Source: Deltaproteobacteria bacterium (GTDB lineage Bacteria > Desulfobacterota > Desulfomonilia > UBA1062). Taken from it: a stretch of 64,000 nucleotides of DNA. A program made the position numbers and the translations under genes. The first letter of the stretch is position 1, and every line of letters begins with the position of its first letter. The DNA is taken from contig JAHDQN010000034.1 of the NCBI GenBank assembly GCA_018433775.1, positions 20,479 through 84,478 on the forward strand, in the 5' to 3' direction. The notes beneath the pieces are model-generated. The model was not told the DNA's origin. It made no database searches and saw nothing but the letters and a program-made list of their open reading frames with translations. Of this stretch, positions 1 through 64,000 are shown piece after piece.

Positions 1-844
1 ATCCCCTCTGGTCCAGCGTAATGCCTGCAACCCCGGCATTCAGGGCACCGGTGCTGGGTTCTATACCCGTGACCACCAGCAGTGCGTTCCCGCCAAGCAC
101 CTCGCCGTCTCCCAGGTGCAGGTGCACAGTGTTCAGATCATACTCCACCTTCTCCACGGTCTTTCCCAGAGAGAACTGTATGCCTTCTTCTTCCAGAGCC
201 TCGGACAATAGTCTGCTGACATCCGGACTCTCTCTCCCGAGGATCCTCTCGTTCGTGTCGACAATGTGCACCGAGCTCCCCAGCCGGGCGAGTCCCTGGC
301 CCAGCTCGAGACCAGTATAGCCACCGCCGAGGATCAGCATGCGATCCGGTAGGGCCTCCAGATCCCAGAAGCTCCGGTAGGTGAGAAAAGGCCCCTCCTT
401 AATGCCGGGTATCGGGGGGATCACGGGCATGCTCCCGGTATCGATCACAACCAGGGGTGCCTCGTATTCGCTGTTTCCCGCCCTCACATGGCCGCTGCCG
501 GTAAAGGATGCCTCGGCGCGGACTATCTGCACGCCGCCCTTGTCGAGTCTGTCCTGCGTCGATCGGGCGAATCTGTCGCGTATGCTGCGCACACGCTCCA
601 TCACTCCCGGAAAATCCACTTCCACCCGTGCCTGCACGCCGAGCCTGGCTGCAGCGCGCGCCCTGCCCGCTGCATGGGCCGATGCCAGAAATGCCTTGGA
701 GGGCGTGCACCCCCAGTTGATACAGCTTCCGCCGAAGCGGCTCCTCTCGAAAAGCACCACCTTTTTGCCCCGAGAGGCCATCTCAACGGCAAACGGGACC
801 CCGCCCTGTCCGCTTCCGATCACCGCAACATCTATGTGCTCCAT
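1..844 (-). CDS. FAD-dependent pyridine nucleotide-disulfide oxidoreductase (class I, dihydrolipoamide dehydrogenase/mercuric reductase-like); 3' end outside window
   Basis: Absent from the ORF track because it runs off the left edge. Reverse-strand translation from ATG at 844 gives MEHIDVAVIGSGQGGVPFAVEMASRGKKVVLFERSRFGGSCINWGCTPSKAF. This has a GxGxxG FAD fold and a redox-active CxxxxC. A second dinucleotide fold, MLILGGGYTGLELG, is in frame at 340. The frame is open to nt 1. Confidence 0.8.
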   Translation of the reverse strand, partial: MEHIDVAVIGSGQGGVPFAVEMASRGKKVVLFERSRFGGSCINWGCTPSKAFLASAHAAGRARAAARLGVQARVEVDFPGVMERVRSIRDRFARSTQDRLDKGGVQIVRAEASFTGSGHVRAGNSEYEAPLVVIDTGSMPVIPPIPGIKEGPFLTYRSFWDLEALPDRMLILGGGYTGLELGQGLARLGSSVHIVDTNERILGRESPDVSRLLSEALEEEGIQFSLGKTVEKVEYDLNTVHLHLGDGEVLGGNALLVVTGIEPSTGALNAGVAGITLDQRG

Positions 845-1329
845 GTAAAGCCTCCCTGGACCCTTTTTGGATGAAAGGGCCTCTTTCTATTTCGTAATGC
901 GCGCCAATGCGCAAATCGGTAGGCCAATGGGGGTCGCTTCGTCCGGCTCCCTGGTGCTGAGCCCTGTCTCCCGCTTCTGGAGCGGCCTTGATAAGATCGT
1001 GCTTGAGAATACATAAAGTCTTATGAACATCGAGCCATCACGGCCGCGAACATCCTTTTCTGAGCGGAGGCGTACAGTTCGCCCGCTTTCCTAACGGCAA
1101 GGCTGAGAAAGGTGAATCATCCGTGAACGAAAGGTTCAAGGAGACAATGAACCCGGTGTCCGGAAGACTCGCTTGCCGGTGCAGTCACTCGCCTGCAACA
1201 CACAGGGGTCTTCCCGCTTGCCGCGGAAAGAAACGGCCAGGGAGGAATCCAGGGTGATCATTGGATCATTCGCCTCGAAAGATAGGCAGACCCCTTTCAG
1301 GTCATCTGAATACATTCCGGAGGATAAAA

Positions 1330-2556
1330 ATGGCAGATACTCCAGTTCCCCAGGCATTTCGTATCATATGCAGACCCTCGGGCGCCTCCTGCAACCTCTG
1401 CTGTGATTACTGCGCCAGCCCTGAAACGTCGCACCCGGAGTCTCAGAGCGGCTTCAGGATGACGGAAATCGTGCACGAATCGTTCATACAACAGGTGCTC
1501 GGTGCACACCGGGGGCCTCGAGTGCATATCGTCTGGCAGGGAGGGGAGCCGATGCTCAGCGGTATCAATTTCTTCAGGCGAACCATCGAGCTTCAGGAGA
1601 AATACGGGAGACCGGGCACCCGCGTCGAGAACACACTCAAGACCAATGGGCTTCTGCTCGACGATCAGTGGTGCAGAATGCTCCATGAGCATGATTTCCT
1701 CATCGCTCTGGATATGGACGGCCGGCAAGAGCTGCACGACAATCATCGCAGAGACAAAAATGGACGTGGAACCTTTGAGCGTGCCCTGAAGGCGGTACGG
1801 ATGCTCCGGAAGCACCGGATAAGGTTCGGGGTTCTGTGCAGGGTGAGCCGCAGGAACGGCCAGTATCCCCTCCCGGTCTACCGATTCTTCCGGGACGAGC
1901 TCGAAGCCGGGCAGATCCGGTTCATTCCCCTGGTTCACAGAACCCGGGAGGGCGTTCATCATCAGGGTGACTCCGTAACGGACTTCTCGGTGCGCCCGCA
2001 CCAGTGGGGCCGTTTTCTCTCGGAGATCTTCGATGAATGGGCCGCCCGTGACATGGGGACGGTCACGGTCCTGAACTTCGAAGAGATCCTGGCTGGTCTG
2101 CGCGGGCTGCCGGACCGGGCCTGCTTACTGTCACCTGACTGCAACGGGGGAATCGTCCTGGATCACAACGGAGACGTGTATCCGTGTGATCGTTTTGTCG
2201 AGCCTGGTCATTCTCTGGGAAACATCCTCAGAAGCCCTCTCATGGACCTCGTGTCTTCCGAGCGGCGGCTCAAGTTCCTTTCCGACAAGCGGGACACGCT
2301 TCCCCGGTCTTGCCGGGAGTGTTCCTTTCTTCCCATATGCAACGGAGAATGTCCGAGAAACCGTTTTATGGCGAGCCCTCATGGAAAAGATGGTCTGAAC
2401 TATCTGTGTGCGGGATACCGCACGTTTTTCCGGCATATCGGGCCTGCCATGAAGCTCATAGCCGATCTCCACGACCGGGGCGAGCCGGCTCACGGTATCA
2501 TGTCGGTACTGGCGGAGCAGCATGCCGATTCCCAGGCGGCAATCATCAACGAGTGA
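1330..2556 (+). CDS. Radical SAM/SPASM maturase, anaerobic sulfatase-maturating enzyme-like
   Basis: CX3CX2C cluster (SCNLCCDYC) about 20 aa from the N-terminus. C-terminal Cys-rich SPASM region (CRECSFLPICNGECPRNRF). ATG at 1330 is preceded by GGAGGA. The track ORF starts upstream at a TTG (1261). Confidence 0.8.
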   Translation: MADTPVPQAFRIICRPSGASCNLCCDYCASPETSHPESQSGFRMTEIVHESFIQQVLGAHRGPRVHIVWQGGEPMLSGINFFRRTIELQEKYGRPGTRVENTLKTNGLLLDDQWCRMLHEHDFLIALDMDGRQELHDNHRRDKNGRGTFERALKAVRMLRKHRIRFGVLCRVSRRNGQYPLPVYRFFRDELEAGQIRFIPLVHRTREGVHHQGDSVTDFSVRPHQWGRFLSEIFDEWAARDMGTVTVLNFEEILAGLRGLPDRACLLSPDCNGGIVLDHNGDVYPCDRFVEPGHSLGNILRSPLMDLVSSERRLKFLSDKRDTLPRSCRECSFLPICNGECPRNRFMASPHGKDGLNYLCAGYRTFFRHIGPAMKLIADLHDRGEPAHGIMSVLAEQHADSQAAIINE

Positions 2557-2682
2557 GCGTTCGACCTATCCCGGCAACAGGGCCGGTGACGCAGTTCCGA
2601 CAGGTTGAGAATCCCGGGCGGTTCAGGTTTGGATCCCTCACGGGGGACCTGCTTCACCCGGGTCCGGAGGTGATAATTTTCC

Positions 2683-3078
2683 ATGGAAAGACTGGAGCCC
2701 ACCCTGAGGGTCTTTGCCGAATTGCTGGTAGTGCCCATCGAGGCTATAGCCGCCCTGATCGTTGCAGTGGGGGTGGCAACGACCTTTGCAAGGCTGATCC
2801 GTCTCAGGGGAATCAAGGATCTGCAGAAGTTCCTGAGGATACGCCTCCTTTTTTCACGCTATCTGGTTCTCGCCCTGGAGTTTCAGCTCGCTGCCGACAT
2901 CCTCGGGACCGCCGTGTCTCCAACCTGGAGCCAGATCGGCAAACTGGGCGTCATCGCCTTCATCCGCACCTTTCTCAACATATTCCTGGTACGCGAGATG
3001 AAACACGCGGAAGAAGTGCTGGGAGAGGTTCCCTTCCGACCGAGAGGGGATCGTGACCCCCGTGATGGTGTCCCTTAA
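2683..3078 (+). CDS. DUF1622 family small membrane protein
   Basis: 131 aa. Two or three hydrophobic helices and the family-typical LEFQLAADILGTAV..W..IGKLGVIAFIRTFLNIFLVRE core. Confidence 0.65.
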   Translation: MERLEPTLRVFAELLVVPIEAIAALIVAVGVATTFARLIRLRGIKDLQKFLRIRLLFSRYLVLALEFQLAADILGTAVSPTWSQIGKLGVIAFIRTFLNIFLVREMKHAEEVLGEVPFRPRGDRDPRDGVP

Positions 3079-3573
3079 GGGGCCATAATTCCGAACGCAT
3101 ACAATTACCCAAGGGCATCTGCTTTTTCTGGAGGCCTTGCCAGATGGTCCAGGCCATCAAGTCTCGGAATGAACTACCCCGCGGCAAGCTACGGGGTATC
3201 AATACCCATATATTGAATAGCCCTTGCGGACAACCACGACTGTAAGGATGAAAATTCCTTGAGAAACACCTGCGAAAGGACCATGATTGGGCTGATAAGC
3301 ACCATGGAAGCTGAAATGGTCGGCGCTCCAGACCAGCAACACAAGATCAAAAACGGTAGCAATATACGCAAGCCTCATAAAATCACCAGTTTCTCATCTC
3401 CTCGACCTCGTGACCTATCTTCGAAAGCTACGTACAACTTCAGTTTCCAGGGTAAGTATTTCGAGGTATGCCTGCATTTGCCGGCGTTATGAGAAGTCCT
3501 CCTTCGCCAAGGCTACGGAGGACATCCTACGCTTGCTCGCTTCCAGCAACGCTTGTCACTCGCTGCTGAAACA

Positions 3574-3929
<356 letters not shown>

Positions 3930-4001
3930 GTGGCGTGTTCGTATTGCGCAGGTGTGTTGCAGCTGTGATGAATATGACTATAGTATTGATGCACGAAGAA
4001 G

Positions 4002-4568
4002 TCAAACGATCCGAATCGATGCATCCTCAATCATTTCACAGAGAATGTGGCCGATGAGGATATGAGCCTCCTGGATCCTCGGCGTGCTCTGCGAGGGTAC
4101 GGAGAGGGTGCAATCCGCGTGCTCGTTGATCGTCCCGCCCTTTCCGGCGAGGGCTATCGTCGATATCCCCATCGACCTCGCCTCGTCGAGCGCCCTGATG
4201 ATGTCCCCTGAACTGCCCCTGGTGGATATCCCCACCAGCACGTCCCCTTCCCTGCCAAGAGCCCTGACCTGTTTGGAAAAGATCTCGTCGAAGGAGAAGT
4301 CGTTGCCCACCGAGGTGATGACCGAGGTGTCGGTGGTCAGCGCAAGGCCGGCGATGGGCTTCCGGTTCTTCCGGAACCGGTTTACAAGCTCTGCTGCCAG
4401 GTGCTGGGCGTCGGCCGCCGAGCCGCCGTTGCCGGCGAACATGATCTTCCCTCCCCTGGCGAGCGCGTCGATCATCATCCGCGCGGCTCTGCCGATTTCC
4501 GGAACCAGTTGCGAGAGACGGCTGTGAAGCTGTATGCTCTCCTCAATGATTTCCTCTATGCGGTCCAT
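4002..4568 (-). CDS. gmhA: Phosphoheptose isomerase (SIS domain)
   Basis: GNGGSAADAQHLAAELVNRF, LTTDTSVITSVGNDFSFDEIFSKQV, GISTRGSSGDI and TPRIQEAHILIGHILCE match the GmhA pattern. Start placed at internal ATG (MDRIEEI), giving about 188 aa. The track ORF extends to 4649. Confidence 0.8.
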   Translation of the reverse strand: MDRIEEIIEESIQLHSRLSQLVPEIGRAARMMIDALARGGKIMFAGNGGSAADAQHLAAELVNRFRKNRKPIAGLALTTDTSVITSVGNDFSFDEIFSKQVRALGREGDVLVGISTRGSSGDIIRALDEARSMGISTIALAGKGGTINEHADCTLSVPSQSTPRIQEAHILIGHILCEMIEDASIRIV

Positions 4569-4846
4569 GGCACGCCTCACCCCTTTTGACAATCGATTCT
4601 CTCGAATTACCTGATCATATAGGCGAGTTCGCCCCCGAACACAAGTCAATCATTGCACCTGATAAGCCTGCGGGTCGATGCCGCCCGGAGCAACCGGGCC
4701 GATTTTAGGATGATGCATTTGCCTAAAAGCATGCACACAAGCTGCACAGCCCTGTGCATTCTCGGGCCGAACGGGGACCCGCCTAGTCCGGGGACGAGCT
4801 TCCAGGATTTATCAGGCCAGGGAAACAACATAAAACAGGAACACGG

Positions 4847-5119
4847 CTAAACTCGAAAATGGCCGTCCTTCTGAGAGTAATCCAGATAAAAGTCTTTTTT
4901 AAAGCTCTGGAAGATGGACAGAAAATCCCTGTTGTAATCGTCGGTGTTGGAAAAACTTCTGAAGTCGTCCGCCATGGCATTCCGATCAGTGAACTGCCGA
5001 AAGTCCTGGGTGATCAGATCCGAGAGATCGATCGAGCGGAGGCTTTTTTTCTCGAAAAAGGTGAATCTGCTGACCAGCATGCCGATCAGTGTGCTGAGTA
5101 TTATACGAAAGTAGCGCAT
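4847..5119 (-). CDS. Hypothetical small protein with N-terminal hydrophobic anchor
   Basis: 90-aa ORF. ATG is preceded by GGAGCACAGGG. N-terminal MRYFRIILSTLIGMLVSRF looks like a signal or anchor. Lower GC than its neighbours. No recognisable family. Confidence 0.4.
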   Translation of the reverse strand: MRYFRIILSTLIGMLVSRFTFFEKKSLRSIDLSDLITQDFRQFTDRNAMADDFRSFSNTDDYNRDFLSIFQSFKKDFYLDYSQKDGHFRV

Positions 5120-5244
5120 CCCTGTGCTCCTTTTCTAGGTTCTTCAATAGTCTCTTTATCGGTCATACACCTTAAAGTATGAATGTCGCCCCAGTGCCGT
5201 CAAGGGTAAAGAAAGCCGCAGGACAAGCCGATAGAACAATAAAT

Positions 5245-5571
5245 ATGAAGGGCACGATAAAAGATATTCTGAAAATTTCAGGTGTTCACGGATATGTGCT
5301 CGCACGGGACAGAACCATGCAGATCAAGCTCCCGTCAAAGCACCGGTTTGCCGGGGCGAAAAAGCAGATAAAGCTGCTCTACGAGGACCTGATGCAGACC
5401 CCGAAGAGACCCGGCAACACCATGGAGATATTTTTTGATGACCTGGTGTTGACCGTTTTCACCAACGGCATTACCATGCTCATGGTGCTGTCGAGCACCC
5501 GCGTGAATCTTGCCCTGGTGAGAATGACCGGGAAACTGGTCATTGCGAACCTCGTGAAGGAGAAGTTTTAG
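5245..5571 (+). CDS. Roadblock/LC7 (MglB-like) domain protein
   Basis: About 108 aa with a roadblock-like pattern (ILKISGVHGYVLARD...MEIFFDDLVLTVFTNGITMLMVLSSTRVNLALVRMTGKLV). Its stop abuts the next ATG. An alternative ATG at 5179 would add 22 aa. Confidence 0.55.
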   Translation: MKGTIKDILKISGVHGYVLARDRTMQIKLPSKHRFAGAKKQIKLLYEDLMQTPKRPGNTMEIFFDDLVLTVFTNGITMLMVLSSTRVNLALVRMTGKLVIANLVKEKF

Positions 5572-6381
5572 ATGAACCAGGATATCAGCGGCGGCCTGGA
5601 CACCACGAGGTGCCCGGAGATCGTCAAGATCCTCTCGCTGGGGAAACGCTCAGGAAAGCTTTCTCTGAGCAACGGCTCCCAGTCGGGAAACATCTTTTTC
5701 CGCGACGGAGAGATTATCCATGCCCAGTGCGGTGCCCTGCAGGGAGCAAAGGCCGTTTACGAGCTCGCGGTTTGGACCTCGGGCGAGTACCGGTTCAGTG
5801 TGGATGAGATGCCGGATGCGATCACGGTGGAGCTTTCGGTCGACGAGATCCTTTCCGAGGCCACAAACCGCATCAGGCAGATGGACCGTGTAATCTCGCT
5901 CATACCCTCAAGCACGATCGTATACGCATTTGACCCCGAGATAAAGGAAAAGGAGATCGTGCTCAAATCCATTCAGTGGAAGATCCTCTCCCAGATCGAC
6001 GGGAAAAAAACCATTTCCGATATCGCCCAGAACACCGGTCTGGGTGTGTCCGACACCATGAAGGTGTTCTATACCCTCGTGAAGTCGGGTCTGCTCCGGG
6101 AGGCATATCCCTCCGAGGCGGAATCCCACGTCGACATGGTCGAGCTCCCGGAAACCCCTTTCATGAATGCTTTGAAAGATGACCTCACTAAAGCGATCGG
6201 CCCTGTTGCGCCCTTCATCATCAGGGAAACGGCCCAGGAGATGGGCTTGGATCTCCTGGCTGACGATCTCGAACAGAAGGCTGCGCTCATCGAGACCATT
6301 TCGAGCAAGATCCCCAGCGAGACCATGTCGCTGCAGTTTCTCGACACCATGACCGACTGGATCAATACGGAGGAAATATAA
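5572..6381 (+). CDS. DUF4388 (PATAN-type) domain protein with central wHTH-like segment
   Basis: N-terminus has the DUF4388 signature: EIVKILSLGKRSGKLSLSNGSQSGNIFFRDGEIIHAQCGALQGAKAVYELAVWTSGEYRF. The middle part, WKILSQIDGKKTISDIAQNTGLGVSDTMKVFYTLVKSGLL, looks like a winged helix. Confidence 0.7.
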   Translation: MNQDISGGLDTTRCPEIVKILSLGKRSGKLSLSNGSQSGNIFFRDGEIIHAQCGALQGAKAVYELAVWTSGEYRFSVDEMPDAITVELSVDEILSEATNRIRQMDRVISLIPSSTIVYAFDPEIKEKEIVLKSIQWKILSQIDGKKTISDIAQNTGLGVSDTMKVFYTLVKSGLLREAYPSEAESHVDMVELPETPFMNALKDDLTKAIGPVAPFIIRETAQEMGLDLLADDLEQKAALIETISSKIPSETMSLQFLDTMTDWINTEEI

Positions 6382-6385
6382 TCCC

Positions 6386-7135
6386 ATGAAGATCGCATCG
6401 TTCGCAGTCGCCTTCTGCTGCTTCCTGGTGTTCCTCCTGGGTTCGGCCTTCTTTGTTCACACCCAGACGAAAGCCGTCGGCGACCTCGGGCTCTCCGTGC
6501 TGGAGGATCGACTGTACAAGGAAAATTCCGACATCCTCTCCTGGGCCATGATGAGCATGGACACCGAGAAACTTACCGAGGCTTCGCTGCCTGCCTCGTG
6601 GGGAGAGGTCCTTATTGTGAACAACGCGAACCTGGTGATCGTGAATTCCACCAACCAGGATCACGCGGGCAAGAAGATACACGCTCTCCCGCAGTTGCTC
6701 GACGAGGCGGCGCCCATCCTCGCCGCGATCAAAAAGTCCTCGCACGAGACCGTGCAGACGGAAGAGTACATGGTGGCCATCGCCCCGCTATCCCGGAACC
6801 GGACCCTCCTGGGGTTCAAGCCCAGATCGTGGGAACAGGGACTCATTTCCCAGCAGGATGCCCAGATCGGCAGGAGCGTCAAGTCTCTCAAGACCGTCCT
6901 GATGCTGTACCTGGGCGGTGGGCTGGTCCTCGCGATCATCTTTCCGCTGATCATCGTCTTCATGACCTCCCGGCACCTGAACCGGACGGCTAAGGCCTTC
7001 GAGCAGCTGAGCCTCGGCGATTTCGACGCCGAGCTCTCCCCGGCGGGAGGCAAGTCCATGGCAAGCCTCGCAGACTCGTTCTTCCGGCTGAAAACATCGC
7101 TGAAGATAGCCCTTGAGAAGCTCGGGAGCAGATAA
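6386..7135 (+). CDS. Membrane protein: N-terminal TM, about 150-aa extracytoplasmic domain, TM, HAMP domain, no output domain
   Basis: GGAGGA RBS. TM1 is IASFAVAFCCFLVFLLGSAFFV and TM2 is VLMLYLGGGLVLAIIFPLIIVFM. A HAMP-like stretch follows (TSRHLNRTAKAFEQLSLGDFDAEL...LADSFFRLKTSLK). The protein then ends. Confidence 0.7.
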   Translation: MKIASFAVAFCCFLVFLLGSAFFVHTQTKAVGDLGLSVLEDRLYKENSDILSWAMMSMDTEKLTEASLPASWGEVLIVNNANLVIVNSTNQDHAGKKIHALPQLLDEAAPILAAIKKSSHETVQTEEYMVAIAPLSRNRTLLGFKPRSWEQGLISQQDAQIGRSVKSLKTVLMLYLGGGLVLAIIFPLIIVFMTSRHLNRTAKAFEQLSLGDFDAELSPAGGKSMASLADSFFRLKTSLKIALEKLGSR

Positions 7136-7136
7136 C

Positions 7137-8207
7137 ATGCCCAAGCAGGTACTGATAGTCGACGACGAAGAAACCTTGACCTGGTCATTGGCCAAGTCTC
7201 TGTCCAACGACCGCGATACCTTCGAGGTGACCACCGCCAATGATGGTGAGACCGCACTCGACCTCATGAGAAGGAGCCCCTTCGACCTTGTCGTGCTCGA
7301 CATCAGGCTCCCCGGCATCAACGGCCTCGACGTGCTGCTGAAGATCAAGGATGAGAAACCGGCCACCAAGGTCATTATCATGACCGCGTACGGCTCTTCC
7401 GAGATCAAGGCAAAGGCAAAGGCGAGAGGCTCTCTGTTCTACATCGAAAAGCCCTTCGAGATCGAACAGATGCGCGGGCTCATCCTCAAAGCCCTCAGGG
7501 AAGAGAACGCGCGCGGGTTCGACGGAAGCATGACCGGGCTGCAGCTGCCCGACCTCATCCAGATGAACTGCCTGAGCCAGGTCACCACGGCGCTGTACAT
7601 CCGCAAGGATCAGCGCGAGGGATGCATCTTTTTCGAGGACGGCCAGATCACCCATGCCGAGATAGGAGCTGTCGAGGGTGAGGAGGCGCTGTTCAGCATC
7701 CTCTCGTGGTCGAGCGGGAGTTTCCGGTTCATGGGCGGGATGAAGGCGCCGAGGGTCACTATCAATACCAACTGGGAGTACCTGCTCATCGAGGGCATGA
7801 GAAAGGCCGACGAGATGAGCCTTGCACTGGAAAAGGGCGAGATCGACAACAGCGATATCACGCTCATCGACGAGCCCACGCGCATCGCGGTGAAAAATAT
7901 CTCGTCGCTGCCTGAATGTACGGGCGTGGCGGTCATTACCTCCGAAAACGAGGTTCTGTACCAGAGCGGCAAGATCACGGGCGATGTCGATCTGTCTTAC
8001 GTGACCGCCTTTTTTCTCAACATCACGGAGAATCTGGGCAGCCTCACCTCGTCCACACCGAAGAAGGTCACCTTCATCGATCTGAACCGGCTCGTGCTGG
8101 TCTATCCCTTCAAGATCTACGTGCTCGCATTGCTCTTCGACCGGGCTGTGCTCTCACAGGAGACCCTCTCAACCATCGAGCGCGTGATCACCCGTTACCA
8201 GATTTAA
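7137..8207 (+). CDS. Response regulator: REC + DUF4388/PATAN + roadblock-like C-terminus
   Basis: REC domain: QVLIVDDEE...DLVVLDIRLPGINGLDVL...KVIIMTAYG...YIEKPF. DUF4388: LPDLIQMNCLSQVTTALYIRKDQREGCIFFEDGQITHAEIG..EGEEALFSILSWSSGSFRF. ATG at 7137 lies one nt after the upstream TAA. Confidence 0.8.
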   Translation: MPKQVLIVDDEETLTWSLAKSLSNDRDTFEVTTANDGETALDLMRRSPFDLVVLDIRLPGINGLDVLLKIKDEKPATKVIIMTAYGSSEIKAKAKARGSLFYIEKPFEIEQMRGLILKALREENARGFDGSMTGLQLPDLIQMNCLSQVTTALYIRKDQREGCIFFEDGQITHAEIGAVEGEEALFSILSWSSGSFRFMGGMKAPRVTINTNWEYLLIEGMRKADEMSLALEKGEIDNSDITLIDEPTRIAVKNISSLPECTGVAVITSENEVLYQSGKITGDVDLSYVTAFFLNITENLGSLTSSTPKKVTFIDLNRLVLVYPFKIYVLALLFDRAVLSQETLSTIERVITRYQI

Positions 8208-8723
8208 GTGGTTCAGCCTTTCGGGCTCGAGGCCCGAGCACCGTACCAGAACCTGCTCCACCTCTGATGCATCCTCATAGTGCTTCAGAATCCGTTGCAT
8301 GCTCTGCTCGTTCTTTCCATAGCGGTCCATGAGATCGAGGAACCGCTTCTGGAGCGATACCACCCGGTCGTGCATAACCCTCTTGTCTGCGTAGTTGACC
8401 ACCATGGCCTCGTTCACCTCCAGGGACTCGAGACGGACGTGCTGGCCCACGATCTCTCCGATTCGCGGATACCCGAGCTCCTCCATGAGCCGCCTCCCCA
8501 TAAGGGCATGGTCCCCGCCGTTGATCAGGCTGCCGGCCTTGCAGATGTCGTGCAGAAGGGCCGCCCGGTCCACCAGGCGCATGTCGATCCCGTACCCGGC
8601 CTTCCCAAGCGTGACTGCCACGGTGACCGCCACCAGCCTGACCGCGTGGCTGTGGCGGATGATATGCGGGGGCATGCCCCGGTTATGCATGAGCTCAGAT
8701 GTCCATTCGCGGGAAGGTATCAC
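8169..8723 (-). CDS. HD/HDIG-domain phosphohydrolase
   Basis: IIRHSHAV...AALLHDICK...NYADKR metal-binding HD pattern. Start proposed at GTG 8723, which forms a GTGA overlap with the lptD stop. An ATG alternative lies at 8690. The track ORF (to 8861) would overlap lptD by 140 nt. Confidence 0.7.
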   Translation of the reverse strand: MIPSREWTSELMHNRGMPPHIIRHSHAVRLVAVTVAVTLGKAGYGIDMRLVDRAALLHDICKAGSLINGGDHALMGRRLMEELGYPRIGEIVGQHVRLESLEVNEAMVVNYADKRVMHDRVVSLQKRFLDLMDRYGKNEQSMQRILKHYEDASEVEQVLVRCSGLEPERLNHLNLVTGDHALDG

Positions 8724-10843
8724 CGGCCTGCCTCGAACTCCTGCTCCGCACTGACGATCTGCCCGAATCCCAGGAGATTGACGAGCAGGCTGATGGTCGT
8801 CTCCCGCGGCCGCTCGCCTTCGCTCGGCTCCACCTCCCGGTAGAGGTCCACGCTCCAGCACTGGGACGCATATGAAAGGCCCTGCCGGGAGTGTTCATAT
8901 CTCCGGTCGAGAAAGTCATACTCGATCTCATAGCGGGCCGAGAACCCGCCGATAAGTTTGGCGTTCACGCCCGCGTAGGCCGACTTGGTCGCGTCCCCGG
9001 ACCGCTCCCGATCGTTGACGGCCGGCCGGATATACTCCTCGGCGGCATACAGCTCGTCGCCCCGGGCATCCCTGAGCGTGAGCCTGCTCCAGTGTTCGTG
9101 GGTGGCATAGGGGCGAAACGGCTCCCTGCCGAACCTGTTGGTGTGCTCTGCGCTGAACCAGGAAACCGGGTTCAGCCGCGCTCTGGCCTCGAAGAATTTC
9201 CAGTCGTCGTCGATGTAGCTGTAGCTTCGGCTTACGGTGAGCTCGGCCAGCGATCTTCCGGACGGGTCTCGCACATAGTTTTCCAGAGAGAGGTTCATGT
9301 CGAATTCCTTTTCCCAGTCGTCGTTCCCCAGGAGGTCGGGGAAGATGTCCAGGGGATCGTTCCGGTCATAGTTGCCGCCGTAACGGCTCAGGTAGACCCA
9401 CGAGACGCTGGGCACCACCTGGTGATACAGCCCGCCGGCAAACCGCTCGCTGTAGAGTGCGGTGGTCAGAAGGACGCTGCGCTCCTGCCAGTGCTCGCGG
9501 AAGGTGTCGTCTTCGAACACCTCCCGGTGATCGGTGATAAAGGTGTCCCGGTAGATCTCGGCAAACGAGGGCAGGACCGTAAGGTAGGGATACAGGCTTA
9601 TGGGCCACGAAAGCTCGATCTCCCCTTCGTTCTTGACCGCCTCGATCCAGTCACGGGAATACACGCGCACCGTGGTCAGATCCGAGGTGAGAAGGATCGG
9701 GGTATGGGGGATCTTCTGCGGTCTCATGCGCGCCCTGAGCCGGGGCAGCTCCTGCAGGGTCCTGTCGTTGTCCTCGACGGTGAGATCCTGTTTCCACTGG
9801 CCCGAGAGGTTCGCGCTGAACTTCCGGTTGGAGATGTTCCACTGAACTCGGGACACCAGCTCTTCCAGGTCGTCGTCATCTTCTAACCCCGCTGTTGTGG
9901 CGGAATCCTTCCACTCCTGCTCGTCTCCATAGAACGGGCCGATGTCGCGCAGATAGTCCGCATGGCTGACGAGGTTGATGTCCCACGTGAGGCTTCCGCC
10001 TGTCTGCCGGGCCTTGAAGAGCCACCGGTGATCCGGGATCCTGTCCTCGACCCCGCCTTGCATCACCTCGCCGCCCCGTTTGTCGAACAGGCTCTCCCCG
10101 TAGATGAATCCCTCCCTTTCCTCGTCGAGACGGTAGCGGAACTCTCCCGCCCACAGGAGACCGCGGTCGCTGAGATGCGTGGGGGTGACCGTCGCATCCA
10201 TGCTCCTGCCGAGCACGATATACAGGGGGATCTCGGTCCGGTAGCCGGTGTCGGTGGAATGGCCGAACCCGGGGAACAGAAGCCCGGACTGTCGCTCGAG
10301 CTTGAGAGGAAACAGGAGGTAAGGGACGTAGAGGATGGGGATGCTCCTCACCCTGAACCGGGCATTGTATACGCTCCCATAGCCTTCCAGCGGCGCATTG
10401 AGGGAGCCGGCGGCGATGGACCAGTCCGGCGGTTTGCCCAGGCACGGCGTATAGGTGATGCCCTCGCCCTCGTACACATCCTCCCCATAGCGGACAATGG
10501 TCCGGCCGGAGATGACGATGGGATCGGCATAGACAAAGACCGAGCCCTGCTCCAGGCGGAGGTCCTTCCTGCGGTTGTTGTAATAGAGGATATGGGCGTC
10601 CATCTCCCCGCCCTCTTCCTCCAGATGGCAGTCGCCCGCGGCCCATAAGTCCTCGGTCACGGTGTCGAACACCACATAGTTCGCCCTGAGCAGGATGCCC
10701 TCGCCCCGGACCACGACCCTGCCCGAAGCCTCGATCCTGTCCCCGCGCCGAACAACCTTCTCGGCCTCTACGTCGAGAACCTGGGCAAGGATATGGGCAG
10801 GCAGGAATACGCCGGCGAAAAATAGGATCAGAAACCTGTGCAT
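8720..10843 (-). CDS. lptD: LPS-assembly outer-membrane protein LptD (OstA family)
   Basis: Signal peptide MHRFLILFFAGVFLPAHILAQ. OstA-N-like beta-jellyroll (ASGRVVVRGEGILLRANYVVFD...), then an approximately 550-aa beta-barrel-type region. Start taken at ATG 10843 rather than the track start 10999, which lies inside folC. Confidence 0.85.
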   Translation of the reverse strand: MHRFLILFFAGVFLPAHILAQVLDVEAEKVVRRGDRIEASGRVVVRGEGILLRANYVVFDTVTEDLWAAGDCHLEEEGGEMDAHILYYNNRRKDLRLEQGSVFVYADPIVISGRTIVRYGEDVYEGEGITYTPCLGKPPDWSIAAGSLNAPLEGYGSVYNARFRVRSIPILYVPYLLFPLKLERQSGLLFPGFGHSTDTGYRTEIPLYIVLGRSMDATVTPTHLSDRGLLWAGEFRYRLDEEREGFIYGESLFDKRGGEVMQGGVEDRIPDHRWLFKARQTGGSLTWDINLVSHADYLRDIGPFYGDEQEWKDSATTAGLEDDDDLEELVSRVQWNISNRKFSANLSGQWKQDLTVEDNDRTLQELPRLRARMRPQKIPHTPILLTSDLTTVRVYSRDWIEAVKNEGEIELSWPISLYPYLTVLPSFAEIYRDTFITDHREVFEDDTFREHWQERSVLLTTALYSERFAGGLYHQVVPSVSWVYLSRYGGNYDRNDPLDIFPDLLGNDDWEKEFDMNLSLENYVRDPSGRSLAELTVSRSYSYIDDDWKFFEARARLNPVSWFSAEHTNRFGREPFRPYATHEHWSRLTLRDARGDELYAAEEYIRPAVNDRERSGDATKSAYAGVNAKLIGGFSARYEIEYDFLDRRYEHSRQGLSYASQCWSVDLYREVEPSEGERPRETTISLLVNLLGFGQIVSAEQEFEAGR

Positions 10844-11976
10844 ACCAGGGCTTCCCTGACTTCGCCGACCGTGTAGAACGACCCGGTGACCACGACCGCT
10901 TCGCCCGTGCCAAGAGCCTGATGAAAGGCCCGGGTAACGGTCTCGCACCGCACCACCCGCTCTCCGTCGAGGCACCCGGCCATCTCGGCGGGCCCCCACG
11001 ACCGGTCCGATTGGACCGGAGCGATGTAGATACGGCTGCAGGTCTTTTTCAGCAGCTCCATCATTGACTGAAAATCCTTATCCGCAAGCACTCCGAACAC
11101 CCCTACCCCATGAAAGGCCTTGTGTCCAAGATATTCCATGAGAACCGCCATGGCTGCGGGGTTATGGGCCACGTCCAGCGTCACCCTGTCTCCGATCTCC
11201 TCGATCCGCCCCGGGAGAAACGCGGTGTTCAGCGCATAGGCGACCTGCGCCCTGCCGGGACAAAAACCGAGCTCGCGGGCGGCTTGCAGGGCGAGGGCAG
11301 CGTTCATGGCCTGGCCCGACCCCTTGAGCGAGGTCCGCTCTTCGCAGGGTGTATCCACCACGTGGAGGACCGCGCCGATCTCTCCGGCATAGTTCCTGAT
11401 CACTTCCAGTGCTGCCCCGGTCGCGCTCGTGACCAGGGGCCTTCCCGCGCGGGCTATCCGGGCCTTTTCCCCGGCAATATCCTCCACCGTGGGGCCCAGA
11501 TACCCGGTATGATCCAGGGCTATGGGGGTGATGAGCGATACGGCCGGGTCCATGACATTGGCGGCATCATATCTCCCCCCGAGCCCGATCTCGAATATGC
11601 CGCAGTCGACCTTCTCCTGGGCGAACACGGTGGCGGCAAGGATCACGCACCACTCGAAATAGGTCAGGCCGATGTCCGCCACCTCGGGCTCGATCCGCTC
11701 CCGCACCCTTGTCAGCACGCCGCTGTCCACGTTGCGGCTGTCGATGCGGAAGCGCTCCGTGAAATCCGTCACGTGGGGTGACATGGTGGTGCCGACCGAG
11801 AGACCCATGCTCCTGAGGATGCGCTCGAGAAAGACGCAGGTGGAGCCCTTGCCGTTGGTCCCGGCCACGAGCACGTGCCGGTAAGACCGCTCGGGATGAC
11901 CCAGCCGGTCCAGGGCCTGCCTCACGCGGTCCAGGCCCAGGGACCACACGTTCTGCGGGATGTCTTTCAGAACCAT
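10828..11976 (-). CDS. folC: Folylpolyglutamate synthase/dihydrofolate synthase
   Basis: Mur-ligase P-loop VLVAGTNGKGST, FEIGLGGRYDA, ITPIALDHTGYLG. Start at ATG 11976 overlaps the accD stop by 10 nt. The stop overlaps the lptD start by 16 nt. Confidence 0.85.
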   Translation of the reverse strand: MVLKDIPQNVWSLGLDRVRQALDRLGHPERSYRHVLVAGTNGKGSTCVFLERILRSMGLSVGTTMSPHVTDFTERFRIDSRNVDSGVLTRVRERIEPEVADIGLTYFEWCVILAATVFAQEKVDCGIFEIGLGGRYDAANVMDPAVSLITPIALDHTGYLGPTVEDIAGEKARIARAGRPLVTSATGAALEVIRNYAGEIGAVLHVVDTPCEERTSLKGSGQAMNAALALQAARELGFCPGRAQVAYALNTAFLPGRIEEIGDRVTLDVAHNPAAMAVLMEYLGHKAFHGVGVFGVLADKDFQSMMELLKKTCSRIYIAPVQSDRSWGPAEMAGCLDGERVVRCETVTRAFHQALGTGEAVVVTGSFYTVGEVREALVCTGF

Positions 11977-12704
11977 CTCAGAAAAAAGGAAAGGGTGTCT
12001 CTCAGGTCGCGGCGCGGAACGATCCGGTCGATCAGACCGTTGGCGAGCAGGGTCTCGGCGTTCTGAAAATCCTCCGGGAGCTCCGAGCGCATCACGGTCT
12101 GAATCACCCGCGGGCCGGCAAAGCCGATGCGCGCCCTCGGCTCGGCCAGGAGAACATCGGCCAGGGCGGCAAAGCTCGCCGTGATGCCGCCGGTGGTGGG
12201 ATCCGTGAACACCGTGATCACGGGTGAACGGGTGATGCGGTCCCGCGCATGCACGGTTCTGAGCATCTGGAGCAGGCCCCAGATCCCCTCGTGGATGCGG
12301 ACGCCGCCCGAGGCGGTGAAAAAAACGAGCGGCAGGCCGGTCTCCCGCGCTGCATTCATGAGCTGAACGATCTTCTGTCCCAGCGCGACCCCCATGGAAC
12401 CGCCCTTGTGGGAAAAATCCATGACACCCAGCAGGCACGGCCTGCCGTTGATTGCGGCCTTCCCGGTCCTGATGGCGTCGTCGGAATCCTCGTCACCGAT
12501 GCGATCATTCGCGGCAAGATCCTCGAAGCTTCCCTCGTCGCAGAGCATGCCGATCCTGTCGCGCGCGCCGAGCCTGAAGTGATGATTGCAGTGGTGGCAG
12601 ACCCAGAGATTTTCCTGGAGCTTCCTGGTGATGATGATCTCGGCGCAGGAGGGGCACTCCACCCATCTCCCGTCTTTTTTCGCTACATCGAGAACTTCGC
12701 TCAA
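11967..12704 (-). CDS. accD: Acetyl-CoA carboxylase carboxyltransferase beta subunit
   Basis: N-terminal Zn ribbon CPSCAEII...VCHHCNHH, then a carboxyltransferase core (MDFSHKGGSMGVALGQKI...FFTASGGVRIHEG). TTG start forms a TTGA overlap with the upstream stop. Confidence 0.85.
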   Translation of the reverse strand: MSEVLDVAKKDGRWVECPSCAEIIITRKLQENLWVCHHCNHHFRLGARDRIGMLCDEGSFEDLAANDRIGDEDSDDAIRTGKAAINGRPCLLGVMDFSHKGGSMGVALGQKIVQLMNAARETGLPLVFFTASGGVRIHEGIWGLLQMLRTVHARDRITRSPVITVFTDPTTGGITASFAALADVLLAEPRARIGFAGPRVIQTVMRSELPEDFQNAETLLANGLIDRIVPRRDLRDTLSFFLRWF

Positions 12705-13456
12705 AACTCGAACACCTCCCCGCCGACTATATATGCAACATTCGGGGGGAGTTCTGCAACAACTTCGTCAAGGTACTTGGGTTTGATGTGATAGGCGATG
12801 ATACGGGCCGACGGGTCCATGCGGCCGTCGATCCCCTGCTTCAGGAGCAGTGGCGTAAGGTGGCGCGACAGCCGGGCGATCTCTTCCATCCGGTCGGGGA
12901 AAGAGACATCCACGAAAAACGCCTTGAGCCCTGCACCCCGTGAGAGCACAAGGTCGAAAAGCGCCGGGTCGAATCCGGTGTCTCCGCTGAAAATCACCGT
13001 AGAGTTGCCTTCCGATACCTCGTAACACAGAGAGCCCGGGATATGGTCCACCGGATGACCCGTTATGCTCAAGTCTCCGACGACGAACTCCCCGGGCGGG
13101 ACTTCGCTGAGCGTGATAAAGTCCTTATGGGCGTTGAGGTCACGGATCTCCGGCCAGATCATGCCGTTGAACACATTGCGGGTAAGGGCTTCCAGGGTCT
13201 GCCTGCTCGCCCAGATGACCACCCCGTGCGCGCTGCTGGAGAACAGGGTGTCCAGGACAAAGGGAAGCTCCTTGATATGATCGACGTGGGGATGCGTGAT
13301 GAGGATATGCCGGATGGCGCACACCGAGTCTGCGGAAAGGACCGAAGACACCGACCCGGCATCGATGAGTGTGTCGCGGTTGAGCAGGATGCTCGTGGTG
13401 TTGTATCCCGGCATCACCGAGCCGCTGCAACCGAGAATCTCTACTTTTATGGACAT
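12701..13456 (-). CDS. MBL-fold hydrolase, class II 3',5'-cyclic-nucleotide phosphodiesterase-like
   Basis: MSIKVEILGCSGS...ILITHPHVDHIKELPF (HxHxDH), ...FSGDTGF.... Start taken at internal ATG 13456. Confidence 0.7.
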   Translation of the reverse strand: MSIKVEILGCSGSVMPGYNTTSILLNRDTLIDAGSVSSVLSADSVCAIRHILITHPHVDHIKELPFVLDTLFSSSAHGVVIWASRQTLEALTRNVFNGMIWPEIRDLNAHKDFITLSEVPPGEFVVGDLSITGHPVDHIPGSLCYEVSEGNSTVIFSGDTGFDPALFDLVLSRGAGLKAFFVDVSFPDRMEEIARLSRHLTPLLLKQGIDGRMDPSARIIAYHIKPKYLDEVVAELPPNVAYIVGGEVFEF

Positions 13457-13568
13457 CCCACGTTTTCCCTTCCTTGTCCGTAGATTACACAAACGCAAAT
13501 TATCTTATCTCATCGGTAAGCCTCTTTCGAAACTGTAATGCATTTTCGTGAAATGGACGCCCCTTTGC

Positions 13569-14633
13569 TCAGGTTTTTTCCCGGTCTCCGGAGGCGAGCC
13601 TGGCGAGGCGGCTGACGTCCTGCGACCTCGTTCTCGGACACACCAGGATCGCGTCTTTGCCCTCGACCACCACGAGGTCGTTCAGTCCCAGGAGCACGAC
13701 CTTTTTCCGGGTTGCCCACACCACGTTGCCTGACGCGTCTTCCAGCAGGGTGTCTCCGCTGACCGTGTTGCCGTGCGCATCGCCGGGCATGATCCTGCCC
13801 AGGGCGTCCCACGATCCGATGTCGTTCCACCCGAATTCGGCCGGAATCACACCCACATCCGGGGCCTTTTCCATCACGCCGTAATCGATGGAAACGGCCT
13901 CGACCCTGTCATAGAACTCCCGGACGTCCTCGTCCCGGATCTCCGGCCTCTCGTTCATGGCCGAGAGAAGGGCGTGCATCCCGGGCAGATGGACCCTGAA
14001 CGCGTCGAGAATGGTATCCACCCGCCAGAGAAACATCCCGGCGTTCCACAGAAAGCCCTTTTCGATGTAGGTCTCCGCAGTCTTGAGATCGGGCTTTTCC
14101 CGGAAGGTGAGCACCCGGTGGAGACGGTGAGACGCGCCCCGGGCCGCAACCTCTCCCGGTGCGATATAGCCGTACCCGGTCTCGGGGTGGTCCGGCACCA
14201 TGCCCAGGGTGATGAGGAGGCGGGGATGCTCTCTCAATGCCTCGATCCCGAAGCCGATGGCAGCGGTGAACCCCTGCTTGTCCGATATCCAGTGGTCGGC
14301 CGGAAAGACCGCCATGACCGCATCAGGGTCCTTCCGTGCGATGGTCAGGGCCGCATAGGCTATACAGGGAGCAGTGTTCCGGCCCACGGGCTCGGCGAGG
14401 ACGTTTTCCCCGGGTATCTCGGGCAGGTGCTCGAGGACCCTGGCTGCGATCTGCTCGTTCGTGACGACATAGACCCGGGAGCTGTCCGCGATCTCGCGGG
14501 TGCGCTCGAAGGTGCTCCGCAGGAGGCTCCCCGCGGTGCCGAAGGAGTGGAGCTGCTTGGGATTGTCCGGTGTCGAGAGCGGCCACAGGCGCTCTCCCCT
14601 TCCCCCTGCCATAATGACTGCGTGAACCGCCAT
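13569..14633 (-). CDS. Mannose-1-phosphate guanylyltransferase (nucleotidyltransferase domain only)
   Basis: MAVHAVIMAGGRGERLWPLS..PKQL signature, FPADHWI, GYGYI. ATG 14633 is preceded by AAAGAGGTG. Confidence 0.85.
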   Translation of the reverse strand: MAVHAVIMAGGRGERLWPLSTPDNPKQLHSFGTAGSLLRSTFERTREIADSSRVYVVTNEQIAARVLEHLPEIPGENVLAEPVGRNTAPCIAYAALTIARKDPDAVMAVFPADHWISDKQGFTAAIGFGIEALREHPRLLITLGMVPDHPETGYGYIAPGEVAARGASHRLHRVLTFREKPDLKTAETYIEKGFLWNAGMFLWRVDTILDAFRVHLPGMHALLSAMNERPEIRDEDVREFYDRVEAVSIDYGVMEKAPDVGVIPAEFGWNDIGSWDALGRIMPGDAHGNTVSGDTLLEDASGNVVWATRKKVVLLGLNDLVVVEGKDAILVCPRTRSQDVSRLARLASGDREKT

Positions 14634-14775
14634 GTGATCACCTCTTTCAATCTTTGTCATAAGAAAAGCACAACCTCCCCTTTTGTAATATACCTCAATT
14701 ACCGGGTCAACCGGGCAAATCCCTGAAAAAACATTGACACCGGCCCTCCAGGTGTCCTAGAAAGTATCACCACAT

Positions 14776-15396
14776 ATGGCTTCCATCGTACAGTTCACCC
14801 AGGATTATCGGATTGCGATCTCGAGGGTTTGCGGCGCCCTCATCATCCTGCTGGTCCTGTTCTCCGGCCCGTCGTCTCCGAACAGCGGACTGTCATATCT
14901 CGACCTGGCCGTGGACTTCTTCGCCTTCATACTCGTCATCACAGCCGCCTTCGGGCGTCTCTGGGCGCTTGCCTACATCAGCGGCCACAAGACAAAGGAC
15001 CTCATCACCGAGGGCCCCTACTCCATGGTGCGAAACCCCCTGTATTTCTTCAGCCTCATCGGCGCCGTGGGCATCGGGATCATGACAAACAACGTGCTGG
15101 TATTCGGGCTCATCGTGATCCTCTTCGGCCTGTACTACCCCTTTGTCATCCGGGCCGAAGAGAACCACCTGCGCGAGGTCCATGGAGATGCGTTCGACAA
15201 GTACCGGGAGAAAACCCCCATGTTTCTTCCCAGGCCTTCCCTGTTCCGGGAGCCGTCCCATTACACCATCGACACCCGGCTTTTCAGGCGGGCGTTCTTC
15301 AGCGTCATGTGGTTTCCGCTCCTGTTCATGGTGCTCATTGTGATCGAACGCCTCCATCACACCGGCATCCTTCCGGTGCTTCTCACCGTTCCCTAG
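14776..15396 (+). CDS. Isoprenylcysteine carboxyl/phospholipid methyltransferase family membrane protein
   Basis: Multi-TM protein of 206 aa with LITEGPYSMVRNPLYFFSLIGAVGIG and EE..L...HGDAFDKYREKTPMF, typical of the ICMT/PEMT family. Confidence 0.7.
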   Translation: MASIVQFTQDYRIAISRVCGALIILLVLFSGPSSPNSGLSYLDLAVDFFAFILVITAAFGRLWALAYISGHKTKDLITEGPYSMVRNPLYFFSLIGAVGIGIMTNNVLVFGLIVILFGLYYPFVIRAEENHLREVHGDAFDKYREKTPMFLPRPSLFREPSHYTIDTRLFRRAFFSVMWFPLLFMVLIVIERLHHTGILPVLLTVP

Positions 15397-15470
15397 CTTG
15401 CATTGTCCCGCTACAATTTATATATAATCTCCAGTGAAGGATCAGAACCATACGCCTTGAAAGGGAGGAT

Positions 15471-16445
15471 ATGATGTTTCCCGAGCAGAGAGCCCGCAGA
15501 CTGAGGATAAAACCCGCAATACGAAGAATGGTGAGGGAGACCGGCATTTCGGTTGACGACCTCATCTACCCCCTCTTCATCAAGGAGGGCGAGTCCATCA
15601 AGGAATCTATCGACGCCATGCCGGGGCAGTTCCGGTATTCGCCCGACCGGCTCTCCGACGTGATCGGCGAGGTGGTGTCGCGGGAGATACCGGCGGTTCT
15701 GCTCTTCGGCATCCCCCGGAGAAAAGACAAGTTCGGCACCGAGGCGCACAAAAAAGACGGGGTGGTGCAGCAGGCAATCCGCAGGATCAAGGACGCGGCG
15801 CCCGATCTGCTGGTGATCACCGATGTCTGCCTGTGCGAGTACACGAGCCACGGCCACTGCGGCATCCTGGACAGAGAGGGTGCCGTGGAGAACGACGAGA
15901 CCCTGGAGGTGCTCGCAAAGGTTGCGCTGTCACATGCCAAGGCGGGCGCGGACATCATCGCTCCCTCCGACATGATGGACGGCCGGGTGGGCATCATCCG
16001 CGAGGCACTGGACGAGAGCGGGTTCGAATACACCCCCATCATGAGCTACTCGGCCAAGTATGCCTCGTCCTTCTACGGCCCGTTCCGCGAAGCGGCAGGC
16101 TCGGCCCCTTCCTTCGGCGACCGTAAGGGGTATCAGATGGACCCGGCCAACGTTCGCGAGGCCCTGCGCGAGATCCGGCTCGATGTGGACGAGGGGGCCG
16201 ACATCATCATGGTCAAGCCCGCGATGCCCTATCTCGACGTGATCCGCCTGGCTGCCGACGAGTTCGACGAGCCTTTGTGCGCCTATCAGGTCTCGGGCGA
16301 GTACGCCATGATCAAGGCCGCTTCCGCCAACGGGTGGCTCGCCGAAGACGCCTGCATCATGGAGAGCGTGCTCTCCATCAAGAGGGCCGGGGCGGATATG
16401 CTCATCACCTATTTCGCGTGCCGGGTCGCAGAGCTCCTCTCATGA
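15471..16445 (+). CDS. hemB: Porphobilinogen synthase (delta-aminolevulinate dehydratase)
   Basis: [36 protein letters not shown] metal site, [46 protein letters not shown]. Strong RBS AGGGAGGA. Confidence 0.95.
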
Positions 16446-17431
16446 GTGCACCGCGCATCCTTGCATGGGAGACGACCACCTCCTGCAATCTCGACTGCCG
16501 TCACTGCCGGGCATCGGCCACCGCCGAGCCCAGGCCGGACGAGCTGACCACGGATGAAGGGCTTTCGCTCCTGCGCGAGGTCGGCGCCGCGGGCACCAGG
16601 ATGGTGATCCTCTCCGGGGGCGAGTCGCTGATGCGTTCCGACGTGTACGACCTCGCCCGGTACGGCACCTCTTTGGGCATGCGGATGACCCTTGCCACCA
16701 ACGGCTCCCTGGTCACCTCCGAGGTTGCCGGGCGGATACAAGAGTCGGGAATCGTGCGGGTGTCCGTGAGCCTCGACGGTGTCACCCCGGACATGCACGA
16801 CCGGTTCCGTGGCCGCGAGGGGGCGTTCGAGCTCGCGCTGTCCGGCATCCGCAGCCTCACCGACCAGGGGGTGCCGGTTCAGGTCAACACCACGGTCGCC
16901 GCGATGAACGTGAGCCAGATGGAGGCATTCCCCGCCTTTCTGGAGCCGCTCGGCGTCATGGCGTGGCATGTCTTCTTCCTCGTGCCCACGGGCCGGGGAC
17001 ATGACATGGAACCCGCCACCGTCAAGGAGTACCGCTCCATGCTCGAGGATTTCCACCGCGTGTACCGGACGTCCCGGATCGAGTGCAAGGCCACCTGCGC
17101 CCCGCAGTTCTACCGCATCCTGGCCGAGCACGGAGAGCCTGTGCACACACGGGGCTGCCTTGCCGGAAGCGGATTCGGCTTTGTCTCGTCCACGGGCGTG
17201 CTGCAGCCGTGCGGGTTCCTCCAGATTCCCTGCGGCAATGTCCGGGACAAAGGATTCTGCGCCGCCTGGGAGGAGTCCGATACCCTGCGCGTCCTGCGGG
17301 ACACCTCATCGCTCAAGGGAAAATGCGGAACGTGCGGCTACAAGGAGGTATGCGGCGGCTGCAGGGCACGCGCGCATGAAGTGATCGGCGATCTCACACA
17401 AAGGGACCCCATATGCTGGTTCAAGGGCTGA
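16442..17431 (+). CDS. Radical SAM/SPASM haem-biosynthesis enzyme of the AhbC/AhbD (NirJ) family
   Basis: SCNLDCRHC (CX3CX2C) near the N-terminus. C-terminal [22 protein letters not shown]-type cluster. ATGA overlap with the hemB stop. Followed by an AhbA/B-like gene. I cannot separate AhbC from AhbD by eye. Confidence 0.75.
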
Positions 17432-17581
17432 GCGCGGTCTGCGCGGCGACGGCACGTGAGGTAGGGCGGATGCGCCCCGGTGCATCGGGAGCTTCAGGTG
17501 CAGGGAGGCACGTGTCGCATGGATAACACGGGCAACGGCAAAACGGGCAAGCATGCCCCGGATACGGATGCCGCGGGCTGC

Positions 17582-18058
17582 ATGGATCATATCGACCGGA
17601 AGATCCTCACCCTCATCAGCGGGTCCTTTCCGCTAACGGAACGCCCGTTCCGCTCGATTGCGGAGCAGGCCGGGATCACGGAGGACGAGGCTGTGGAGAG
17701 GGTCCGCCGGCTCAAGGAAACCGGCGCGATTCGGAGAATCGGTGCCGTCATCAGCCCCCGGAGCCTGGGATGGTACTCCACGCTCTGCGCCGCCGAAGTG
17801 CCCCAGGAACGGATCGACGAGTTCGCCTCGCTGGTCAACGCCTACGGCCAGGTGACGCACAACTACGTGCGTTCCGGGCACCCCAACTGCTGGTTCACCC
17901 TGATCACGCCGGACAAGGCGCAGGCGGAAAGGATCATCCGCGAGATCGGGCAGCGGCTTGGGATCGACATCCTCGATCTCCCTGCCCGGTGCGTCTTCAA
18001 GATAAACGTTTCATTTGATTTCAGCGAAAAACAGGAAACCCCTCCCGGGAGCGGCTGA
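17582..18058 (+). CDS. Siroheme decarboxylase subunit-like (AhbA/AhbB, NirD/L/G/H; AsnC/Lrp fold)
   Basis: MDHIDRKILTLISGSFPLTERPFRSIAEQAGITEDEAVERVRRLKETGAIRRIGAV...YGQVTHNYVR..HPNCWFTL is the typical family pattern. Start at ATG 17582. Upstream in-frame ATGs exist at 17519 and 17480. Confidence 0.75.
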   Translation: MDHIDRKILTLISGSFPLTERPFRSIAEQAGITEDEAVERVRRLKETGAIRRIGAVISPRSLGWYSTLCAAEVPQERIDEFASLVNAYGQVTHNYVRSGHPNCWFTLITPDKAQAERIIREIGQRLGIDILDLPARCVFKINVSFDFSEKQETPPGSG

Positions 18059-18094
18059 ACGCTGTCGGGAAGGGTTGCTCCGCTCGGGAAGCCC

Positions 18095-18130
18095 CCCTCT
18101 CGCGCGAGAGCAGGCGCGGGTCTTTTTTTC
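18095..18130 (+). terminator. Putative intrinsic terminator after the ahb genes
   Basis: GC-rich imperfect hairpin (CTCTCGCGCGAGAG palindrome / GCAGGCGCGGG) immediately followed by TCTTTTTTT. Located between convergent genes. Confidence 0.4.
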
Positions 18131-18139
18131 AGGAAGTGA

Positions 18140-18625
18140 TCACCTCTTTTTCAGCAGCCGGGAGAAGATGCCGTTGTCGGAACCTGTCGATTTCGCAAGA
18201 GCTTCTTCATAGCCGATGATGGTGAAATAGATGGCCCGGTCGAAGAACAGGACGACCTTGTTGTTCATCTCAAGTGCCTGGTAGCATTCATAGGTCGAAT
18301 CAAAGAACTGATTTTCCCTGACATAGAGCCAGAGGTACCGCTTGATGATCATCAGGGCCATGACCACTTCATGCAGGGGGATCCCTTCTCCGAACCTTCT
18401 CTTTCCCAGATCGCTGTAGTACTTCTGTACCTCGCCGGTGTGCTTCTTCTTGTTGAGCCACGAGTCGAGCCTGCTGTATACATCGTAAATCCGGTCACGA
18501 ACAAGGTCCTCCGGAAGCGTCCGGTAGCTCTTGGTTTCTTCCCTGGTGAGCAGGTCCTTGCATACCCTGTTGGTCAGCTCGCCCGCGTTATCCTCGATCA
18601 GCTTGATCAGTCTGGAATAGATCAT
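18140..18625 (-). CDS. Hypothetical cytoplasmic protein, RsbRD-N/globin-sensor-like helical domain
   Basis: 161-aa ORF with strong RBS GGGGAGAGAGG. All-helical composition. The family call rests on weak recollection of RsbRD N-terminal domain proteins. Confidence 0.5.
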   Translation of the reverse strand: MIYSRLIKLIEDNAGELTNRVCKDLLTREETKSYRTLPEDLVRDRIYDVYSRLDSWLNKKKHTGEVQKYYSDLGKRRFGEGIPLHEVVMALMIIKRYLWLYVRENQFFDSTYECYQALEMNNKVVLFFDRAIYFTIIGYEEALAKSTGSDNGIFSRLLKKR

Positions 18626-18888
18626 CCTCTCTCCCCTTCCTTTTTCAATCTTTCAAAAAAACGGCCACACTGTGCCCGATCACGTATTTATATTATAAAA
18701 ATCATTATTCCCAATTGCAATATCCCAACTGATATTTCCGTTATCCGTCAGGAGCCGAGCGGCTTGATATCCCGCTTGTGAGCAGTATCCTTTACCCATA
18801 TCAAGGGCGGAATATTTCATTTTCACAAGGTTATTCGCGTACACCGGGGAGCATTGGAGGCTCCGCGGGTGATCGGCCGGAAAGAATA

Positions 18889-20112
18889 ATGGAACCGGGC
18901 AGCGTTTTTCTCGTATTGTGCGCACTGATCATTGTCGGGGTGGCGGGAGGATGGCTGGCGGTCCATCTCAACCTGCCCGCCATACTCGGCGAGCTCGCGG
19001 CAGGAGCTCTCCTTGCATTGATGGTCAGTCACGGAATACCCTTCTGGCAGGAGTATGAGGAAATTCTCGAAGTGCTGGGGCAAGTGGGCTTGAGCGCCCT
19101 GCTCTTTTCCGTGGGCCTGGAGATCCGGATGCGGGATATCGTCAGTGTAGGGCCCGCATCTGCAGGGGTGGCACTTCTGGGGACCATCGCGCCTTTTCTC
19201 CTTGGATACGGGGTATCGATGCTCTTTGGCCTGACACCGCTCGTAGCCCTCTTCATCGGGGCATCCCTGACCGCCACGAGCGTTGGCATAACCGCCGAGG
19301 TGCTCAACGAGCTGGAGATCATCGGATCGAAGGGGAGCAAGATCATCCTCAATGCCGCTGTTCTCGATGACGTGATCGGGCTCTTCATTCTCACGGTCAT
19401 CTCGAGCATCGCGTTCGGTGAGGAGATCTCGATAAGCAACATCGCCATGCTCACGACAATGGTGATCGCATTCTTTCTCGCTGTCCTCATTGTCGTGCGC
19501 CCCGTCATTTCCCGCATCATGTCGTTTGTCGAGCGGACATACGGCGACAACGGCACCGCCATGATGAGCTTTGCCTATCTCATGTTCCTCTCTTTTGGAG
19601 CTGCGGCCATCGGGCTCGATGTCATCGTCGGTGCATTCATTGCCGGATTGTCCCTCTCCGAGTCGAGGGTCAGAAGCCATATCTCGGCCTCGTTCAGGCC
19701 CTTTATCAGTGTGTTCGCGTCCCTGTTTTTCGTGCTCATCGGCACGAGGATGGACCTTTCGCTTCTGAACCCGTTTGTCCCGGAGAATATTCCGATCCTC
19801 GTCCTGAGCATGGCCCTGCTCGTGGTCGCGGTCGCGGGCAAGCTCATGAGCGGCCTTGCCATTTTCCGGGACACGGAAAACCGGCTGATCGTGGGCGCGG
19901 GGATGATACCGCGGGGCGAGGTGGGACTCATCTGCGGCAATATCGGCCTGATGTGCGGGGCCCTGCCCGGAGACATCTTTTCCTCCCTGCTCCTGGTGGT
20001 CATGTTCACCACCTTTATCGGGCCCGTGTTCCTCAGATTCATCGTGCCGAGAAGACTCAGTTATTATCCGAGAATACCCACCGACTCGAACATCGAGGAC
20101 GAGGAAGAGTAA
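18889..20112 (+). CDS. Cation:proton antiporter (CPA1/CPA2, Na+/H+ exchanger family)
   Basis: About 12 predicted TM helices. LPAILGELAAGALL, GLEIRMRDI, LNAAVLDDVIGLFIL and GMIPRGEVGLI motifs. Start at ATG 18889. Confidence 0.85.
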   Translation: MEPGSVFLVLCALIIVGVAGGWLAVHLNLPAILGELAAGALLALMVSHGIPFWQEYEEILEVLGQVGLSALLFSVGLEIRMRDIVSVGPASAGVALLGTIAPFLLGYGVSMLFGLTPLVALFIGASLTATSVGITAEVLNELEIIGSKGSKIILNAAVLDDVIGLFILTVISSIAFGEEISISNIAMLTTMVIAFFLAVLIVVRPVISRIMSFVERTYGDNGTAMMSFAYLMFLSFGAAAIGLDVIVGAFIAGLSLSESRVRSHISASFRPFISVFASLFFVLIGTRMDLSLLNPFVPENIPILVLSMALLVVAVAGKLMSGLAIFRDTENRLIVGAGMIPRGEVGLICGNIGLMCGALPGDIFSSLLLVVMFTTFIGPVFLRFIVPRRLSYYPRIPTDSNIEDEEE

Positions 20113-20431
20113 GAGCCTATCCATATACTCACACGCGGCATGGCCCGTCATGAGTGACACGGCGAACCTTGTGCTGTTTTATTGCTGCGGGTTTCTTTAG
20201 AATGTCTTCCTCGCCGTCTGTATCAACAAAAAACCTTTTTTCTGCGGTAAGATTTGCATGCCGGGACAAGCTGTGATATAAAGGTGAATTACCAATTATT
20301 TTTCCCTGCGACGTTCAGCCGGGGCACGTCTTCAGGCTGATCTCATTTTGGTGATCGGAAGATTGAAAAGATGGGGCCATTGTCAGGATGGCCATTGCCA
20401 TAAAACAGAACGATAAAGAGAGGTATTTTCA

Positions 20432-21568
20432 ATGACTTGGGAGATAGAGCTGAAAGAAAGCATTCGAACGATACAGCAGGCGTCGTCGGCGATCAACATT
20501 CCGTCCAGAGAAAAAAAACGGCTTGAGCACGTTGTTGAGCGGCATCCCATGTGTGTACCCCCCTATTATCTCTCTCTCATCGACCCCAATGACCCGAACG
20601 ACCCGGTGAGGGCGATGGCGGTGCCCAGTGTGGACGAGCTCAATCTCATGGGATCCTACGATACCAGCGGCGAGAAGAACAACACCAAGATGCCCGGCCT
20701 TCAGCACAAGTATCCGCAGACCGCGCTCATTCTCTCTACCAACCGGTGCGCCATGTACTGCAGGCACTGCTTCAGAAAACGGCTGGTCGGCCTGCCCAAC
20801 CACGAGCTTCTCCAGCGGTTCGACGATGCAGCAGCCTATGTGAGAAAGCACCGGGAGATCAACAATGTCCTCATTACGGGAGGCGACCCATTTGTCCTGG
20901 ACACCTCCATCATCGCCCGCTTCCTCGAGATGCTCTCGGACATCGGACATCTCTCGTTCATCAGGTTCGGCACGCGGATACCCGTTTCCCTTCCCCAGCG
21001 AATCACGCACGATCCGGATCTTATCAGGCTCCTGAAAAAGCACTCCCGCCCGCAGAGGAGGATCTATGTGGTGACCCAGTTCAATCATCCCCGGGAGATC
21101 ACCGAAGAGGCCATAGCCGCGGTGAACTGCCTCATCCGGGCCGGCATCATGGTGAACAACCAGACCGTACTCCTCAACGGGGTGAACGACGACCCGGCAA
21201 CCCTGGCCACCCTGCAGAACGATCTGTCGGGTATCGGCGTTAACCCGTACTACGTGTTCCAGTGCAGGCCGGTCAAACGGGTCCAGCACCATTTCCAGGT
21301 TCCGCTCCACCGGGGGTATGACATTGTCGAGACGGCAAAGGAAATGCTCAACGGCCACAGCAAGCGGTTCCGCTTCGTCATGTCCCACAAGAGGGGCAAG
21401 ATCGAGATCGTGGGCAGAAAGCGCGACGAGATCTTCTTCAAGTTCCACCAGGCCAGAAACCCCGCCAACGCGGGCAAGTTCTTCAGCAGACACATCAACC
21501 ACCAGCAGGGATGGCTCATCGACACCGAAGATATCGTTCCCGACCGGATATACGGTGCCGCAGGCTGA
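20432..21568 (+). CDS. KamA-family radical SAM aminomutase (lysine 2,3-aminomutase-like)
   Basis: PYYLSLIDPNDPNDPV, LQHKYPQTALILSTNRCAMYCRHCFRKR (CX3CX2C), VLITGGDPFVL. 378 aa. RBS AGAGAGG. Confidence 0.85.
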   Translation: MTWEIELKESIRTIQQASSAINIPSREKKRLEHVVERHPMCVPPYYLSLIDPNDPNDPVRAMAVPSVDELNLMGSYDTSGEKNNTKMPGLQHKYPQTALILSTNRCAMYCRHCFRKRLVGLPNHELLQRFDDAAAYVRKHREINNVLITGGDPFVLDTSIIARFLEMLSDIGHLSFIRFGTRIPVSLPQRITHDPDLIRLLKKHSRPQRRIYVVTQFNHPREITEEAIAAVNCLIRAGIMVNNQTVLLNGVNDDPATLATLQNDLSGIGVNPYYVFQCRPVKRVQHHFQVPLHRGYDIVETAKEMLNGHSKRFRFVMSHKRGKIEIVGRKRDEIFFKFHQARNPANAGKFFSRHINHQQGWLIDTEDIVPDRIYGAAG

Positions 21569-21718
21569 GTTTTCCGCCTGTTCCCACGGACGGCCGGGTC
21601 CCTTCTCGGCCGGCGCTGCGCTACCCGGGCGCTGTCTCGGGTGAGGACCATGATCCGCCCCGCTGCGTCTCCTTTCCAGCTCCCGGGAATATAATTCGAT
21701 TTTCTTATCCGGTCCACA

Positions 21719-21747
21719 TTGACTTTGATTCCCTGCCAGTTATTATT
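21719..21747 (+). promoter_or_regulatory. Putative sigma70-type promoter giving a leaderless transcript for the 68-aa Cys-rich ORF
   Basis: TTGACT-N17-ATTATT with the -10 ending 7 nt before ATG 21755. No Shine-Dalgarno sequence in between. Confidence 0.3.
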
Positions 21748-21754
21748 CAACAGC

Positions 21755-21961
21755 ATGACAGTGGACAGATCATTATGTGCAATCTGCGCCTGGCGGGGTG
21801 ACTGCAAGAAGAAATTCATGCAGGGAGAAGGGTTGTACTGTCCGGATTACAGCAGAGACATCTCCATCCGAGCACGAAAAGCGGACACGGAAGAAAAGCA
21901 GCCCAAGAGGTTGAAAGGCAAGAAAGGGAAGAAGGTTCCCAGGGGGTTCGATTTTATCTGA
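21755..21961 (+). CDS. Small Cys-rich, Lys-rich hypothetical protein (68 aa)
   Basis: MTVDRSLCAICAWRGDCKKKFMQGEGLYCPDYSRD, then the basic tail KQPKRLKGKKGKKVPRG. Four Cys (CxxC-x5-C-x11-C). No family recognised. Confidence 0.4.
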   Translation: MTVDRSLCAICAWRGDCKKKFMQGEGLYCPDYSRDISIRARKADTEEKQPKRLKGKKGKKVPRGFDFI

Positions 21962-22390
21962 CTCCCCGTCCTGCCGGTCTTCTTCGAGGTGAGCGATCAT
22001 CCGGGACCTGAGCATCGAGAAAACATCTCAAAGGAAAACCAGCCTCACGCCATGCTTCCGAGATGCACCAACTGCAGCGCAGACCATTGCTGCCGAATGC
22101 CTGCGAGAAAGACAGGCAGGGAATTCTCCGGGGTCCGGCCACGCGCTCTTTCGAATATCCCTGTCTCACCGGCCCCGTCCTCCATCAGACGGCTCAATTT
22201 TTCTCCCACCTTTCAACCCGAAATCCACGGGCCCCTGCCCGCACCGCCTGCCTGCCTTGCGAGAAGAAACGCACTGCGAGAATTTTTTCCGCGTGCCGGT
22301 CAGCGCCGATGTAATTGATATCTTTCTCATTTATCTTCTCGAAACACGTGATGCCCTCCGGTCGGTTCTCAGTTTTTTCTCACCCTGCCC

Positions 22391-22418
22391 TTGACACGGT
22401 TATTACAGCCCTTAATTT
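22391..22418 (+). promoter_or_regulatory. Putative sigma70-type promoter of the N-ATPase operon
   Basis: TTGACA (22391-22396), N16, TAATTT (22413-22418), about 85 nt upstream of the atpD ATG. Confidence 0.35.
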
Positions 22419-22491
22419 AACATCCCATGTTTCGTATGTGATTTTTTGCCGTGCAGTGTCATGAGTGATTTTTTCTCACACCTGTTTTTGA

Positions 22492-24257
<1,766 letters not shown>

Positions 24258-24265
<8 letters not shown>

Positions 24266-24578
24266 GACCCCCCCCTCTTCTCAGGAACGCAGGCAGGTGA
24301 TCAAGCGCAGGTTCACCCGTCAGGTGGTCAGGAAGGAGGCCAGGCGCATCAAGGGAATCAACGACCCGGACCAGACGGTATGGTTCGGGCTGGGCATGTT
24401 CGGTGTGGTGGGGTGGTCGGTGGCCATTCCCACCCTCATCGGCACCGCGCTGGGGATATGGATCGACCACACCTGGCCGAGCCAGTTCTCGTGGACGCTC
24501 ATGCTGCTGATCGGCGGGGTCATGGTGGGCTGCCTGAACGCCTGGTACTGGGTCCGGAAAGGGGGGATATGGAAATGA
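24258..24578 (+). CDS. atpQ: N-ATPase accessory membrane protein AtpQ (AtpI/AtpZ-like)
   Basis: 106 aa. Basic N-terminus, then two TM helices (VWFGLGMFGVVGWSVAIPTLIG; WTLMLLIGGVMVGCLNAWYWV). Sits in the third position of the operon. Confidence 0.7.
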
Positions 24579-24620
24579 CTGCGGCATACGGCCGACAGCC
24601 CGACTGCAGGGAGATCGCTC

Positions 24621-24959
24621 ATGCCCGTGAACATTGACTCGTCGCTTCCGGTCCTCGTCTTCGCGCTCGTATCCGGCATGGGTCTGGGGCTGGTCTATTT
24701 TCTCATCCTGTGGTTCACGGTCCAGCGGCTCTGCTCGTCGCCCACGCCCGGCAGGCTCATGATCTTCAGCTATGCGGCAAGGCTCTCCCTGGTGCTGACG
24801 GGCTTCTACTTCATCATGGACCACCGGTGGGAGCGGATTGCAGCGGCTCTGGCGGGTTTCATCGTCATGCGGGCCATACTCACACGTCTGCTGGGCAGGC
24901 AGGGAACCATAGCGGGAGCGGCGTATGGAAATACTCCGGCTGAACCAGATAAGCCCTGA
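24621..24959 (+). CDS. atpR: N-ATPase accessory membrane protein AtpR
   Basis: 112 aa, three hydrophobic helices, GMGLGLVYFLILWFTVQRL motif with membrane-embedded Arg. Sits in the fourth position of the operon. Confidence 0.7.
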   Translation: MPVNIDSSLPVLVFALVSGMGLGLVYFLILWFTVQRLCSSPTPGRLMIFSYAARLSLVLTGFYFIMDHRWERIAAALAGFIVMRAILTRLLGRQGTIAGAAYGNTPAEPDKP

Positions 24960-25641
24960 CCAGGTCATCCTGTGGCAGTGGGGCTTTGTCAAGATCACGG
25001 CCACGCTCATGTACACCTGGCTCGTGATGGCGATCCTGGTGCTGGGGGCCTGGCTCGTGACGCGCCGCCTCTCCACCGGCCCAAGGCGATCCCTGTGGCA
25101 GGGCGTTCTGGAGGTCGTGGTCCTCTCCATCAGGGATCAGATCTGCGAGATCTGCCATGAAGACCCCGGGCCCTACACCGCCTTCGTGGGCTCGCTCTTT
25201 CTCTTCATCGGCATGTCGAACTTCCTCATCATCCTCCCCGGCTACGTGGCCCCGACCTCGTCGCTGGCCACCACGTCGGCGCTTGCCATCTGCGTGTTCC
25301 TGGCCGTGCCCATCTACGGGATATCACGGCAGGGCCTCGGACACTACGTGAAGGAATACTTCCAGCCCACGTTCATCTTTTTTCCGTTTCACGTCATGGG
25401 CGAGTTCACCCGGACGCTCGCCCTGGCCATACGACTCTTCGGCAACATCATGAGCCACGACAAGATCATCGGCATCCTGCTGGCAGTCACCCCGCTGTTC
25501 TTCCCCATTGTCATGCATGCGCTGGGCCTGCTCATCGGAATGGTCCAGGCCTACATCTTCTCGATACTCGCCATGGTGTACATCGCTTCTGCCGTGCAGG
25601 CCCACGAGGAAGGCGAACCAGCAAATAAGGGTTCCAGATAA
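24925..25641 (+). CDS. atpB: N-type Fo a subunit
   Basis: Multi-TM protein with LAIRLFGNIMSHDKI (the essential stator Arg) and the C-terminal helices QAYIFSILAMVYI. Confidence 0.9.
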   Translation: MEILRLNQISPDQVILWQWGFVKITATLMYTWLVMAILVLGAWLVTRRLSTGPRRSLWQGVLEVVVLSIRDQICEICHEDPGPYTAFVGSLFLFIGMSNFLIILPGYVAPTSSLATTSALAICVFLAVPIYGISRQGLGHYVKEYFQPTFIFFPFHVMGEFTRTLALAIRLFGNIMSHDKIIGILLAVTPLFFPIVMHALGLLIGMVQAYIFSILAMVYIASAVQAHEEGEPANKGSR

Positions 25642-25659
25642 GAAAAGGGGGAATATGTT

Positions 25660-25926
25660 ATGGACAATGCTACTCTCGTTGCAGTCGCGTCGGTGATCAC
25701 CGCGGGCATCACCATGGCCATCGGCTCCATCGGACCGGCTCTGGGGGAAGGAAGGGCCACACAGCAGGCCTTGAGCGCCATCGCCCAGCAGCCCGACGAA
25801 CGGAGCTCCATCACCCGGACCCTGTTCGTGGCCCTGGCCATGATCGAGTCGATCGCGATCTACTGTTTCGTGATCTCCATGATCCTGATCTTCGCCAATC
25901 CGTTCTGGGATCACTTTGTCTCATAA
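25660..25926 (+). CDS. atpE: N-type Fo c subunit (rotor ring)
   Basis: 88-aa hairpin. Helix 1 is IGPALGEGRA, loop is QQPDERS, helix 2 is ALAMIESIAIYCFVI with the ion-binding Glu. Confidence 0.9.
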   Translation: MDNATLVAVASVITAGITMAIGSIGPALGEGRATQQALSAIAQQPDERSSITRTLFVALAMIESIAIYCFVISMILIFANPFWDHFVS

Positions 25927-25938
25927 GGACAGCAACCG

Positions 25939-26730
25939 ATGCATATCGATCCGTTTATACTCGTAGCGCAGATCATCAATTTTCTTGTCCTGGTGTACCT
26001 CCTCAAGCGCTTCCTGTACGACAGGATCGTCGAAGCCATGAACATCCGGGAAAACGGGATCGCCGAACGTATGAGCGAGATCGAGCGCCTGAAGGACGAG
26101 GCCCTGGCATCGGTGGCGACCTGCGAGGCCCGGAGGCACGACATCGAGGAGCGCGCGGACGAGATGCTCAACCAGGCACGGCTTGCCGCGGAGAAGGAAA
26201 AGGCCCGGCTCATGGAGCAGGTGCGCGAGGAGGTCGCCCGCACCCAGCACCGCTGGCTTGAGACCCTTGACCGGGAAAAGGCCGCCTTTCTCGAAGATCT
26301 GAGAAAGCGCGCCGGTACGTATGTCTTCGAGACCATCCGGCAGGTGCTCGCGGACCTGGCCGACGAAGAGCTCGAGAACAGGATCGTGCAGAGCTTCGCC
26401 CGGCGCCTGTCGAGCCTCGAGCCTCAGGAGAAGGCGCTCCTGAAGAAGGCGCTGGACATGCCCGAGCCCGTGGTCAGGGTGAAATCGGCCTTCGAGCTTG
26501 ACCCGGGGCTGAAGCAGCCCATCGAGGAGACCCTGCGGCCCTTGCTGGGCGACGAGGGCGAGATCGTCTACGAACTCAACGGGCACGCCGGGGCCGGGAT
26601 CGAGCTGATGGCGCACGGCTACAAGCTCTCGTGGAGCATTGACGACTATCTTGAGAGCCTCGAGGAAAAGTTTTTGCAGGTACTCAAGGAGGAGATCGGC
26701 ACATCCGGGGTCGAAGAGTCGAAGACCTGA
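25939..26730 (+). CDS. atpF: N-type Fo b subunit, extended (possible b-delta fusion)
   Basis: N-terminal TM helix ILVAQIINFLVLVYLL, a long charged coiled coil, then an extra C-terminal globular part ending GAGIELMAHGYKLSWSIDDYLESL. 263 aa. No atpH gene in the operon. Confidence 0.85.
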   Translation: MHIDPFILVAQIINFLVLVYLLKRFLYDRIVEAMNIRENGIAERMSEIERLKDEALASVATCEARRHDIEERADEMLNQARLAAEKEKARLMEQVREEVARTQHRWLETLDREKAAFLEDLRKRAGTYVFETIRQVLADLADEELENRIVQSFARRLSSLEPQEKALLKKALDMPEPVVRVKSAFELDPGLKQPIEETLRPLLGDEGEIVYELNGHAGAGIELMAHGYKLSWSIDDYLESLEEKFLQVLKEEIGTSGVEESKT

Positions 26731-26788
26731 GAAGAGAGCAGACACCGGACGCCCGTAATTTCTTGTACAGGAAAAGGGGGACATACTC

Positions 26789-28342
26789 ATGGAGAACAAG
26801 CGCGATGAGGTGACACTGGACACCTGCCTTGAAGACACGTTCCGAAAGCTCGATCGCGTCCGCGCGGAGCACACGGCCGAGCTGAAGCCCCAGGAGGTGG
26901 GGATCGTGGACTATGTCGGACGGGGCATCGCCCGGGTGAGCGGCATGGACAGTGTCCGGTCCGAGGAGCTCGTGCGCTTCCCCGGCGACCTCTACGGGCT
27001 CGTATTCAACATCGACCCCGACGAGGTGGGCATCATCATGCTGGATCCTTCGGAAAACATCAGGGCCGGCACCGAGGTGGTCAGGACCGGGAAGGTCCTG
27101 GACGTGCCGGTCGGCGACGCGCTCCTCTCCCGGGTGGTTGACGCGCTGGGGCGTCCCCTGGACAAACGGGGCGACGTTCACACCACCGAGCGCCTGCCCG
27201 TGGAGCGCGAAGCGCCCCCCATCATGCACCGCGACCCGGTGACGGTGCCGCTGCAGACCGGTATCAAGGCCATCGACGCGCTCATTCCCATCGGCAGGGG
27301 CCAGCGCGAGCTGATCCTGGGCGACCGCCTCACCGGCAAGACCACCATCGCTCTGGACACCATCATCAACCAGCACGACAAGGACGTGATCTGCATCTAC
27401 TGCGCCATCGGCAAGCAGAGCTCGGACGTGGCCAAGACCATCGCCATCCTCCAGGAGCACCAGGCCATGGACTACACCATCATGGTGGTGGCCGCGGGCG
27501 AAGAGCCCCCGGGGCTGCAGTTCCTCGCGCCCTATGCCGCCACGTCCATGGGCGAGCACTTCATGGCCGGAGGCCGGGACGTGCTCATCATCTACGACGA
27601 CCTCACCCGGCACGCCCGGGCATACCGCGAGCTATCGCTCCTGCTGCGCAGGCCCCCGGGCCGGGAGGCCTATCCGGGTGACATCTTCTACATCCATTCG
27701 CGCCTCCTGGAACGATCGACCCACATCAGGCAGGAGTACGGCGGGGGGTCGCTCACGGCCCTGCCCATCATCGAGACCGAGGCCCAGGACATCTCGTCGT
27801 ACATCCCCACAAACCTCATCTCCATCACCGACGGCCAGATCTACCTCTCCCCCTCCCTGTTCCAGAAAGGCATCCTGCCCGCCATCGACGTGGGCAAATC
27901 CGTGTCGCGCGTGGGAGGCAAGGCCCAGCTTCCCGCGTACCGCGCCGTGGCCGGGGACCTGCGCATCGCGTATGCCCAGTTCGAGGAGCTCGAGAGCTTC
28001 TCGCGCTTCGGCACCCGGCTCGACGACAACACCCGCAAGCGCCTGGAGCGGGGCTGGCGGGTGCGGGAGATCCTCAAGCAGCCCCAGTTCAGGCCCATCA
28101 GCGTGACGAACCAGATCGCGGCCCTGCTGGCCGTGACCGGGGGTGCGTTCGACGGCATACCGGTGGCCGAGGTGTTCGGGGCCGAGCAGAAGATACAGCA
28201 GCACATCGCCTCCGCGGCCCCCAGGCTCTGCTCCATGATCCAGTCGGGCGAGCGGCTGAGCGTCGACGACTACTCCAGTCTCCTGGAGGCCACCCGGAAG
28301 GTGGTCAACGTGACGGCGGCACAGTCTCATGCAGACCACTGA
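26789..28342 (+). CDS. atpA: N-type F1 ATPase alpha subunit
   Basis: Walker [59 protein letters not shown]. Confidence 0.95.
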
Positions 28343-29252
28343 TTCCCTGAAACGAAAAATCAAGAGCACCCAGGACCTGCTCTCGGTCGTGAAGACCATG
28401 AAGGCCCTGGCCGCGGTGAGCATCAGGCAGTACCAGCGGGCGGTCGAATCGCTCATGGACTACAACCGCACCGTCGAGATGGGGCTCCAGGTAGTCCTCA
28501 AGTCCCGGGAGGAGTCCGAGATCCAGCTCGGCATCACGCCCATGAACCAGGTGGGCGCCATCGTATTCGGGTCGGACCAGGGGCTGTGCGGCCAGTTCAA
28601 CACCCAGGTCGTGGCCCATGCCGTCTCGGAGCTGGACAGCCTGGGCATCCCGGCTTCGAGCCGGATTATGCTCGCCATCGGAGAGCGGGTGAAAGACCAT
28701 CTGGAACGCGCGGACCACGCCATCTACGACACGCTCTTCACCCCGAGCTCGACGGTGGGCATCACCCCCATGGTCCAGGAAATCATGATGATCCTGGAGG
28801 AATGGCACTTCACCCGTCAGATCCAGCACATCTACCTGTTCTACAACCACTATATCTCCGGGGCCACCTTCGCCCCCAGGACCATGCGGCTCCTGCCCAT
28901 CGACCGCACCTGGCTCACCGACATCCGGTCGCGCCCCTGGGAATCGGGCACCCTGCCCATGTATACCATGGACTTCGATCCCCTCTTCCTCTCGCTCCTT
29001 CGGGAATACTTTTTCGTGTCCCTGTTCCAGGCCTTCACCGAGTCCCTGGCCAGCGAAAACGCGAGCAGGCTCGCGGCCATGCAGAACGCGGAGAAGAACA
29101 TAGAGGACCACCTCGAGGAGATCTTCGCCGCCTTCCACCGCCAGCGCCAGATGACCATCACCGAGGAGCTCCTGGACATTGTCTCGGGCTACGAGGCCCT
29201 GGAGGCGGATACGCGGGTCATGAAAAAGGCGCCGCGGGGGGGCAGGCGATAA
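28329..29252 (+). CDS. atpG: N-type F1 ATPase gamma subunit
   Basis: 307 aa. N-terminal [29 protein letters not shown] and C-terminal [38 protein letters not shown] helices. Overlaps atpA by 14 nt. Confidence 0.92.
29041..29252 (+). repeat. Direct repeat copy A (atpG 3' end)
   Basis: Matches 58332-58543 at a constant offset of 29,291 nt with no indels. I count about 10 mismatches by eye, mostly at the two ends. Confidence 0.9.
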
Positions 29253-29531
29253 GCAGCGATTCAAGGTATGAATCTCTAAGGTAATCTTTAGAAAATATAT
29301 CTTATATATCACCTTATGCTGCAGGCTGAACCAGGTAGAGTTGTTGCGAGGCATTACAGACAGCCGCGCTCTTGAAATGCGCAAGATGAGTTACACAGAT
29401 ATCGTGAGGATTTCTTCTCTCGCAGGACCAACCCCCTTAAATTTGCTGCGAATGTCCTATTCCAGTTACGGGTATTTATCGTTATAGATCTACGGGAACT
29501 CAGGCTATAACATACCGGCTCCACGGTCGCC

Positions 29532-31256
29532 TTACATAACCTTACCCTGAATAAACTCCGCCAGGGGGTTGCCGTAGATTGAAAAGAACATACTTTCTTC
29601 GGCATGGTCCCTGACTTTTTGGTAGCTTTCCAGCAGGCTCACGATCGTGTTTGAGACATTGTATTCCATCACCGCGTACGGGTTATCCTTGGACACCGGC
29701 CAGCGATTCTCTTCAACAAGTCCCCTTGCATATTTGAAGGAGAGCATGAATGGGTTCAGCCAGTCGGAAAAAACATACTTGCTTACCCTGAGAGGGTGGA
29801 GATCCTTCAGAAAATCCGCTATGTCTTCATTCACGAACATGGCTACCCACGGGCTGATAAACGTATTATAAAACATGCTGTTCATTTCAGAAACATACTT
29901 GGCACGCGAGAAATCAGCGGTCTCTTCCCTGATCTCCTCCCGGCCTTCGTTCAATGCGGCAATATCTGCGATGTCCCGCGGCTCAAACCGGGTGTCGTAA
30001 TCCGATATCCCTTCCTTCTTCCCCTTGTCGATAATGATCATCTCATACAGGCCGGGAGACAGTCTGTTTATCAGATCAATGTTCTTGATGATCTCCCTGT
30101 GTTCTTTTTTCCCGGTCTTGGTCCCGACAAAGATGCCCAGGTGGCCCACCCGCTGGTCAATCATGTAGACGATTACCCTTTTCTGCTTTTTGATCTCATC
30201 CACTGACCGGTATTCCTTGATGATCCAATCGAGGGCCTGCTGGGGCGGTGTAATATTGTCTCCTTCGGAGCAGAAGAGCACCAGTGGTTTGGTGATGTTT
30301 TTCAGGTTCAGGATCTTCTTTCTGTCCAGCTTAAGCTTTCCCTGCTCGAGTTCATCACCCACAAACAGTTCCGCCAGGATGGCATGGATCTCCTCTTTGG
30401 TCATCTCGGAATAGCCGTCCCACCATTTCTCGAAGTTCAAGTATCGGTCCTCCTCGGTATCCACGTGCGAGTAGAGATAATACTGCTTTGTCCACAGGGT
30501 ATTTGCCGGATGAACGGATTCGAAATTCTCCTCGAGCCATGCACCGTCGAACTTGCCGTTGCCGAGGTCGGACAGGAAATCGGCAATCCAGACACCTCCG
30601 AGAAGCCCCCCGAGATACCGAAGCGGGTTCCTGCCCTCAACCCCGGACCAGTAGGACAGGGGCGTTCCGTTGAGCACGAGCGGCCCTGTCAGATCCGGAC
30701 GGTCCGCGCCGAGAAGTGCCACCGCCCAACCTGCCTGACAGTTGCCAATGACCGCCGGTTTCTCTGCATGCGGATGCAGTGTGGCAACCTCCTGTATAAA
30801 AAACTCCTGCGCCCTTTCCACATCCTCTAAGGTTTGTCCTGGCACGGGCTCGGGATGAAAGAGGATGAAGTAGACCGGGTGCCCCTGCTCCAGGGCATCA
30901 CCGATCTCGGAATCCTGTTTGAACCCGCCGATGCCCGGGCCGTTTCCCGCCCGGGGGTCGATCACCACGATGGGGCGCTTCGTCGGATCGATCGTTTGCG
31001 ATCTGCTCGGAGTTATTCTGGACAGATCATAATTTACGGGCCTCTCGAGGTCTGTTCCGCTGTGTATGACCTGATAGCCGAAGATGAGAACCGGCGGCTC
31101 ACCCTGCCGGATCGTCTGGAAAAAATTATCCCCCCGCTTTCTCAAGATGTCCAGGAAAATGATTGATCGCTGAACCGCATCCGTCAGATACTCACCGGCA
31201 TCTTTCACGAGATCTGTTACCTTCAGTGTTTTTAGCAAGATATCGTTATTCTCCAT
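29532..31256 (-). CDS. DUF3141 family protein (alpha/beta-hydrolase, PHA-synthase-related)
   Basis: 574 aa. RPIVVIDPRAGNGPGIGGFK, VIGNCQAGWAVALL (a lipase-box-like GxCxG), and a C-terminal helical domain. Visibly lower GC than the surrounding genes. Confidence 0.7.
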   Translation of the reverse strand: MENNDILLKTLKVTDLVKDAGEYLTDAVQRSIIFLDILRKRGDNFFQTIRQGEPPVLIFGYQVIHSGTDLERPVNYDLSRITPSRSQTIDPTKRPIVVIDPRAGNGPGIGGFKQDSEIGDALEQGHPVYFILFHPEPVPGQTLEDVERAQEFFIQEVATLHPHAEKPAVIGNCQAGWAVALLGADRPDLTGPLVLNGTPLSYWSGVEGRNPLRYLGGLLGGVWIADFLSDLGNGKFDGAWLEENFESVHPANTLWTKQYYLYSHVDTEEDRYLNFEKWWDGYSEMTKEEIHAILAELFVGDELEQGKLKLDRKKILNLKNITKPLVLFCSEGDNITPPQQALDWIIKEYRSVDEIKKQKRVIVYMIDQRVGHLGIFVGTKTGKKEHREIIKNIDLINRLSPGLYEMIIIDKGKKEGISDYDTRFEPRDIADIAALNEGREEIREETADFSRAKYVSEMNSMFYNTFISPWVAMFVNEDIADFLKDLHPLRVSKYVFSDWLNPFMLSFKYARGLVEENRWPVSKDNPYAVMEYNVSNTIVSLLESYQKVRDHAEESMFFSIYGNPLAEFIQGKVM

Positions 31257-31315
31257 AACTTATCCTCTCTTGTCTGGTAGGATCATGTACTGACTTCGCA
31301 TCTCATCCGACAGGC

Positions 31316-32248
31316 TCATACCGGCCTTCCAGCCTCCTGCTTTTCCCTGCGATGATTCACCAGGCTTGCAACAGCGCATGAGATTATCCGGGCACTGGGA
31401 GGATCGGACCTCGAGGTGAGGATGATCGGCGCCCTTACCCCCACAACGAAGCCCCCCATCCTGGCTTGGGCCAGATACTCCAGGTCTTTGCCAAGAATAT
31501 TGCCCGAGACCAGATCCGGCACGATCAGGATGTCCACATCCCCCGAAACCCTGCTTTTAATGCCTTTCACCTCGGCCGCCTCTGCCGAGATGGCGTTGTC
31601 AAAAGCCAGGGGTCCATCCACGACAGCGCCTGTGATCTGCCCCCGGTCCGACATTTTGGCCAGGCAGGCGGCGTCTATGGTGGAAGGAATTGCAGGGTTT
31701 ACATCTTCCAGGGCAGACAGGACGGCTACCTTGGGCTCTTCCACCCCAATCACCCTGCACATGTCAACCGCGTTCTGGGTGATATGCATCTTTGTGATCA
31801 GGTCGGGAGCAATGTTGACAGCGGCATCAGTAATATAGAGCAGCTTTGGGTACGTCTTGATATCGGCCAAGTATACATGCGAGACGCGCCTATTGCCCTG
31901 TAGATGGGCGGCGAGGATGGGATGGAGAAATCCAGCCGTATGGATATGGCCCTTCATGAGGGCCTTTACCGCACCCTTCTCAATGAGCTGAACGCCTTCC
32001 CTTGCCATTTCCGCATCTGTCGGGGCATGGATTATCGAATATTCTTTCCGACACTTCGTGGATTCAAGGAGATGATGAATGATCGATTCATCCCCGATCA
32101 GAACGGGATCGATAAATCCCGCGTCCGCTGCCTGGCAGGCCCCCTCGATTACATGCCGTTCATCGGCGTTGATGACGGCGACCGGCATGGCCTGCAGCTT
32201 ACTCGCCGCTTCAAGGACATCTTCGAAACTTCTGAACTCAATGCTCAT
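31316..32248 (-). CDS. Phosphate acetyl/butyryltransferase (short PTA_PTB family)
   Basis: About 310 aa. AMPVAVINADERHVIEGA, ALMKGHIHT, VYLADIKTYPKLLYITDAAVN, ILIVPDLVSGNILGK. Start at ATG 32248 overlaps the ack stop by 11 nt. Confidence 0.8.
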   Translation of the reverse strand: MSIEFRSFEDVLEAASKLQAMPVAVINADERHVIEGACQAADAGFIDPVLIGDESIIHHLLESTKCRKEYSIIHAPTDAEMAREGVQLIEKGAVKALMKGHIHTAGFLHPILAAHLQGNRRVSHVYLADIKTYPKLLYITDAAVNIAPDLITKMHITQNAVDMCRVIGVEEPKVAVLSALEDVNPAIPSTIDAACLAKMSDRGQITGAVVDGPLAFDNAISAEAAEVKGIKSRVSGDVDILIVPDLVSGNILGKDLEYLAQARMGGFVVGVRAPIILTSRSDPPSARIISCAVASLVNHRREKQEAGRPV

Positions 32249-33431
32249 GCTCTTTCCCCTTTGCTCCCCCGAAGAGCAGCTCCCTGGTATGCCGCGCAAT
32301 CAGGAGATCTTCGTTTGTACGGACCACCCGCACGATGCAGGGGGTGTCATCCAGTGAAATGATGCCCGCGTGGGCATCGTTTTTGTCCGGATCGAGCTGT
32401 ACTCCCAGATAGTCGAGCCCATGGCAGATCATCCATCGGACAGGGGCCGCCCGTTCGCCTATGCCTCCCGTGAACACGAGCACATCCAGGCCGTTCAGGA
32501 CCGCTGAGAGCGTGCCGATAAACTTACGCGCAGTGTAGCAGAACAGCTCGATCGCCTCGGCTGCATGTGGTTCAGAGTCCCGCTTGTCCAGCAGGGTTTT
32601 CATATCGGGGCTGATCCCTGAAACCCCGAGAAGACCTGTCTGCTCATTGAGGAAAAGATCGAGCCGATGTGCGTCATAGCCTTTCTCATTCATGAGATAG
32701 ATGAGGAAGCCAGGGTCGAGGTCCCCGCACCTCGTACCCATCATTAGCCCTCCCACTGCGGAAAATGACATTGTGGTATCTTGGGGGGCACCGTTTATCA
32801 GTGCCGCCATGCTGGCGCCATTGCCCAGATGCGCAATGATGGATTTCCCGGCCAATGCGTTGCCCAGGGTGCTGACGATATACTCATACGAGAGCCCGTG
32901 AAACCCGTACCGGTGTACGCCCTCATGCCGAAGGCTGCGCGTGAGGGGAACCCACTTGGCTATCTCGGGCATGCTGCAGTGGAACGCGGTATCGAAGCAG
33001 GCAACCTGCCCGAGACCGGGATAGTGGGCGGCAACCGCCTCAATGCCCTTGATCTCGGGCGGGATGTGCAGCGGTGCCCTGGGAATGAACCTTCTCAAAT
33101 CAAGCAGCAGCCCGGGTGTGACTATCTCAGGGGCGTAGCGGTCCGGGCCCCCGAAGGCCACCCGCTGGCCGACACCGTCCGGGGCAGGGAGATGGTGCTC
33201 ATCTAATGCAGTGGTGAACATGGCCTTCACAGCCGACATGTGGTCTGGGAAATCGGTGTGCTTGTCCACCACGCGACTTCCTTTCCCGTCCCTGATCCAG
33301 AGCCAGCCTCCCGGCAACCCGATTCGCTCTACCTCCCCCTCGACAACCAGCTCCTCTGTTTCCGCTAGAAGGTAGAGGGCGAACTTCATGGAAGAGGAGC
33401 CGCTGTTGATACAGAGAATATGATGTTTCAC
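32238..33431 (-). CDS. ackA: Acetate/propionate kinase family
   Basis: ILCINSGSSSMKFALY, RYGFHGLSYEY, IIAHLGNGASMAA, FTGGIGERA. GTG start preceded by GGGAGGG. Confidence 0.85.
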   Translation of the reverse strand: MKHHILCINSGSSSMKFALYLLAETEELVVEGEVERIGLPGGWLWIRDGKGSRVVDKHTDFPDHMSAVKAMFTTALDEHHLPAPDGVGQRVAFGGPDRYAPEIVTPGLLLDLRRFIPRAPLHIPPEIKGIEAVAAHYPGLGQVACFDTAFHCSMPEIAKWVPLTRSLRHEGVHRYGFHGLSYEYIVSTLGNALAGKSIIAHLGNGASMAALINGAPQDTTMSFSAVGGLMMGTRCGDLDPGFLIYLMNEKGYDAHRLDLFLNEQTGLLGVSGISPDMKTLLDKRDSEPHAAEAIELFCYTARKFIGTLSAVLNGLDVLVFTGGIGERAAPVRWMICHGLDYLGVQLDPDKNDAHAGIISLDDTPCIVRVVRTNEDLLIARHTRELLFGGAKGKEHEH

Positions 33432-33490
33432 TTAGAAACCCTCCCGGTTCTATTACAGCCCCATTGATCACTCCATTGACACGGTCGGTG

Positions 33491-35980
33491 TTATCCCCTT
33501 GCCAGCGCTGCAGCATCAATCGATTTCCTTGCCGAAGGCAGGACAATTTTGGTCGGATTGAAAATCCGGTACGCGACGAGCTTTACCCGGTCGTTCACGA
33601 GAAACCACGCCAGGGCATAGACCCAGATAAGAATCGCCCATTTCCAGCCGATGGGAACCATGAACCATCCGTAAACCGCGGCTATGGTCGCCAGCACCTT
33701 TGTGATCACCGCCGACCAAAACAGCAACGGCGCTGGGCGGATAGACCAGAACGGACCGCGCGTGCGTGTCAGGAAGATCGTCAGATGACCGGCCACCGCA
33801 AGCTTGAGAAATATGAATGTCTGGATCGTGTTCCGGCTAAGATGGAAGGTTTGCTCGCCAAGGTAAAACAGGCCGAAGGTGGCGATCACGCCGGCGATGC
33901 CCAGCACGGTGGATATCCCCAGGACAAGCTGCATGTTCCACGCCTCGGGCCGGTTTGCATAGTGCACGTTGTCGTAGGCGATGGCGAGAATCGGGGCGTC
34001 GTTTATCAGGACCAGGAGGACAATCATCACCGCAGTCACGGGATAGAAGTTGAATACCAGGATTGAGAATGTCATGAACAGCAGCACGCGGATGGTTTCC
34101 GCAATGCGGTAGATCGCGTAGCTGTTCATCCGCTGAAATGCCTTGCGGCTTTCTTTGATGGCATCGATGATCACGGACAGACCCGGACTCATCAGCACCA
34201 CGTCGGCCGCCGCGCGGGCTGCATCCGTAGCGCCCGACACGGCGATACCGGCATCCGCCTTCTTCAGCGCGGGTGCGTCGTTCACCCCGTCGCCGGTCAT
34301 GCCCACAATGTGCCCGCGCTGCTGAAGGACATTCACGATATGGAACTTGTGCTCGGGGAAAACCTGGGCAAAGCCGTCCGCTTTCTCGATGGACTCAGCC
34401 AGCCGTGCGGCCTCGTGATGCTTCGTATCGCCGAAGCCGCTTGCTTCGAGGATATTTATACCCAGCCCCAGTTTCTTGGCTGTCTCCCGGGCGATGGCCA
34501 TCTGATCCCCGGTAACCATCTTGACGTTCACGCCCATCTGACTCGCGGTCGCGATCGTTGCCCTGGAGTCCTCACGGGGCGGATCGAACAGCGGGATCAC
34601 GCCCAGGAACCTCCATTGCCCCTTATCGTCCGTACGTGCAACGCCCAGGGAACGGTAACCCCGAACCGCGAATTCATCGACCGTCTTCTCGACAAGGGTT
34701 TTTATCTCTCCGATATCGGATGACAGGGCCAGGATCACCTGCGGGGCGCCTTTGGTTACCTTGAATTCCATCCCGGCCTTGGACCTGATGTCCGCCTCGG
34801 TGCGTTTATGGACCGGATCGAAGGGCTGAAAACGCACCACATCGAAGTCCTTCAGCACCTCCTCATCCTTCAGCCCTCCCAGGACGGCCATGTCGATGGC
34901 ATCCTGGTTCTCGGCGAGTGATGCCAGGGCCGCACTCAGAATGACCTGATCGGCTGGTACGCCGCCAATGCTCATCACCTCGCCCATGGTCAGCTTGTTC
35001 TGCGTCAGGGTACCTGTCTTGTCCGAGCACAGAATGTCCATGCCCGCAAGCTCCTCGATGGATGCCAACCGGCTGACAATGGCCTGTTTTGCGGCAAGCA
35101 CCCGCGAGCCCACGGCCATGGTGACGGTCAGTACTGTGGGCATGGCTACCGGAATCGCAGCAACGGTCAGCACGAGGGCGAATTGCAGGGTCGTTACGAA
35201 CGGATCGCCACGGAACAGTGCCACGGTCAGGATCAGGGCCACCAGAACCACCGCCAGCACGATGAGGTAGTCGCCGATCTTCAGGACCGCTTTCTGAAAA
35301 TGGCTGACGGTGTGGGCTTCCTGCACCATCTGCGCGGTCTTTCCGAAAAAGGTATGCGTACCCGTGGCATATACCATGGCCTCCATTTCACCCTGCCGGA
35401 TTATGGACCCTGAGAATACCGCATCGCCTGATGTGCGCGTCACGGGAAGAGACTCTCCCGTCAGCGCCGACTGATCCACCTCCATGGGCTCGCCATCGAG
35501 CAGACGGGCATCGGCCGGCACGACATCGCCGAGACGAAGGCGGATGACGTCACCGGGCACCAGCCCACGCGCTTCCAGGGTGGTCCATTTCCCGTCCCGC
35601 CGGACCCTGGACTTGAGTGCCAGCCGAGCCTTGAGCGCGGCGACGGCGTTGCCCGCCTGGTATTCCTCCCAGAAACCGACTGTGGCATTGGCCACGAGGA
35701 GCACGAGGATGATGAGAAAATCCGACCAGTGCCGCACTATCGCCGAGAGAACCACCGCGACCTCGATCATCCACGGGATCGGACCCCAGAAATAGGAGAG
35801 GAATTTAAGCAGGGGGTTGACCTTCTTTTCGGCAATCTCGTTCGGCCCGTAGCGTTCCAGCCGGCCCCGGGCATCGGCCTGGGACAGACCCTCCTTCGAC
35901 GATCCCAGCTTCTCATACAGCTCGGGCAGAGCCAGGGACTTGAGATCGTCCCCTGTTCCTGACTTATTGCCTGATTTCAT
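33491..35980 (-). CDS. P3A-type plasma-membrane H+-ATPase-like P-type ATPase
   Basis: GLSQADARGRLERYGPNEI, AAIPVAMPTVLTVTMAVGSRVLA, CSDKTGTLTQNKLT, MTGDGVNDAPALKKADAGIAV, and TM6 LINDAPILAIAYD (acceptor Asp conserved). ATG 35980 is preceded by AAGGAGA. Confidence 0.85.
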   Translation of the reverse strand: MKSGNKSGTGDDLKSLALPELYEKLGSSKEGLSQADARGRLERYGPNEIAEKKVNPLLKFLSYFWGPIPWMIEVAVVLSAIVRHWSDFLIILVLLVANATVGFWEEYQAGNAVAALKARLALKSRVRRDGKWTTLEARGLVPGDVIRLRLGDVVPADARLLDGEPMEVDQSALTGESLPVTRTSGDAVFSGSIIRQGEMEAMVYATGTHTFFGKTAQMVQEAHTVSHFQKAVLKIGDYLIVLAVVLVALILTVALFRGDPFVTTLQFALVLTVAAIPVAMPTVLTVTMAVGSRVLAAKQAIVSRLASIEELAGMDILCSDKTGTLTQNKLTMGEVMSIGGVPADQVILSAALASLAENQDAIDMAVLGGLKDEEVLKDFDVVRFQPFDPVHKRTEADIRSKAGMEFKVTKGAPQVILALSSDIGEIKTLVEKTVDEFAVRGYRSLGVARTDDKGQWRFLGVIPLFDPPREDSRATIATASQMGVNVKMVTGDQMAIARETAKKLGLGINILEASGFGDTKHHEAARLAESIEKADGFAQVFPEHKFHIVNVLQQRGHIVGMTGDGVNDAPALKKADAGIAVSGATDAARAAADVVLMSPGLSVIIDAIKESRKAFQRMNSYAIYRIAETIRVLLFMTFSILVFNFYPVTAVMIVLLVLINDAPILAIAYDNVHYANRPEAWNMQLVLGISTVLGIAGVIATFGLFYLGEQTFHLSRNTIQTFIFLKLAVAGHLTIFLTRTRGPFWSIRPAPLLFWSAVITKVLATIAAVYGWFMVPIGWKWAILIWVYALAWFLVNDRVKLVAYRIFNPTKIVLPSARKSIDAAALARG

Positions 35981-36085
35981 GAGCGCTCTCCTTTTGATGG
36001 TAAAGCCTGGACAGATTGGTGACATAATTATAAATAAGATCTCAAGGTCCGAATCCAATGTTTTGCGAGGCCGTATCCGTCCCGA

Positions 36086-38608
36086 TCAGAAATTCACGAG
36101 CCGATAGAATATCCTCTTCATTGCCTCCGCCAAGATTACGTAGGTGATGACGATGAGGAACAACCAGAACAGGAATGAGGCTGGGACGGGTATAAATCCA
36201 ATCAGGTGGGCCATAGGGCTCATGGGTATGATCACGGCTGCGGCCACTACCGAAAGCGTGGCCAGGAGGAGCTTTGTGCTCGCCCTGCTTCTGAAAAAGG
36301 CCCTTCTCGTCCTGATCACGAGCACGATGAGCGAGGCCGAAGCGACCGACTCTATGAACCAGCCCGACCTGAACAGCGCGGCATTGGCATGGAGCAGAAA
36401 CAGCAATACGCCGAAGGTGCAGTAGTCGAACACGGAGCTCAAGCCCCCGAACACGAGCATGAACGTCCGGATGAATTTTATGTCCCATCGGTGGGGCCTT
36501 TCGATCATGACATCATCGACCGTATCCGTTGCAATGGTCATCTCCGGGAGGTCGGTCAGCAGGTTCGTGAGGAGTATCTGCTTGGGGAGCAGCGGCAGAA
36601 AGGGCAGGAACAGGGATGCGCCTGCCATGCTGAACATGTTCCCGAAATTGGCGCTGGTCGCCATAAAGACGTATTTCAGGGTGTTCGCGAATGTCCTTCT
36701 GCCCTCCGCTACCCCCTGGACGAGCACCCCGAGGTCCTTTTCGAGGAGAACGATCTCGGCCGTCTCCTTGGCGACGTCGGCTGCCGTGTCCACCGATATC
36801 CCGACGTCTGCGGCATGCAGGGCCGGGGCATCGTTGATGCCGTCGCCCATATAGCCGACCACGTTTCCCGCCTTCTTCAGGGAGAGAATGACCTGCTCCT
36901 TCTGACTGGGCTCCACCTCTGCGAATATGTCGGCCCGGGGGATCCTTGACAGGAACGCCCCGCCGCTCATGCCGGCAAACTCGCGCCCCGTGATGATCAC
37001 GGGCTCGGGGAGCCCCATCCGGCGATAGATCGCACGCGCCACCCTGCCGGAATCACCGGTGACGATCTTGGGGGAAACACCAAGGGCTCGAAGCCTGGTG
37101 AGCACCTCCGCGATACCCTGCTTGGGCGGGTCATAGAGGGCAATGGTCCCGAGAAAGGTCATATCTTTTTCATCATCCTTGCTGATTACGGACATAGTGC
37201 CCATATCCCGGAAGGCCACGCCGATGGTACGGAAACCCTGGTCGTTGAGGTCGTCTCCCAGTGCGCGGATCTTCTCCACAGCCTTTCCGATACTGATGGT
37301 TCCTTCGGGCAGGTCTTCCGCCCCGGAGCATATGTCGATCATCTGCGCGAGAGCCCCCTTGGTCACCATAAAATTGGTGCCACCCCCGGACACAAGAACA
37401 CTCAATCGCTTGCGGGTGAAATCATAGGGCACCTCATCAAGTTTCTTCCAGCCGGTCAGGTCATACCTCTTCGCCTCGATCAGGGCCTTGTCGATGGGGT
37501 TCGTATAGTTCGTCTGGAAAACCGAGTTCAGGTAGGCATGGAACTGGACCCGATCGCTCTGCTTGCCCTCGCGGTCCAGGGAGGATTCGATGCGGATTTT
37601 CCCCTCGGTGATCGTGCCGGTCTTGTCCGAGCACAGGACATTCATGCTACCGAAGTTTTCGATGGAGGGAAGGTGCTTGACGATCACCTCGTGCTCGGCC
37701 ATGATCTTGGCCCCCTGCGCGAGGTTGATGGTGATGATGGCGGGAAGGAGCTGCGGGGTAAGCCCCACGGCGAGCGCCATAGAGAAGAGGAAGGAGTCCA
37801 TGACCGGCCGGTTGAGGTATACGTTGAAGGCAAAGATCATGAGGAGCATGGTGAGCGTGATCTCCAACAGGAGATACCCGAAGTGCCTGATCCCGCGCTC
37901 GAACTCTGTTTCCGCCGGCTTGAGCCTGAGCCTGTCCGATATCTTACCGAACTCGGTGTTCCGACCGGTGCGAACGACAACGGCCTTTCCCGTGCCTGCC
38001 ACGATGTGGGTTCCCATCCACAGGACATTCTTCCTTTCCGCCAGTGGTACGCCGGAAGGAACCGGGCCAGCCGACTTCTCAGCCGGGAAGCTTTCCCCGG
38101 TGAGCATGGCTTCATCGGCATGAATATCCTTGGATTCAAGAATCACACAATCGGCAGGGATCATATCTCCCGCCTTGAGGATGGTGATATCGCCGGGCAC
38201 CACCTCGCTTATCTCCACCTCCTGCAATAAGCCGTTTCGGAGGAGGGTGCAGCGGACCCGGACTATCGCCGTCAGCTTCTCCATTGCGTTGGCGGCCCCC
38301 CTCTCCTGGATGAAGCCAAGCACTGCGCTGACCATGATAATGGAAAGGATGATCAATGCATCCGTCCGGTCTTGCAGGAAAAAGGAGACGGCCGTTGCAA
38401 AAAGCAGGATAATGACGATGGCATTCTTGAACTGGGAGATGAAGAGCGAAAAGGAGCCTCTTTTCTTTTCCTTTCTGATGGTATTGGGCCCGTAGTCCTC
38501 CAGTCTTTTCCGTGCCTCGTCGCTTGTCAGGCCGCCCTCCCCCGTGCTCAGCAAATTGAGGAGATCATGGGTTCCCATGCTCCAGAAAGGCCTTTGCTCA
38601 TCCGGCAT
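36086..38608 (-). CDS. mgtA: MgtA-like (P3B) magnesium-transporting P-type ATPase
   Basis: LAVGLTPQLLPAIITINLAQGA...VIVKHLPSIENFGSMNVLCSDKTGTIT closely parallels the MgtA TM4/phosphorylation region. Also has GDGINDAPALHAADVGISV. RBS AAGGAG. Confidence 0.8.
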   Translation of the reverse strand: MPDEQRPFWSMGTHDLLNLLSTGEGGLTSDEARKRLEDYGPNTIRKEKKRGSFSLFISQFKNAIVIILLFATAVSFFLQDRTDALIILSIIMVSAVLGFIQERGAANAMEKLTAIVRVRCTLLRNGLLQEVEISEVVPGDITILKAGDMIPADCVILESKDIHADEAMLTGESFPAEKSAGPVPSGVPLAERKNVLWMGTHIVAGTGKAVVVRTGRNTEFGKISDRLRLKPAETEFERGIRHFGYLLLEITLTMLLMIFAFNVYLNRPVMDSFLFSMALAVGLTPQLLPAIITINLAQGAKIMAEHEVIVKHLPSIENFGSMNVLCSDKTGTITEGKIRIESSLDREGKQSDRVQFHAYLNSVFQTNYTNPIDKALIEAKRYDLTGWKKLDEVPYDFTRKRLSVLVSGGGTNFMVTKGALAQMIDICSGAEDLPEGTISIGKAVEKIRALGDDLNDQGFRTIGVAFRDMGTMSVISKDDEKDMTFLGTIALYDPPKQGIAEVLTRLRALGVSPKIVTGDSGRVARAIYRRMGLPEPVIITGREFAGMSGGAFLSRIPRADIFAEVEPSQKEQVILSLKKAGNVVGYMGDGINDAPALHAADVGISVDTAADVAKETAEIVLLEKDLGVLVQGVAEGRRTFANTLKYVFMATSANFGNMFSMAGASLFLPFLPLLPKQILLTNLLTDLPEMTIATDTVDDVMIERPHRWDIKFIRTFMLVFGGLSSVFDYCTFGVLLFLLHANAALFRSGWFIESVASASLIVLVIRTRRAFFRSRASTKLLLATLSVVAAAVIIPMSPMAHLIGFIPVPASFLFWLFLIVITYVILAEAMKRIFYRLVNF

Positions 38609-38847
38609 GACCGCTCCTTGCCCGTCCGCCCCTGCGCCTTGACAGCATTTGCTGCATAGTCATTGATGCACACGGTGGGGAGCTGAACCAGGGTGCCCTT
38701 GACCTTGTAGACGGTCCAAGGTGCCGGCTCACTTCCACCGGAGCCTCCAGCATGCTCATATAGAAGGACGACAGGGTTCTCAGCACGGATCCACATCCAA
38801 GGCGCCATCATCCCGTTTCCAGGCCGCGGGTTTCCGGGGATTCCCAG

Positions 38848-39570
38848 CTAACCTCTCGGAGCTTCCGGGCCAGCGGCCTTTTCATCCGCGCGGGCGGTCG
38901 TTCTTGCGTTGATCATTCTCCTGAGTATGACGAATGCGGCCAGGACCAGCACGGCGAACCCGATCTGCCCGAGGTTTCCCTCCAGGCCCCCGCTCCCGAA
39001 GGCTGCAAAGACCGCCGCAAGAGGGATGAACCCCAGGACCGAGCCTTGAACGTATGCCTTGAACGGCACCCCGCAACTGCCGCAGAACAGACTCATGACC
39101 GTGGAGTTCGAAAACGGAATGAGCCTGCCATAGAGCACCCACCAGAAGGCGTTCTCCCGGAAGCGCTTCCTCCAGTATCCAAACCCACTGCCCAGCCGCC
39201 GCTCCACCACCCGGCCGAGCAGAGACCTCCCGGCCAGGTAGAGAATCGAGGCGCCCAGAATCGACGCCAGCACCGAGAGCACCGTGCCCATGAGCGCCCC
39301 GTAGACGACACCGCCCACGGCACTCGCCCACAGCCTCGGCATCCCCAGGGCAATGATGCCCGCCCCTCCCACAACGAACACCACCGCCGAGAACATGCGC
39401 CCGGCGCTCGAAGACCCCCCCTGAAGCAGCGACCTGAAGGTCTCGATATCAAAGAGCACATCTCGCAGGCCGCTCCTCTCAAGAAACACGGTAATTGCCA
39501 CGAAAAAAACCGCCACTCCGGCTACCCGGCAGACGTCACCCGCAACCTTTCTGTCGACACCCGCACTCAC
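38848..39570 (-). CDS. TVP38/TMEM64 (DedA-superfamily, VTT/SNARE-associated domain) membrane protein, copy 1
   Basis: PRLWASAVGGVVYG...WWVLYGRLIPFSNSTVMSLFCGSCGVPFKAYVQGSVLGFIPLAAVFAAFG. Start proposed at GTG 39570, giving a GTGA overlap with the upstream GT2 stop. Paralogue of 52270-53046. Confidence 0.75.
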   Translation of the reverse strand: MSAGVDRKVAGDVCRVAGVAVFFVAITVFLERSGLRDVLFDIETFRSLLQGGSSSAGRMFSAVVFVVGGAGIIALGMPRLWASAVGGVVYGALMGTVLSVLASILGASILYLAGRSLLGRVVERRLGSGFGYWRKRFRENAFWWVLYGRLIPFSNSTVMSLFCGSCGVPFKAYVQGSVLGFIPLAAVFAAFGSGGLEGNLGQIGFAVLVLAAFVILRRMINARTTARADEKAAGPEAPRG

Positions 39571-40331
39571 CTCGTCTCCCTCACCTTGTACCGGAGCGCA
39601 CGCATCCTCAGCCAGGCAACCCCGGCCAGGTCCACTATTCCCGCCCAGAGCCTGCTGTTGATTCCCTGGCCGTACTTGCTCGTCCCTTTCAGACGCACAC
39701 GGTGGTTCACCGGCATCTCCGCCACGCGGTACCCTGCCATGATGAACAGCGCAGGAATAAACCGGTGCGCGTTGCGGAAAAACCTCACTTTGCCCAGACA
39801 CTCCCGCCTGAATACCCGCACCGAGCAGCCGACGTCCGTGATGTTGTCCTTGAGCACCCCGGAGCGCACCCGGTTGGCCACCACGCTCGATACCCGCCTG
39901 ATCATGTTGTCGGCCCTCTTATGCCTGATGCCGCACATCATGTCCACACACCTGGCCTCAAGCTCGTCTTTGAGCCGCAGAATGTCGCGGGGATCGTTCT
40001 GCCCGTCTCCGTCAAGGGTCGCCACGTATTCCCCGCATGCCGCGCCAAAACCCGCCTCCAGCGCCGCCGACTGGCCGCTGTTGGGCCAAAGATGCACCAC
40101 CCGCACGTTCCCGCCCTTCAGATCAAGGGCATCCAGGACCTCCGGCGTCCGGTCAGTGGAACCGTCATCAACCAGAATGAGCTCCCAGCCCAGCCCGGCC
40201 TGCTCAGCCAGCACCTCACACACCTCGCCGACAACCTCCTCGATGCACTCCTCCTCGTTGTAAAACGGCATGACTACACTCAGAGCTACATCACGACCGT
40301 TCAACAGCACACCTCTTCCTTTCTTTTTCAC
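39567..40331 (-). CDS. GT2 polyprenyl-phosphate glycosyltransferase (GtrB/ArnC/DPM1-like), copy 1
   Basis: LSVVMPFYNEEE, LILVDDGSTDRT, NSGQSAALEAGF, TLDGDGQNDPRDI, followed by two C-terminal TM-like helices. The track start is a GTG at 40331. TTG at 40304, with AGAGGTG upstream, is an alternative start. Confidence 0.8.
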   Translation of the reverse strand: MKKKGRGVLLNGRDVALSVVMPFYNEEECIEEVVGEVCEVLAEQAGLGWELILVDDGSTDRTPEVLDALDLKGGNVRVVHLWPNSGQSAALEAGFGAACGEYVATLDGDGQNDPRDILRLKDELEARCVDMMCGIRHKRADNMIRRVSSVVANRVRSGVLKDNITDVGCSVRVFRRECLGKVRFFRNAHRFIPALFIMAGYRVAEMPVNHRVRLKGTSKYGQGINSRLWAGIVDLAGVAWLRMRALRYKVRETR

Positions 40332-40822
40332 CCGTTGAGGTTCAAGGAACCGGCCATCGACCTAGAGACTTGTGCCCACGACTTTCCCGGCCGTTCCGGC
40401 GGATGCCCATGCTGCACCGGCAATTCTCCCCTACAGGTATATAATAATACCGAGCAATCCAAACACACGGCTTACCAGTACGATATGGATCTCAAAGGCT
40501 GATGCGAGGATTCGGAAAAGCCGATCTCTCCAGCATCGAGTTTACGGCTCAGAATTGCAATCCGGTTCGCTGTCTCTCCGTACAATCTCTGCCCTGAGTC
40601 CGGCATGCCTTGTGACAGGCATACCATCAGGAAGCGAAACGGCTGGCATTTCCTTTCCTTCCGGAGCATGTCTACGGGGGTGACTCAGAGAACTGTCTGT
40701 GATCGATCGATATACCTGTGGCTAATCGCCGGGACCACGCGGGATCACGAACCCGGCATCACCAGTGCCGTTCGCACTGCAAGGCTCGACATCCCCTGCT
40801 CCCCGGTATGACCGCTGATCCC

Positions 40823-41761
40823 TTATCCACCCTCGTCTGTCTGTGCAGAGTTCGGGTAGACATAGGCGCGGTTTACGATCAGGACCACCCCACCAATGAG
40901 GACAGCAAGCCAGAGGGTGAACAGCCTTGCCATGATGGTGGCCAGGGCGGCCGGTGTCGCGGGTATCCCGGCTTGCACGATGAGTCCCATGAGACCGGCA
41001 TCGGTGACGATCAGGCCACCGGGCACCATGGAGAGCACTCCCGCCAGGGTGGAAAAACCGAAAACGGCTGTTGCGCGGATGATGCCCATGTCGTAGCCAA
41101 GCCCAGACAGGATCAGGTGCAGGGCAACACCTTCGTTCGTCCAGGCAATCAGCGTAACGGCAAAGGCCATCGTCAGGGTGCGTGCACCGAAGAGCGCAAA
41201 CAAGTCATCCACGGCCGTGCTCAGCTCCCGTGCCCGGTCGGCCAACATCGGGATGCGGGCGAGGCAGCCGATAATCCTGTCTGGTACACCCCGGATCAGT
41301 CCCAGCAGCGGTAGGGCGCACAGAGCCATGGCAATCCATGCCCCCTTGCCGAAGAGCCCGACAGCCAGCAGCGAGATGACGCTGAGACCCAGCAGGTCCA
41401 TGTAAAGCTCGGCTGCAATGACAGGAGTTGAAGAGATGAACGACCGTCCGGAAAGGCCTTTGAGCATCCGGCCCTTGATGAGCAGGCCCACCTTGCCCGG
41501 GGTGGCGCTCATGGAAAGGCCGGACACAAAGACAATCAGGGATTGCCTGACCGGGATCCTGATGCCTGTCTTCCTGAGATAGATCTCCCAGCGCAGAAAT
41601 TTGACCATGTCGTTCATGAAGCCGAAAAAGGCTATGGCAGGAACGAGCCACCAGGGAAACCCCCTGACAGCACCCCAGGCATGCGCGAGATCTCCCCACA
41701 TGCCGACGGTTGAGAAGGCGATAATCGCCAGCACGGCCGACAGGGTGACCCCTTTGATCAA
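40823..41761 (-). CDS. Flippase-like membrane protein (lysyl-phosphatidylglycerol synthase TM region / UPF0104 family)
   Basis: 312 aa, about 8 TM helices. FLRWEIYLRKTGIRIP...LSMSATPGKVGLLIKG pattern. TTG start forms a TTGA overlap with the arnB stop. Confidence 0.65.
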   Translation of the reverse strand: MIKGVTLSAVLAIIAFSTVGMWGDLAHAWGAVRGFPWWLVPAIAFFGFMNDMVKFLRWEIYLRKTGIRIPVRQSLIVFVSGLSMSATPGKVGLLIKGRMLKGLSGRSFISSTPVIAAELYMDLLGLSVISLLAVGLFGKGAWIAMALCALPLLGLIRGVPDRIIGCLARIPMLADRARELSTAVDDLFALFGARTLTMAFAVTLIAWTNEGVALHLILSGLGYDMGIIRATAVFGFSTLAGVLSMVPGGLIVTDAGLMGLIVQAGIPATPAALATIMARLFTLWLAVLIGGVVLIVNRAYVYPNSAQTDEGG

Positions 41762-42876
41762 GAAAGCACTCCCCTGACACCCTCGACTACGCGTTGCACC
41801 TGGGCCGTGTCCATTCCTGGATGGATCGGGAGACTGACGATCCTGGCCGCGACCTCCTCGGTAACGGGCAGCTTGACCATTCCGCAGAGCCTTTTGATGA
41901 AGCTCAGGGTGTGGCAGGCGGGAAAATGCAGGCCATAGCCGATATTCTCTTCCGCCAGGGCGGCCATGAAATCCTGGCGCTCCATGGCGCGCAGCTTGAC
42001 GACGAAAAGGTGCCAGGAGTGCTGGTGGTCATAGTTTGGGGTTCCGGGCAGATCCAACCCCGTTCCCTTCAGGCCGTCGAGGTAGGCCCGGGCGATTTCG
42101 GCGCGCCGCCGGGTGATGGCGGCGATCTTCTTCATCTGCACCAGGCCCAGCACGGCCTGGATATCGGTCATGTTGTATTTGAACCCCGGCTCGGCGATAT
42201 CGTAGCCCGGATCCGAGGCCTTGCCATAGCGTTTCCAGGCATCACGCTCGATGCCGTGGAACCTGAGCAGCCTCAGGCGCCGCATGAGCGTATCGTCGCT
42301 TCCCGTCACCATCCCGCCCTCGCCTGTGGTGATGTTCTTGATGGGGTGAAAAGAAAAGATCGCGGTATTCTTCCCGCCGATGTGCCTGCCCTTGTAGCGG
42401 GTGTCGATGGCATGCGCCGCGTCTTCGATCACGGGAACGCCGGCGGCGGCTTCCTCTATGGCGTCCAGGTCGGCCGGCGCCCCTGCGAAGTGCACGGGGA
42501 TGAGTGCCCTGGTCCGCTTCGTCACGGCCCGGGCATAGTCCTCGGCACCCGGCATGAGCGTGTCGTAGTCACAGTCCACGAAAACCGGCCTCGCCCCGGC
42601 CAGGACGATCTGGTTGACCGTGGAGGCAAAGGTCATCGACGGGGTGACGACCTCGTCCCCGTTCCCGATTTCCAGGGCCCTGAGCACGAGATGCAGCCCG
42701 GCCGTGGCCGATGTCAGTGCAACCGCCTGAGGGGCGCCGGCAAGGGCGGCAAAGCGCTCTTCGAACTCCCGGCACCTGGGCCCGGTGGTGATCCAGCCCG
42801 AGCGCAAGACCTTGACGACCTCTTCGATCTCCTCCTCATCATAATACGGCCGGCTCATGGGTATGAACTCGTTCAT
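41758..42876 (-). CDS. arnB: UDP-4-amino-4-deoxy-L-arabinose aminotransferase-like (DegT/DnrJ/EryC1 family)
   Basis: IPMSRPYYDEEEIEEVVKVLRSGWITTGP, FHPIKNITTGEGGM (PLP Lys). ATG 42876 is preceded by AAAGGAGAG. The arnB name comes from the operon context. Confidence 0.8.
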   Translation of the reverse strand: MNEFIPMSRPYYDEEEIEEVVKVLRSGWITTGPRCREFEERFAALAGAPQAVALTSATAGLHLVLRALEIGNGDEVVTPSMTFASTVNQIVLAGARPVFVDCDYDTLMPGAEDYARAVTKRTRALIPVHFAGAPADLDAIEEAAAGVPVIEDAAHAIDTRYKGRHIGGKNTAIFSFHPIKNITTGEGGMVTGSDDTLMRRLRLLRFHGIERDAWKRYGKASDPGYDIAEPGFKYNMTDIQAVLGLVQMKKIAAITRRRAEIARAYLDGLKGTGLDLPGTPNYDHQHSWHLFVVKLRAMERQDFMAALAEENIGYGLHFPACHTLSFIKRLCGMVKLPVTEEVAARIVSLPIHPGMDTAQVQRVVEGVRGVLS

Positions 42877-43228
42877 GGGCTCTCCTTTCATATGCGCTCC
42901 GGCTCTCGACGTTCTGGCACCCGCGCACGTGCTGGAGCCCCACCGTGCACGAGCGATACGCACGAGTTGCCGGACTGCCAAAAAAATTCCAGATCTCCTC
43001 TCCATAAGCTGACAGCCGCTCCCCCGGTTGCCATCTCGTATGCGTCATCAGGGGGTTTTCGCGGCATCCTCAACAGCAGCCGTGTCACGTGGCATGCGAG
43101 AGGCTCTTGGACAGGCGCCTAAAAACTGCTCCTGAGCACGGAAAGATCACCCCTTCTCAGGTCGGGCTACACCCGGACGAATGCTATATGCAAGCTTTAT
43201 CTTCCTCATGTATGTCCGCGGTCTTGCT

Positions 43229-44806
43229 TCACCTGCCCTGGGATGCGGTGATTGTGCTACCCTCCCACACCCTCAGGGTATGGTGAATCCCGTAATCGTG
43301 CTCATAGACGGGAACCAGGCCCTCTTTTGGCTGCAGATGCTCCTCGTCGGCGATGACAAGCCCCTCCGGATGGGCTCTTGCCCAGTGAGCCACATCCTCT
43401 TCCCTGATGGTTTCCACCGGTTCTTTCAGGCGGCCCAGGAAGTTGAACATGCCGTGGTACGTGCCGACGTAGCTCACTGCAACCCCTTCATCCTGCATTC
43501 TGCCCAGGTACGCGCTCAGCTCCCGCACGTCGTAGGCCCCCATTACCCGGATAAGGCTCACGTCCAGCAGAAGTACCAGGGCAAGAGCTGATGCTGATAC
43601 CGGCATGACCAGCCTCATCCTGAGCGAAGTATAGGATGCCGGCAGCAGGATGCCTGCTGCCATGAGCGCATAGCCGCAGTACGGACCCACCCGGGAGAGG
43701 CTCTCGACGAGTACGGGATCGCCGGAGAGGTGCGTCAGGGCCAGCAGACCCGCACCCAGGGCCGCGAGGGCAAGGCCGGGGAATATCGGGTCCCAGCTCC
43801 GGTGCACCCCTCTCCTGTCCAATGCGTACGATGATATCAGGGCAAAGGCAGGAAACAGGGGCAGCAGGTAATGCGGCTGCTTGCCGCTGATCAGTGAGAA
43901 GACCGCAAACCCCGGAACCAGCCAGGCAATGCAGAATCTCACCGGCCCAGAGGACGGAGCCGACCTAAGGCTGCCGAGTGCCCGCCACAAGGCCGGCCAG
44001 AGGGCCCAGGGGAACAGAAGTGCGGGCAGCAGCGGCACGTACCACCAGAACGGTCGCTCGTGCGCAAAGGATTTGGCGACCCTGCCGGCCGACTGCTTCC
44101 ATAAGATGGCCTGCGCATACTGTTCGCCGCCCGACAGGGCGGCCGGGACCGCCCAGGCAAGGCCGACAACGGCCCCGACGAGCACGGAAAATGCAACGCC
44201 CGAATACCAGCGGGCCCACGATACGGGCCTGTGCTCGACTGCCCACCAGGGAGCCAGAAGGGCCAGGGGCAGCGTGTGCACCAGAATCACCGGCCCCTTC
44301 GAAAGGATCCCCATGCCTATGGCCGCCCCGAGGATCATCCATCCCGCGGCTCCGCCCTCCTTCCATCTGTGCACAATGCCCAGCACCCCGAGCAGGGTAA
44401 AAAACGCCATGAGCATGTCGAACATGACCGCAGTGAGAAAAATGCTCCACAGCAGGCTACAGACCAGGATCAGGGGGGCGGCCGTAACCGCGTGCGGCCG
44501 GTCAGGCCAGAGGCGATGGGCGATCCTGGCGGTGAGAAACAGGCTGGCAAGCCCGAAGAGCGGCGATGCAAGCCTCGGCCAGAGGTCGTTCACACCAAAG
44601 AGAGCCCATCCCAGATTGAACAGCCAGAAGAGAAGCGGGGGTTTCTGGCTGTATACCTCGCCGTTCAGGTAGGGAACCAGAAAATCTCCGCGCAGCCACA
44701 TCTCCCAGGCAACGGATACGTACCGGGTCTCGTCGATGGGAACATAGGAGCGGGTAAGCAGCGAGACGCCGACCAGTGCGGCCCAGTAGTATAACCAGAG
44801 TGGCAT
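43229..44806 (-). CDS. GT-C fold glycosyltransferase (ArnT/PMT, GT39/GT83-like), copy 2
   Basis: DETRYVSVAWEMWLRGDFLVPYLNGEVYSQKPPLLFWL at the N-terminus, about 11 TM helices, soluble C-terminal domain. Start at ATG 44806. Confidence 0.8.
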   Translation of the reverse strand: MPLWLYYWAALVGVSLLTRSYVPIDETRYVSVAWEMWLRGDFLVPYLNGEVYSQKPPLLFWLFNLGWALFGVNDLWPRLASPLFGLASLFLTARIAHRLWPDRPHAVTAAPLILVCSLLWSIFLTAVMFDMLMAFFTLLGVLGIVHRWKEGGAAGWMILGAAIGMGILSKGPVILVHTLPLALLAPWWAVEHRPVSWARWYSGVAFSVLVGAVVGLAWAVPAALSGGEQYAQAILWKQSAGRVAKSFAHERPFWWYVPLLPALLFPWALWPALWRALGSLRSAPSSGPVRFCIAWLVPGFAVFSLISGKQPHYLLPLFPAFALISSYALDRRGVHRSWDPIFPGLALAALGAGLLALTHLSGDPVLVESLSRVGPYCGYALMAAGILLPASYTSLRMRLVMPVSASALALVLLLDVSLIRVMGAYDVRELSAYLGRMQDEGVAVSYVGTYHGMFNFLGRLKEPVETIREEDVAHWARAHPEGLVIADEEHLQPKEGLVPVYEHDYGIHHTLRVWEGSTITASQGR

Positions 44807-44975
44807 GGCCTTCTTATCGCGGTTCACGTCGTCCTCCCGGACACATAAAAGACAATGCCTGACCCGTGGCATGGCCCGAGTGATAGGGAACGTGACGGGA
44901 AAAGTTCCGAACGTTTCCGCGCATGCCGAGATCGAGCAGGTATGCGCTGCAAGAAGAATCTTTTCATGTCGCACC

Positions 44976-46415
44976 TCATCCTTCCTGGCGAGCACCGTTT
45001 CCGGCGGGCCCGGTTTGTGATTGCATCCTGACACGGTATATCTCGATGCCCGTAATGCAGATGCTCAACCAGAAAAGCCCTCCCGCGAGGCCCGCGATCA
45101 CATCGCTTAAGTAGTGGACCCCGAGGTAGAGCCTGCTCAGTCCAATGACGAACACGAGAAAGCCTGCGAGAGATACCGAGAATGCCCACAGCCTTGCGGA
45201 GCTGGTCCGCATCGTGAACAGGTAGGCGAGCATGCCGTAGAACACGACCGACATCATGGCGTGCCCGCTGGGAAAGCTCCAGCCGATCACCTGGGCGAGA
45301 GGTTCTCCTTCCGGCGGCCTCGGCCGTTGGATGACCGCCTTCAGGACAAGGACGAGCACGCTCCCCCCGGCCATGGCCACGGCCAAGACCACGGCGGAAG
45401 CACATCTCCTGCGCGCCGCGAGATACCCCGCCACCAGGAGGCTGCACACGGCGAGGAAGACGCCCCCTCCGAGATGCGTCAGCGCCTCCATGGTCCTGTC
45501 CGCCAGCGGTGTCCTGAAGTAGAGGACCTTTCCCACGATCCATTCATCGACCGCCACAAAGGGGTCCCCGGTAAGGATGTCCTCGGTTATTCCCCCGAAT
45601 ATCCAGAGAAAAACAGCGCTTATCACCAGCCCGACGGTGAGATGGAGTCCAAGGTAGTATCCCGGCGACACCCTTCTGATGACATATCCGGTGAGTGCCG
45701 GATGTCTGTGTATGAAAGCGCTGACCACGGGGGAAGCTGAGACACGGGCGAACCATCCGCGTATCTGGGCCTGGTTGTCGGCCAACTTTCGGTACAGGTA
45801 GCCGAAACCCGCCGTCACCAGGAGCATGAACAGCACAAACAGCCCCGCCCGGCCCGACCAACGCTCCACCTGCTGCCAGCTCTCTCCCGCAACATAGCCC
45901 AGGCACGTGAAAACAACTGCCCAGGCCACCCCTCCGGCAGCGTTGAACAGGAAGAACCGCGCATAGGGCATGGAAGACATGCCAGCGACAAAGGGTGCGA
46001 GCGCCCGGAGAATGCCTGCGAACCTTCCCCAGAAAACCGTCTTCCCGCCGTGGGTCTCGAAGTAAGACCCAGCCCTGTCGAGGTGTTTTCTCTTCAGGAG
46101 AAGAAACCTCTCGTGAGTCCGGAAATAGCCTTTCCCCATGACCTTTCCGAGGCTGTATCCGGTTGAGTCACCGAGCACGGCGCCCAGCGAGATAACCAGG
46201 ATGCAGTCCCCCAAGTCGAGATACCCGTGCGAAGACAGAAAGCCCGCCAGGACCACAACGGTCTCGCCCGGAACGATGAGCCCCATGAAGGCAGCGCTCT
46301 CGAGGTATGCCGCCAGGAATATGACGACGTATGCCCAGTTCCCGATAAGACCAAGTTTTGAGAGAAAGCTCTGCACTGTTTTCCCCAGGCGTTGGAAACC
46401 ATGGTGCAGGCGCAT
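44976..46415 (-). CDS. DedA-family domain fused to PAP2 lipid phosphatase
   Basis: The N-terminal half is DedA-like (AAYLESAAFMGLIVPGETVVVLAGFL...GKTVFWGRFAGILRALAPFVAG). The C-terminal half is PAP2 (SFPSGHAMMS...SRLYLGVHYLSDVIAG). Confidence 0.8.
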   Translation of the reverse strand: MRLHHGFQRLGKTVQSFLSKLGLIGNWAYVVIFLAAYLESAAFMGLIVPGETVVVLAGFLSSHGYLDLGDCILVISLGAVLGDSTGYSLGKVMGKGYFRTHERFLLLKRKHLDRAGSYFETHGGKTVFWGRFAGILRALAPFVAGMSSMPYARFFLFNAAGGVAWAVVFTCLGYVAGESWQQVERWSGRAGLFVLFMLLVTAGFGYLYRKLADNQAQIRGWFARVSASPVVSAFIHRHPALTGYVIRRVSPGYYLGLHLTVGLVISAVFLWIFGGITEDILTGDPFVAVDEWIVGKVLYFRTPLADRTMEALTHLGGGVFLAVCSLLVAGYLAARRRCASAVVLAVAMAGGSVLVLVLKAVIQRPRPPEGEPLAQVIGWSFPSGHAMMSVVFYGMLAYLFTMRTSSARLWAFSVSLAGFLVFVIGLSRLYLGVHYLSDVIAGLAGGLFWLSICITGIEIYRVRMQSQTGPAGNGARQEG

Positions 46416-46518
46416 CCGGAGATGAGCGTACCAACGAGAAAACCCCTACCTCCCGACCGCTACGGGCGGTGCCATTAGCCCTGAAGACATCGAACGGTTC
46501 GCTCCACACGGCCCGGTC

Positions 46519-47370
46519 TCACACGGCGCATTTGAAAGCCCGGTGAGGCACCCGCCGGGTCTTCAGGCCCCGAACCGGCAGGGACGCCCTGTCGATCTCC
46601 TCGGCGATGTCGCACACCCTGCGGGTCGTGTACCCGAGCGACAGTGCGCGGTCGAGAATGCGCTCGAAATCATCCAGGTATCTGCCTCCCTCCACCTCGG
46701 CATGCACGGGCAGGACCCACGGGGTCTCAGATGCGGCGTTCCTGCCGAGGGCATCGAGCACCCCGGCCGCGCCCACCTCCTCGATGCAGGGGAGGTTCGA
46801 GGGCACCTCGAGCATCCTGTTCTCCTCGAACACGAAGGGGGCGGCGGCACGCGTGCAGCTCAGGTATGAAAAGCCGTAGACGGCGACTGCACCGAGCGCC
46901 CTCGAATCCACGCGCCAGCCAGGAGCACCGAATGCCGCGGGTCTGCTCCCCGTAACCTCGATAAAGGCATCCACCATGGAGCCAAGCCACTTCCTGACAG
47001 ATCCCATGCTCATGAAGGGAAGCCAGTCCTGCCACAGCCGGTGGTCCCAGGCATGGCAGGCCGTCTCGTGTCCGAGCTCACCGAGCTCCCTGATCCGCTC
47101 GGGAAAGGCACACCCGATCATCGGGGCCTTGAGCAGGGTGCCGTACAGGGCTGTCCTCCAGCCGTACATGGAGGGCGCGCCGGTCCTGAGCATCTTGAAG
47201 GCAAAGCGCGGCCGCAGGAGCTGAACGATTGCGAGCCCCGAGCGGTCGGGTCCGAAGCTGATGAAGAAGCTCGCCCGGATGCCCCTTTTTTCCAGCACTC
47301 CGGTGATCCGCGGCAGGTTCTGCATCCCGTGGAAGGTGTCGATGTCAACCTTGAGTGCCAGTACGGGCAT
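46519..47370 (-). CDS. arnD: 4-deoxy-4-formamido-L-arabinose-phosphoundecaprenol deformylase-like polysaccharide deacetylase
   Basis: LALKVDIDTFHGM...RASFFISFGPD...HAWDH NodB-type motifs. Lies inside the arn gene set. Confidence 0.8.
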   Translation of the reverse strand: MPVLALKVDIDTFHGMQNLPRITGVLEKRGIRASFFISFGPDRSGLAIVQLLRPRFAFKMLRTGAPSMYGWRTALYGTLLKAPMIGCAFPERIRELGELGHETACHAWDHRLWQDWLPFMSMGSVRKWLGSMVDAFIEVTGSRPAAFGAPGWRVDSRALGAVAVYGFSYLSCTRAAAPFVFEENRMLEVPSNLPCIEEVGAAGVLDALGRNAASETPWVLPVHAEVEGGRYLDDFERILDRALSLGYTTRRVCDIAEEIDRASLPVRGLKTRRVPHRAFKCAV

Positions 47371-48394
47371 GGTTCAGTCCGGCCTCCTTCAGAAAACTCT
47401 CGAGGGTGAGCCGCAGGGCATCGTCCAGCCCCACACGTGGCTGCCAGCCCAACAGCTTTCTGGCGTTCTCGATGCTGGGCACCCTCGTGCCGATATCCTG
47501 GTAGCTCTCGCCATAGAAGTTCACGGCGTCCTGAACCACGACCCGGGGGTCGTACCTTCCCGTGCCGAACACGGGGTGCTGCCTGAACAGGGCCATAAGC
47601 CTTTCGGCGAGATCTCGTATGGTGCAGTTGTTCGATGGGTTGCCGATGTTGAAGATCCGGGCCGAGGCCTTCCCTTCGCGGTTCTCGATAATGCGCATGA
47701 GGGCGTCGATGCCGTCGTCGATATAGGTGAAGGACCTGCTCTGATTCCCCCCGTCCACCAGCACGATGGGCTCATCCATGACCAGGGACGCGATGAACTG
47801 GGTCACGACCCGCGAGGATCCCTCCTTCGCGGTCTCGAGGGAATCAAGCCGTGGCCCTATCCAGTTGAAGGGCCGGATGATGGTGAAGTGGAGATCGCCC
47901 CTCTTGCCGTAGGCCCAGATCACCCTGTCCAGGAGCTGCTTCGAGCACGAGTAGATCCAGCGGTCCTTGTGAATGGGGCCGAGCACAAGGTTCGAGGCAT
48001 ACTCGTCAAAGCTTCCGTCGGCGCACATACCATAAACCTCGGAGGTCGAAGGGAAGATCACCCGCTTTCTGTACTTCACGCACTGCCGGATGATGTGCAG
48101 GTTTTCCTCGAAATCGAGCTCGAAGACTCCCAGGGGATTCTCGATATAGGTCTTGGGGGTGGCAATGGCAACCAGCGGCAGGACCACGTCGCACTTCTTG
48201 ACATGGTACTCTATCCACTCCTTGTTGATGGCGATATCCCCCTCGACGTAGTGGAACCGTTTATGGCCCACAGACCCGCCGAGCTTGTCACACCCGAGAT
48301 CCATCCCGTAGATGTCCCATTCGGTGTCCCTGAGAACGCGTGCGCTCAGGTGTGAGCCGATAAAACCGTTGACGCCCAGGATCAGGACTTTCAT
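47345..48394 (-). CDS. arnA: UDP-glucuronate oxidative decarboxylase (ArnA C-terminal-domain equivalent, stand-alone)
   Basis: MKVLILGVNGFIGSHL Rossmann fold, PSTSEVYG, YSCSKQLLD (YxxxK). ATGA overlap with the formyltransferase gene. Confidence 0.85.
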   Translation of the reverse strand: MKVLILGVNGFIGSHLSARVLRDTEWDIYGMDLGCDKLGGSVGHKRFHYVEGDIAINKEWIEYHVKKCDVVLPLVAIATPKTYIENPLGVFELDFEENLHIIRQCVKYRKRVIFPSTSEVYGMCADGSFDEYASNLVLGPIHKDRWIYSCSKQLLDRVIWAYGKRGDLHFTIIRPFNWIGPRLDSLETAKEGSSRVVTQFIASLVMDEPIVLVDGGNQSRSFTYIDDGIDALMRIIENREGKASARIFNIGNPSNNCTIRDLAERLMALFRQHPVFGTGRYDPRVVVQDAVNFYGESYQDIGTRVPSIENARKLLGWQPRVGLDDALRLTLESFLKEAGLNHARTGTQG

Positions 48395-49305
48395 GTCATG
48401 TATTCTCCCTGGTACGGCATAAAATATCTCTCCATGTCCCTGTCTCTCATAATCCTTCCGTCGACCTCCACCTCAAGGGGGTGCAGGGCATCCCTGCCGG
48501 TCCCGATGAGCACGGACCGGTCCGCATAGAAGATGAGCCCGGGGGAGAGCTGAATGCCTTCCCGTACCCCTGCCCGCCAGAAAACAACCTTTCCGCCTCC
48601 CAGATACCCGAAGGCCCCGGGGTAGGGCCTGGTGACCCCGCGTACGAGGTTGAATATCTCCCCGGCCTCCTTCTCCCAGCAGATGCGCCCGTCATCCGGC
48701 TTTCTGCCGCCAAAGTACGAGCCCTTGCCGAGATCCTGGGGGACCCTCGGGATATCCCTGTTCCGGATCCGGGGCAGGATGCCGTCGAGCATGCGCGAGG
48801 CCGTACCCTCGAGCTTGGCGAAGAGCGAAAGCGGGGTGTCCTCCGCATCGATCGGCACCCGCTCTTGGGCTACGATAGGGCCGGCGTCGGGCTTCTCGAC
48901 CATCTCGTGAAGCGTGACCCCGGTATACTCCTCGCCCCTGATGATCACCCAGTTCACCGGGCACCTTCCCCGGTAAGCCGGCAGGAGCGATCCGTGAAGG
49001 TTGTAGGCGCCCAGCGGAGCGAGGTCGAGGATTTCTTTGCCGAGCATGGACCGGTAGTAGAAGCTGAACATGATGTCCGGCCTCAGACCGCGGATACGCT
49101 CGACCCACCCCGGTGTGTTGGGGTCATCCGGGCTCCCGCATTCGAGCGACAGGCTCCGGCACAGGTCGGCCACCGAGCCGAACCAGATGTTCTCTGATGC
49201 GCTGTCGGCATGGGTGAGCACAAGGGGAATCTCGAAACCGTGCCGCACGAGCTTCCGGATACCCAGAACCCCCATGTTGTGATAGGCGAACACCACTGCC
49301 CGCAT
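48391..49305 (-). CDS. arnA: UDP-Ara4N formyltransferase (ArnA N-terminal-domain equivalent, stand-alone)
   Basis: MRAVVFAYHNMGV..., NLHGSLLPAYRGRCPVNWVII (formyltransferase HxSLLPxxRG motif). Abuts the arnC stop. Confidence 0.85.
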   Translation of the reverse strand: MRAVVFAYHNMGVLGIRKLVRHGFEIPLVLTHADSASENIWFGSVADLCRSLSLECGSPDDPNTPGWVERIRGLRPDIMFSFYYRSMLGKEILDLAPLGAYNLHGSLLPAYRGRCPVNWVIIRGEEYTGVTLHEMVEKPDAGPIVAQERVPIDAEDTPLSLFAKLEGTASRMLDGILPRIRNRDIPRVPQDLGKGSYFGGRKPDDGRICWEKEAGEIFNLVRGVTRPYPGAFGYLGGGKVVFWRAGVREGIQLSPGLIFYADRSVLIGTGRDALHPLEVEVDGRIMRDRDMERYFMPYQGEYMT

Positions 49306-50232
49306 TCAGTAGATCCTCCTTATGGTATACGAAGGCCTGCGTTTCACCTCCCGGTAGATTCTGCCAACATACTCGCCCATGATGCCGAACGCGAAGAACT
49401 GTGCCCCCACAAGGAAGAACATGACGGCAAACAGGGTGAACACACCTTCGGCGGCCCATGATGCGCCGAAGTACAGGCGGGCCACGGACAGGAACGCGCC
49501 GAACCCGACGCCAAACAGCGCGAGGAAAAACCCGGTGTAGAGCATGAGCTTCAGGGGAAACTCCGAGAAGGAGGTGATGAGGTCGAAATGAAGGCTGACG
49601 AGCTTCGCAAAGGAGTAGTTCGACTCGCCTGCAAAGCGGTCGGCGTGTGAGACCTCGATCTCGGTGATGCGCTTTGCGAAGGTTGTCGCAAGCGCGGGGA
49701 TAAAGGTAGAGTGCTCCCGGCTGCCCACCATGCGCTCGACCACGTGCCTCCGGTAGGCCCTGAGCATGCAGCCCCAGTCGTGCAGGTCCACGCCCGTGAT
49801 CTTCCGGGTCACGGCATTGACCATCCGGCTGGTTACTTTCCTGAAGGTGGTGTCCTTGCGGCACGCCCTGATCGTACCGACCACCTCGTAGTCGCCCTCC
49901 TCCATGGTCTGCACCAGCCGGGGGATCTCCCGGGGCGGGTTCTGGAGGTCGGCGTCCATGGTTACTACGATATCTCCATCACTGCTCTCGAAACCGGCGA
50001 ACACGGCTGCATGCTGGCCGTAGTTGCGCATCAGCTCAACCACCCTGACCTTTTCGCCCGCATGCTCCTGCAGCACCTCAAGAGAGCCGTCGGTGCTCCC
50101 GTCGTCCACCAGCACGATCTCGTACTCGCGCCGCATGCCTTCCATGACCGGGATGAGCTGCTCGAAAAGCATCCGCAAGCCCTGTTCCTCGTTGTAAACC
50201 GGAATCACAATCGATATCTTGCCCAAGTCCAT
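49306..50232 (-). CDS. arnC: Undecaprenyl-phosphate 4-deoxy-4-formamido-L-arabinose transferase (GT2)
   Basis: ISIVIPVYNEE, IVLVDDGSTDGS, NYGQHAAVFAGF, TMDADLQNPPREI, two C-terminal TM helices. RBS GGAGAGGAG. Confidence 0.85.
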   Translation of the reverse strand: MDLGKISIVIPVYNEEQGLRMLFEQLIPVMEGMRREYEIVLVDDGSTDGSLEVLQEHAGEKVRVVELMRNYGQHAAVFAGFESSDGDIVVTMDADLQNPPREIPRLVQTMEEGDYEVVGTIRACRKDTTFRKVTSRMVNAVTRKITGVDLHDWGCMLRAYRRHVVERMVGSREHSTFIPALATTFAKRITEIEVSHADRFAGESNYSFAKLVSLHFDLITSFSEFPLKLMLYTGFFLALFGVGFGAFLSVARLYFGASWAAEGVFTLFAVMFFLVGAQFFAFGIMGEYVGRIYREVKRRPSYTIRRIY

Positions 50233-50362
50233 CAGCTTCCCGTATACTCCTCTCCGGAGAAAGTTCTCTCCTGCTCTTTCAAGCCGCCCACCTCGCTGGC
50301 CTGTCTTTGTCCCATGTCCCGTACCAGTGCTTCGATCTCCCGCTTCCTGATAAAAGGGTTGC

Positions 50363-51934
50363 TTATCGGGACGGGTTCACCATCCACAGCTCGATCTCTC
50401 TCTTGGCATCGCCTCCCACTCTCATGAGAAGGCTTGCCATGGAGGTGATCTCTCTCTTCAGGCCTGCGTCCAGCCTGCCCGGAAGCACGATGATATAGTC
50501 TGCCTCACGGTTGTTGATGGCCCTGATAAATTTATCGTCTTCCGTATAATTCTCCACCGGAAACCCTCCGTAGAAAGGCCCGAGGGCTTCTATCGTCTCG
50601 GTGAGCCGGTAGCCGATGACCTTGTGGTGCGACACCGCTTCGCCCAGATCAATGAAGAGCTGCTTGTAGCTTTTCAGCTGATCGATCTGACTGAAGGCGG
50701 CAGGGGTCCACAGAACGAGGGTCAGTGCCCAGCCCACGACGGCAAAATAAGGAAGGGACCGTCCACACCGCCTCCACACGAAAAGGAAGACCCCGGCATT
50801 GACGATCCCGATGCCCAGCGCCGCCCACCACGCGCCACCGGCCGCCACGAACCCGACGGGCAAGGCCACAGAGCAGGTGAGGATCAGTGCCGTTACGAGC
50901 CAGAGAAGTGCCCTTTCCCACGTGCGGGAACCCTCCGGTTTCCACATCGAAATCCACCGGCCGATGATGACTGCCATGGCCGGATACATGGGCAGGAAAT
51001 AGATTCCCCGTTTCGTAGAGGCTATGCTCAACAGGACCAGTCCTCCCAGGAACCACGAGTACAGGAACTTCTCCGTACCACCGGGTGCCCGTGTCCTGAT
51101 GAATGCCGGAACGAGCAGAATCGACCAGGGCAATGCATCGACGGGAACGCTCGTGAGATAGTAGTACAGGGGTCTGACATGGCCGCCGTGGTAGATGGTT
51201 CCGGGCATGAACCTGCCAAACTGGTTGTAGATATAGAAGGTATAGAGGAAGTCGTATCCTCCCCTGGCGTAGAGAATCCAGCCCCAGACGGCCATGAAAC
51301 ACATGGTGAGCGGAATTCCCCATGCCGCCCCGCTCTTCGCGATAATGCCGGCATCACGCTGCCACACCATGAATATGAGAATGCCAGCCCCGGGTATGGC
51401 GAGACCGATGATGCCCTTGGTCATGAAGGCCAGACCGATCATGATCCAGAACACGGGATATCCCCACCTCAGCATTCCCCGGTATGCAAGGATGAACGCG
51501 CACATCCCGGCCGTGATGAAGAAGACGAGTCCCACGTCCACGAGAATCTTGTGGGATGACTCAAAGAACCTCACGAAGGTTGCCAGGACGAGCACGGACA
51601 GTGCCGCCGTCTCATCGGAGTAGAGCCTGCGCGCGGTAAAGAAGACCGTCAGCAGCGTGCCGAAGGCGAACAGGAGCGAAGCAACCCTGCCGGCCTCCTG
51701 AAAATGCCTGCCGAAGAGCCTGCATGACGCGACCGCAACCAGGTAGTAGAGGGGCGGCTTTTCCAGGAAAGGCCTGCCCGCCAGGCTCGGTATGAGGCAC
51801 TCGCCCGTGTCGGCCATCTCACGCGTGATCTGGGCCTCGCGCGGCTCGTCGGGCGTCCAGAGCGAGTGGCCGAATACGCCGGTGAGCTGCAGGAAGAGGA
51901 CGAGAACGAGGGCTGCCCTGCCGATCGGCTTCAT
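50363..51934 (-). CDS. arnT: Ara4N transferase-like GT-C glycosyltransferase
   Basis: LWTPDEPREAQITREMADTGECLIPSLAGRPFLEKPPLYYL N-terminal signature, about 12 TM helices. First gene of the arn run. Confidence 0.8.
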   Translation of the reverse strand: MKPIGRAALVLVLFLQLTGVFGHSLWTPDEPREAQITREMADTGECLIPSLAGRPFLEKPPLYYLVAVASCRLFGRHFQEAGRVASLLFAFGTLLTVFFTARRLYSDETAALSVLVLATFVRFFESSHKILVDVGLVFFITAGMCAFILAYRGMLRWGYPVFWIMIGLAFMTKGIIGLAIPGAGILIFMVWQRDAGIIAKSGAAWGIPLTMCFMAVWGWILYARGGYDFLYTFYIYNQFGRFMPGTIYHGGHVRPLYYYLTSVPVDALPWSILLVPAFIRTRAPGGTEKFLYSWFLGGLVLLSIASTKRGIYFLPMYPAMAVIIGRWISMWKPEGSRTWERALLWLVTALILTCSVALPVGFVAAGGAWWAALGIGIVNAGVFLFVWRRCGRSLPYFAVVGWALTLVLWTPAAFSQIDQLKSYKQLFIDLGEAVSHHKVIGYRLTETIEALGPFYGGFPVENYTEDDKFIRAINNREADYIIVLPGRLDAGLKREITSMASLLMRVGGDAKREIELWMVNPSR

Positions 51935-52269
51935 GACAAGATCCTCGCATCAATGGTCCGAGTAGCCATATCTTTCATCAAAACAAGTCCTTTCCCGCTG
52001 GAGCGCCGCACACCTGTCCGGCCTCCGCCCCTGGAACGGGACACCCCATTCCCAGCGAAAAACACACCTTCATTGATGTCGAATATGGGTAATCGTCGAA
52101 GCTTACCTGGAGGTGACCAGGACATTATCACTCGGTAATGTCCTGTTGCATTGATGATCTATAGTATTAAAAAACAAAGCAACGCAAGAACAAAGCAGAA
52201 ACTCTTGCATCAGATTGCCTGCACGGCAAAAATCACAACGAAGCAGCCCGGTCTTTGGTTCCGGGCCCA

Positions 52270-53046
52270 TTATGTTGTTTTCGCGGCCGAGCTCGAAAGG
52301 GGTGTTTCATGGTCTTGTGCCCCGGGGCGCCTGCAGCCGCAATCACGGGAGTTGTCATCATGAGCCTCGGCAGGCATTTTTGTGTTGATCATTCTCCTGA
52401 GGATGATGATTGCGGCCAGGACCAGCACGGCGAACCCGACCTGCTTGAGGTTGCCCTCCAGGCCCCCGCTCCCGAAAGCGGCAAACACGACCGCAAGGGG
52501 CATGAAACCCAGCAGCGATCCCTGAACGTATGAGACGAACGGCACTTTGCAGCTTCCACAAAAAAGGCTCATGAGCGTGGAGTTCGAGAACGGGAAGAGC
52601 CTCCCATACAGGACCCACCAGAATGCATTCTCCTCTAACCGCTTCCGCCAGTACTCCAGCCGGCTTCCCATCCGCCTCTCCACTACCTGTGCGAGCAGAA
52701 ACCTGCCGGTGCAGTATACTATCGATGCACCCAGCAGAGATGCCAGGATCGAGAGCAGGGAACCGGTAACCGCCCCATAGACGATCCCGCCCACAGCGCT
52801 TGCCCACAGCCTTGGCACGCCCAATGCGATGATGCCTCCCCCGGCCAGAACGAACGCAAACACGGAAATCAGGCGGCCGGCATGCGAACTTCCTCCCTGC
52901 AGCAGGGAGCGGAAGGTCTGCACATCCAGAAGAAGCGTGCGGACTCCGGTTTTTTCCAGAATGAGTGTCGCCGCAACGAAGAATGCCGCCACCGCAGCCA
53001 CACGGCAGATGTCTCCGGCGAGCTTTCCGTCGAATCTGCTGCTCAT
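52270..53046 (-). CDS. TVP38/TMEM64 (DedA-superfamily) membrane protein, copy 2
   Basis: Paralogue of 38848-39570, collinear and roughly three-quarters identical by eye. ATG 53046 forms an ATGA overlap with the upstream GT2 stop. Confidence 0.75.
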   Translation of the reverse strand: MSSRFDGKLAGDICRVAAVAAFFVAATLILEKTGVRTLLLDVQTFRSLLQGGSSHAGRLISVFAFVLAGGGIIALGVPRLWASAVGGIVYGAVTGSLLSILASLLGASIVYCTGRFLLAQVVERRMGSRLEYWRKRLEENAFWWVLYGRLFPFSNSTLMSLFCGSCKVPFVSYVQGSLLGFMPLAVVFAAFGSGGLEGNLKQVGFAVLVLAAIIILRRMINTKMPAEAHDDNSRDCGCRRPGAQDHETPLSSSAAKTT

Positions 53047-53780
53047 TGCGATTTCCTCACCGTGTATTCCAGAGACCGCATTCTCAGCCAGGCAACTCCT
53101 GCCAGGTCGGCAATGCCGGCCCAGAGCCTGCTGTTGATACCTCTTCCATACTTGCTGACTCCCCTCAGCCGCGGGCGATGGTTGACCGGAGTCTCTGCCA
53201 CGGTATAGCCTGCCATGATCACAAGGGCGGGGAAAAACCGATGGGCGTTCCTGAAAAACCGGATACGGTGGAGACAGCTCCTCCTGAACACCCGCATCGA
53301 GCAGCCCACATCGGTAATACTGTCTTTCAGCACACCTGAGCGGACACGGTTTGCGACGAGGCTCGATAACTTCCGGAGAACGCTGTCGGCCCTGTTCCTC
53401 CTGATTCCGCACATCATGTCAATGCCTCTCGCCCTCAGCTCTTGGATCAGTGGCAGGATATCACGGGGATCATTCTGCCCGTCTCCGTCGAGAGTCGCGA
53501 TGAGCTCTCCCTGCGCAGCCTCGAATCCTGCCTCCAGGGCTGCCGACTGTCCGCTGTTGGGTGTAAGATGAAGGGTCCGGAAACGATCATCCTGCCGCGC
53601 GAGGGTGTCCATGATCTGCGGCGTCCGGTCCGTTGACCCGTCATTCACCATGATGAGCTCCCACATGAGCCCATCCTGTGCCGAAAGCACCTCCCGCACC
53701 TCTCCGCAAACGCTCTCAACGGATTCTTCTTCGTTGTAGAATGGTATAACCACACTCAGGACAACAGGGTATGCACTCAT
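53043..53780 (-). CDS. GT2 polyprenyl-phosphate glycosyltransferase (GtrB-like), copy 2
   Basis: LSVVIPFYNEEE, LIMVNDGSTDRT, NSGQSAALEAGF, TLDGDGQNDPRDI. Paralogue of 39567-40331. RBS GGAGAGG. Confidence 0.85.
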   Translation of the reverse strand: MSAYPVVLSVVIPFYNEEESVESVCGEVREVLSAQDGLMWELIMVNDGSTDRTPQIMDTLARQDDRFRTLHLTPNSGQSAALEAGFEAAQGELIATLDGDGQNDPRDILPLIQELRARGIDMMCGIRRNRADSVLRKLSSLVANRVRSGVLKDSITDVGCSMRVFRRSCLHRIRFFRNAHRFFPALVIMAGYTVAETPVNHRPRLRGVSKYGRGINSRLWAGIADLAGVAWLRMRSLEYTVRKSQ

Positions 53781-54071
53781 GGCGGTACCTCTCCATACTT
53801 CTCTGACGCGCTGTGGTCCCCTGCCCGATGAAATATGCAGGTTCCCCTTCTCTGCCTGTGCATCGCGATTCGGTGATGATGCCGGATCTCGGACGAGTCT
53901 GTACGACCCCGGGAATCAAGAGCAGGATGACCACTGATGCCACCATGATCATCCAGATCTTCAGGATTACGGCACCCAGGGTATTTTGTACCATGCATCC
54001 CTTATGGCGCATGTTGCTTGCAGGGAGCTTGTCGGAAGATTACGGGTGTGTAATGCGCGATTCCTGCTGGT

Positions 54072-55487
54072 TCAGCCAACGGGTACGGTAAGGGGGAGGA
54101 TGACGGTAAAGACGCTGGCCTGTGCCGGAGTGCTCTCCACCCTGATATCCCCTTTGTGAGCGTGCACGATGGCCTTTACATGGCTCAGTCCCAGGCCGTT
54201 TCCCGGTGTGGTTCGACTCCGGTCACCACGGTAGAACTGTTCGAAGACCCGTGGCAGGTCCTGATCCGCTATACCGATGCCGGTATCGGCAACCACCACG
54301 ACAGCATGAGTGTCCCTTTCCTCGAGCGACAGGGTAATACTCCCGCCGGCGGGAGTGAACTTGAAGGCGTTGTCCAGCAGATTAGAGATCATCCTCTGGA
54401 GCTGCGGGAGATTCCCCCGTACGAAAAGCCTCTCGCGGGGAACATTTACCTGGAAAGCCACCCCCTTGTCTTCTGCAATGGCCTGGAAGATTTCTTCCGT
54501 GCTTTCGATCAGCCTGCTGATATTCACGTCTTCTTTTATGGCATCCTGGACACCAGCTTCGGTCATGGCGATGTCGAGCATGACATTGATCATTCCCACG
54601 AGGCGATCGCTCTCTTCCACGACGATTTCGGCCATCTCCCGATAATCATCCACGGTCTGCTGCCGGCCCGTCATGGTGGTCTCGGCGATGCCCCGTATCC
54701 TGGTCAGGGGGCTCCTGAGATCATGGGCGATGTGGTTTGTCACATCCTTCAACTCTGTGACTACGCCGCGGATCCGCTCCAGCATATCATTGAACGCCTG
54801 CGCGAGATTGTTGATCTCTTCCCCCTCGTTTCCCAAAGGGACCCGGCTCACCAGATCCGCCTTGCCGATGCTCACTGCAGTCCGGGTGACCCTCTCCACG
54901 CCTGCCATGGCCCGTCTCGCCATGAACCATCCCATGACGCCGCCGCTCACCAGCATGATCATAACGGCCAGGGCGGAGCCCTCCCGGTAGACCTCCATCA
55001 GTTCCTCGTCGTCCTGCAGTGTGCTGCCTATCTGCAGGATTCCTCCTCCGGCAATCCTTTTCGATGCCACCCTGGCATTGTTGCTCTTCCCAGGCATCTG
55101 CAGGGTTTCGATCACCTCATCCCCTTCCCGGAGATCCTCCCTGCCTCCGGGCGGATGAATGCTGCCCCAGGAGCTCATATCTGTCGTCACCAGGACCTCG
55201 CCGCGAGGGTCCATAACCCGGATGAACATCCTGTTCGTCCCTTCCGATTCGATCTCGAAGTCGATCTGGCGCCTGAGCTCTTCGATGCCCCGGACATGGT
55301 AAATGGTCTCCATTTCCCGGATCTCATTCGTGAGATCTTCATCCATCCTGATGGCGAGACTCTTGGTGAGGGCAAGGGAAATAATCCCGAAAAAGGCGAC
55401 GGAGACCAGGGTGATCAGAATCGCATACCGCAGGGTGAGACGGGATGTGACGGTCTTGAAAAAGCTACTCGCGCTGCTCGAGCACAT
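54072..55487 (-). CDS. Sensor histidine kinase (2 TM, periplasmic domain, HAMP, HisKA, HATPase)
   Basis: H-box HIAHDLRSPLTRIRG. N/G boxes LLDNAFKFTP, DTGIGIADQDLPRVFEQFYRGD, GNGLGLSHVKAIV. Overlaps the RR stop by 23 nt. Confidence 0.9.
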   Translation of the reverse strand: MCSSSASSFFKTVTSRLTLRYAILITLVSVAFFGIISLALTKSLAIRMDEDLTNEIREMETIYHVRGIEELRRQIDFEIESEGTNRMFIRVMDPRGEVLVTTDMSSWGSIHPPGGREDLREGDEVIETLQMPGKSNNARVASKRIAGGGILQIGSTLQDDEELMEVYREGSALAVMIMLVSGGVMGWFMARRAMAGVERVTRTAVSIGKADLVSRVPLGNEGEEINNLAQAFNDMLERIRGVVTELKDVTNHIAHDLRSPLTRIRGIAETTMTGRQQTVDDYREMAEIVVEESDRLVGMINVMLDIAMTEAGVQDAIKEDVNISRLIESTEEIFQAIAEDKGVAFQVNVPRERLFVRGNLPQLQRMISNLLDNAFKFTPAGGSITLSLEERDTHAVVVVADTGIGIADQDLPRVFEQFYRGDRSRTTPGNGLGLSHVKAIVHAHKGDIRVESTPAQASVFTVILPLTVPVG

Positions 55488-56145
55488 ACCCCACTCCCCG
55501 TATGGTGTGGATCAGCTTTTTGTCGAACTGGCGGTCGATCTTGTCGCGGAGGCGGCATATGCCAGTTTCCACGACATTGGTCTGGGGATCGAAGTTGTAG
55601 TCCCACACATGCTCGATGATCATGGTCTTCGACAGCACGTTCCCGGCGTTGCGCATGAGATATTCCAGAAGGGAAAACTCGAGCGCCTTGAGCTCGATGG
55701 GCTTCCCCGAGCGGAATGCCTTTCTCTTGATGAGATCCAGGGTGAGATCCGCCACGGTCAGGACCGTGGTCATTCCTGTGGAGGAGGTCCTGCGCAGATG
55801 TGCCTGGATGCGGGCCAGAAGCTCGGAGAAGGCAAAAGGCTTGGTCATGTAGTCATCACCTCCCCGCTGAAGGCCTTTCACCCGGTCGTCCACCGTGCCC
55901 TTTGCGCTGAGCACGATGACCGGGAAGGTGACCTTGTGCCGGCGTATTCGTTCGATCAGAGAGAGGCCGTCAAGGCCGGGGAGCATGATATCGACGACAG
56001 CAATATCGAACGACTCGCTCAGGGCCAGGGAAAGTCCCGTGTCTCCATCAGGAGCATGCTCCACGACGAAACCCGCCTGCTTCAGCCCCCTTACAATGAA
56101 CAGGGCTGTTCGTTCGTCATCTTCAACCAGCAGGCATCTCATCAT
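55465..56145 (-). CDS. OmpR/PhoB-family response regulator
   Basis: MRCLLVEDDE...DIAVVDIMLPGLDG...KPF receiver domain plus a winged-helix output domain (LKALEFSLLEYLMRNAGNVLSK...IHTIRGVGYVL). Start at the ATG pair 56145/56142. Confidence 0.9.
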   Translation of the reverse strand: MMRCLLVEDDERTALFIVRGLKQAGFVVEHAPDGDTGLSLALSESFDIAVVDIMLPGLDGLSLIERIRRHKVTFPVIVLSAKGTVDDRVKGLQRGGDDYMTKPFAFSELLARIQAHLRRTSSTGMTTVLTVADLTLDLIKRKAFRSGKPIELKALEFSLLEYLMRNAGNVLSKTMIIEHVWDYNFDPQTNVVETGICRLRDKIDRQFDKKLIHTIRGVGYVLEQRE

Positions 56146-56331
56146 GTATCTCCATCGCTCGAGCCACAAGATCTCCAGTCCTCGCGACCCTGTTCCCAGC
56201 CTGCCTCTGAAACACCCACAGGGGGAAAGGCCGAGCTCGGGAATTATCGTTTTTGTCCGGCTTCACTTCCATATCCTGCACCTGGAGGTTCATGGTCCAC
56301 CTTGGATCACTGATTCTGCTACCGACATAGC

Positions 56332-57894
56332 TCAGCGGGTCTGCCGTTTCAAGGGGGAATACACGTAGTAGACCTTCTCCTGAACCGGGATCGTTTCGAC
56401 AAGGCGCAGACCCAGACGCGACCCGTCCAGAACCGAGGTGGTTATGACGGCTGCCCCGGCCGGGTTGACTTTCGGAATGGAGGCCTCTCCCTCCGGGAGC
56501 GGCCGGATCTTCCTTCCCGACGCCCAGATCAGTTCAGGAGACGGATCTCCGATGAAATAGAGTTCTCTGCCCTCAATCTCCGGGTTATCCCGGAGTTCCA
56601 TGAGTACGATAGTGCCGTCCCTGCCCAGGATCTCCTCCTTCAGCGGCGTGATCAGCACCAGACACAGACAGAGCCCGGCAACGACCACCAGATGGGTATT
56701 CCTGGTATGCTTCCTGATCAGGTTCGAAAGAATCACGCCGCCCGCGACCGTGAGACCGAATGCACCCGCGACCGCGGCAGGCGTATGATTATACCGGAAG
56801 ACAAGCATACCCGCGACAACCAGAAAAGCGATGCCCGAAACCATGCAGAAAGGCCCGTAGACGAGTTTCCACGCCCGGTCTCCAGTCTCTCGCAGGCGAA
56901 GGATCGCCATCGCCGAGACGGCAGCGGCCGGAACAAGGGCAGGCATAAGGTAACGGATCTTCTTCTCAGGAACTATGGAGAGAAAGACGATGGTCAGGAT
57001 GAACCAGAAGACGAAAAGCTTCTCACTCCTGCTCCAGCCCTTCCCGACAAGGGGAGCGACAGCCGCGTAGAGGAGAAAGGACAGCCACGGGCCCGTCACC
57101 CAGTGAAGATTGAGCAGGTAGTACCACGGTGGCTCACGGTGATAGGAGAACCAGTTGGCGGTCTCCCTGGATGCCACCGCCATCGCATCCTGTGGTGTGT
57201 TGAAGTACACGTAGAGAGGCCAGGTCCCGGCCAGGAGGACGGCGATGCCGGCTGCAGGGACAAACCACTTCATGTTTGCCTTGAGGTCACCTGCTCCGCA
57301 GGCCATCCAGTAGCCCGCCAGAAAGGGGATGAACATGGCCCACAGTGCCACCGGCCCCTTGCTGAGAAAGGAGAAGGCCATGAAAAACGTGAGCAGGAGA
57401 AGGTAGGGCATCTTTCCTTCCCTGCGTGCGAACACCTCTGCCAAGGCCCAGATCGCGCCGGCCATGGATGTGACGGCGTAAATATCCCAGAAGTTTCTCC
57501 TCCCGGTCCAGAGAAAGAGCTGGCCTGTTGCGAGCACGAGCACGGACGTGACGGCAAGCCTCCTGTCCCCGGTGATTCTCCTGACCACCAGAAAGGTGAA
57601 CAGGACGAGCAGGACCCTGCATATCCCTGCGGGAAGGCGATTGGCGACGAGGTCTGCATCGGTCCCGGCGGCTTTCATGGCAAGGGCGGTGATCCAGGTG
57701 GGCAACGGAGGCTTGGCGATCCTGAGTTCGCCGTTCATGGTCGGCAGGAGCCACGAGCCGTCCTGCAGGATCTCACGCGCGGTGATATAGTTCCTTGCCT
57801 CCATGTTGTTGACCGTGGGGAGATCACTGCCCACAAAAACGCAAACGAAAACTGCTGCTGTGAGAAGAACCATGCCCGGTATCCTGAACTGCAT
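56332..57894 (-). CDS. GT-C fold glycosyltransferase (ArnT/GT39-like), copy 3
   Basis: NNMEARNYITAREILQDGSWLLPTMNGELRIAKPPLPTWI N-terminal signature, about 12 TM helices, soluble C-terminus. ATG 57894 is preceded by GGAGAGAGGGAG. Confidence 0.8.
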   Translation of the reverse strand: MQFRIPGMVLLTAAVFVCVFVGSDLPTVNNMEARNYITAREILQDGSWLLPTMNGELRIAKPPLPTWITALAMKAAGTDADLVANRLPAGICRVLLVLFTFLVVRRITGDRRLAVTSVLVLATGQLFLWTGRRNFWDIYAVTSMAGAIWALAEVFARREGKMPYLLLLTFFMAFSFLSKGPVALWAMFIPFLAGYWMACGAGDLKANMKWFVPAAGIAVLLAGTWPLYVYFNTPQDAMAVASRETANWFSYHREPPWYYLLNLHWVTGPWLSFLLYAAVAPLVGKGWSRSEKLFVFWFILTIVFLSIVPEKKIRYLMPALVPAAAVSAMAILRLRETGDRAWKLVYGPFCMVSGIAFLVVAGMLVFRYNHTPAAVAGAFGLTVAGGVILSNLIRKHTRNTHLVVVAGLCLCLVLITPLKEEILGRDGTIVLMELRDNPEIEGRELYFIGDPSPELIWASGRKIRPLPEGEASIPKVNPAGAAVITTSVLDGSRLGLRLVETIPVQEKVYYVYSPLKRQTR

Positions 57895-58331
57895 TACTCC
57901 CTCTCTCCTGCTCGTCACCCTCTGTCTCCAAGACCCGAAAAGCTTTTCTACGCCTGCAGTTGGTCCGGAAGCTTGTTGCGAGCTGCTGATCCAAAGGCAT
58001 GCCGCACTACGCCGAGTTCTTGCAAGCTGGTACGCCCACGGGAAAAGGACGCGCGGCAACAAGCCCGCGGCCGCAAGATGCCTTCTCTGCACAGCGCCCT
58101 GTTTGCCCACGGTGTTCCCGGTGGTGCAACTCTTTCTCCGGGAACGCGTACCCCTCGACAACGCGCTGCCCTGTTTCAAGAACCCGTTGGAGCCCTCTCG
58201 TGCACGTGGACACAATGTATACCGAGAATGGACCATTCAGCTTACACCAGCTTTGTCCAAAGATTACCATCCTGTTAACTTGACCCCTTGGAGAAAAACC
58301 CGGGGCAATCTCCCGATGGTGAAGATCATGA

Positions 58332-58543
58332 AGTCCCTGGTCCGCGAAAACCCGAGCAGGCTCGCGGCCATGCAGAACGCGGAGAAGAACATAGAGGACC
58401 ACCTGGAGGAGATCTTCGCCGCATTCCACCGCCAGCGCCAGATGACCATCACCGAGGAGCTCCTGGACATCGTCTCGGGCTACGAGGCCCTGGAGGCGGA
58501 TACGCGGGTCATGAAAAAGGCGCCGCGCGGGGGCAGACAATAG
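58332..58543 (+). pseudogene. atpG: Orphan atpG 3' fragment = direct repeat copy B
   Basis: Encodes ...[69 protein letters not shown], versus the atpG tail ...[14 protein letters not shown]...RGGRR*. There is no atpG body upstream. Confidence 0.9.
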
Positions 58544-58907
58544 ACAACGACAAGATACGGGTTACCTGTTGAAGTGCCGTACAGTGCAGGGGCTTTTAAA
58601 AAATATGGATTCTGTGTCTCGCGATCTCAGATTGAGATAGCCAGTTGATATATGCACCGGGGGTTCACCATTGCTATCCTCACGGTATCATTGGTTTTTG
58701 AACAGTTAAATAATGAGACTGATCGTGTCAGTGTTTATAGTCTGGGATTTTCCTCAGTAGGTATAACTTTCATCTGGAGATCATAGGTTTGATAGCTCTG
58801 AAAAGTTGTTGCCCTTTACACATCACAGATTTCATAAATTTCAAGATCCACATATCTCCCTGTCCGAAAAACCGGTACCACTTCTTCTCTCTCTTAAAGA
58901 TACATGC

Positions 58908-59717
58908 TTACTCGCCCATCATTGATTTCCAGGCAAAGCGAGTCAGGAAGCTTTCGGGCACATTCCCTTCCATTTCTTCAAACAGGCTCCATGGTACGGT
59001 AAAGGAAAGAATGTCCCTACCCAGAATCTTACGCAGATAGAAACGTGCGGATATGTCGGTCATACCGATAACCGCACGTGGATTTGCCTGCTCAGACTCA
59101 TAGAAGGGATAGAGTGCCATACTCGCACAGCCGGCGCCAAAGGGAATGCGCACATTATCTGTTCCCGGACGAGCAAAATTGGCAAGGACCGTCAAAGCGG
59201 ACAGTTGGTCAGGGTCGGCAAGGAACGTGACAACCTTTGGCTTATCCCCTGATACGAGATTTTCCAGGGGCTTGATAACCACGTATGGGCCTTCGGGTTC
59301 GATGTGAGGTATTTCCTCGAGGAACCGAGCCACCAGCTCAGGCGATTTCTTAAAACCCTCTCCCTCCGAAAACTCTTCCACCATGATCTTCGGCGCCCCG
59401 CCCTCGATCAGTTGCTGAATAACGGCTCGACCAGGTTCCCAGTCCTGGTTGCCGACAGAAAGAAAACGCAAAAAGCACTCACGACCTCCAGGGAAGTTAT
59501 CAGGGCATGAGGGCTCCAGGCCGAAGCCCTCTCCAGCACCGGGGCAACCGCAACTGCCCTTGGATATCACCATGGTTTCGCCTTTGGCTGCCTGCGCAAC
59601 CAGAAGCATGGAGCATAAGGGATGAAGGTCTTTTGCTTCAGCCGGCGGTTTCTGGGCATAATAAATTACCAGAGGTGGAAATCTCAGGGAAAGTGCCTGT
59701 GCAATAGTCGACCGCAT
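58908..59717 (-). CDS. DUF169 domain protein
   Basis: 269 aa. PPLVIYYA, CSMLLVAQAAKGETMVISKGSCGCPGAGEGFGL, typical of DUF169. Strong RBS GGAGAGGAGAAGG. Lower GC. Confidence 0.7.
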   Translation of the reverse strand: MRSTIAQALSLRFPPLVIYYAQKPPAEAKDLHPLCSMLLVAQAAKGETMVISKGSCGCPGAGEGFGLEPSCPDNFPGGRECFLRFLSVGNQDWEPGRAVIQQLIEGGAPKIMVEEFSEGEGFKKSPELVARFLEEIPHIEPEGPYVVIKPLENLVSGDKPKVVTFLADPDQLSALTVLANFARPGTDNVRIPFGAGCASMALYPFYESEQANPRAVIGMTDISARFYLRKILGRDILSFTVPWSLFEEMEGNVPESFLTRFAWKSMMGE

Positions 59718-59928
59718 TTCCTTCTCCTCTCCGAGGGACTCTGCTCTCGATTATACTAGCCCCTCTATGAGCTGTCAGCAGATTTTTATGGTGAGCGTGA
59801 GACCGGTGTCTTTACAATTCTGTCTTGGATGACAGGGCAGAATGAGTATGAACAATCAGCCAAATCAGATGTAATATTATAGTATTTTGATCTTGCATAA
59901 TGAAGTCCCCTTCTCTGTATTTTGATTT

Positions 59929-60483
59929 GTGGAGACAGCGAAGAAAGAGAAAAAAAGCGTGCAGCAGAAGCCGCCGCGGAAACCGGGCCCGAAAGCTCGA
60001 CAAAAGAAAGCCTGCGAGGCTTCTCATATTGTCGGCATCGGCGCGTCGGCCGGCGGGTTGGAGGCGCTGGAGCTGTTCCTGAAGAATGTGTCTTCCGGCA
60101 AAGGGATCGCGTATGTCATTGTCCAGCACCTTCTGGTAGATGACGAGGAATATGTTATTTCGAGTCTGCAGCGGGTAGTGAAGATGTCGGGCTACCGCGT
60201 GGTTGCAGTCAAGGGCGGCATGGAGGCCCTTCGCCTGTTCGGTCGCGCACCGGATGAGTTCGATCTCGTCATAACCGATCTGACCATGCCTGAGATGACA
60301 GGAGTAGAGCTTGCCCGGAAGCTCCTGAGCATACGTCCGGACATCCCGGTCATTCTGTCGACCGGCTTCAACGATGACATAACCGAACAGGAAGTGAACG
60401 GCCTGGGAATCCGGAAACTGCTCCTCAAACCCACCGGATCCGGAGAAGTGAAGAGAATTGTACGCGGGGCTCTCGAACACTGA
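59929..60483 (+). pseudogene. In-frame deletion remnant: CheB-type methylesterase N-terminus fused to a C-terminal receiver domain
   Basis: GTG start. Residues 33-68, HIVGIGASAGGLEALELFLKNVSSGKGIAYVIVQHL, match the start of the CheB_methylest domain of large CheB-CheR-PAS-HK-REC proteins. A REC domain that begins mid-strand follows directly: LVDDEE...DLVITDLTMPEMTG...LLLKP. Confidence 0.5.
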
Positions 60484-60603
60484 GGATGGATTTTCAGGCG
60501 TTTTCGATTCTTGAGATCCTGACCTCAAATCCGTGAGGATTGTGACTGCTCGTGAATATATGGAGTCGATCGATCCGTGTCGGAGCCCGGTGTCCCGGCG
60601 CGG

Positions 60604-61485
60604 TCACTGCAGGCCGGGAAACGCCTTCCGCAGGGCCAGCACCGATGCCTGTTTGTCCTTCACCTCGAGCATAATGTCCAGGTCCAGATCGCGGACCTCT
60701 GCATAGAAATTGCCGAACGCGTCGATGTCCACCCGCGACGAGTGGCTTCCCAGGACCTTGCCGGGCTCCTGGTTGGAGTAGTGGATCTTCTGCCGCGAGC
60801 CTGCCCATGAAGGGGCGAAGGTTTCAATGACCTCCCGGATGCTCTTTCCGGGAATACTCGGCAATACCCGATGGTGGAACACGTCCAGCACCCCGGGTAT
60901 CCCGGTGGCTTCACAGATCGCGAGAATGTCCCGGGCCGCGAAGACCCGCTCGTCGTTTTCCAGCACCAGGCGCAGGCGTATCGGGCTGTCGAGCGCTGAA
61001 AGCCGATCCACGAGCACCCGGGTCGCGTTCGCCTTGTTCCCGTAGGCCCCGCCTCCGTGGATTACGATCTTGTGGTCAATACCCAACTCCATCAGGGACA
61101 AGACAGCCTCGTGATAGGCGAGTTCGCGCAGGGTGTTCTCGTGGGTTGCCTCGTGGGGGCTGTTGAGCACAGAATACTGCCCGGGGTGCATGGAGACCCG
61201 CATGCCCTGGTTCCTGATGAACCGGCCGATGTTCGCGAACTCGTGCCGGAGAAGCTGTTTCCACTCGCCCCTGTTGACCGGATGAGACCCGAAGGGGATC
61301 AGGTTGGACGTGATCCGAAACAGAAATATCCCATGATCCGTGTTCCACGCGAGAATCTGCTGAAGGGTTGCGAGGTTGTCGGATGCGGTCCCGAGCATCC
61401 TCTGGACGGAATAGCCCGCGAGCCTGAAGGTCCTGCTTGCGCTCGGCAGCTCAGTATTGACACCCACATATCCGATCCGGATCAT
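60604..61485 (-). CDS. uvsE: UV damage endonuclease (UvdE/UvsE)
   Basis: MIRIGYVGVNTELPSASRTFRL..., FRITSNLIPFGSHP, VSMHPGQYSVLNSP, IVIHGGG, VLENDERVF, HYSNQEP. TIM-barrel UVDE pattern. Confidence 0.85.
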   Translation of the reverse strand: MIRIGYVGVNTELPSASRTFRLAGYSVQRMLGTASDNLATLQQILAWNTDHGIFLFRITSNLIPFGSHPVNRGEWKQLLRHEFANIGRFIRNQGMRVSMHPGQYSVLNSPHEATHENTLRELAYHEAVLSLMELGIDHKIVIHGGGAYGNKANATRVLVDRLSALDSPIRLRLVLENDERVFAARDILAICEATGIPGVLDVFHHRVLPSIPGKSIREVIETFAPSWAGSRQKIHYSNQEPGKVLGSHSSRVDIDAFGNFYAEVRDLDLDIMLEVKDKQASVLALRKAFPGLQ

Positions 61486-61543
61486 AGATATGAAATAAGC
61501 TGTTTACCTGAGAAGCCAAGACGTACTAACAATACCTGCCAGA

Positions 61544-62476
61544 ATGAGGAACCAACCAAGGCGTGCATATCTCTTCGGAATCGCTGCCGTGTTGCTCTGG
61601 TCCACGGTCGCATCGGCGTTCAAGCTCTCGCTCAGGCATCTGGACCCCGCCCAGTTGCTCCTCTACTCGTCGCTGTTCTCCATTGCCGCGCTGGGGGGCA
61701 TCCTCGCGATCCAGGGAAGACTGGGCGCCCTATTCACCTGTACGGGAAAGGAGTATGCCCGGTCCCTGGCCCTGGGCATCGTCAACCCCTTTCTCTACTA
61801 CCTGGTGCTGTTCAAGGCATACGACCTCCTGCCCGCGCAGATCGCCCAGCCCATCAACTATACCTGGGCACTCACCCTCGCGTTCCTTTCCATCCCCCTG
61901 CTGGGGCAGAGGATCGGCGTGCAGGAAATCACGGCCGGGCTCATCAGCTATCTGGGCGTGGCCATCATCTCCACGAAAGGCAGCATCACGGGCCTGGCCG
62001 GCGTCAGCCTGCCGGGCGTTGCGCTCGCCCTCGGCAGCACGGTCCTGTGGGCACTATACTGGATCTACAACACCCGGGACCGCCGCGACCCGGTGGCGGG
62101 GCTCCTGCTCAATTTCCTGTTCGGGCTGCCCTTTGTCTTCGTGTTCTGCCTGGTCTTCTCCGACATCCGGGTCACCTCGCTGCCCGGACTCGCCGGCGCG
62201 GCCTACGTGGGCCTGTTCGAGATGGGCATCACCTTCGTGCTGTGGCTCCACGCCTTGAAATACGCCGAGAACACCGCCCGGGTGGGCTACCTGATCTTCC
62301 TGTCTCCCTTTCTCTCACTGGTTTTCATCCGGGTGTTCGTGGGCGAAGAGATCCTCGCATCCACGGTTGCGGGCCTCGTGCTCATCGTGGCCGGGCTGGT
62401 GATCCAGCACACCGGCGCTGCGCGTGAGCGCAGGAACGAGCCGAAAAGCACCCCCGCAGGGGAAGAATCACTCTGA
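61544..62476 (+). CDS. DMT-superfamily (EamA) transporter
   Basis: 310 aa, 10 predicted TM helices in two EamA halves (AAVLLWSTVASAFKLSL...; VLWALYWIYNTR...). Confidence 0.8.
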   Translation: MRNQPRRAYLFGIAAVLLWSTVASAFKLSLRHLDPAQLLLYSSLFSIAALGGILAIQGRLGALFTCTGKEYARSLALGIVNPFLYYLVLFKAYDLLPAQIAQPINYTWALTLAFLSIPLLGQRIGVQEITAGLISYLGVAIISTKGSITGLAGVSLPGVALALGSTVLWALYWIYNTRDRRDPVAGLLLNFLFGLPFVFVFCLVFSDIRVTSLPGLAGAAYVGLFEMGITFVLWLHALKYAENTARVGYLIFLSPFLSLVFIRVFVGEEILASTVAGLVLIVAGLVIQHTGAARERRNEPKSTPAGEESL

Positions 62477-62566
62477 GAAAAACAGGCGCCCTTCAGGCCG
62501 GGCCTGCCTGGTGACGCGGCGCCCTCTCGATGGCGGGACGTGACGTATCGTCCTTGAGCTCCGGCC

Positions 62567-63004
62567 CTATTCCCTGATGTCCCACAGGGCCAGGCCGGTT
62601 TCCCCGTCGAATACCCGCTCGAGTGCCGGGCCCTCGAAGGCCTCGATGATGCACTCGCAGGCAAAGACGATGGTGCCCTCGGCGAGATGCCCCCCATATG
62701 CCCGTCCCGTCTCGTCCGCCAGGGTCACGTGGGCGTGCACGAACACCTGGCCGTCCTTGACCGAGATGTTCCCCGAGAGCTTGGTGATCTCCATTTCCCT
62801 GTTCAGGGCAAGATATGCATATGTCCGGGTTTGCTGATCATAAAACCCGATGCTTGCCTTTTTCACCGCGCCGATGGCCTCGACGCGGCCCAGCCGGATA
62901 TCGTGCTCTCTGCACACCGCGGTGATCTCTTCCAGCAGGTCGGCACCGCACCCGAGCCTTCCCATGATCTTTTTTGTCTGCTTCACCTCTATCATCTGTG
63001 CCAT
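62567..63004 (-). CDS. PPC (DUF296) domain protein
   Basis: 145 aa. GRLGCGADLLEEITAVCREHDIRLGRVEAIGAVKKASIGFYD...FVHAHVTLADETGRAYGGHL. RBS GGAGAGA. Confidence 0.7.
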   Translation of the reverse strand: MAQMIEVKQTKKIMGRLGCGADLLEEITAVCREHDIRLGRVEAIGAVKKASIGFYDQQTRTYAYLALNREMEITKLSGNISVKDGQVFVHAHVTLADETGRAYGGHLAEGTIVFACECIIEAFEGPALERVFDGETGLALWDIRE

Positions 63005-63133
63005 GTTCGTCTCTCCATTCCTGTTGTTTTTCCGTTCTGCAGAAGCCGCGGCGGTTCTTGCCCTCTGCCCGGGAGAGAACCCCCGCTCCGCCTCCCGGAG
63101 AAACCCATCCCGCCGGGCGTGTTTCCCGGCCGG

Positions 63134-64000
63134 CTATACCGCGACGGGTACCCCGTGGCTCCTGTCGTCGGTGAGGATTTCGAACGCCGCCCGGCTCCTG
63201 GTTTCGAGCACCTCGGACGTGCCGTCCGCCTTGTCTTCGAGCCGAAGCGAGCACACCGCGAGCTTGGTGTTGAGGCAGTGCTTGGCCCCTCCCGGTGGAT
63301 TGTAGTAATTGAGCCCCACGAATGCGCTCGGGTGAGCCACTATGGTGCCCTGAACCGCCACGTCGCGGTTCTCGGATGCAAAGTTCCAGAAGAAATAGCC
63401 GAACCGCCCTTTCGCCGTCACCGACCGGAGCAGGCCGTTGAGCGCATGCTCCCTGCCCCGGTGCCGCAGCACCAGAGGGGTTATGGGAGGAGTCCAGAGA
63501 GACCCCACCTTGAGCCGCGCCGTGGCGACCTCCAGGAAACTCTCCGGGTGTGTGTCGAACCCCGCCACCTGTCCCCAGGCATAGAGATCGGTATGCCGGG
63601 AGCCCCAGTTGTGGTTCTGGCTCCCTACCCAGTCAGAGAGCTCCACCACCTCGCCGTTGACCTCCATACTGCCGGAATATCGCGCCAGGGGCATGCCCAC
63701 CAGGCTTTTCGCGGCGGGCAGCGTGGTCCGGTACAGTGCGGCGGGAAGGAGGAGCAGAGGTCCAGACCCCTGCCCGTAGGAGAGGTCCCAGGCGATGCTG
63801 TCGTTCCCTGTCCGGGCATCGCCCTTGAATGCCGTCTCGGTGAGCTCTGCATCGCCGATGCAGACATGGAGCCTGGTGGTGTCGAACAGGCATTCGCTCA
63901 AGTGCAGCTCTTTCTTGACCGCGATGTGCCTCATGGTCTCGCCGTTGAAAAATACGGCCCAGAGCTCTCCGACGGCATCGCCCGGGCGGTGGGCCGGGCT
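63134..64000 (-). CDS. Hypothetical protein, 5' end outside window
   Basis: The track starts this ORF at ATG 63934, but the frame stays open through 64000 (…SPAHRPGDAVGELWAVFFNGETMRH…), so the true start is probably beyond the edge. No family recognised. Confidence 0.55.
   Translation of the reverse strand, partial: SPAHRPGDAVGELWAVFFNGETMRHIAVKKELHLSECLFDTTRLHVCIGDAELTETAFKGDARTGNDSIAWDLSYGQGSGPLLLLPAALYRTTLPAAKSLVGMPLARYSGSMEVNGEVVELSDWVGSQNHNWGSRHTDLYAWGQVAGFDTHPESFLEVATARLKVGSLWTPPITPLVLRHRGREHALNGLLRSVTAKGRFGYFFWNFASENRDVAVQGTIVAHPSAFVGLNYYNPPGGAKHCLNTKLAVCSLRLEDKADGTSEVLETRSRAAFEILTDDRSHGVPVAV

Follow-up and report, generated by a model that had tools for sequence, protein, structure and literature searches.

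A strain-specific, recombinase-less insertion bracketed by copies of the atpG 3′ end in an uncultured Syntrophales strain

The 29-kb gene block that lies beside the sodium-type ATPase operon in the 64,000-nt stretch analyzed here (the window) is a real, fairly ordinary, strain-specific insertion that carries no recombinase gene. Judged by comparison of the sequences, it is inserted relative to the closest genomes and is specific to one uncultured Syntrophales strain. It is bracketed by two copies (A and B) of the atpG 3′ end, each of which is an attL/attR-like hybrid of native and non-native parts, with native sequence continuing on the outer sides. The cargo consists of ordinary chromosomal genes for envelope modification and ion pumps.

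The ATPase operon and the two copies of the atpG tail

The target gene closes an operon in which nine of nine genes scored above the cutoffs of the alternate-ATPase models (NCBIfam TIGR03305, 03166, 02230, 03165, 03306, 03322, 03321, 03324 and 03323), in the order atpDCQRBEFAG and with the atpQ and atpR types included. The operon is syntenic with those of the two closest relatives, L001 and L006, at 92-95% nucleotide identity. With copy A as its 3′ end, atpG encodes a complete 307-aa gamma subunit of the alternate (N-type) F1F0 ATPase (TIGR03323, 338 bits; cutoff 282). The features of the operon, the repeats and the right flank are as follows.

22504-29252, plus strand: N-type (alternate) F1F0 ATPase operon, nine genes, by NCBIfam models and synteny
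22504-23886, 23876-24265, 24258-24578 and 24621-24959, plus strand: atpD, atpC, atpQ-like and atpR-like genes
24925-25641, 25660-25926, 25939-26730, 26789-28342 and 28329-29252, plus strand: atpB, atpE, atpF, atpA and atpG
29041-29259, plus strand: repeat copy A (attL-like), comprising the final 70 codons of the functional atpG, its TAA stop and the 7 nt after it
58332-58550, plus strand: repeat copy B (attR-like), a displaced end of atpG that closes with the native TAG stop
58544-58593, plus strand: native atpG 3′ UTR, carried directly after atpG in L006 and L001
58594-60565, no strand: low-GC strain-specific filler with a DUF169 gene (58908-59717, minus strand) and a truncated CheB-fragment/receiver ORF (59929-60483, plus strand)
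60604-61485, minus strand: uvdE, first gene of the conserved right flank, 87-95% amino acid identity to L001 and L006

The repeat was detected by blastn within the window (E=3e-96). It is 219 nt long and ungapped, with 12 mismatches (94.5% identity) and a constant offset of 29,291 nt. In its coding part the copies differ at 10 of 212 nt, and within the central 175 nt at 4; the offset, absence of indels and substitution counts given in the initial annotation were correct. The clustering of substitutions at both ends was also borne out, 7 of 10 lying within 22 nt of either end (P=0.0007 for random placement, in a post hoc test). By zone, the differences amount to 3/22 at the left edge, about 6/23 at the right edge and 4/175 in the core, and the longest identical run is about 56 nt. 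All core differences are synonymous.

The mismatches sit on the block-proximal edge of each copy. The left part of copy A is native-like, and the copy departs from the relatives' sequence at the stop codon, from about 29246-29252 on; it alone has the differences from the stop codon onward. The three differences at the left edge of the repeat occur in copy B alone, copy A being identical there to both L006 and L001. Over 8 codons at this edge, copy B shows 4 nonsynonymous changes, which affect residues invariant in gamma subunits (ESLASENAS to KSLVRENPS). Copy B had been read as an in-frame displaced tail with a TAG stop and no atpG body upstream. That description holds, no atpG homology being present upstream of 58332 (5′ of the copy), and the frame is in addition an intact small ORF of 72-75 aa with its own ATG at 58328 or 58316, called as a 75-aa gene in the public annotation of the contig (P0241). 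More speculatively, and judging from sequence, this ORF might yield a free C-terminal helix of the gamma subunit, able to modulate the N-ATPase. Copy B is nearest to copy A (10/212 differences, vs 18/212 to the relatives) and does not match another atpG paralogue better. Six derived states are common to both copies and absent from L006 and L001.

The empty site and the genes of the block

In the two closest relatives (L006, about 95% nucleotide identity; L001, about 92%) the site is empty: atpG ends with the TAG stop and the UTR of about 50 nt seen after copy B, and uvdE follows. Neither genome has a block gene at the atpG site, nor the orphan tail whose presence in relatives lacking the block would, by the initial annotation, have spoken against its reading. 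The hybrid copies and these empty sites uphold its reading of the repeats as an attL/attR-like footprint. It had also expected an empty site in which atpG is followed directly by the DUF169 gene; atpG without the block was found, but the next gene is a different one, the region 58594-60565 with its DUF169 gene and response-regulator ORF being specific to the strain as well. At the position of this filler L006 has a methyltransferase-like ORF and L001 about 0.7 kb of small ORFs.

The block was confirmed to hold 21 genes, all on the minus strand (29532-57894), and all received Pfam assignments. These fall into three modules between two spacers.

29253-29531, no strand: left-end AT-rich spacer of the inserted DNA, GC 0.45, with no homology to the relatives' atpG 3′ UTR
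29532-38608, minus strand: cargo module 1, by Pfam
29532-31256, 31316-32299 and 32238-33431, minus strand: DUF3141, phosphate acetyl/butyryl transferase and acetate/butyrate kinase genes of module 1
33491-36058 and 36086-38608, minus strand: two P-type cation ATPases of module 1
38848-51934, minus strand: cargo module 2, an arn-like (4-amino-arabinose-type) lipid modification set, by Pfam; in its first part DedA/VTT and GT2 (38848-40331), LPG_synthase_TM, DegT aminotransferase, GT39/PMT_2 and VTT-PAP2, and in the rest deacetylase, epimerase, formyltransferase, GT2 and a second GT39/PMT_2 (50363-51934)
52270-57894, minus strand: cargo module 3, by Pfam, the native atpG neighbor in other lineages
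52270-53412 and 53043-53780, minus strand: DedA/VTT and GT2 genes of module 3
54072-55487, 55465-56169 and 56332-57894, minus strand: histidine kinase, OmpR-type response regulator and ArnT-like GT39 of module 3
54036-54053, minus strand: box TTACA-N5-GTAATCTT, upstream of the GT2/DedA genes
57895-58331, no strand: right-end spacer of the inserted DNA, with a terminator-like hairpin on the minus strand at 58300-58316
58219-58285, minus strand: conserved element, about 70 nt long and 5′ of the ArnT-like gene, holding the second box (58260-58277)

The DNA 3′ of both copies had been described as AT-rich and non-coding, and its GC content is 0.45 (29253-29531) and 0.41 (58544-58907), vs about 0.59 overall; six-frame translation of 29253-29531 gave no Pfam match. 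The kinase, transferase, DUF3141 and P-type ATPase set of module 1 is also found as a unit elsewhere, in L222, and a gene set similar to module 2 occurs at a different chromosomal locus in L050 (same MAG as L004). Among 5.8 billion proteins the best match of the DUF3141 protein had 71% identity; the best match of the ArnT-like protein had 63%.

Module 3 adjoins atpG natively in two other Syntrophales lineages. In L034 (AtpG 84% amino acid identity) and L035-L037 (71%), the stretch from atpG to rlmH holds the ArnT-like, response regulator, kinase, GT2, DedA and PAP2 genes, in the same order and convergent with atpG, at 70-79% nucleotide identity (response regulator 82-89% amino acid identity), and no orphan atpG tail accompanies this arrangement. 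The divergence of module 3 from L034 and L035 is in step with that of the ATPase genes. Adjacency of atpG and rlmH is itself widespread (L002, L009, L010, L198, L199). The box TTACA-N5-GTAATCTT has two exact matches in the window against none expected, and occurs at the same two positions in L035; from its sequence and placement it is a putative binding site of the module 3 response regulator.

The same comparison bears on the right boundary. The element at 58219-58285 aligns with the ArnT-rlmH spacer of L035, L034 and L041, and homology to that spacer stops about 46 nt beyond the element, past the hairpin. The junction between block and copy B (58331/58332) lies at about the position at which rlmH ends in the atpG-cargo-rlmH arrangement. 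Since the right spacer is homologous to the ArnT-rlmH spacer and ends past the hairpin, the block is the whole atpG-to-rlmH cargo.

Mobile-element machinery and known systems

Pfam analysis of the 21 block genes, of the larger gaps translated in six frames and of the remaining large ORFs in the window revealed no integrase, recombinase, transposase or transfer gene, in agreement with the initial annotation, which had recognized none in the block. Pfam also returned no phage, conjugation or mobilization families in the block, and comparison with plasmid and phage collections gave no significant plasmid match and no phage match. Neither terminal inverted repeats at the block ends nor a tRNA at its borders were found. 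A transposon or IS element was rejected on the absence of a transposase and of terminal inverted repeats, and on a duplication of 219 nt rather than a short one. The window contains a tmRNA gene (3574-3929), which is unrelated to the block.

Windowed composition had been proposed as a check, and the block proved to be like its flanks and host (tetranucleotide r=0.971). A search for other insertions at N-ATPase atpG was likewise negative: among about 50 other N-ATPase loci there was no second orphan atpG tail or other element, and one orphan-looking gamma tail elsewhere, on a long contig, was rejected as a frameshifted operon. Nothing points to a self-mobile island of the tRNA/tmRNA-targeting kind; the composition is host-like, the cargo is ordinary and includes the native atpG neighbor of related lineages, and no further tail turned up in about 50 loci. 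Such islands resemble the block in inserting at a gene 3′ end and restoring the displaced part, but have an integrase beside the att site and RNA-gene targets.

Single crossovers of the Campbell type, and homology-facilitated illegitimate recombination, produce repeats as long as the shared homology and hybrid copies with no dedicated recombinase. The block matches in repeat length and hybrid copies, and its homology arm is explained by the context in L034 and L035; such mechanisms are, however, usually documented for plasmids or laboratory constructs, and for the block a circular fragment and a part played by RecA are no more than inferred. Classic flexible genomic islands, or plasticity hotspots, exchange their content by double crossovers within the core genes on either side. 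The block site resembles them in that the gap after atpG varies by genome, holding a methyltransferase-like ORF (L006), small ORFs (L001), the block and DUF169 (window), or a module or nothing before rlmH (other lineages), but double crossover leaves no duplicated gene tail.

The closest architectural parallel on the element side is e14 of Escherichia coli K-12, which has replaced the last 165 nt of the protein-coding icd gene and left the icdC pseudogene with 12 differences (PMC13626634). As in the block, e14 and phage 21 hit the 3′ end of a housekeeping gene, supply a tail and stop, and displace the native tail as an orphan at the far end; both repeats are long, that of e14 in K-12 measuring 165 nt with 12 differences and that of the block 212-219 nt with 10-12, and recombination between the copies restores a chimeric gene. 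In contrast to the block with its ordinary chromosomal cargo, e14 carries intE and xisE along with phage genes, and SOS induction triggers its excision. Three points had been called unusual for the block, and with this precedent a protein-coding target and a long repeat are not; the third stands, no recombinase gene having been found. Cis-mobilizable elements (CIMEs) are islands that have kept attL and attR and lost their integration and transfer genes (PMC6323972). The block resembles them in its flanking direct repeats and its lack of integrase and transfer genes, but CIMEs are defined against an ICE or IME partner on the same att site, of which none is known at N-ATPase atpG, and the repeat greatly exceeds the usual length of att cores.

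Origin of the block

The best explanation, which we hold with about even confidence, is a Campbell-type or otherwise homology-anchored insertion of chromosomal cargo together with its neighboring atpG tail, rather than a self-mobile island. Of the two mechanisms offered by the initial annotation, the single crossover is the better fit. The incoming DNA would have brought its own atpG tail of about 219 nt, because the cargo sits natively between atpG and rlmH in the source genome. Recombination within the tail would have fused the body of the resident atpG with the incoming tail and stop (copy A) and shifted the resident tail, its TAG stop and 3′ UTR 29.3 kb downstream (copy B). The agent would be host homologous recombination, by single crossover of a circularized chromosomal fragment or an equivalent homology-anchored event, with no dedicated integrase required. 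We infer a circular intermediate, RecA as the enzyme and a gain here rather than a loss in the relatives. The direct repeats would now permit RecA-mediated loss of the block.

The synonymous-only core differences are expected if both tails diverged inside functional genes. Several points count against this explanation. The six derived states common to both copies imply that the incoming tail came from a genome closer than L006 or L001, or else a later gene conversion of the core. Yet the cargo proteins have no close relatives (best 71% for DUF3141 and 63% for the ArnT-like protein), and neither a donor genome nor a circular form has been seen. The nonsynonymous changes at the left edge of copy B are unlike a fresh functional donor tail and easier to reconcile with a homology arm that is old, free of selection and part of a long-lived element. 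A bolder and less probable reading is that the block may be recombinase-free 'portable cargo', in which all the cargo between two core genes departed from a chromosome with the tail of the conserved gene next to it, in which this captured tail serves as homology arm, allows entry into strains whose gene order is different on the other side and rebuilds the target gene, and in which the 219-nt repeats permit host-driven excision and re-insertion.

A degenerate site-specific integrative element, similar to e14 or phage 21 or cis-mobilizable, with an atpG-tail arm in its attP and a tyrosine or serine recombinase since deleted or encoded elsewhere in the genome, seems unlikely. The supplied tail and displaced tail pseudogene of icd are alike (12 differences in 165 nt, vs 10 in 212 here), the decayed, nonsynonymous left end of B and the diverged right end of A resemble unselected outer parts of an old attP arm, and there is a recognized class of elements that retain attL and attR after losing their integration genes (PMC6323972). 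Against it, no integrase or remnant was detected, nor phage, conjugation or plasmid genes or collection matches; no other element occupies the N-ATPase atpG tail in about 50 loci, the single candidate followed up being the frameshifted operon; and cargo that includes a native atpG neighbor is a simpler reason for the tail. We consider it unlikely that the polarity is reversed, with a two-tail structure older than the split of the window from L006 and L001, loss of the block in the relatives through the direct repeats and a core kept alike by gene conversion. Pop-out between A and B does yield the exact empty site (left of A, right of B), the far greater divergence of the edges (3/22 and about 6/23) than of the core (4/175) is as under concerted evolution of an old repeat, and module 3 diverging in step with the ATPase genes (L034, L035) is compatible with vertical inheritance beside atpG. 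This course nevertheless requires at least one or two independent precise losses and gene conversion, plus an original insertion-with-duplication to produce copy B, and the sole counterpart of the ArnT-like gene in the L001 genome is a 53-55% paralogue that lies on a different contig.

Duplicative illegitimate insertion in situ, through an error of replication or repair that struck the atpG stop or its vicinity and duplicated 212-219 nt of the target, after which copy B drifted, is very unlikely. It would make a donor tail unnecessary and accord with A and B being mutually closest (six shared derived sites), but leaves unexplained the block-proximal clustering of mismatches in both copies (P=0.0007), the synonymous-only core of copy B and a left junction at the stop codon. 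Least probable is an assembly artefact, in which a short-read assembler joined an empty-site chromosome and a separate block molecule or strain through the near-identical core. In Logan contigs from SRR13787005, three of the four junction sides were reproduced at 100% identity, contig L223 crossing the 58331/58332 junction and reaching 58382. The side from the atpG body to copy A was not found in this independent assembly, which also has no record of an exact full-length AtpD, AtpA or AtpG, and its contigs break inside the repeat at equivalent positions (29207 and 58498), which, with a longest identical run of about 56 nt, would suit a misjoin. The junctions of block DNA into the edges of copies A and B are nevertheless real in that assembly; a block molecule with a hybrid atpG tail would exist anyway, so that recombination at the tail stands, and a 29-kb circle without replication genes would not persist.

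Two practical points follow for similar loci. An integrase-less island with direct repeats should be compared first with the native neighborhood of the target gene in related genomes, and database entries for short gamma-tail ORFs make unreliable evidence of orphan tails, the sole long-contig case checked being a frameshift artefact. For the organism, the locus documents how an uncultured syntroph gained or kept, beside its sodium-type ATPase operon and without mobile-element machinery, 21 genes, among them two P-type ATPases, a DUF3141/Ptb/Buk set and, together with a two-component system of its own, an arn-like pathway for lipid modification. Should the homology-arm reading hold, the locus would be a clean natural case of an accessory region moving between strains of differing gene order by means of a captured tail and host recombination.

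The repeat pair and the empty site in close relatives

An N-type ATPase operon lies at 22504-29252: its nine genes, ordered atpD-C-Q-R-B-E-F-A-G, are those of the NCBIfam "alternate F1F0 ATPase" models. The 3' end of the operon recurs downstream:

29041-29259, copy A, the atpG tail; 3' end of a complete gamma subunit of 307 aa
58332-58550, copy B, the displaced tail; frame intact, with a TAG stop at its end
58316-58543 (+), intact ORF of the displaced tail with its own ATG (public gene call P0241, 75 aa)

The copies align over 219 nt without gaps and differ at 12 positions, and the offset is 29,291 throughout (blastn E=3e-96; every other within-window match was no better than E ~1). No atpG homology was found 5' of 58332. 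The 21 genes between the copies lie on the minus strand throughout, and the spacers that follow the copies are both AT-rich (GC 0.45 after copy A, 0.41 after copy B). On re-measurement the initial annotation was accurate in its description of the repeat, the offset, the TAG frame, the minus-strand genes and the AT-rich spacers.

In an AtpG-based scan of species-representative genomes the window fell among Syntrophaceae/Syntrophales-type MAGs, the closest two genomes being those of loci L006 (~95% nt) and L001 (~92% nt). Both loci align collinearly with the window between 18.4 kb and the atpG end, after which they carry the TAG stop and the ~50 nt found 3' of copy B (58544-58593); collinearity restarts at uvdE (60566 onward). 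The flank proteins are 85-99% identical to those of L001 and L006. With 4-7 kb available downstream, no block gene, DUF169 gene or second tail was found in either, so the block is missing from the otherwise identical backbone of the nearest genomes. The empty site expected by the initial annotation, with atpG followed directly by the DUF169 gene, was therefore recovered in part: atpG stands there free of block and second tail, but DUF169 is missing too and uvdE is the next conserved gene. A block gene adjoined atpG at none of 21 loci.

Compared with L006 and L001, a 2-kb stretch with DUF169 and a truncated CheB/receiver ORF was found in the window only. This filler, part of the low-GC stretch 58544-60565, has a GC of ~0.51-0.52. 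In its ORF at 59929-60483 (+) the initial 60 positions of a CheB methylesterase domain are fused to a receiver domain, which looks like what a deletion has left of a larger chemotaxis-type protein. The atpG-uvdE gap of L006 holds a private 257-aa ORF (11020-11793, minus strand) that is SAM methyltransferase-like in sequence appearance, without a family search; that of L001 holds ~0.7 kb of private filler with short ORFs only (10955-11640). The gap 3' of atpG is a plastic spot.

Repeat anatomy was determined by a four-sequence comparison of copies A and B, L006 and L001. The left edge of copy A is native-like, and the copy leaves the relatives' sequence at the stop codon (TAA; TAG in the relatives) and onward. 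In copy B the left edge shows changes found in none of the other three sequences; its right edge and the DNA past it are native. Of the ten coding differences, seven are no more than 22 nt from a repeat end (P=0.0007, post hoc test). The left edge of copy B carries four nonsynonymous changes in eight codons (ESLASENAS to KSLVRENPS), at residues invariant in all relatives; in the core every difference between the copies is synonymous. Six derived states are common to both copies and missing from L006 and L001. The copies are mutual closest relatives, which excludes an origin in another paralogue for both and disposes of the proposed objection that copy B might be nearer to another atpG paralogue. 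Native outer sides with diverged block-proximal edges agree with the attL/attR-like footprint first suggested, and may be read from the alignment either in that way or as the pair left by a single crossover between a resident and an incoming tail. The synonymous-only core of the displaced-tail ORF may reflect recent displacement, gene-conversion homogenisation or selection as a small protein.

Logan contigs of SRR13787005 match three junction sides at 100% identity:

L022, copy A edge to block, ends 29207
L223, block to copy B edge, reaches 58382
L023, copy B edge to DUF169, ends 58498

These contigs stop inside the repeat core, as expected for k=31. Exact-protein look-ups with AtpG, AtpA, AtpD and the response regulator returned no record, and for the three ATPase proteins this leaves the atpG-body side of copy A without independent confirmation. 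The block-covering Logan contigs measure 10-13.7 kb and the right-flank contig only 2.9 kb. One possible reason for this and for the missing left-flank records is that several close strains share the backbone and only one of them carries the block.

Block content and searches for mobility functions

Three modules were distinguished within the block:

Module 1, two P-type cation ATPases, acetate/butyrate kinase, phosphotransacylase, DUF3141
Module 2, arn-like pathway: DegT aminotransferase, formyltransferase, epimerase, deacetylase, GT2 and GT39 transferases, DedA/VTT and PAP2 proteins
Module 3, ArnT-like GT39, OmpR-type response regulator, histidine kinase, GT2, DedA

The gene set of module 1 was also found as a unit in a further locus, L222. 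The genes at the block borders had no close relative among 5.8 billion proteins (the DUF3141 protein reached 71% with its best match, the ArnT-like protein 63%). Scanning GTDB representatives with DUF3141 for the block elsewhere in close relatives found nothing; the MAG of L001 has no more than a 53-55% ArnT paralogue, and a GTDB response-regulator scan was dominated by generic OmpR-family matches. Two GT2 plus DedA/VTT pairs (38848-40331 and 52270-53780) are paralogous; they lie 13,476 apart and share 72-80% nt identity. The former is nearer to L035 (76.9% vs 74.1%) and the latter to L034 (77.4% vs 73.3%), two loci of other lineages, which hints that the block may have been put together from two related clusters.

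No integrase, transposase, relaxase, replication or phage gene was found among the block genes (Pfam, all genes), six-frame translations of the six larger gaps gave no match, and Pfam searches found none of these in 30 other large ORFs of the window. The reported lack of integrase, recombinase, transposase and transfer genes in the block was thereby confirmed. Neither terminal inverted repeats at the block ends nor a tRNA or other Rfam family at its borders was detected, and megablast with 24.7 kb of the block returned one trivial 84-nt match to plasmids and nothing to phages. Foreign composition, proposed as a check, was rejected: block GC is flank-like (0.51-0.64), and tetranucleotide usage correlates at 0.971 between block and flanks, more closely than one half of the left flank does with the other (0.958). 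The window also holds a tmRNA gene at 3574-3929 (-), with tag peptide ADDYSYALAA and an Rfam score of 208 bits; genes of this kind are well-known sites of island integration.

The cargo beside atpG in other lineages

The closest ArnT-like homologues lie immediately downstream of N-ATPase atpG, with which they are convergent. L035-L037 (AtpG 71% aa) read atpG, PAP2, DedA, GT2, kinase, regulator, ArnT-like, rlmH-rsfS-nadD-proA-proB-obg; L034 (AtpG 84% aa) has the same order with 3.6 kb of extra genes adjoining atpG. Identity between the window and L034 or L035 is 89% or 82% for the regulator and 88% or 82% for AtpA, so that module 3 and the ATPase genes diverge roughly in step. The atpG/rlmH adjacency occurs without the module in L002, L009, L010, L198 and L199, and is probably ancestral in this family. 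In these five loci, L034 and L035-L037 atpG is convergent with the rlmH-rsfS-nadD-proA-proB-obg cluster, at AtpG identities to the window down to 64%. In the window, L001 and L006 the backbone carries uvdE on the side where the rlmH cluster would follow atpG, a replacement that places a rearrangement breakpoint just 3' of atpG in this clade.

The 437-nt spacer upstream of the ArnT-like gene in the window includes a conserved element of ~70 nt that lies upstream of ArnT-like genes in four lineages and matches no Rfam family:

58219-58285 (-), conserved element in the window
L035 ~9815-9890, L034 ~4590-4660 and L041, the same element in ArnT-rlmH spacers

It could act as a promoter/operator or form a structured leader. 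The spacer ends ~46 nt beyond this element, past a terminator-like hairpin, at what would be about the position of the rlmH stop. From the spacer homology and this rlmH-proximal end, the block represents the complete atpG-to-rlmH cargo of the other chromosome type together with the last 70 atpG codons. A donor tail of the L034 or L035 kind was rejected, since copy A retains the window-clade C-terminal extension up to the stop codon.

Exactly two occurrences of the box TWACA-N5-GTAATCTT were found in the window, against a chance expectation of 0:

54036-54053 (-), upstream of the GT2/DedA pair
58260-58277 (-), upstream of the ArnT-like gene

L035 has the box at the two corresponding places (9821-9847 and 13734-13760), and this sharing supports orthology of the modules. 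The box looks like a putative direct-repeat binding site for the OmpR-type response regulator of the module, which suggests that the module may be autoregulated.

Origin of the insertion

The insertion of the block is real, well delimited and strain-specific, and its footprint is attL/attR-like. It was most likely driven by homology, and the block is most likely not self-mobile. In the simplest account a source segment of the atpG-cargo-rlmH chromosome type, cut within atpG and just before rlmH, would have entered the atpG-uvdE chromosome type and recombined within the common atpG tail. Such a single event, to which we give about an even chance, would account for the direct repeats and the hybrid make-up of the copies, for an atpG gene left whole and for the displaced native stop and UTR; it would also explain why an atpG tail came in with the cargo and why a recombinase is unnecessary. 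It requires, however, a near-identical incoming tail, clade-specific states included, yet the cargo proteins are database orphans, and the left edge of copy B resembles a long-unselected arm more than a stretch newly taken from a functional gene. These two difficulties speak to some extent for a degenerate element of the e14 or CIME type, a possible though unlikely source; they could also be explained by later gene conversion of the repeat core. An old two-tail structure, with the empty sites as secondary pop-outs, is doubtful. The initial annotation had proposed a search for other insertions at N-ATPase atpG, and no second atpG tail appeared at 21 GTDB, 23 metagenome and 9 exact-23-mer loci (~50 in all). 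Less likely than these readings, and both improbable, are an in situ duplicative accident and, set beside the Logan junction matches, an assembly artefact.

Short gamma-tail ORFs are present in the protein database and are unreliable evidence of orphan atpG tails. The one long-contig case examined, P0243 (86 aa), comes from the frameshift-riddled operon of L224 (ENA ERZ25039554 contig_102382). Most genes of this N-ATPase operon (3555-10261) are in fragments, probably from assembly indel errors; here too, 2 kb further downstream, there are an ArnT-like and a GT2 gene, both in the orientation of the operon.

Among known systems, e14 (and phage 21) at icd has the same architecture as the block at atpG. 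In E. coli K-12 the e14 prophage starts 165 nt before the icd end, and displaced icdC differs from the prophage-supplied icd tail at 12 of 165 positions (PMC13626634). Neither the length of the repeat nor the protein-coding nature of the target, both regarded at first as unusual, is therefore out of the ordinary. The lack of any recombinase agrees with the definition of CIMEs (PMC6323972), but no partner element is known for the block; it differs from integrase-driven families in having no integrase. The features tested for a Campbell-type insertion, hybrid repeat copies and a source arrangement with the cargo beside the homologous gene, were both found. The kind of event is already known, and the interest lies mainly in the neat origin of the homology arm.

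What the first reader, a model, noticed from the sequence alone, without database searches (positions are those of the whole stretch)
52270..58236. GT-C transferase + two-component system + coupled GT2/TVP38 pair: candidate Gtr-like surface-glycosylation module with a DedA-type protein in the flippase slot
Seen: on the minus strand the order is GT39-like GT-C (57894-56332), OmpR-type RR, HK, GtrB-like GT2 (53780-53043), then a TVP38/DedA-superfamily protein whose ATG overlaps the GT2 stop (ATGA at 53046-53043). Established: three-component systems such as GtrA/B/C and ArnC/EF/T build a polyprenyl-phosphate-sugar on the cytoplasmic face with a GT2 enzyme, flip it with a small flippase, and transfer it periplasmically with a GT-C enzyme. 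DedA-superfamily proteins have been implicated in undecaprenyl-phosphate translocation and in Ara4N-dependent polymyxin resistance. Inference: here the small GtrA/ArnEF-type flippase is absent, and a translationally coupled TVP38 protein sits exactly where it would be. This suggests a DedA/TVP38-dependent lipid-carrier flipping or recycling step dedicated to a TCS-linked modification of unknown sugar and acceptor.
Basis: partly seen in the sequence, partly recalled or inferred. Interest (0 to 1): 0.7.

Follow-up and report, generated by a model that had tools for sequence, protein, structure and literature searches.

The report
Anchorless sugar-lipid enzyme paired with TVP38 protein
A sugar-transferring enzyme that has lost its own membrane anchor is always made together with a small TVP38/DedA-type membrane protein, next to an outer-face transferase. 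The pairing is widely conserved and undescribed, and it gives a testable job to a membrane-protein family whose bacterial function is unknown.

Summary
All five genes, their order and the ATGA overlap at 53046-53043 are confirmed.

- A second copy of the GT2/TVP38 pair lies 13 kb away, with both proteins 71% identical and a GTGA overlap.
- A complete Ara4N (arn) pathway, a DedA-PAP2 fusion and an MprF-type flippase-like gene lie between the two pairs.

The GT2 is an ArnC/GtrB-class catalytic domain that lacks the C-terminal membrane hairpin.

GT2-TVP38 adjacency is conserved in 38 of 45 assessable genome loci. The two genes usually overlap, and an ArnT-like GT-C lies within 2.5 kb in 33 of those 38. 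In more distant relatives, the slot after the GT2 holds either a TVP38/VTT protein (29 loci) or an unrelated semiSWEET-like LAB_N protein (33 loci).

The best-studied analogue, GacI/GacJ, shows that this slot can hold an activator/anchor subunit rather than a flippase.

My best reading is that the TVP38 protein is an obligate membrane partner of the anchorless GT2. It probably also moves the lipid-linked sugar across the membrane. That step is inferred, not shown.

Sugar and acceptor are unknown; galacturonic acid is a weak lead.

I rate this a new variant of a known kind, with moderately high interest.

The parts
56332..57894 (-). GT-C #1, an ArnT-like polytopic glycosyltransferase (520 aa). 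It is the likely periplasmic transferase for pair a.
   Evidence: Pfam PMT 2e-5 and NCBIfam ArnT 4e-17, far below the cut-off. Orthologues at 43-60% identity flank GT2-VTT pairs in many loci. It is only 25% identical to GT-C #3.
55465..56142 (-). OmpR-family response regulator
   Evidence: Pfam Response_reg plus Trans_reg_C. The closest NCBIfam subfamily is the heavy-metal CusR/CopR type, 266 bits against a cut-off of 279.
54072..55487 (-). Sensor histidine kinase (HAMP-HisKA-HATPase). It overlaps the response-regulator gene by 23 nt.
   Evidence: The closest subfamily is the heavy-metal sensor kinase type, 245 bits against a cut-off of 293.
53043..53780 (-). GT2a, an anchorless ArnC/GtrB-class polyprenyl-phosphate glycosyltransferase catalytic domain (245 aa)
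   Evidence: PF00535 8.6e-32. ArnC model 9.4e-34 over model positions 8-211 of 316 only. PDB ArnC 1.5e-31, GtrB and DPMS. The AF2 model shows a GT-A fold plus a short C-terminal helix at 218-232 and no TM hairpin. The Foldseek top 25 are all ArnC, GtrB or DPMS.
52270..53046 (-). VTTa, a TVP38/COG0398-type VTT-domain membrane protein (258 aa), translationally coupled to GT2a
   Evidence: PF09335 5.4e-18, with no NCBIfam hit. The AF2 model has DedA-like topology with re-entrant tips G-V-P-R79 and P152-F-S-N. 182 homologues were found, and JGI names them YdjX/TVP38 family.
53043..53046 (-). ATGA stop/start overlap between GT2a and VTTa
   Evidence: Read directly. Overlaps of the same kind occur in 30 of 38 related genome loci and in most metagenome loci.
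52227..52266 (-). Possible intrinsic terminator after VTTa: GCCCGG, a 9-nt loop, CCGGGC, then a T-rich tail
   Evidence: Read. The scan reported the same palindrome only on the + strand. The evidence is weak.
39567..40331 (-). GT2b, a paralogue of GT2a (254 aa, 71% identical)
   Evidence: The orthologue in L030 is 91% identical and lies directly after a GT-C #3 orthologue.
38848..39570 (-). VTTb, a paralogue of VTTa (240 aa, 71% identical), with a GTGA overlap with GT2b at 39570-39567
43229..44806 (-). GT-C #3, ArnT-like (about 525 aa). It is the likely partner of pair b.
   Evidence: PMT_2 2.2e-10 and ArnT model 3.9e-35. A GT-C #3 type enzyme follows GT2-VTT or GT2-LAB_N in many loci.
50363..51934 (-). 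GT-C #2, ArnT-like, at the head of the arn genes. It is context and not part of the GT2-VTT module.
   Evidence: ArnT model 4.3e-37. It occupies the same position in the arn operons of L011 and L014.
46519..50232 (-). Ara4N pathway genes: ArnC-like full-length GT2 (50232-49306), formyltransferase (49305-48391), UDP-GlcA decarboxylase (48394-47345) and ArnD-like deformylase (47370-46519)
   Evidence: ArnC 3.9e-115; formyltransferase 347 bits against a cut-off of 316; NF008872 550 bits against 294; ArnD 4.9e-44.
44976..46415 (-). DedA (COG0586/UptA-like)-PAP2 fusion. It is the likely Und-PP phosphatase plus Und-P recycler.
   Evidence: Pfam VTT_dom plus PAP2. NCBIfam DedA 2e-29 and UptA 3.9e-24. 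This fusion type is described in 10.1101/2022.02.03.479048 and PMC9881974.
40823..43005 (-). ArnB-like aminotransferase (43005 or 42891 to 41758) and a PF03706 MprF-type flippase-like protein (41761-40823)
   Evidence: ArnB followed by a flippase-like gene is also seen in L014.

Best explanation
The window holds two paralogous two-gene modules, GT2a-VTTa and GT2b-VTTb. They sit in an envelope-modification island of a Desulfomonilia-like bacterium.

Each GT2 is an ArnC/GtrB-class enzyme that puts a sugar from a nucleotide-sugar onto undecaprenyl phosphate at the cytoplasmic face. It has lost the two C-terminal transmembrane helices of that class.

The TVP38-type VTT protein is made from the same mRNA by overlapping stop/start codons. 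I propose it is the GT2's obligate membrane subunit, with two roles. It supplies the membrane-embedded part that holds the enzyme at the lipid carrier. It also acts as an energy-independent scramblase that passes the Und-P-sugar product to the outer leaflet.

There, the neighbouring ArnT-like GT-C transfers the sugar to lipid A, LPS core or another periplasmic acceptor (GT-C #1 for pair a, GT-C #3 for pair b). Expression is probably set by the adjacent OmpR-type two-component system.

- **Shown:** domain identities, loss of the hairpin, the coupling, the co-duplication, and the conservation of the GT2-VTT(-GT-C) arrangement.
- **Inferred:** physical complex, flipping, lipid carrier, sugar and acceptor.
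For: **Enzyme class**
- The closest sequences and folds are only ArnC, GtrB and DPMS.
- The alignment and the AF2 model both end before any TM hairpin.

**Coupling and conservation**
- The window has ATGA and GTGA overlaps.
- Both proteins of the two pairs are 71% identical, so the pair was duplicated and kept as a unit.
- 38 of 45 assessable genome loci have the short GT2 directly 5' of the VTT gene. The genes overlap in 30 of those 38.
- The taxa include Desulfobacterota, Lysobacterales, Thermodesulfovibrionia and Sumerlaeota.
- Remote VTT proteins (E about 1e-22 to the family profile) are preceded by the same GT2.

**GT-C link**
- A GT-C lies within 2.5 kb in 33 of 38 genome loci.
- GT2-VTT-GT39 is an annotated operon on the Alteromonas macleodii plasmid pAlt83_a. 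It sits beside a two-component system and a lipid A phosphoethanolamine transferase.

**Transport role**
- In 72 assessable loci of the wider GT2 family, the slot holds VTT in 29 and LAB_N in 33.
- LAB_N is a 3-TM semiSWEET-like family, and a tandem member also hits the MtN3_slv model.
- The two partner types are intermixed on a rough GT2 tree.
- Both alternative occupants therefore come from transporter or scramblase superfamilies.
- No GtrA-, ArnEF- or Wzx-like gene lies in the island.

**Against a recycling role**
- VTTa has VPR where the UptA-like DedA in the same island has VPGE, and only one of the two re-entrant-loop arginines.
- This matches the COG0398 signature, which resembles eukaryotic scramblases (PMC9881974).

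**Precedent for an obligate small membrane partner**
- GacI/GacJ and PpgS/Rv3632 show such a partner directly 3' of an anchorless GT2 (10.1101/180810).
Against: - Nothing here shows a physical complex. No natural GT2-VTT fusion was found, and no multimer model could be run.
- In the one characterised analogue (GacI/GacJ), the partner only stimulates catalysis, and a separate Wzx protein is proposed to flip.
- The conserved C-terminal tail of the GT2 is the same whether the partner is VTT or LAB_N. It therefore gives no sign of partner-specific contacts.
- A few VTT genes of this clade lack an adjacent GT2 (L019, L023, L031, L039, L040).
- Three GT2 loci go straight into the GT-C with no partner.
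- A flippase could be encoded elsewhere in the genome.
- The PF03706 flippase-like protein in the island lies about 490 nt upstream of GT2b and could serve more than the arn pathway.
Confidence: 0.5

Rival explanations
1. Anchor/activator only. The VTT protein (and LAB_N elsewhere) replaces the missing TM hairpin. It tethers the GT2 and presents Und-P, as GacJ does for GacI, Rv3632 for PpgS and DPM3 for DPM1. The Und-P-sugar is flipped by something else, encoded elsewhere or non-specific.
For: - The GT2 lacks the hairpin.
- The gene order and tight coupling match gacI-gacJ, where complex formation and stimulation were measured and a separate Wzx is the proposed flippase.
- Overlapping genes imply 1:1 production, which is typical of subunits.
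Against: - Both families that fill the slot belong to transporter or scramblase superfamilies. A 6-8-helix VTT protein is large for a mere anchor.
- Self-contained GT2-VTT-GT-C and GT2-LAB_N-GT-C cassettes on plasmids carry no other candidate flippase.
Confidence: 0.22
2. Carrier recycling. The VTT protein returns free Und-P from the outer to the inner leaflet after the GT-C reaction, like UptA/DedA. It is co-expressed with the GT2 simply to keep the carrier supplied.
For: - DedA-superfamily members are established Und-P recyclers needed for Ara4N modification (PMC12893004 listed; PMC13552734 read; 10.1101/2022.02.03.479048 read).
- B. subtilis UptA is encoded with a TCS-controlled GT2/GT39/GtrA glycosylation set.
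Against: - VTTa hits no UptA or DedA NCBIfam model, while the DedA-PAP2 fusion in the same island does.
- VTTa lacks the acidic residues tied to PMF-driven Und-P transport (PMC9881974).
- Recycling does not explain strict coupling to an anchorless GT2, or replacement by LAB_N.
- The island already has a dedicated recycler candidate.
Confidence: 0.13
3. A different lipid. The GT2 glycosylates a phospholipid or other non-polyprenyl lipid, and the VTT protein scrambles that glycolipid. The neighbouring GT-C is then functionally unrelated.
For: - Eukaryotic VTT proteins scramble phospholipids (PMC9881974).
- The island also has an MprF-type flippase-like gene with a weak hit to a glucosaminyl-phosphatidylglycerol flippase model (8.9e-4).
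Against: - The GT2's only close relatives in sequence and fold are polyprenyl-phosphate enzymes.
- A GT-C, which uses polyprenyl-phosphate-sugar donors, is adjacent in most loci and often overlaps the partner gene.
Confidence: 0.07

Closest known systems
GacI/GacJ/GacK/GacL of Streptococcus pyogenes, and PpgS/Rv3632 of M. tuberculosis
   Same: An anchorless GT2 makes a Und-P-monosaccharide. A small polytopic membrane protein is encoded directly 3' of it. A GT-C enzyme uses the product outside the membrane (10.1101/180810).
   Different: The partner here is a roughly 240-aa VTT/TVP38 protein, not a 113-aa DUF2304 protein. No Wzx-type flippase is encoded. The GT2 is closer to ArnC (1e-33) than to PpgS (1e-14 to 1e-16). 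The host is a diderm, and the GT-C is ArnT-like.
GtrA/GtrB/GtrC and ArnC/ArnEF/ArnT three-component systems
   Same: The logic is the same: a GT2 loads a sugar on Und-P, the product crosses the membrane, and a polytopic transferase uses it. The catalytic domain is homologous to GtrB and ArnC. A genuine arn set lies next door.
   Different: GT2a lacks the TM hairpin that GtrB and ArnC have. No GtrA (PF04138) or ArnE/F is present. The gene order differs: the partner lies 3' of the GT2 and overlaps it.
UptA/DedA (COG0586) Und-P recyclers, such as B. subtilis YngC in the YclJK regulon, and DbcA, DkcA and DpcA
   Same: They share the Pfam domain PF09335. They also share a genomic link to TCS-controlled GT2/GT39 surface glycosylation and to polymyxin-type lipid A modification.
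   Different: VTTa belongs to a different subfamily (TVP38/COG0398). It has no acidic residues in re-entrant loop 1 and matches no UptA model. The UptA-like role is more plausibly filled by the DedA-PAP2 fusion at 46415-44976.
RgtE/RgtA-D,F galacturonosylation of rhizobial LPS
   Same: A bactoprenyl-phosphate GalA synthase feeds several ArnT-like GT-C enzymes that decorate lipid A and core (PMC7663294). A UDP-GlcA 4-epimerase-like gene, with Ugd in four cases, sits beside the module in 7 of 126 related loci.
   Different: No RgtE sequence was available to compare. No epimerase or Ugd gene lies in this window. The sugar here is unassigned.
GT2-LAB_N-GT39 operons (annotated in Azospirillum, Ilyobacter and Thalassospira; uncharacterised)
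   Same: They share the short GT2 family (41-44% identical), the same coupled slot and the same GT-C type. A two-component system is adjacent in two of the three.
   Different: The partner is a roughly 90-110-aa semiSWEET-like PF07578 protein instead of a VTT protein.

Membership tests
Polyprenyl-phosphate glycosyltransferase (GtrB/ArnC/DPMS class of GT2) | GT-A catalytic domain with a DxD-type metal/nucleotide motif, most similar to ArnC, GtrB and DPMS | tested here: met
   PF00535 8.6e-32. ArnC 1.5e-31 in the PDB. The Foldseek top 25 are all ArnC, GtrB or DPMS (TMq 0.64-0.77). An invariant T-L-D-G-D-G-Q-N-D-P motif is present.
Polyprenyl-phosphate glycosyltransferase (GtrB/ArnC/DPMS class of GT2) | C-terminal transmembrane helices (two in GtrB/ArnC) that anchor the enzyme and form the tetramer | tested here: not met
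   The protein ends 33 residues after the SKYG motif. The alignment to ArnC stops at model position 211 of 316. The AF2 model shows one 15-residue helix only.
Polyprenyl-phosphate glycosyltransferase (GtrB/ArnC/DPMS class of GT2) | Transfers a sugar from a nucleotide-sugar to undecaprenyl phosphate | not testable with these tools
   This needs an enzyme assay.
ArnC (equivalog NF007986) | Score above the curated cut-off | tested here: not met
   GT2a scores 116.8 bits and GT2b 112.7 bits against a cut-off of 529. The neighbouring 308-aa gene scores 384.
DedA superfamily / VTT domain (PF09335) | Pfam domain above the gathering score, with two re-entrant loops flanked by TM helices | tested here: met
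   66.1 bits against a cut-off of 33.9. The AF2 topology has short helix pairs at 79-90 and at 141-150/156-165.
UptA-type Und-P transporter (COG0586) | Match to UptA/DedA equivalog models; acidic residues in re-entrant loop 1 and two arginines in loop 2 | tested here: not met
   There is no NCBIfam hit for VTTa or VTTb, while the DedA-PAP2 fusion hits UptA at 3.9e-24. VTTa has G-V-P-R and G-R-L-F-P-F-S-N. The criteria come from PMC9881974.
TVP38/COG0398 subfamily | Assignment to YdjX/TVP38; lacks loop-1 acids | tested here: inconclusive
   JGI names homologues 'YdjX (TVP38/TMEM64 family)', and the motif pattern fits. No COG model was run here.
Gtr-type three-component glucosylation (GtrA/B/C) | A GtrA-family (PF04138) small flippase is encoded with the GT2 | tested here: not met
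   There is no small hydrophobic ORF in 33-59 kb.
GacI/GacJ-type two-subunit Und-P-sugar synthase | Anchorless GT2 with a small membrane protein gene directly 3' of it | tested here: met
GacI/GacJ-type two-subunit Und-P-sugar synthase | The partner belongs to DUF2304 | tested here: not met
   The partner matches PF09335 only.
GacI/GacJ-type two-subunit Und-P-sugar synthase | The partner binds the GT2 and raises its activity | not testable with these tools
   This needs co-purification and kinetics. The multimer prediction that could model the interface was also not available.
ArnT (equivalog NF009784) for the three GT-C proteins | Score above the curated cut-off of 567 bits | tested here: not met
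   The scores are 62, 128 and 121.5 bits. The three proteins are about 25% identical to each other. They are ArnT-like in fold class only.

The most novel reading that the evidence does not exclude
A clade of bacterial TVP38/COG0398 proteins, and independently the semiSWEET-like LAB_N proteins (PF07578), are dedicated scramblases for undecaprenyl-phosphate-monosaccharides. They dock onto an anchorless GT2 and form a synthase-translocase complex that channels the lipid-linked sugar directly to an ArnT-like GT-C. This would be the first assigned substrate for bacterial TVP38-type proteins, and a new answer to how Und-P-sugars cross the membrane.
Probability: 0.4. Interest if true: 0.78.

Novelty: new variant of a known kind. 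Interest (0 to 1): 0.62.

Why it matters
- **An open step.** How Und-P-linked monosaccharides cross the cytoplasmic membrane is poorly established, even for GtrA and ArnE/F.
- **Two families without a function.** The function of bacterial TVP38/COG0398 DedA proteins is openly listed as unknown (PMC9881974). LAB_N (PF07578) has no assigned role.
- **A testable hypothesis for both.** A deeply conserved, translationally coupled pairing of either family with an anchorless polyprenyl-phosphate GT2 and an ArnT-like GT-C gives both families a concrete hypothesis.
- **A cultivable system.** The Alteromonas macleodii plasmid pAlt83_a is a place to test it.
- **Wider relevance.** The module sits among lipid A modification genes (arn, eptA) and two-component systems, so it probably encodes an uncharacterised, regulated envelope decoration relevant to cationic-peptide or metal tolerance.
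- **For annotators.** The DedA-type gene beside a GT2 is not automatically a Und-P recycler.

Tried and rejected
1. **Natural GT2-VTT fusions as Rosetta-stone evidence.** None appeared among the top 120 GT2 homologues, the top 120 VTT homologues or the 150 VTT representatives. The one long candidate, P0286, is an RHS/VTT chimera.
2. **Profile alignment of VTTa to the island's DedA domain.** hhalign gave no usable alignment, so motif comparison rests on the shared Pfam model coordinates.
3. **Solved structures for the VTT protein.** There is no sequence hit and no meaningful fold hit.
4. **Partner-specific residues in the GT2 tail.** The tail is conserved alike in VTT- and LAB_N-partnered enzymes, so it is uninformative about the interface.
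5. **Promoter and terminator scan of the island.** Nothing rose above background except a hairpin after VTTa that I read by eye.
6. **Bordetella lgm and rhizobial rgt literature, to find a characterised homologue.**
   - The lgm paper read had no lgmC/D or flippase text.
   - The two rgt primary papers are not held.
   - One literature search was wasted on 'LGMD' noise.
7. **VTTa against plasmid records.** There was no hit at 1e-8. The Alteromonas VTT example was found through the GT2 instead.
8. **The idea that the module is simply part of the Ara4N pathway.** Rejected, because a separate full-length ArnC and ArnT are present, and most related loci have no arn genes (2 of 38).

Full report
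**1. What is in the window**

On the minus strand between 58.3 kb and 33.5 kb there is one long co-directional island. In transcription order it holds the following genes.

| Coordinates | Gene | Main evidence |
|---|---|---|
| 57894-56332 | GT-C #1 | PMT 2e-5; ArnT model 4e-17 |
| 56142-55465 | OmpR-type response regulator | |
| 55487-54072 | HAMP/HisKA/HATPase kinase | |
| 53780-53043 | Short GT2a, 245 aa | PF00535 8.6e-32 |
| 53046-52270 | VTT/TVP38 protein VTTa | PF09335 5.4e-18 |
| 51934-50363 | ArnT-like GT-C #2 | ArnT model 4.3e-37 |
| 50232-49306 | Full-length ArnC-like GT2, 308 aa | 3.9e-115 |
| 49305-48391 | Stand-alone formyltransferase | 347 bits, cut-off 316 |
| 48394-47345 | UDP-GlcA decarboxylase type enzyme | 550 bits, cut-off 294 |
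| 47370-46519 | ArnD-like deformylase | 4.9e-44 |
| 46415-44976 | DedA-PAP2 fusion | UptA model 3.9e-24 |
| about 44806-43229 | GT-C #3 | ArnT model 3.9e-35 |
| to 41758 | ArnB-like aminotransferase | 7.5e-138 |
| 41761-40823 | PF03706 MprF-type 'flippase-like' protein | 7.1e-33 |
| 40331-39567 | Second short GT2b | |
| 39570-38848 | Second VTT protein VTTb | |
| 38608-33491 | MgtA-type and H+-type P-type ATPases | above cut-off |

Homologues are named from Desulfomonilia, Syntrophaceae and 'Deltaproteobacteria' MAGs.

**2. Checking the observation**

- The junction reads ...AAA TCG CAA TGA. The VTT ATG starts on the last base of CAA, giving the 4-nt ATGA overlap.
- The paralogous pair has the same geometry with GTGA.
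- GT2a and GT2b are 71% identical, and so are VTTa and VTTb. The pair was therefore duplicated as a unit, and both members were kept.
- No small hydrophobic ORF of GtrA or ArnE/F size exists anywhere in 33-59 kb.

**3. The GT2 is an anchorless ArnC/GtrB-class enzyme**

- Its best matches in NCBIfam, in PDB sequences and in PDB folds are exclusively polyprenyl-phosphate glycosyltransferases: ArnC 9bhc/8vxh/9hwj, GtrB 5ekp and DPMS 5mlz.
- All alignments stop at the conserved S-K-Y-G motif near residue 212, and only 33 residues remain.
- The AF2 model (pLDDT 80) gives a single 15-residue helix at 218-232, where ArnC and GtrB have two TM helices.
- The family is large: 7571 hits at E<=1e-10 among the candidates scored. 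It is also very conserved. The top 120 hits are 244-287 aa long and 63-79% identical to GT2a.
- The C-terminal tail is highly conserved too, with R218, D225, W231 and R235 invariant.

**4. The VTT protein is TVP38-type, not UptA-type**

- VTTa and VTTb hit no NCBIfam model, whereas the island's DedA-PAP2 fusion hits DedA and UptA models. The two are unrelated at BLAST level.
- At the Pfam-aligned start of the domain, VTTa has G-V-P-R where the fusion has V-P-G-E.
- In the second re-entrant region, VTTa has G-R-L-F-P-F-S-N where the fusion has G-R-F-A-G-I-L-R.
- That is the signature Todor et al. give for COG0398. They consider this subfamily unlikely to be Und-P flippases and closest to the eukaryotic scramblases TMEM41B and VMP1 (PMC9881974).
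- The AF2 model (pLDDT 77) has the expected DedA-like topology. No solved relative exists.
- A search of 1.84 billion representatives gave a sharply bounded core of 49 clusters at E<=1e-30. Below that lies the generic TVP38 background.

**5. Conservation of the pairing**

*Forward test, starting from the VTT protein.* A scan of one genome per GTDB species with the VTT profile gave 46 loci.
- In 38 of the 45 assessable loci, an intact short GT2 lies directly 5' of the VTT gene on the same strand. These GT2s are 41-91% identical to GT2a or GT2b, and most are 58% or more.
- In 30 of those 38, the best start codon overlaps the end of the GT2 gene by 1-20 nt. The commonest form is ATGA.
- The taxa go beyond Desulfobacterota to Lysobacterales and other Gammaproteobacteria, Thermodesulfovibrionia and Sumerlaeota.
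- A GT-C lies within 2.5 kb in 33 of 38. A response regulator or kinase at 35% identity or more lies in the locus in 12 of 38. arn genes are present in only 2 of 38.
- Pair a orthologues travel with GT-C #1 (L002-L015). Pair b's orthologue in L030 follows GT-C #3.
- The window therefore seems to hold three parallel sets: ArnC/ArnT, GT2a-VTTa/GT-C #1 and GT2b-VTTb/GT-C #3. The three GT-C proteins are only about 25% identical to each other.

*Reverse test, starting from the GT2.* A metagenome scan with the GT2 profile kept 80 loci with GT2s 38-66% identical. The gene directly 3' of the GT2 was assessable in 72 of them.

| Occupant of the slot | Loci |
|---|---|
| LAB_N protein (PF07578, about 90-125 aa, or tandem about 220 aa) | 33 |
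| VTT protein, often only 25-36% identical to VTTa | 29 |
| The GT-C itself | 3 |
| Unclear or spurious ORF | 7 |

- L109 was reassigned from 'other' to VTT on the strength of its tblastn hit.
- Most of these junctions also overlap.
- LAB_N is a 3-TM family. A tandem member also hits the SWEET model MtN3_slv.
- On a rough, unbootstrapped neighbour-joining tree of the GT2s, the window's clade is uniformly VTT-partnered. Deeper in the family, VTT and LAB_N partners are intermixed. This suggests repeated replacement of one partner by the other.
- Three remote VTT representatives (E 1e-22 to 1e-25) are also preceded by the same GT2 type. Representatives further out are mixed.

**6. Cultured, annotated examples**

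- Alteromonas macleodii plasmid pAlt83_a carries, next to a divergent RR/HK pair, GT2 (244 aa), a 'VTT domain-containing protein' (238 aa), GT39 (580 aa) and a phosphoethanolamine-lipid A transferase.
- Azospirillum sp. B510, Ilyobacter polytropus and Thalassospira marina carry GT2-LAB_N-GT39. A two-component system is adjacent in the latter two.
- A Sinorhizobium meliloti replicon has a full-length 339-aa GT2 followed by GT39, with a divergent PF03706 flippase-like gene.
- These cases link the module to lipid A and LPS modification and to two-component control. They also give tractable hosts.

**7. What it most likely does**

The known logic of GtrABC, ArnC/EF/T and GacIJKL is as follows. A GT2 loads a monosaccharide on Und-P inside the cell. 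The lipid crosses the membrane. A polytopic GT-C then transfers the sugar outside. The module fits that logic.

The open question is the role of the VTT protein. There are three candidate roles.

- **Anchor/activator.** This is supported by the missing hairpin and by the GacI/GacJ and PpgS/Rv3632 precedent. There, the small membrane protein encoded directly after the anchorless GT2 binds it and raises its activity, and a separate Wzx is proposed to flip (10.1101/180810).
- **Und-P-sugar translocase.** This is supported by three points. No other flippase candidate lies in the island or in the self-contained plasmid cassettes. Both families that alternate in the slot belong to transporter or scramblase superfamilies. 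An energy-independent scramblase would suffice, because the GT-C pulls the flux.
- **Und-P recycler.** This is the documented DedA role. It is weakened by the subfamily signature, by the presence of a better candidate (the DedA-PAP2 fusion), and by its failure to explain the strict coupling or the LAB_N replacement.

I therefore favour a dual role as obligate membrane subunit and translocase (0.5). Activator-only comes next (0.22), then recycling (0.13), then a non-polyprenyl lipid (0.07).

**8. Sugar and acceptor**

- Both are unassigned.
- The only recurrent nucleotide-sugar gene beside the module is an SDR epimerase. Its members are 53-91% identical to each other.
- Its best PDB matches are 5u4q and the 6zl6 group. 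From memory, the 6zl6 group is Bacillus cereus UDP-GlcA 4-epimerase.
- It is present in 7 of 126 loci, and UDP-glucose 6-dehydrogenase accompanies it in four.
- Two of those loci (L027, L029) have GT2s 66-72% identical to the window's.
- This hints at galacturonic acid, as in the rhizobial RgtE/RgtA-F system (PMC7663294).
- The window has no such gene, and I could not obtain an RgtE sequence.
- The two-component system is closest to the CusRS/heavy-metal subfamily, just under cut-off, rather than to PmrAB or PhoPQ.

**9. Comparison and novelty**

- The system works like a Gtr/Arn/Gac-type lipid-linked monosaccharide pathway.
- It is not a member of the ArnC, ArnT, UptA, GtrA or GacJ families by their defining features (see the membership table).
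- Full-text searches found no paper that links TVP38, VTT or COG0398, or LAB_N, with GT2 or GT39 enzymes.
- The library is incomplete, so prior description cannot be excluded.
- I class this as a new variant of a known kind. The architecture is three-component, but the synthase is split, and its membrane half is a TVP38-type (or semiSWEET-type) protein.

**10. Limits**

- Everything about complex formation, flipping, carrier, sugar and acceptor is inference.
- The metagenome loci are the best 80 of at least 597, so they are not an unbiased sample.
- The tree has no support values.
- Start codons in other loci were chosen by homology.
- Only 64 kb of this genome was visible.

Noticed in passing
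window 40823-41761 (-); L014 4556-5467; L134 2895-3854: A PF03706 (MprF TM-domain, 'flippase-like') protein overlaps the end of the ArnB-like gene by 4 nt. It sits between ArnB and ArnC in L014 (52% identical). No ArnE/F is present. It may replace ArnE/F as the Und-P-Ara4N flippase. A PF03706 gene also lies divergent from a GT2-GT39 pair in S. meliloti.
   Followed up: partly
window 44976-46415 (-): A DedA (UptA-like, 3.9e-24)-PAP2 fusion lies inside the arn island. It could be a one-protein Und-PP phosphatase plus Und-P recycler. Orthologues at 57-58% identity occur in L018 and L049, near GT2-VTT pairs.
   Followed up: partly
window 47345-49305 (-): ArnA is split into two genes, a formyltransferase and a decarboxylase. 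They are joined by a 4-nt overlap, and both score above their NCBIfam cut-offs.
   Followed up: partly
L052, L055, L098, L063 and 29 other metagenome loci; L133, L135, L137, L138: LAB_N (PF07578) proteins occupy the slot after the short GT2. They occur as single 3-TM units, as tandem duplications of about 220 aa, and once as LAB_N x2 fused to an LpxB-like domain (L063, 595 aa). In Paracoccus the order is LAB_N-GT39-GT2.
   Followed up: partly
L027 1269-2261; L029 10681-11694; L082; L094; L104 1315-3506; L107; L118: A UDP-GlcA 4-epimerase-like SDR lies beside the GT2 module, with VTT or LAB_N partners alike. UDP-glucose 6-dehydrogenase accompanies it in four loci. This suggests GalA as the sugar in those loci.
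   Followed up: partly
L136 (Alteromonas macleodii plasmid pAlt83_a, NZ_OX335041.1 94464-102364): A cultured organism carries RR/HK, GT2, a VTT protein, GT39 and a lipid A phosphoethanolamine transferase together on a plasmid. The same block is found on several A. macleodii plasmids (H15-H18).
   Followed up: partly
P0032: A 429-aa protein combines a PilZ domain (PF07238) with a VTT domain that is 57% identical to VTTa. This hints at c-di-GMP control in some members.
   Followed up: no
window 33491-38608 (-); L130 3001-6495: MgtA-type and proton-type P-type ATPases lie directly 3' of pair b. An unrelated TVP38 gene in L130 is also followed by a P-type cation ATPase.
   Followed up: no
L027 and L029: Two paralogous GT2-VTT-epimerase loci occur in one Lysobacterales MAG. 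Duplication of the module is therefore not unique to this window.
   Followed up: no
window 52227-52266 (-): A GC-rich hairpin with a 9-nt loop and a T-rich tail lies right after the VTTa stop. It may end a GT2a-VTTa transcript before the arn genes.
   Followed up: no
L045 9576-9861: In Desulfocicer vacuolatum DSM 3385, the only cultured strain among the genome loci, the GT2 upstream of the VTT gene survives only as two short fragments. It is probably a pseudogene.
   Followed up: no
window 61544-62476 (+): A 310-aa EamA/DMT-like 10-TM protein lies 3 kb upstream of the island on the other strand. It belongs to the same superfamily as ArnE/F but is full-length and not obviously linked. This call rests on reading the sequence only.
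   Followed up: no
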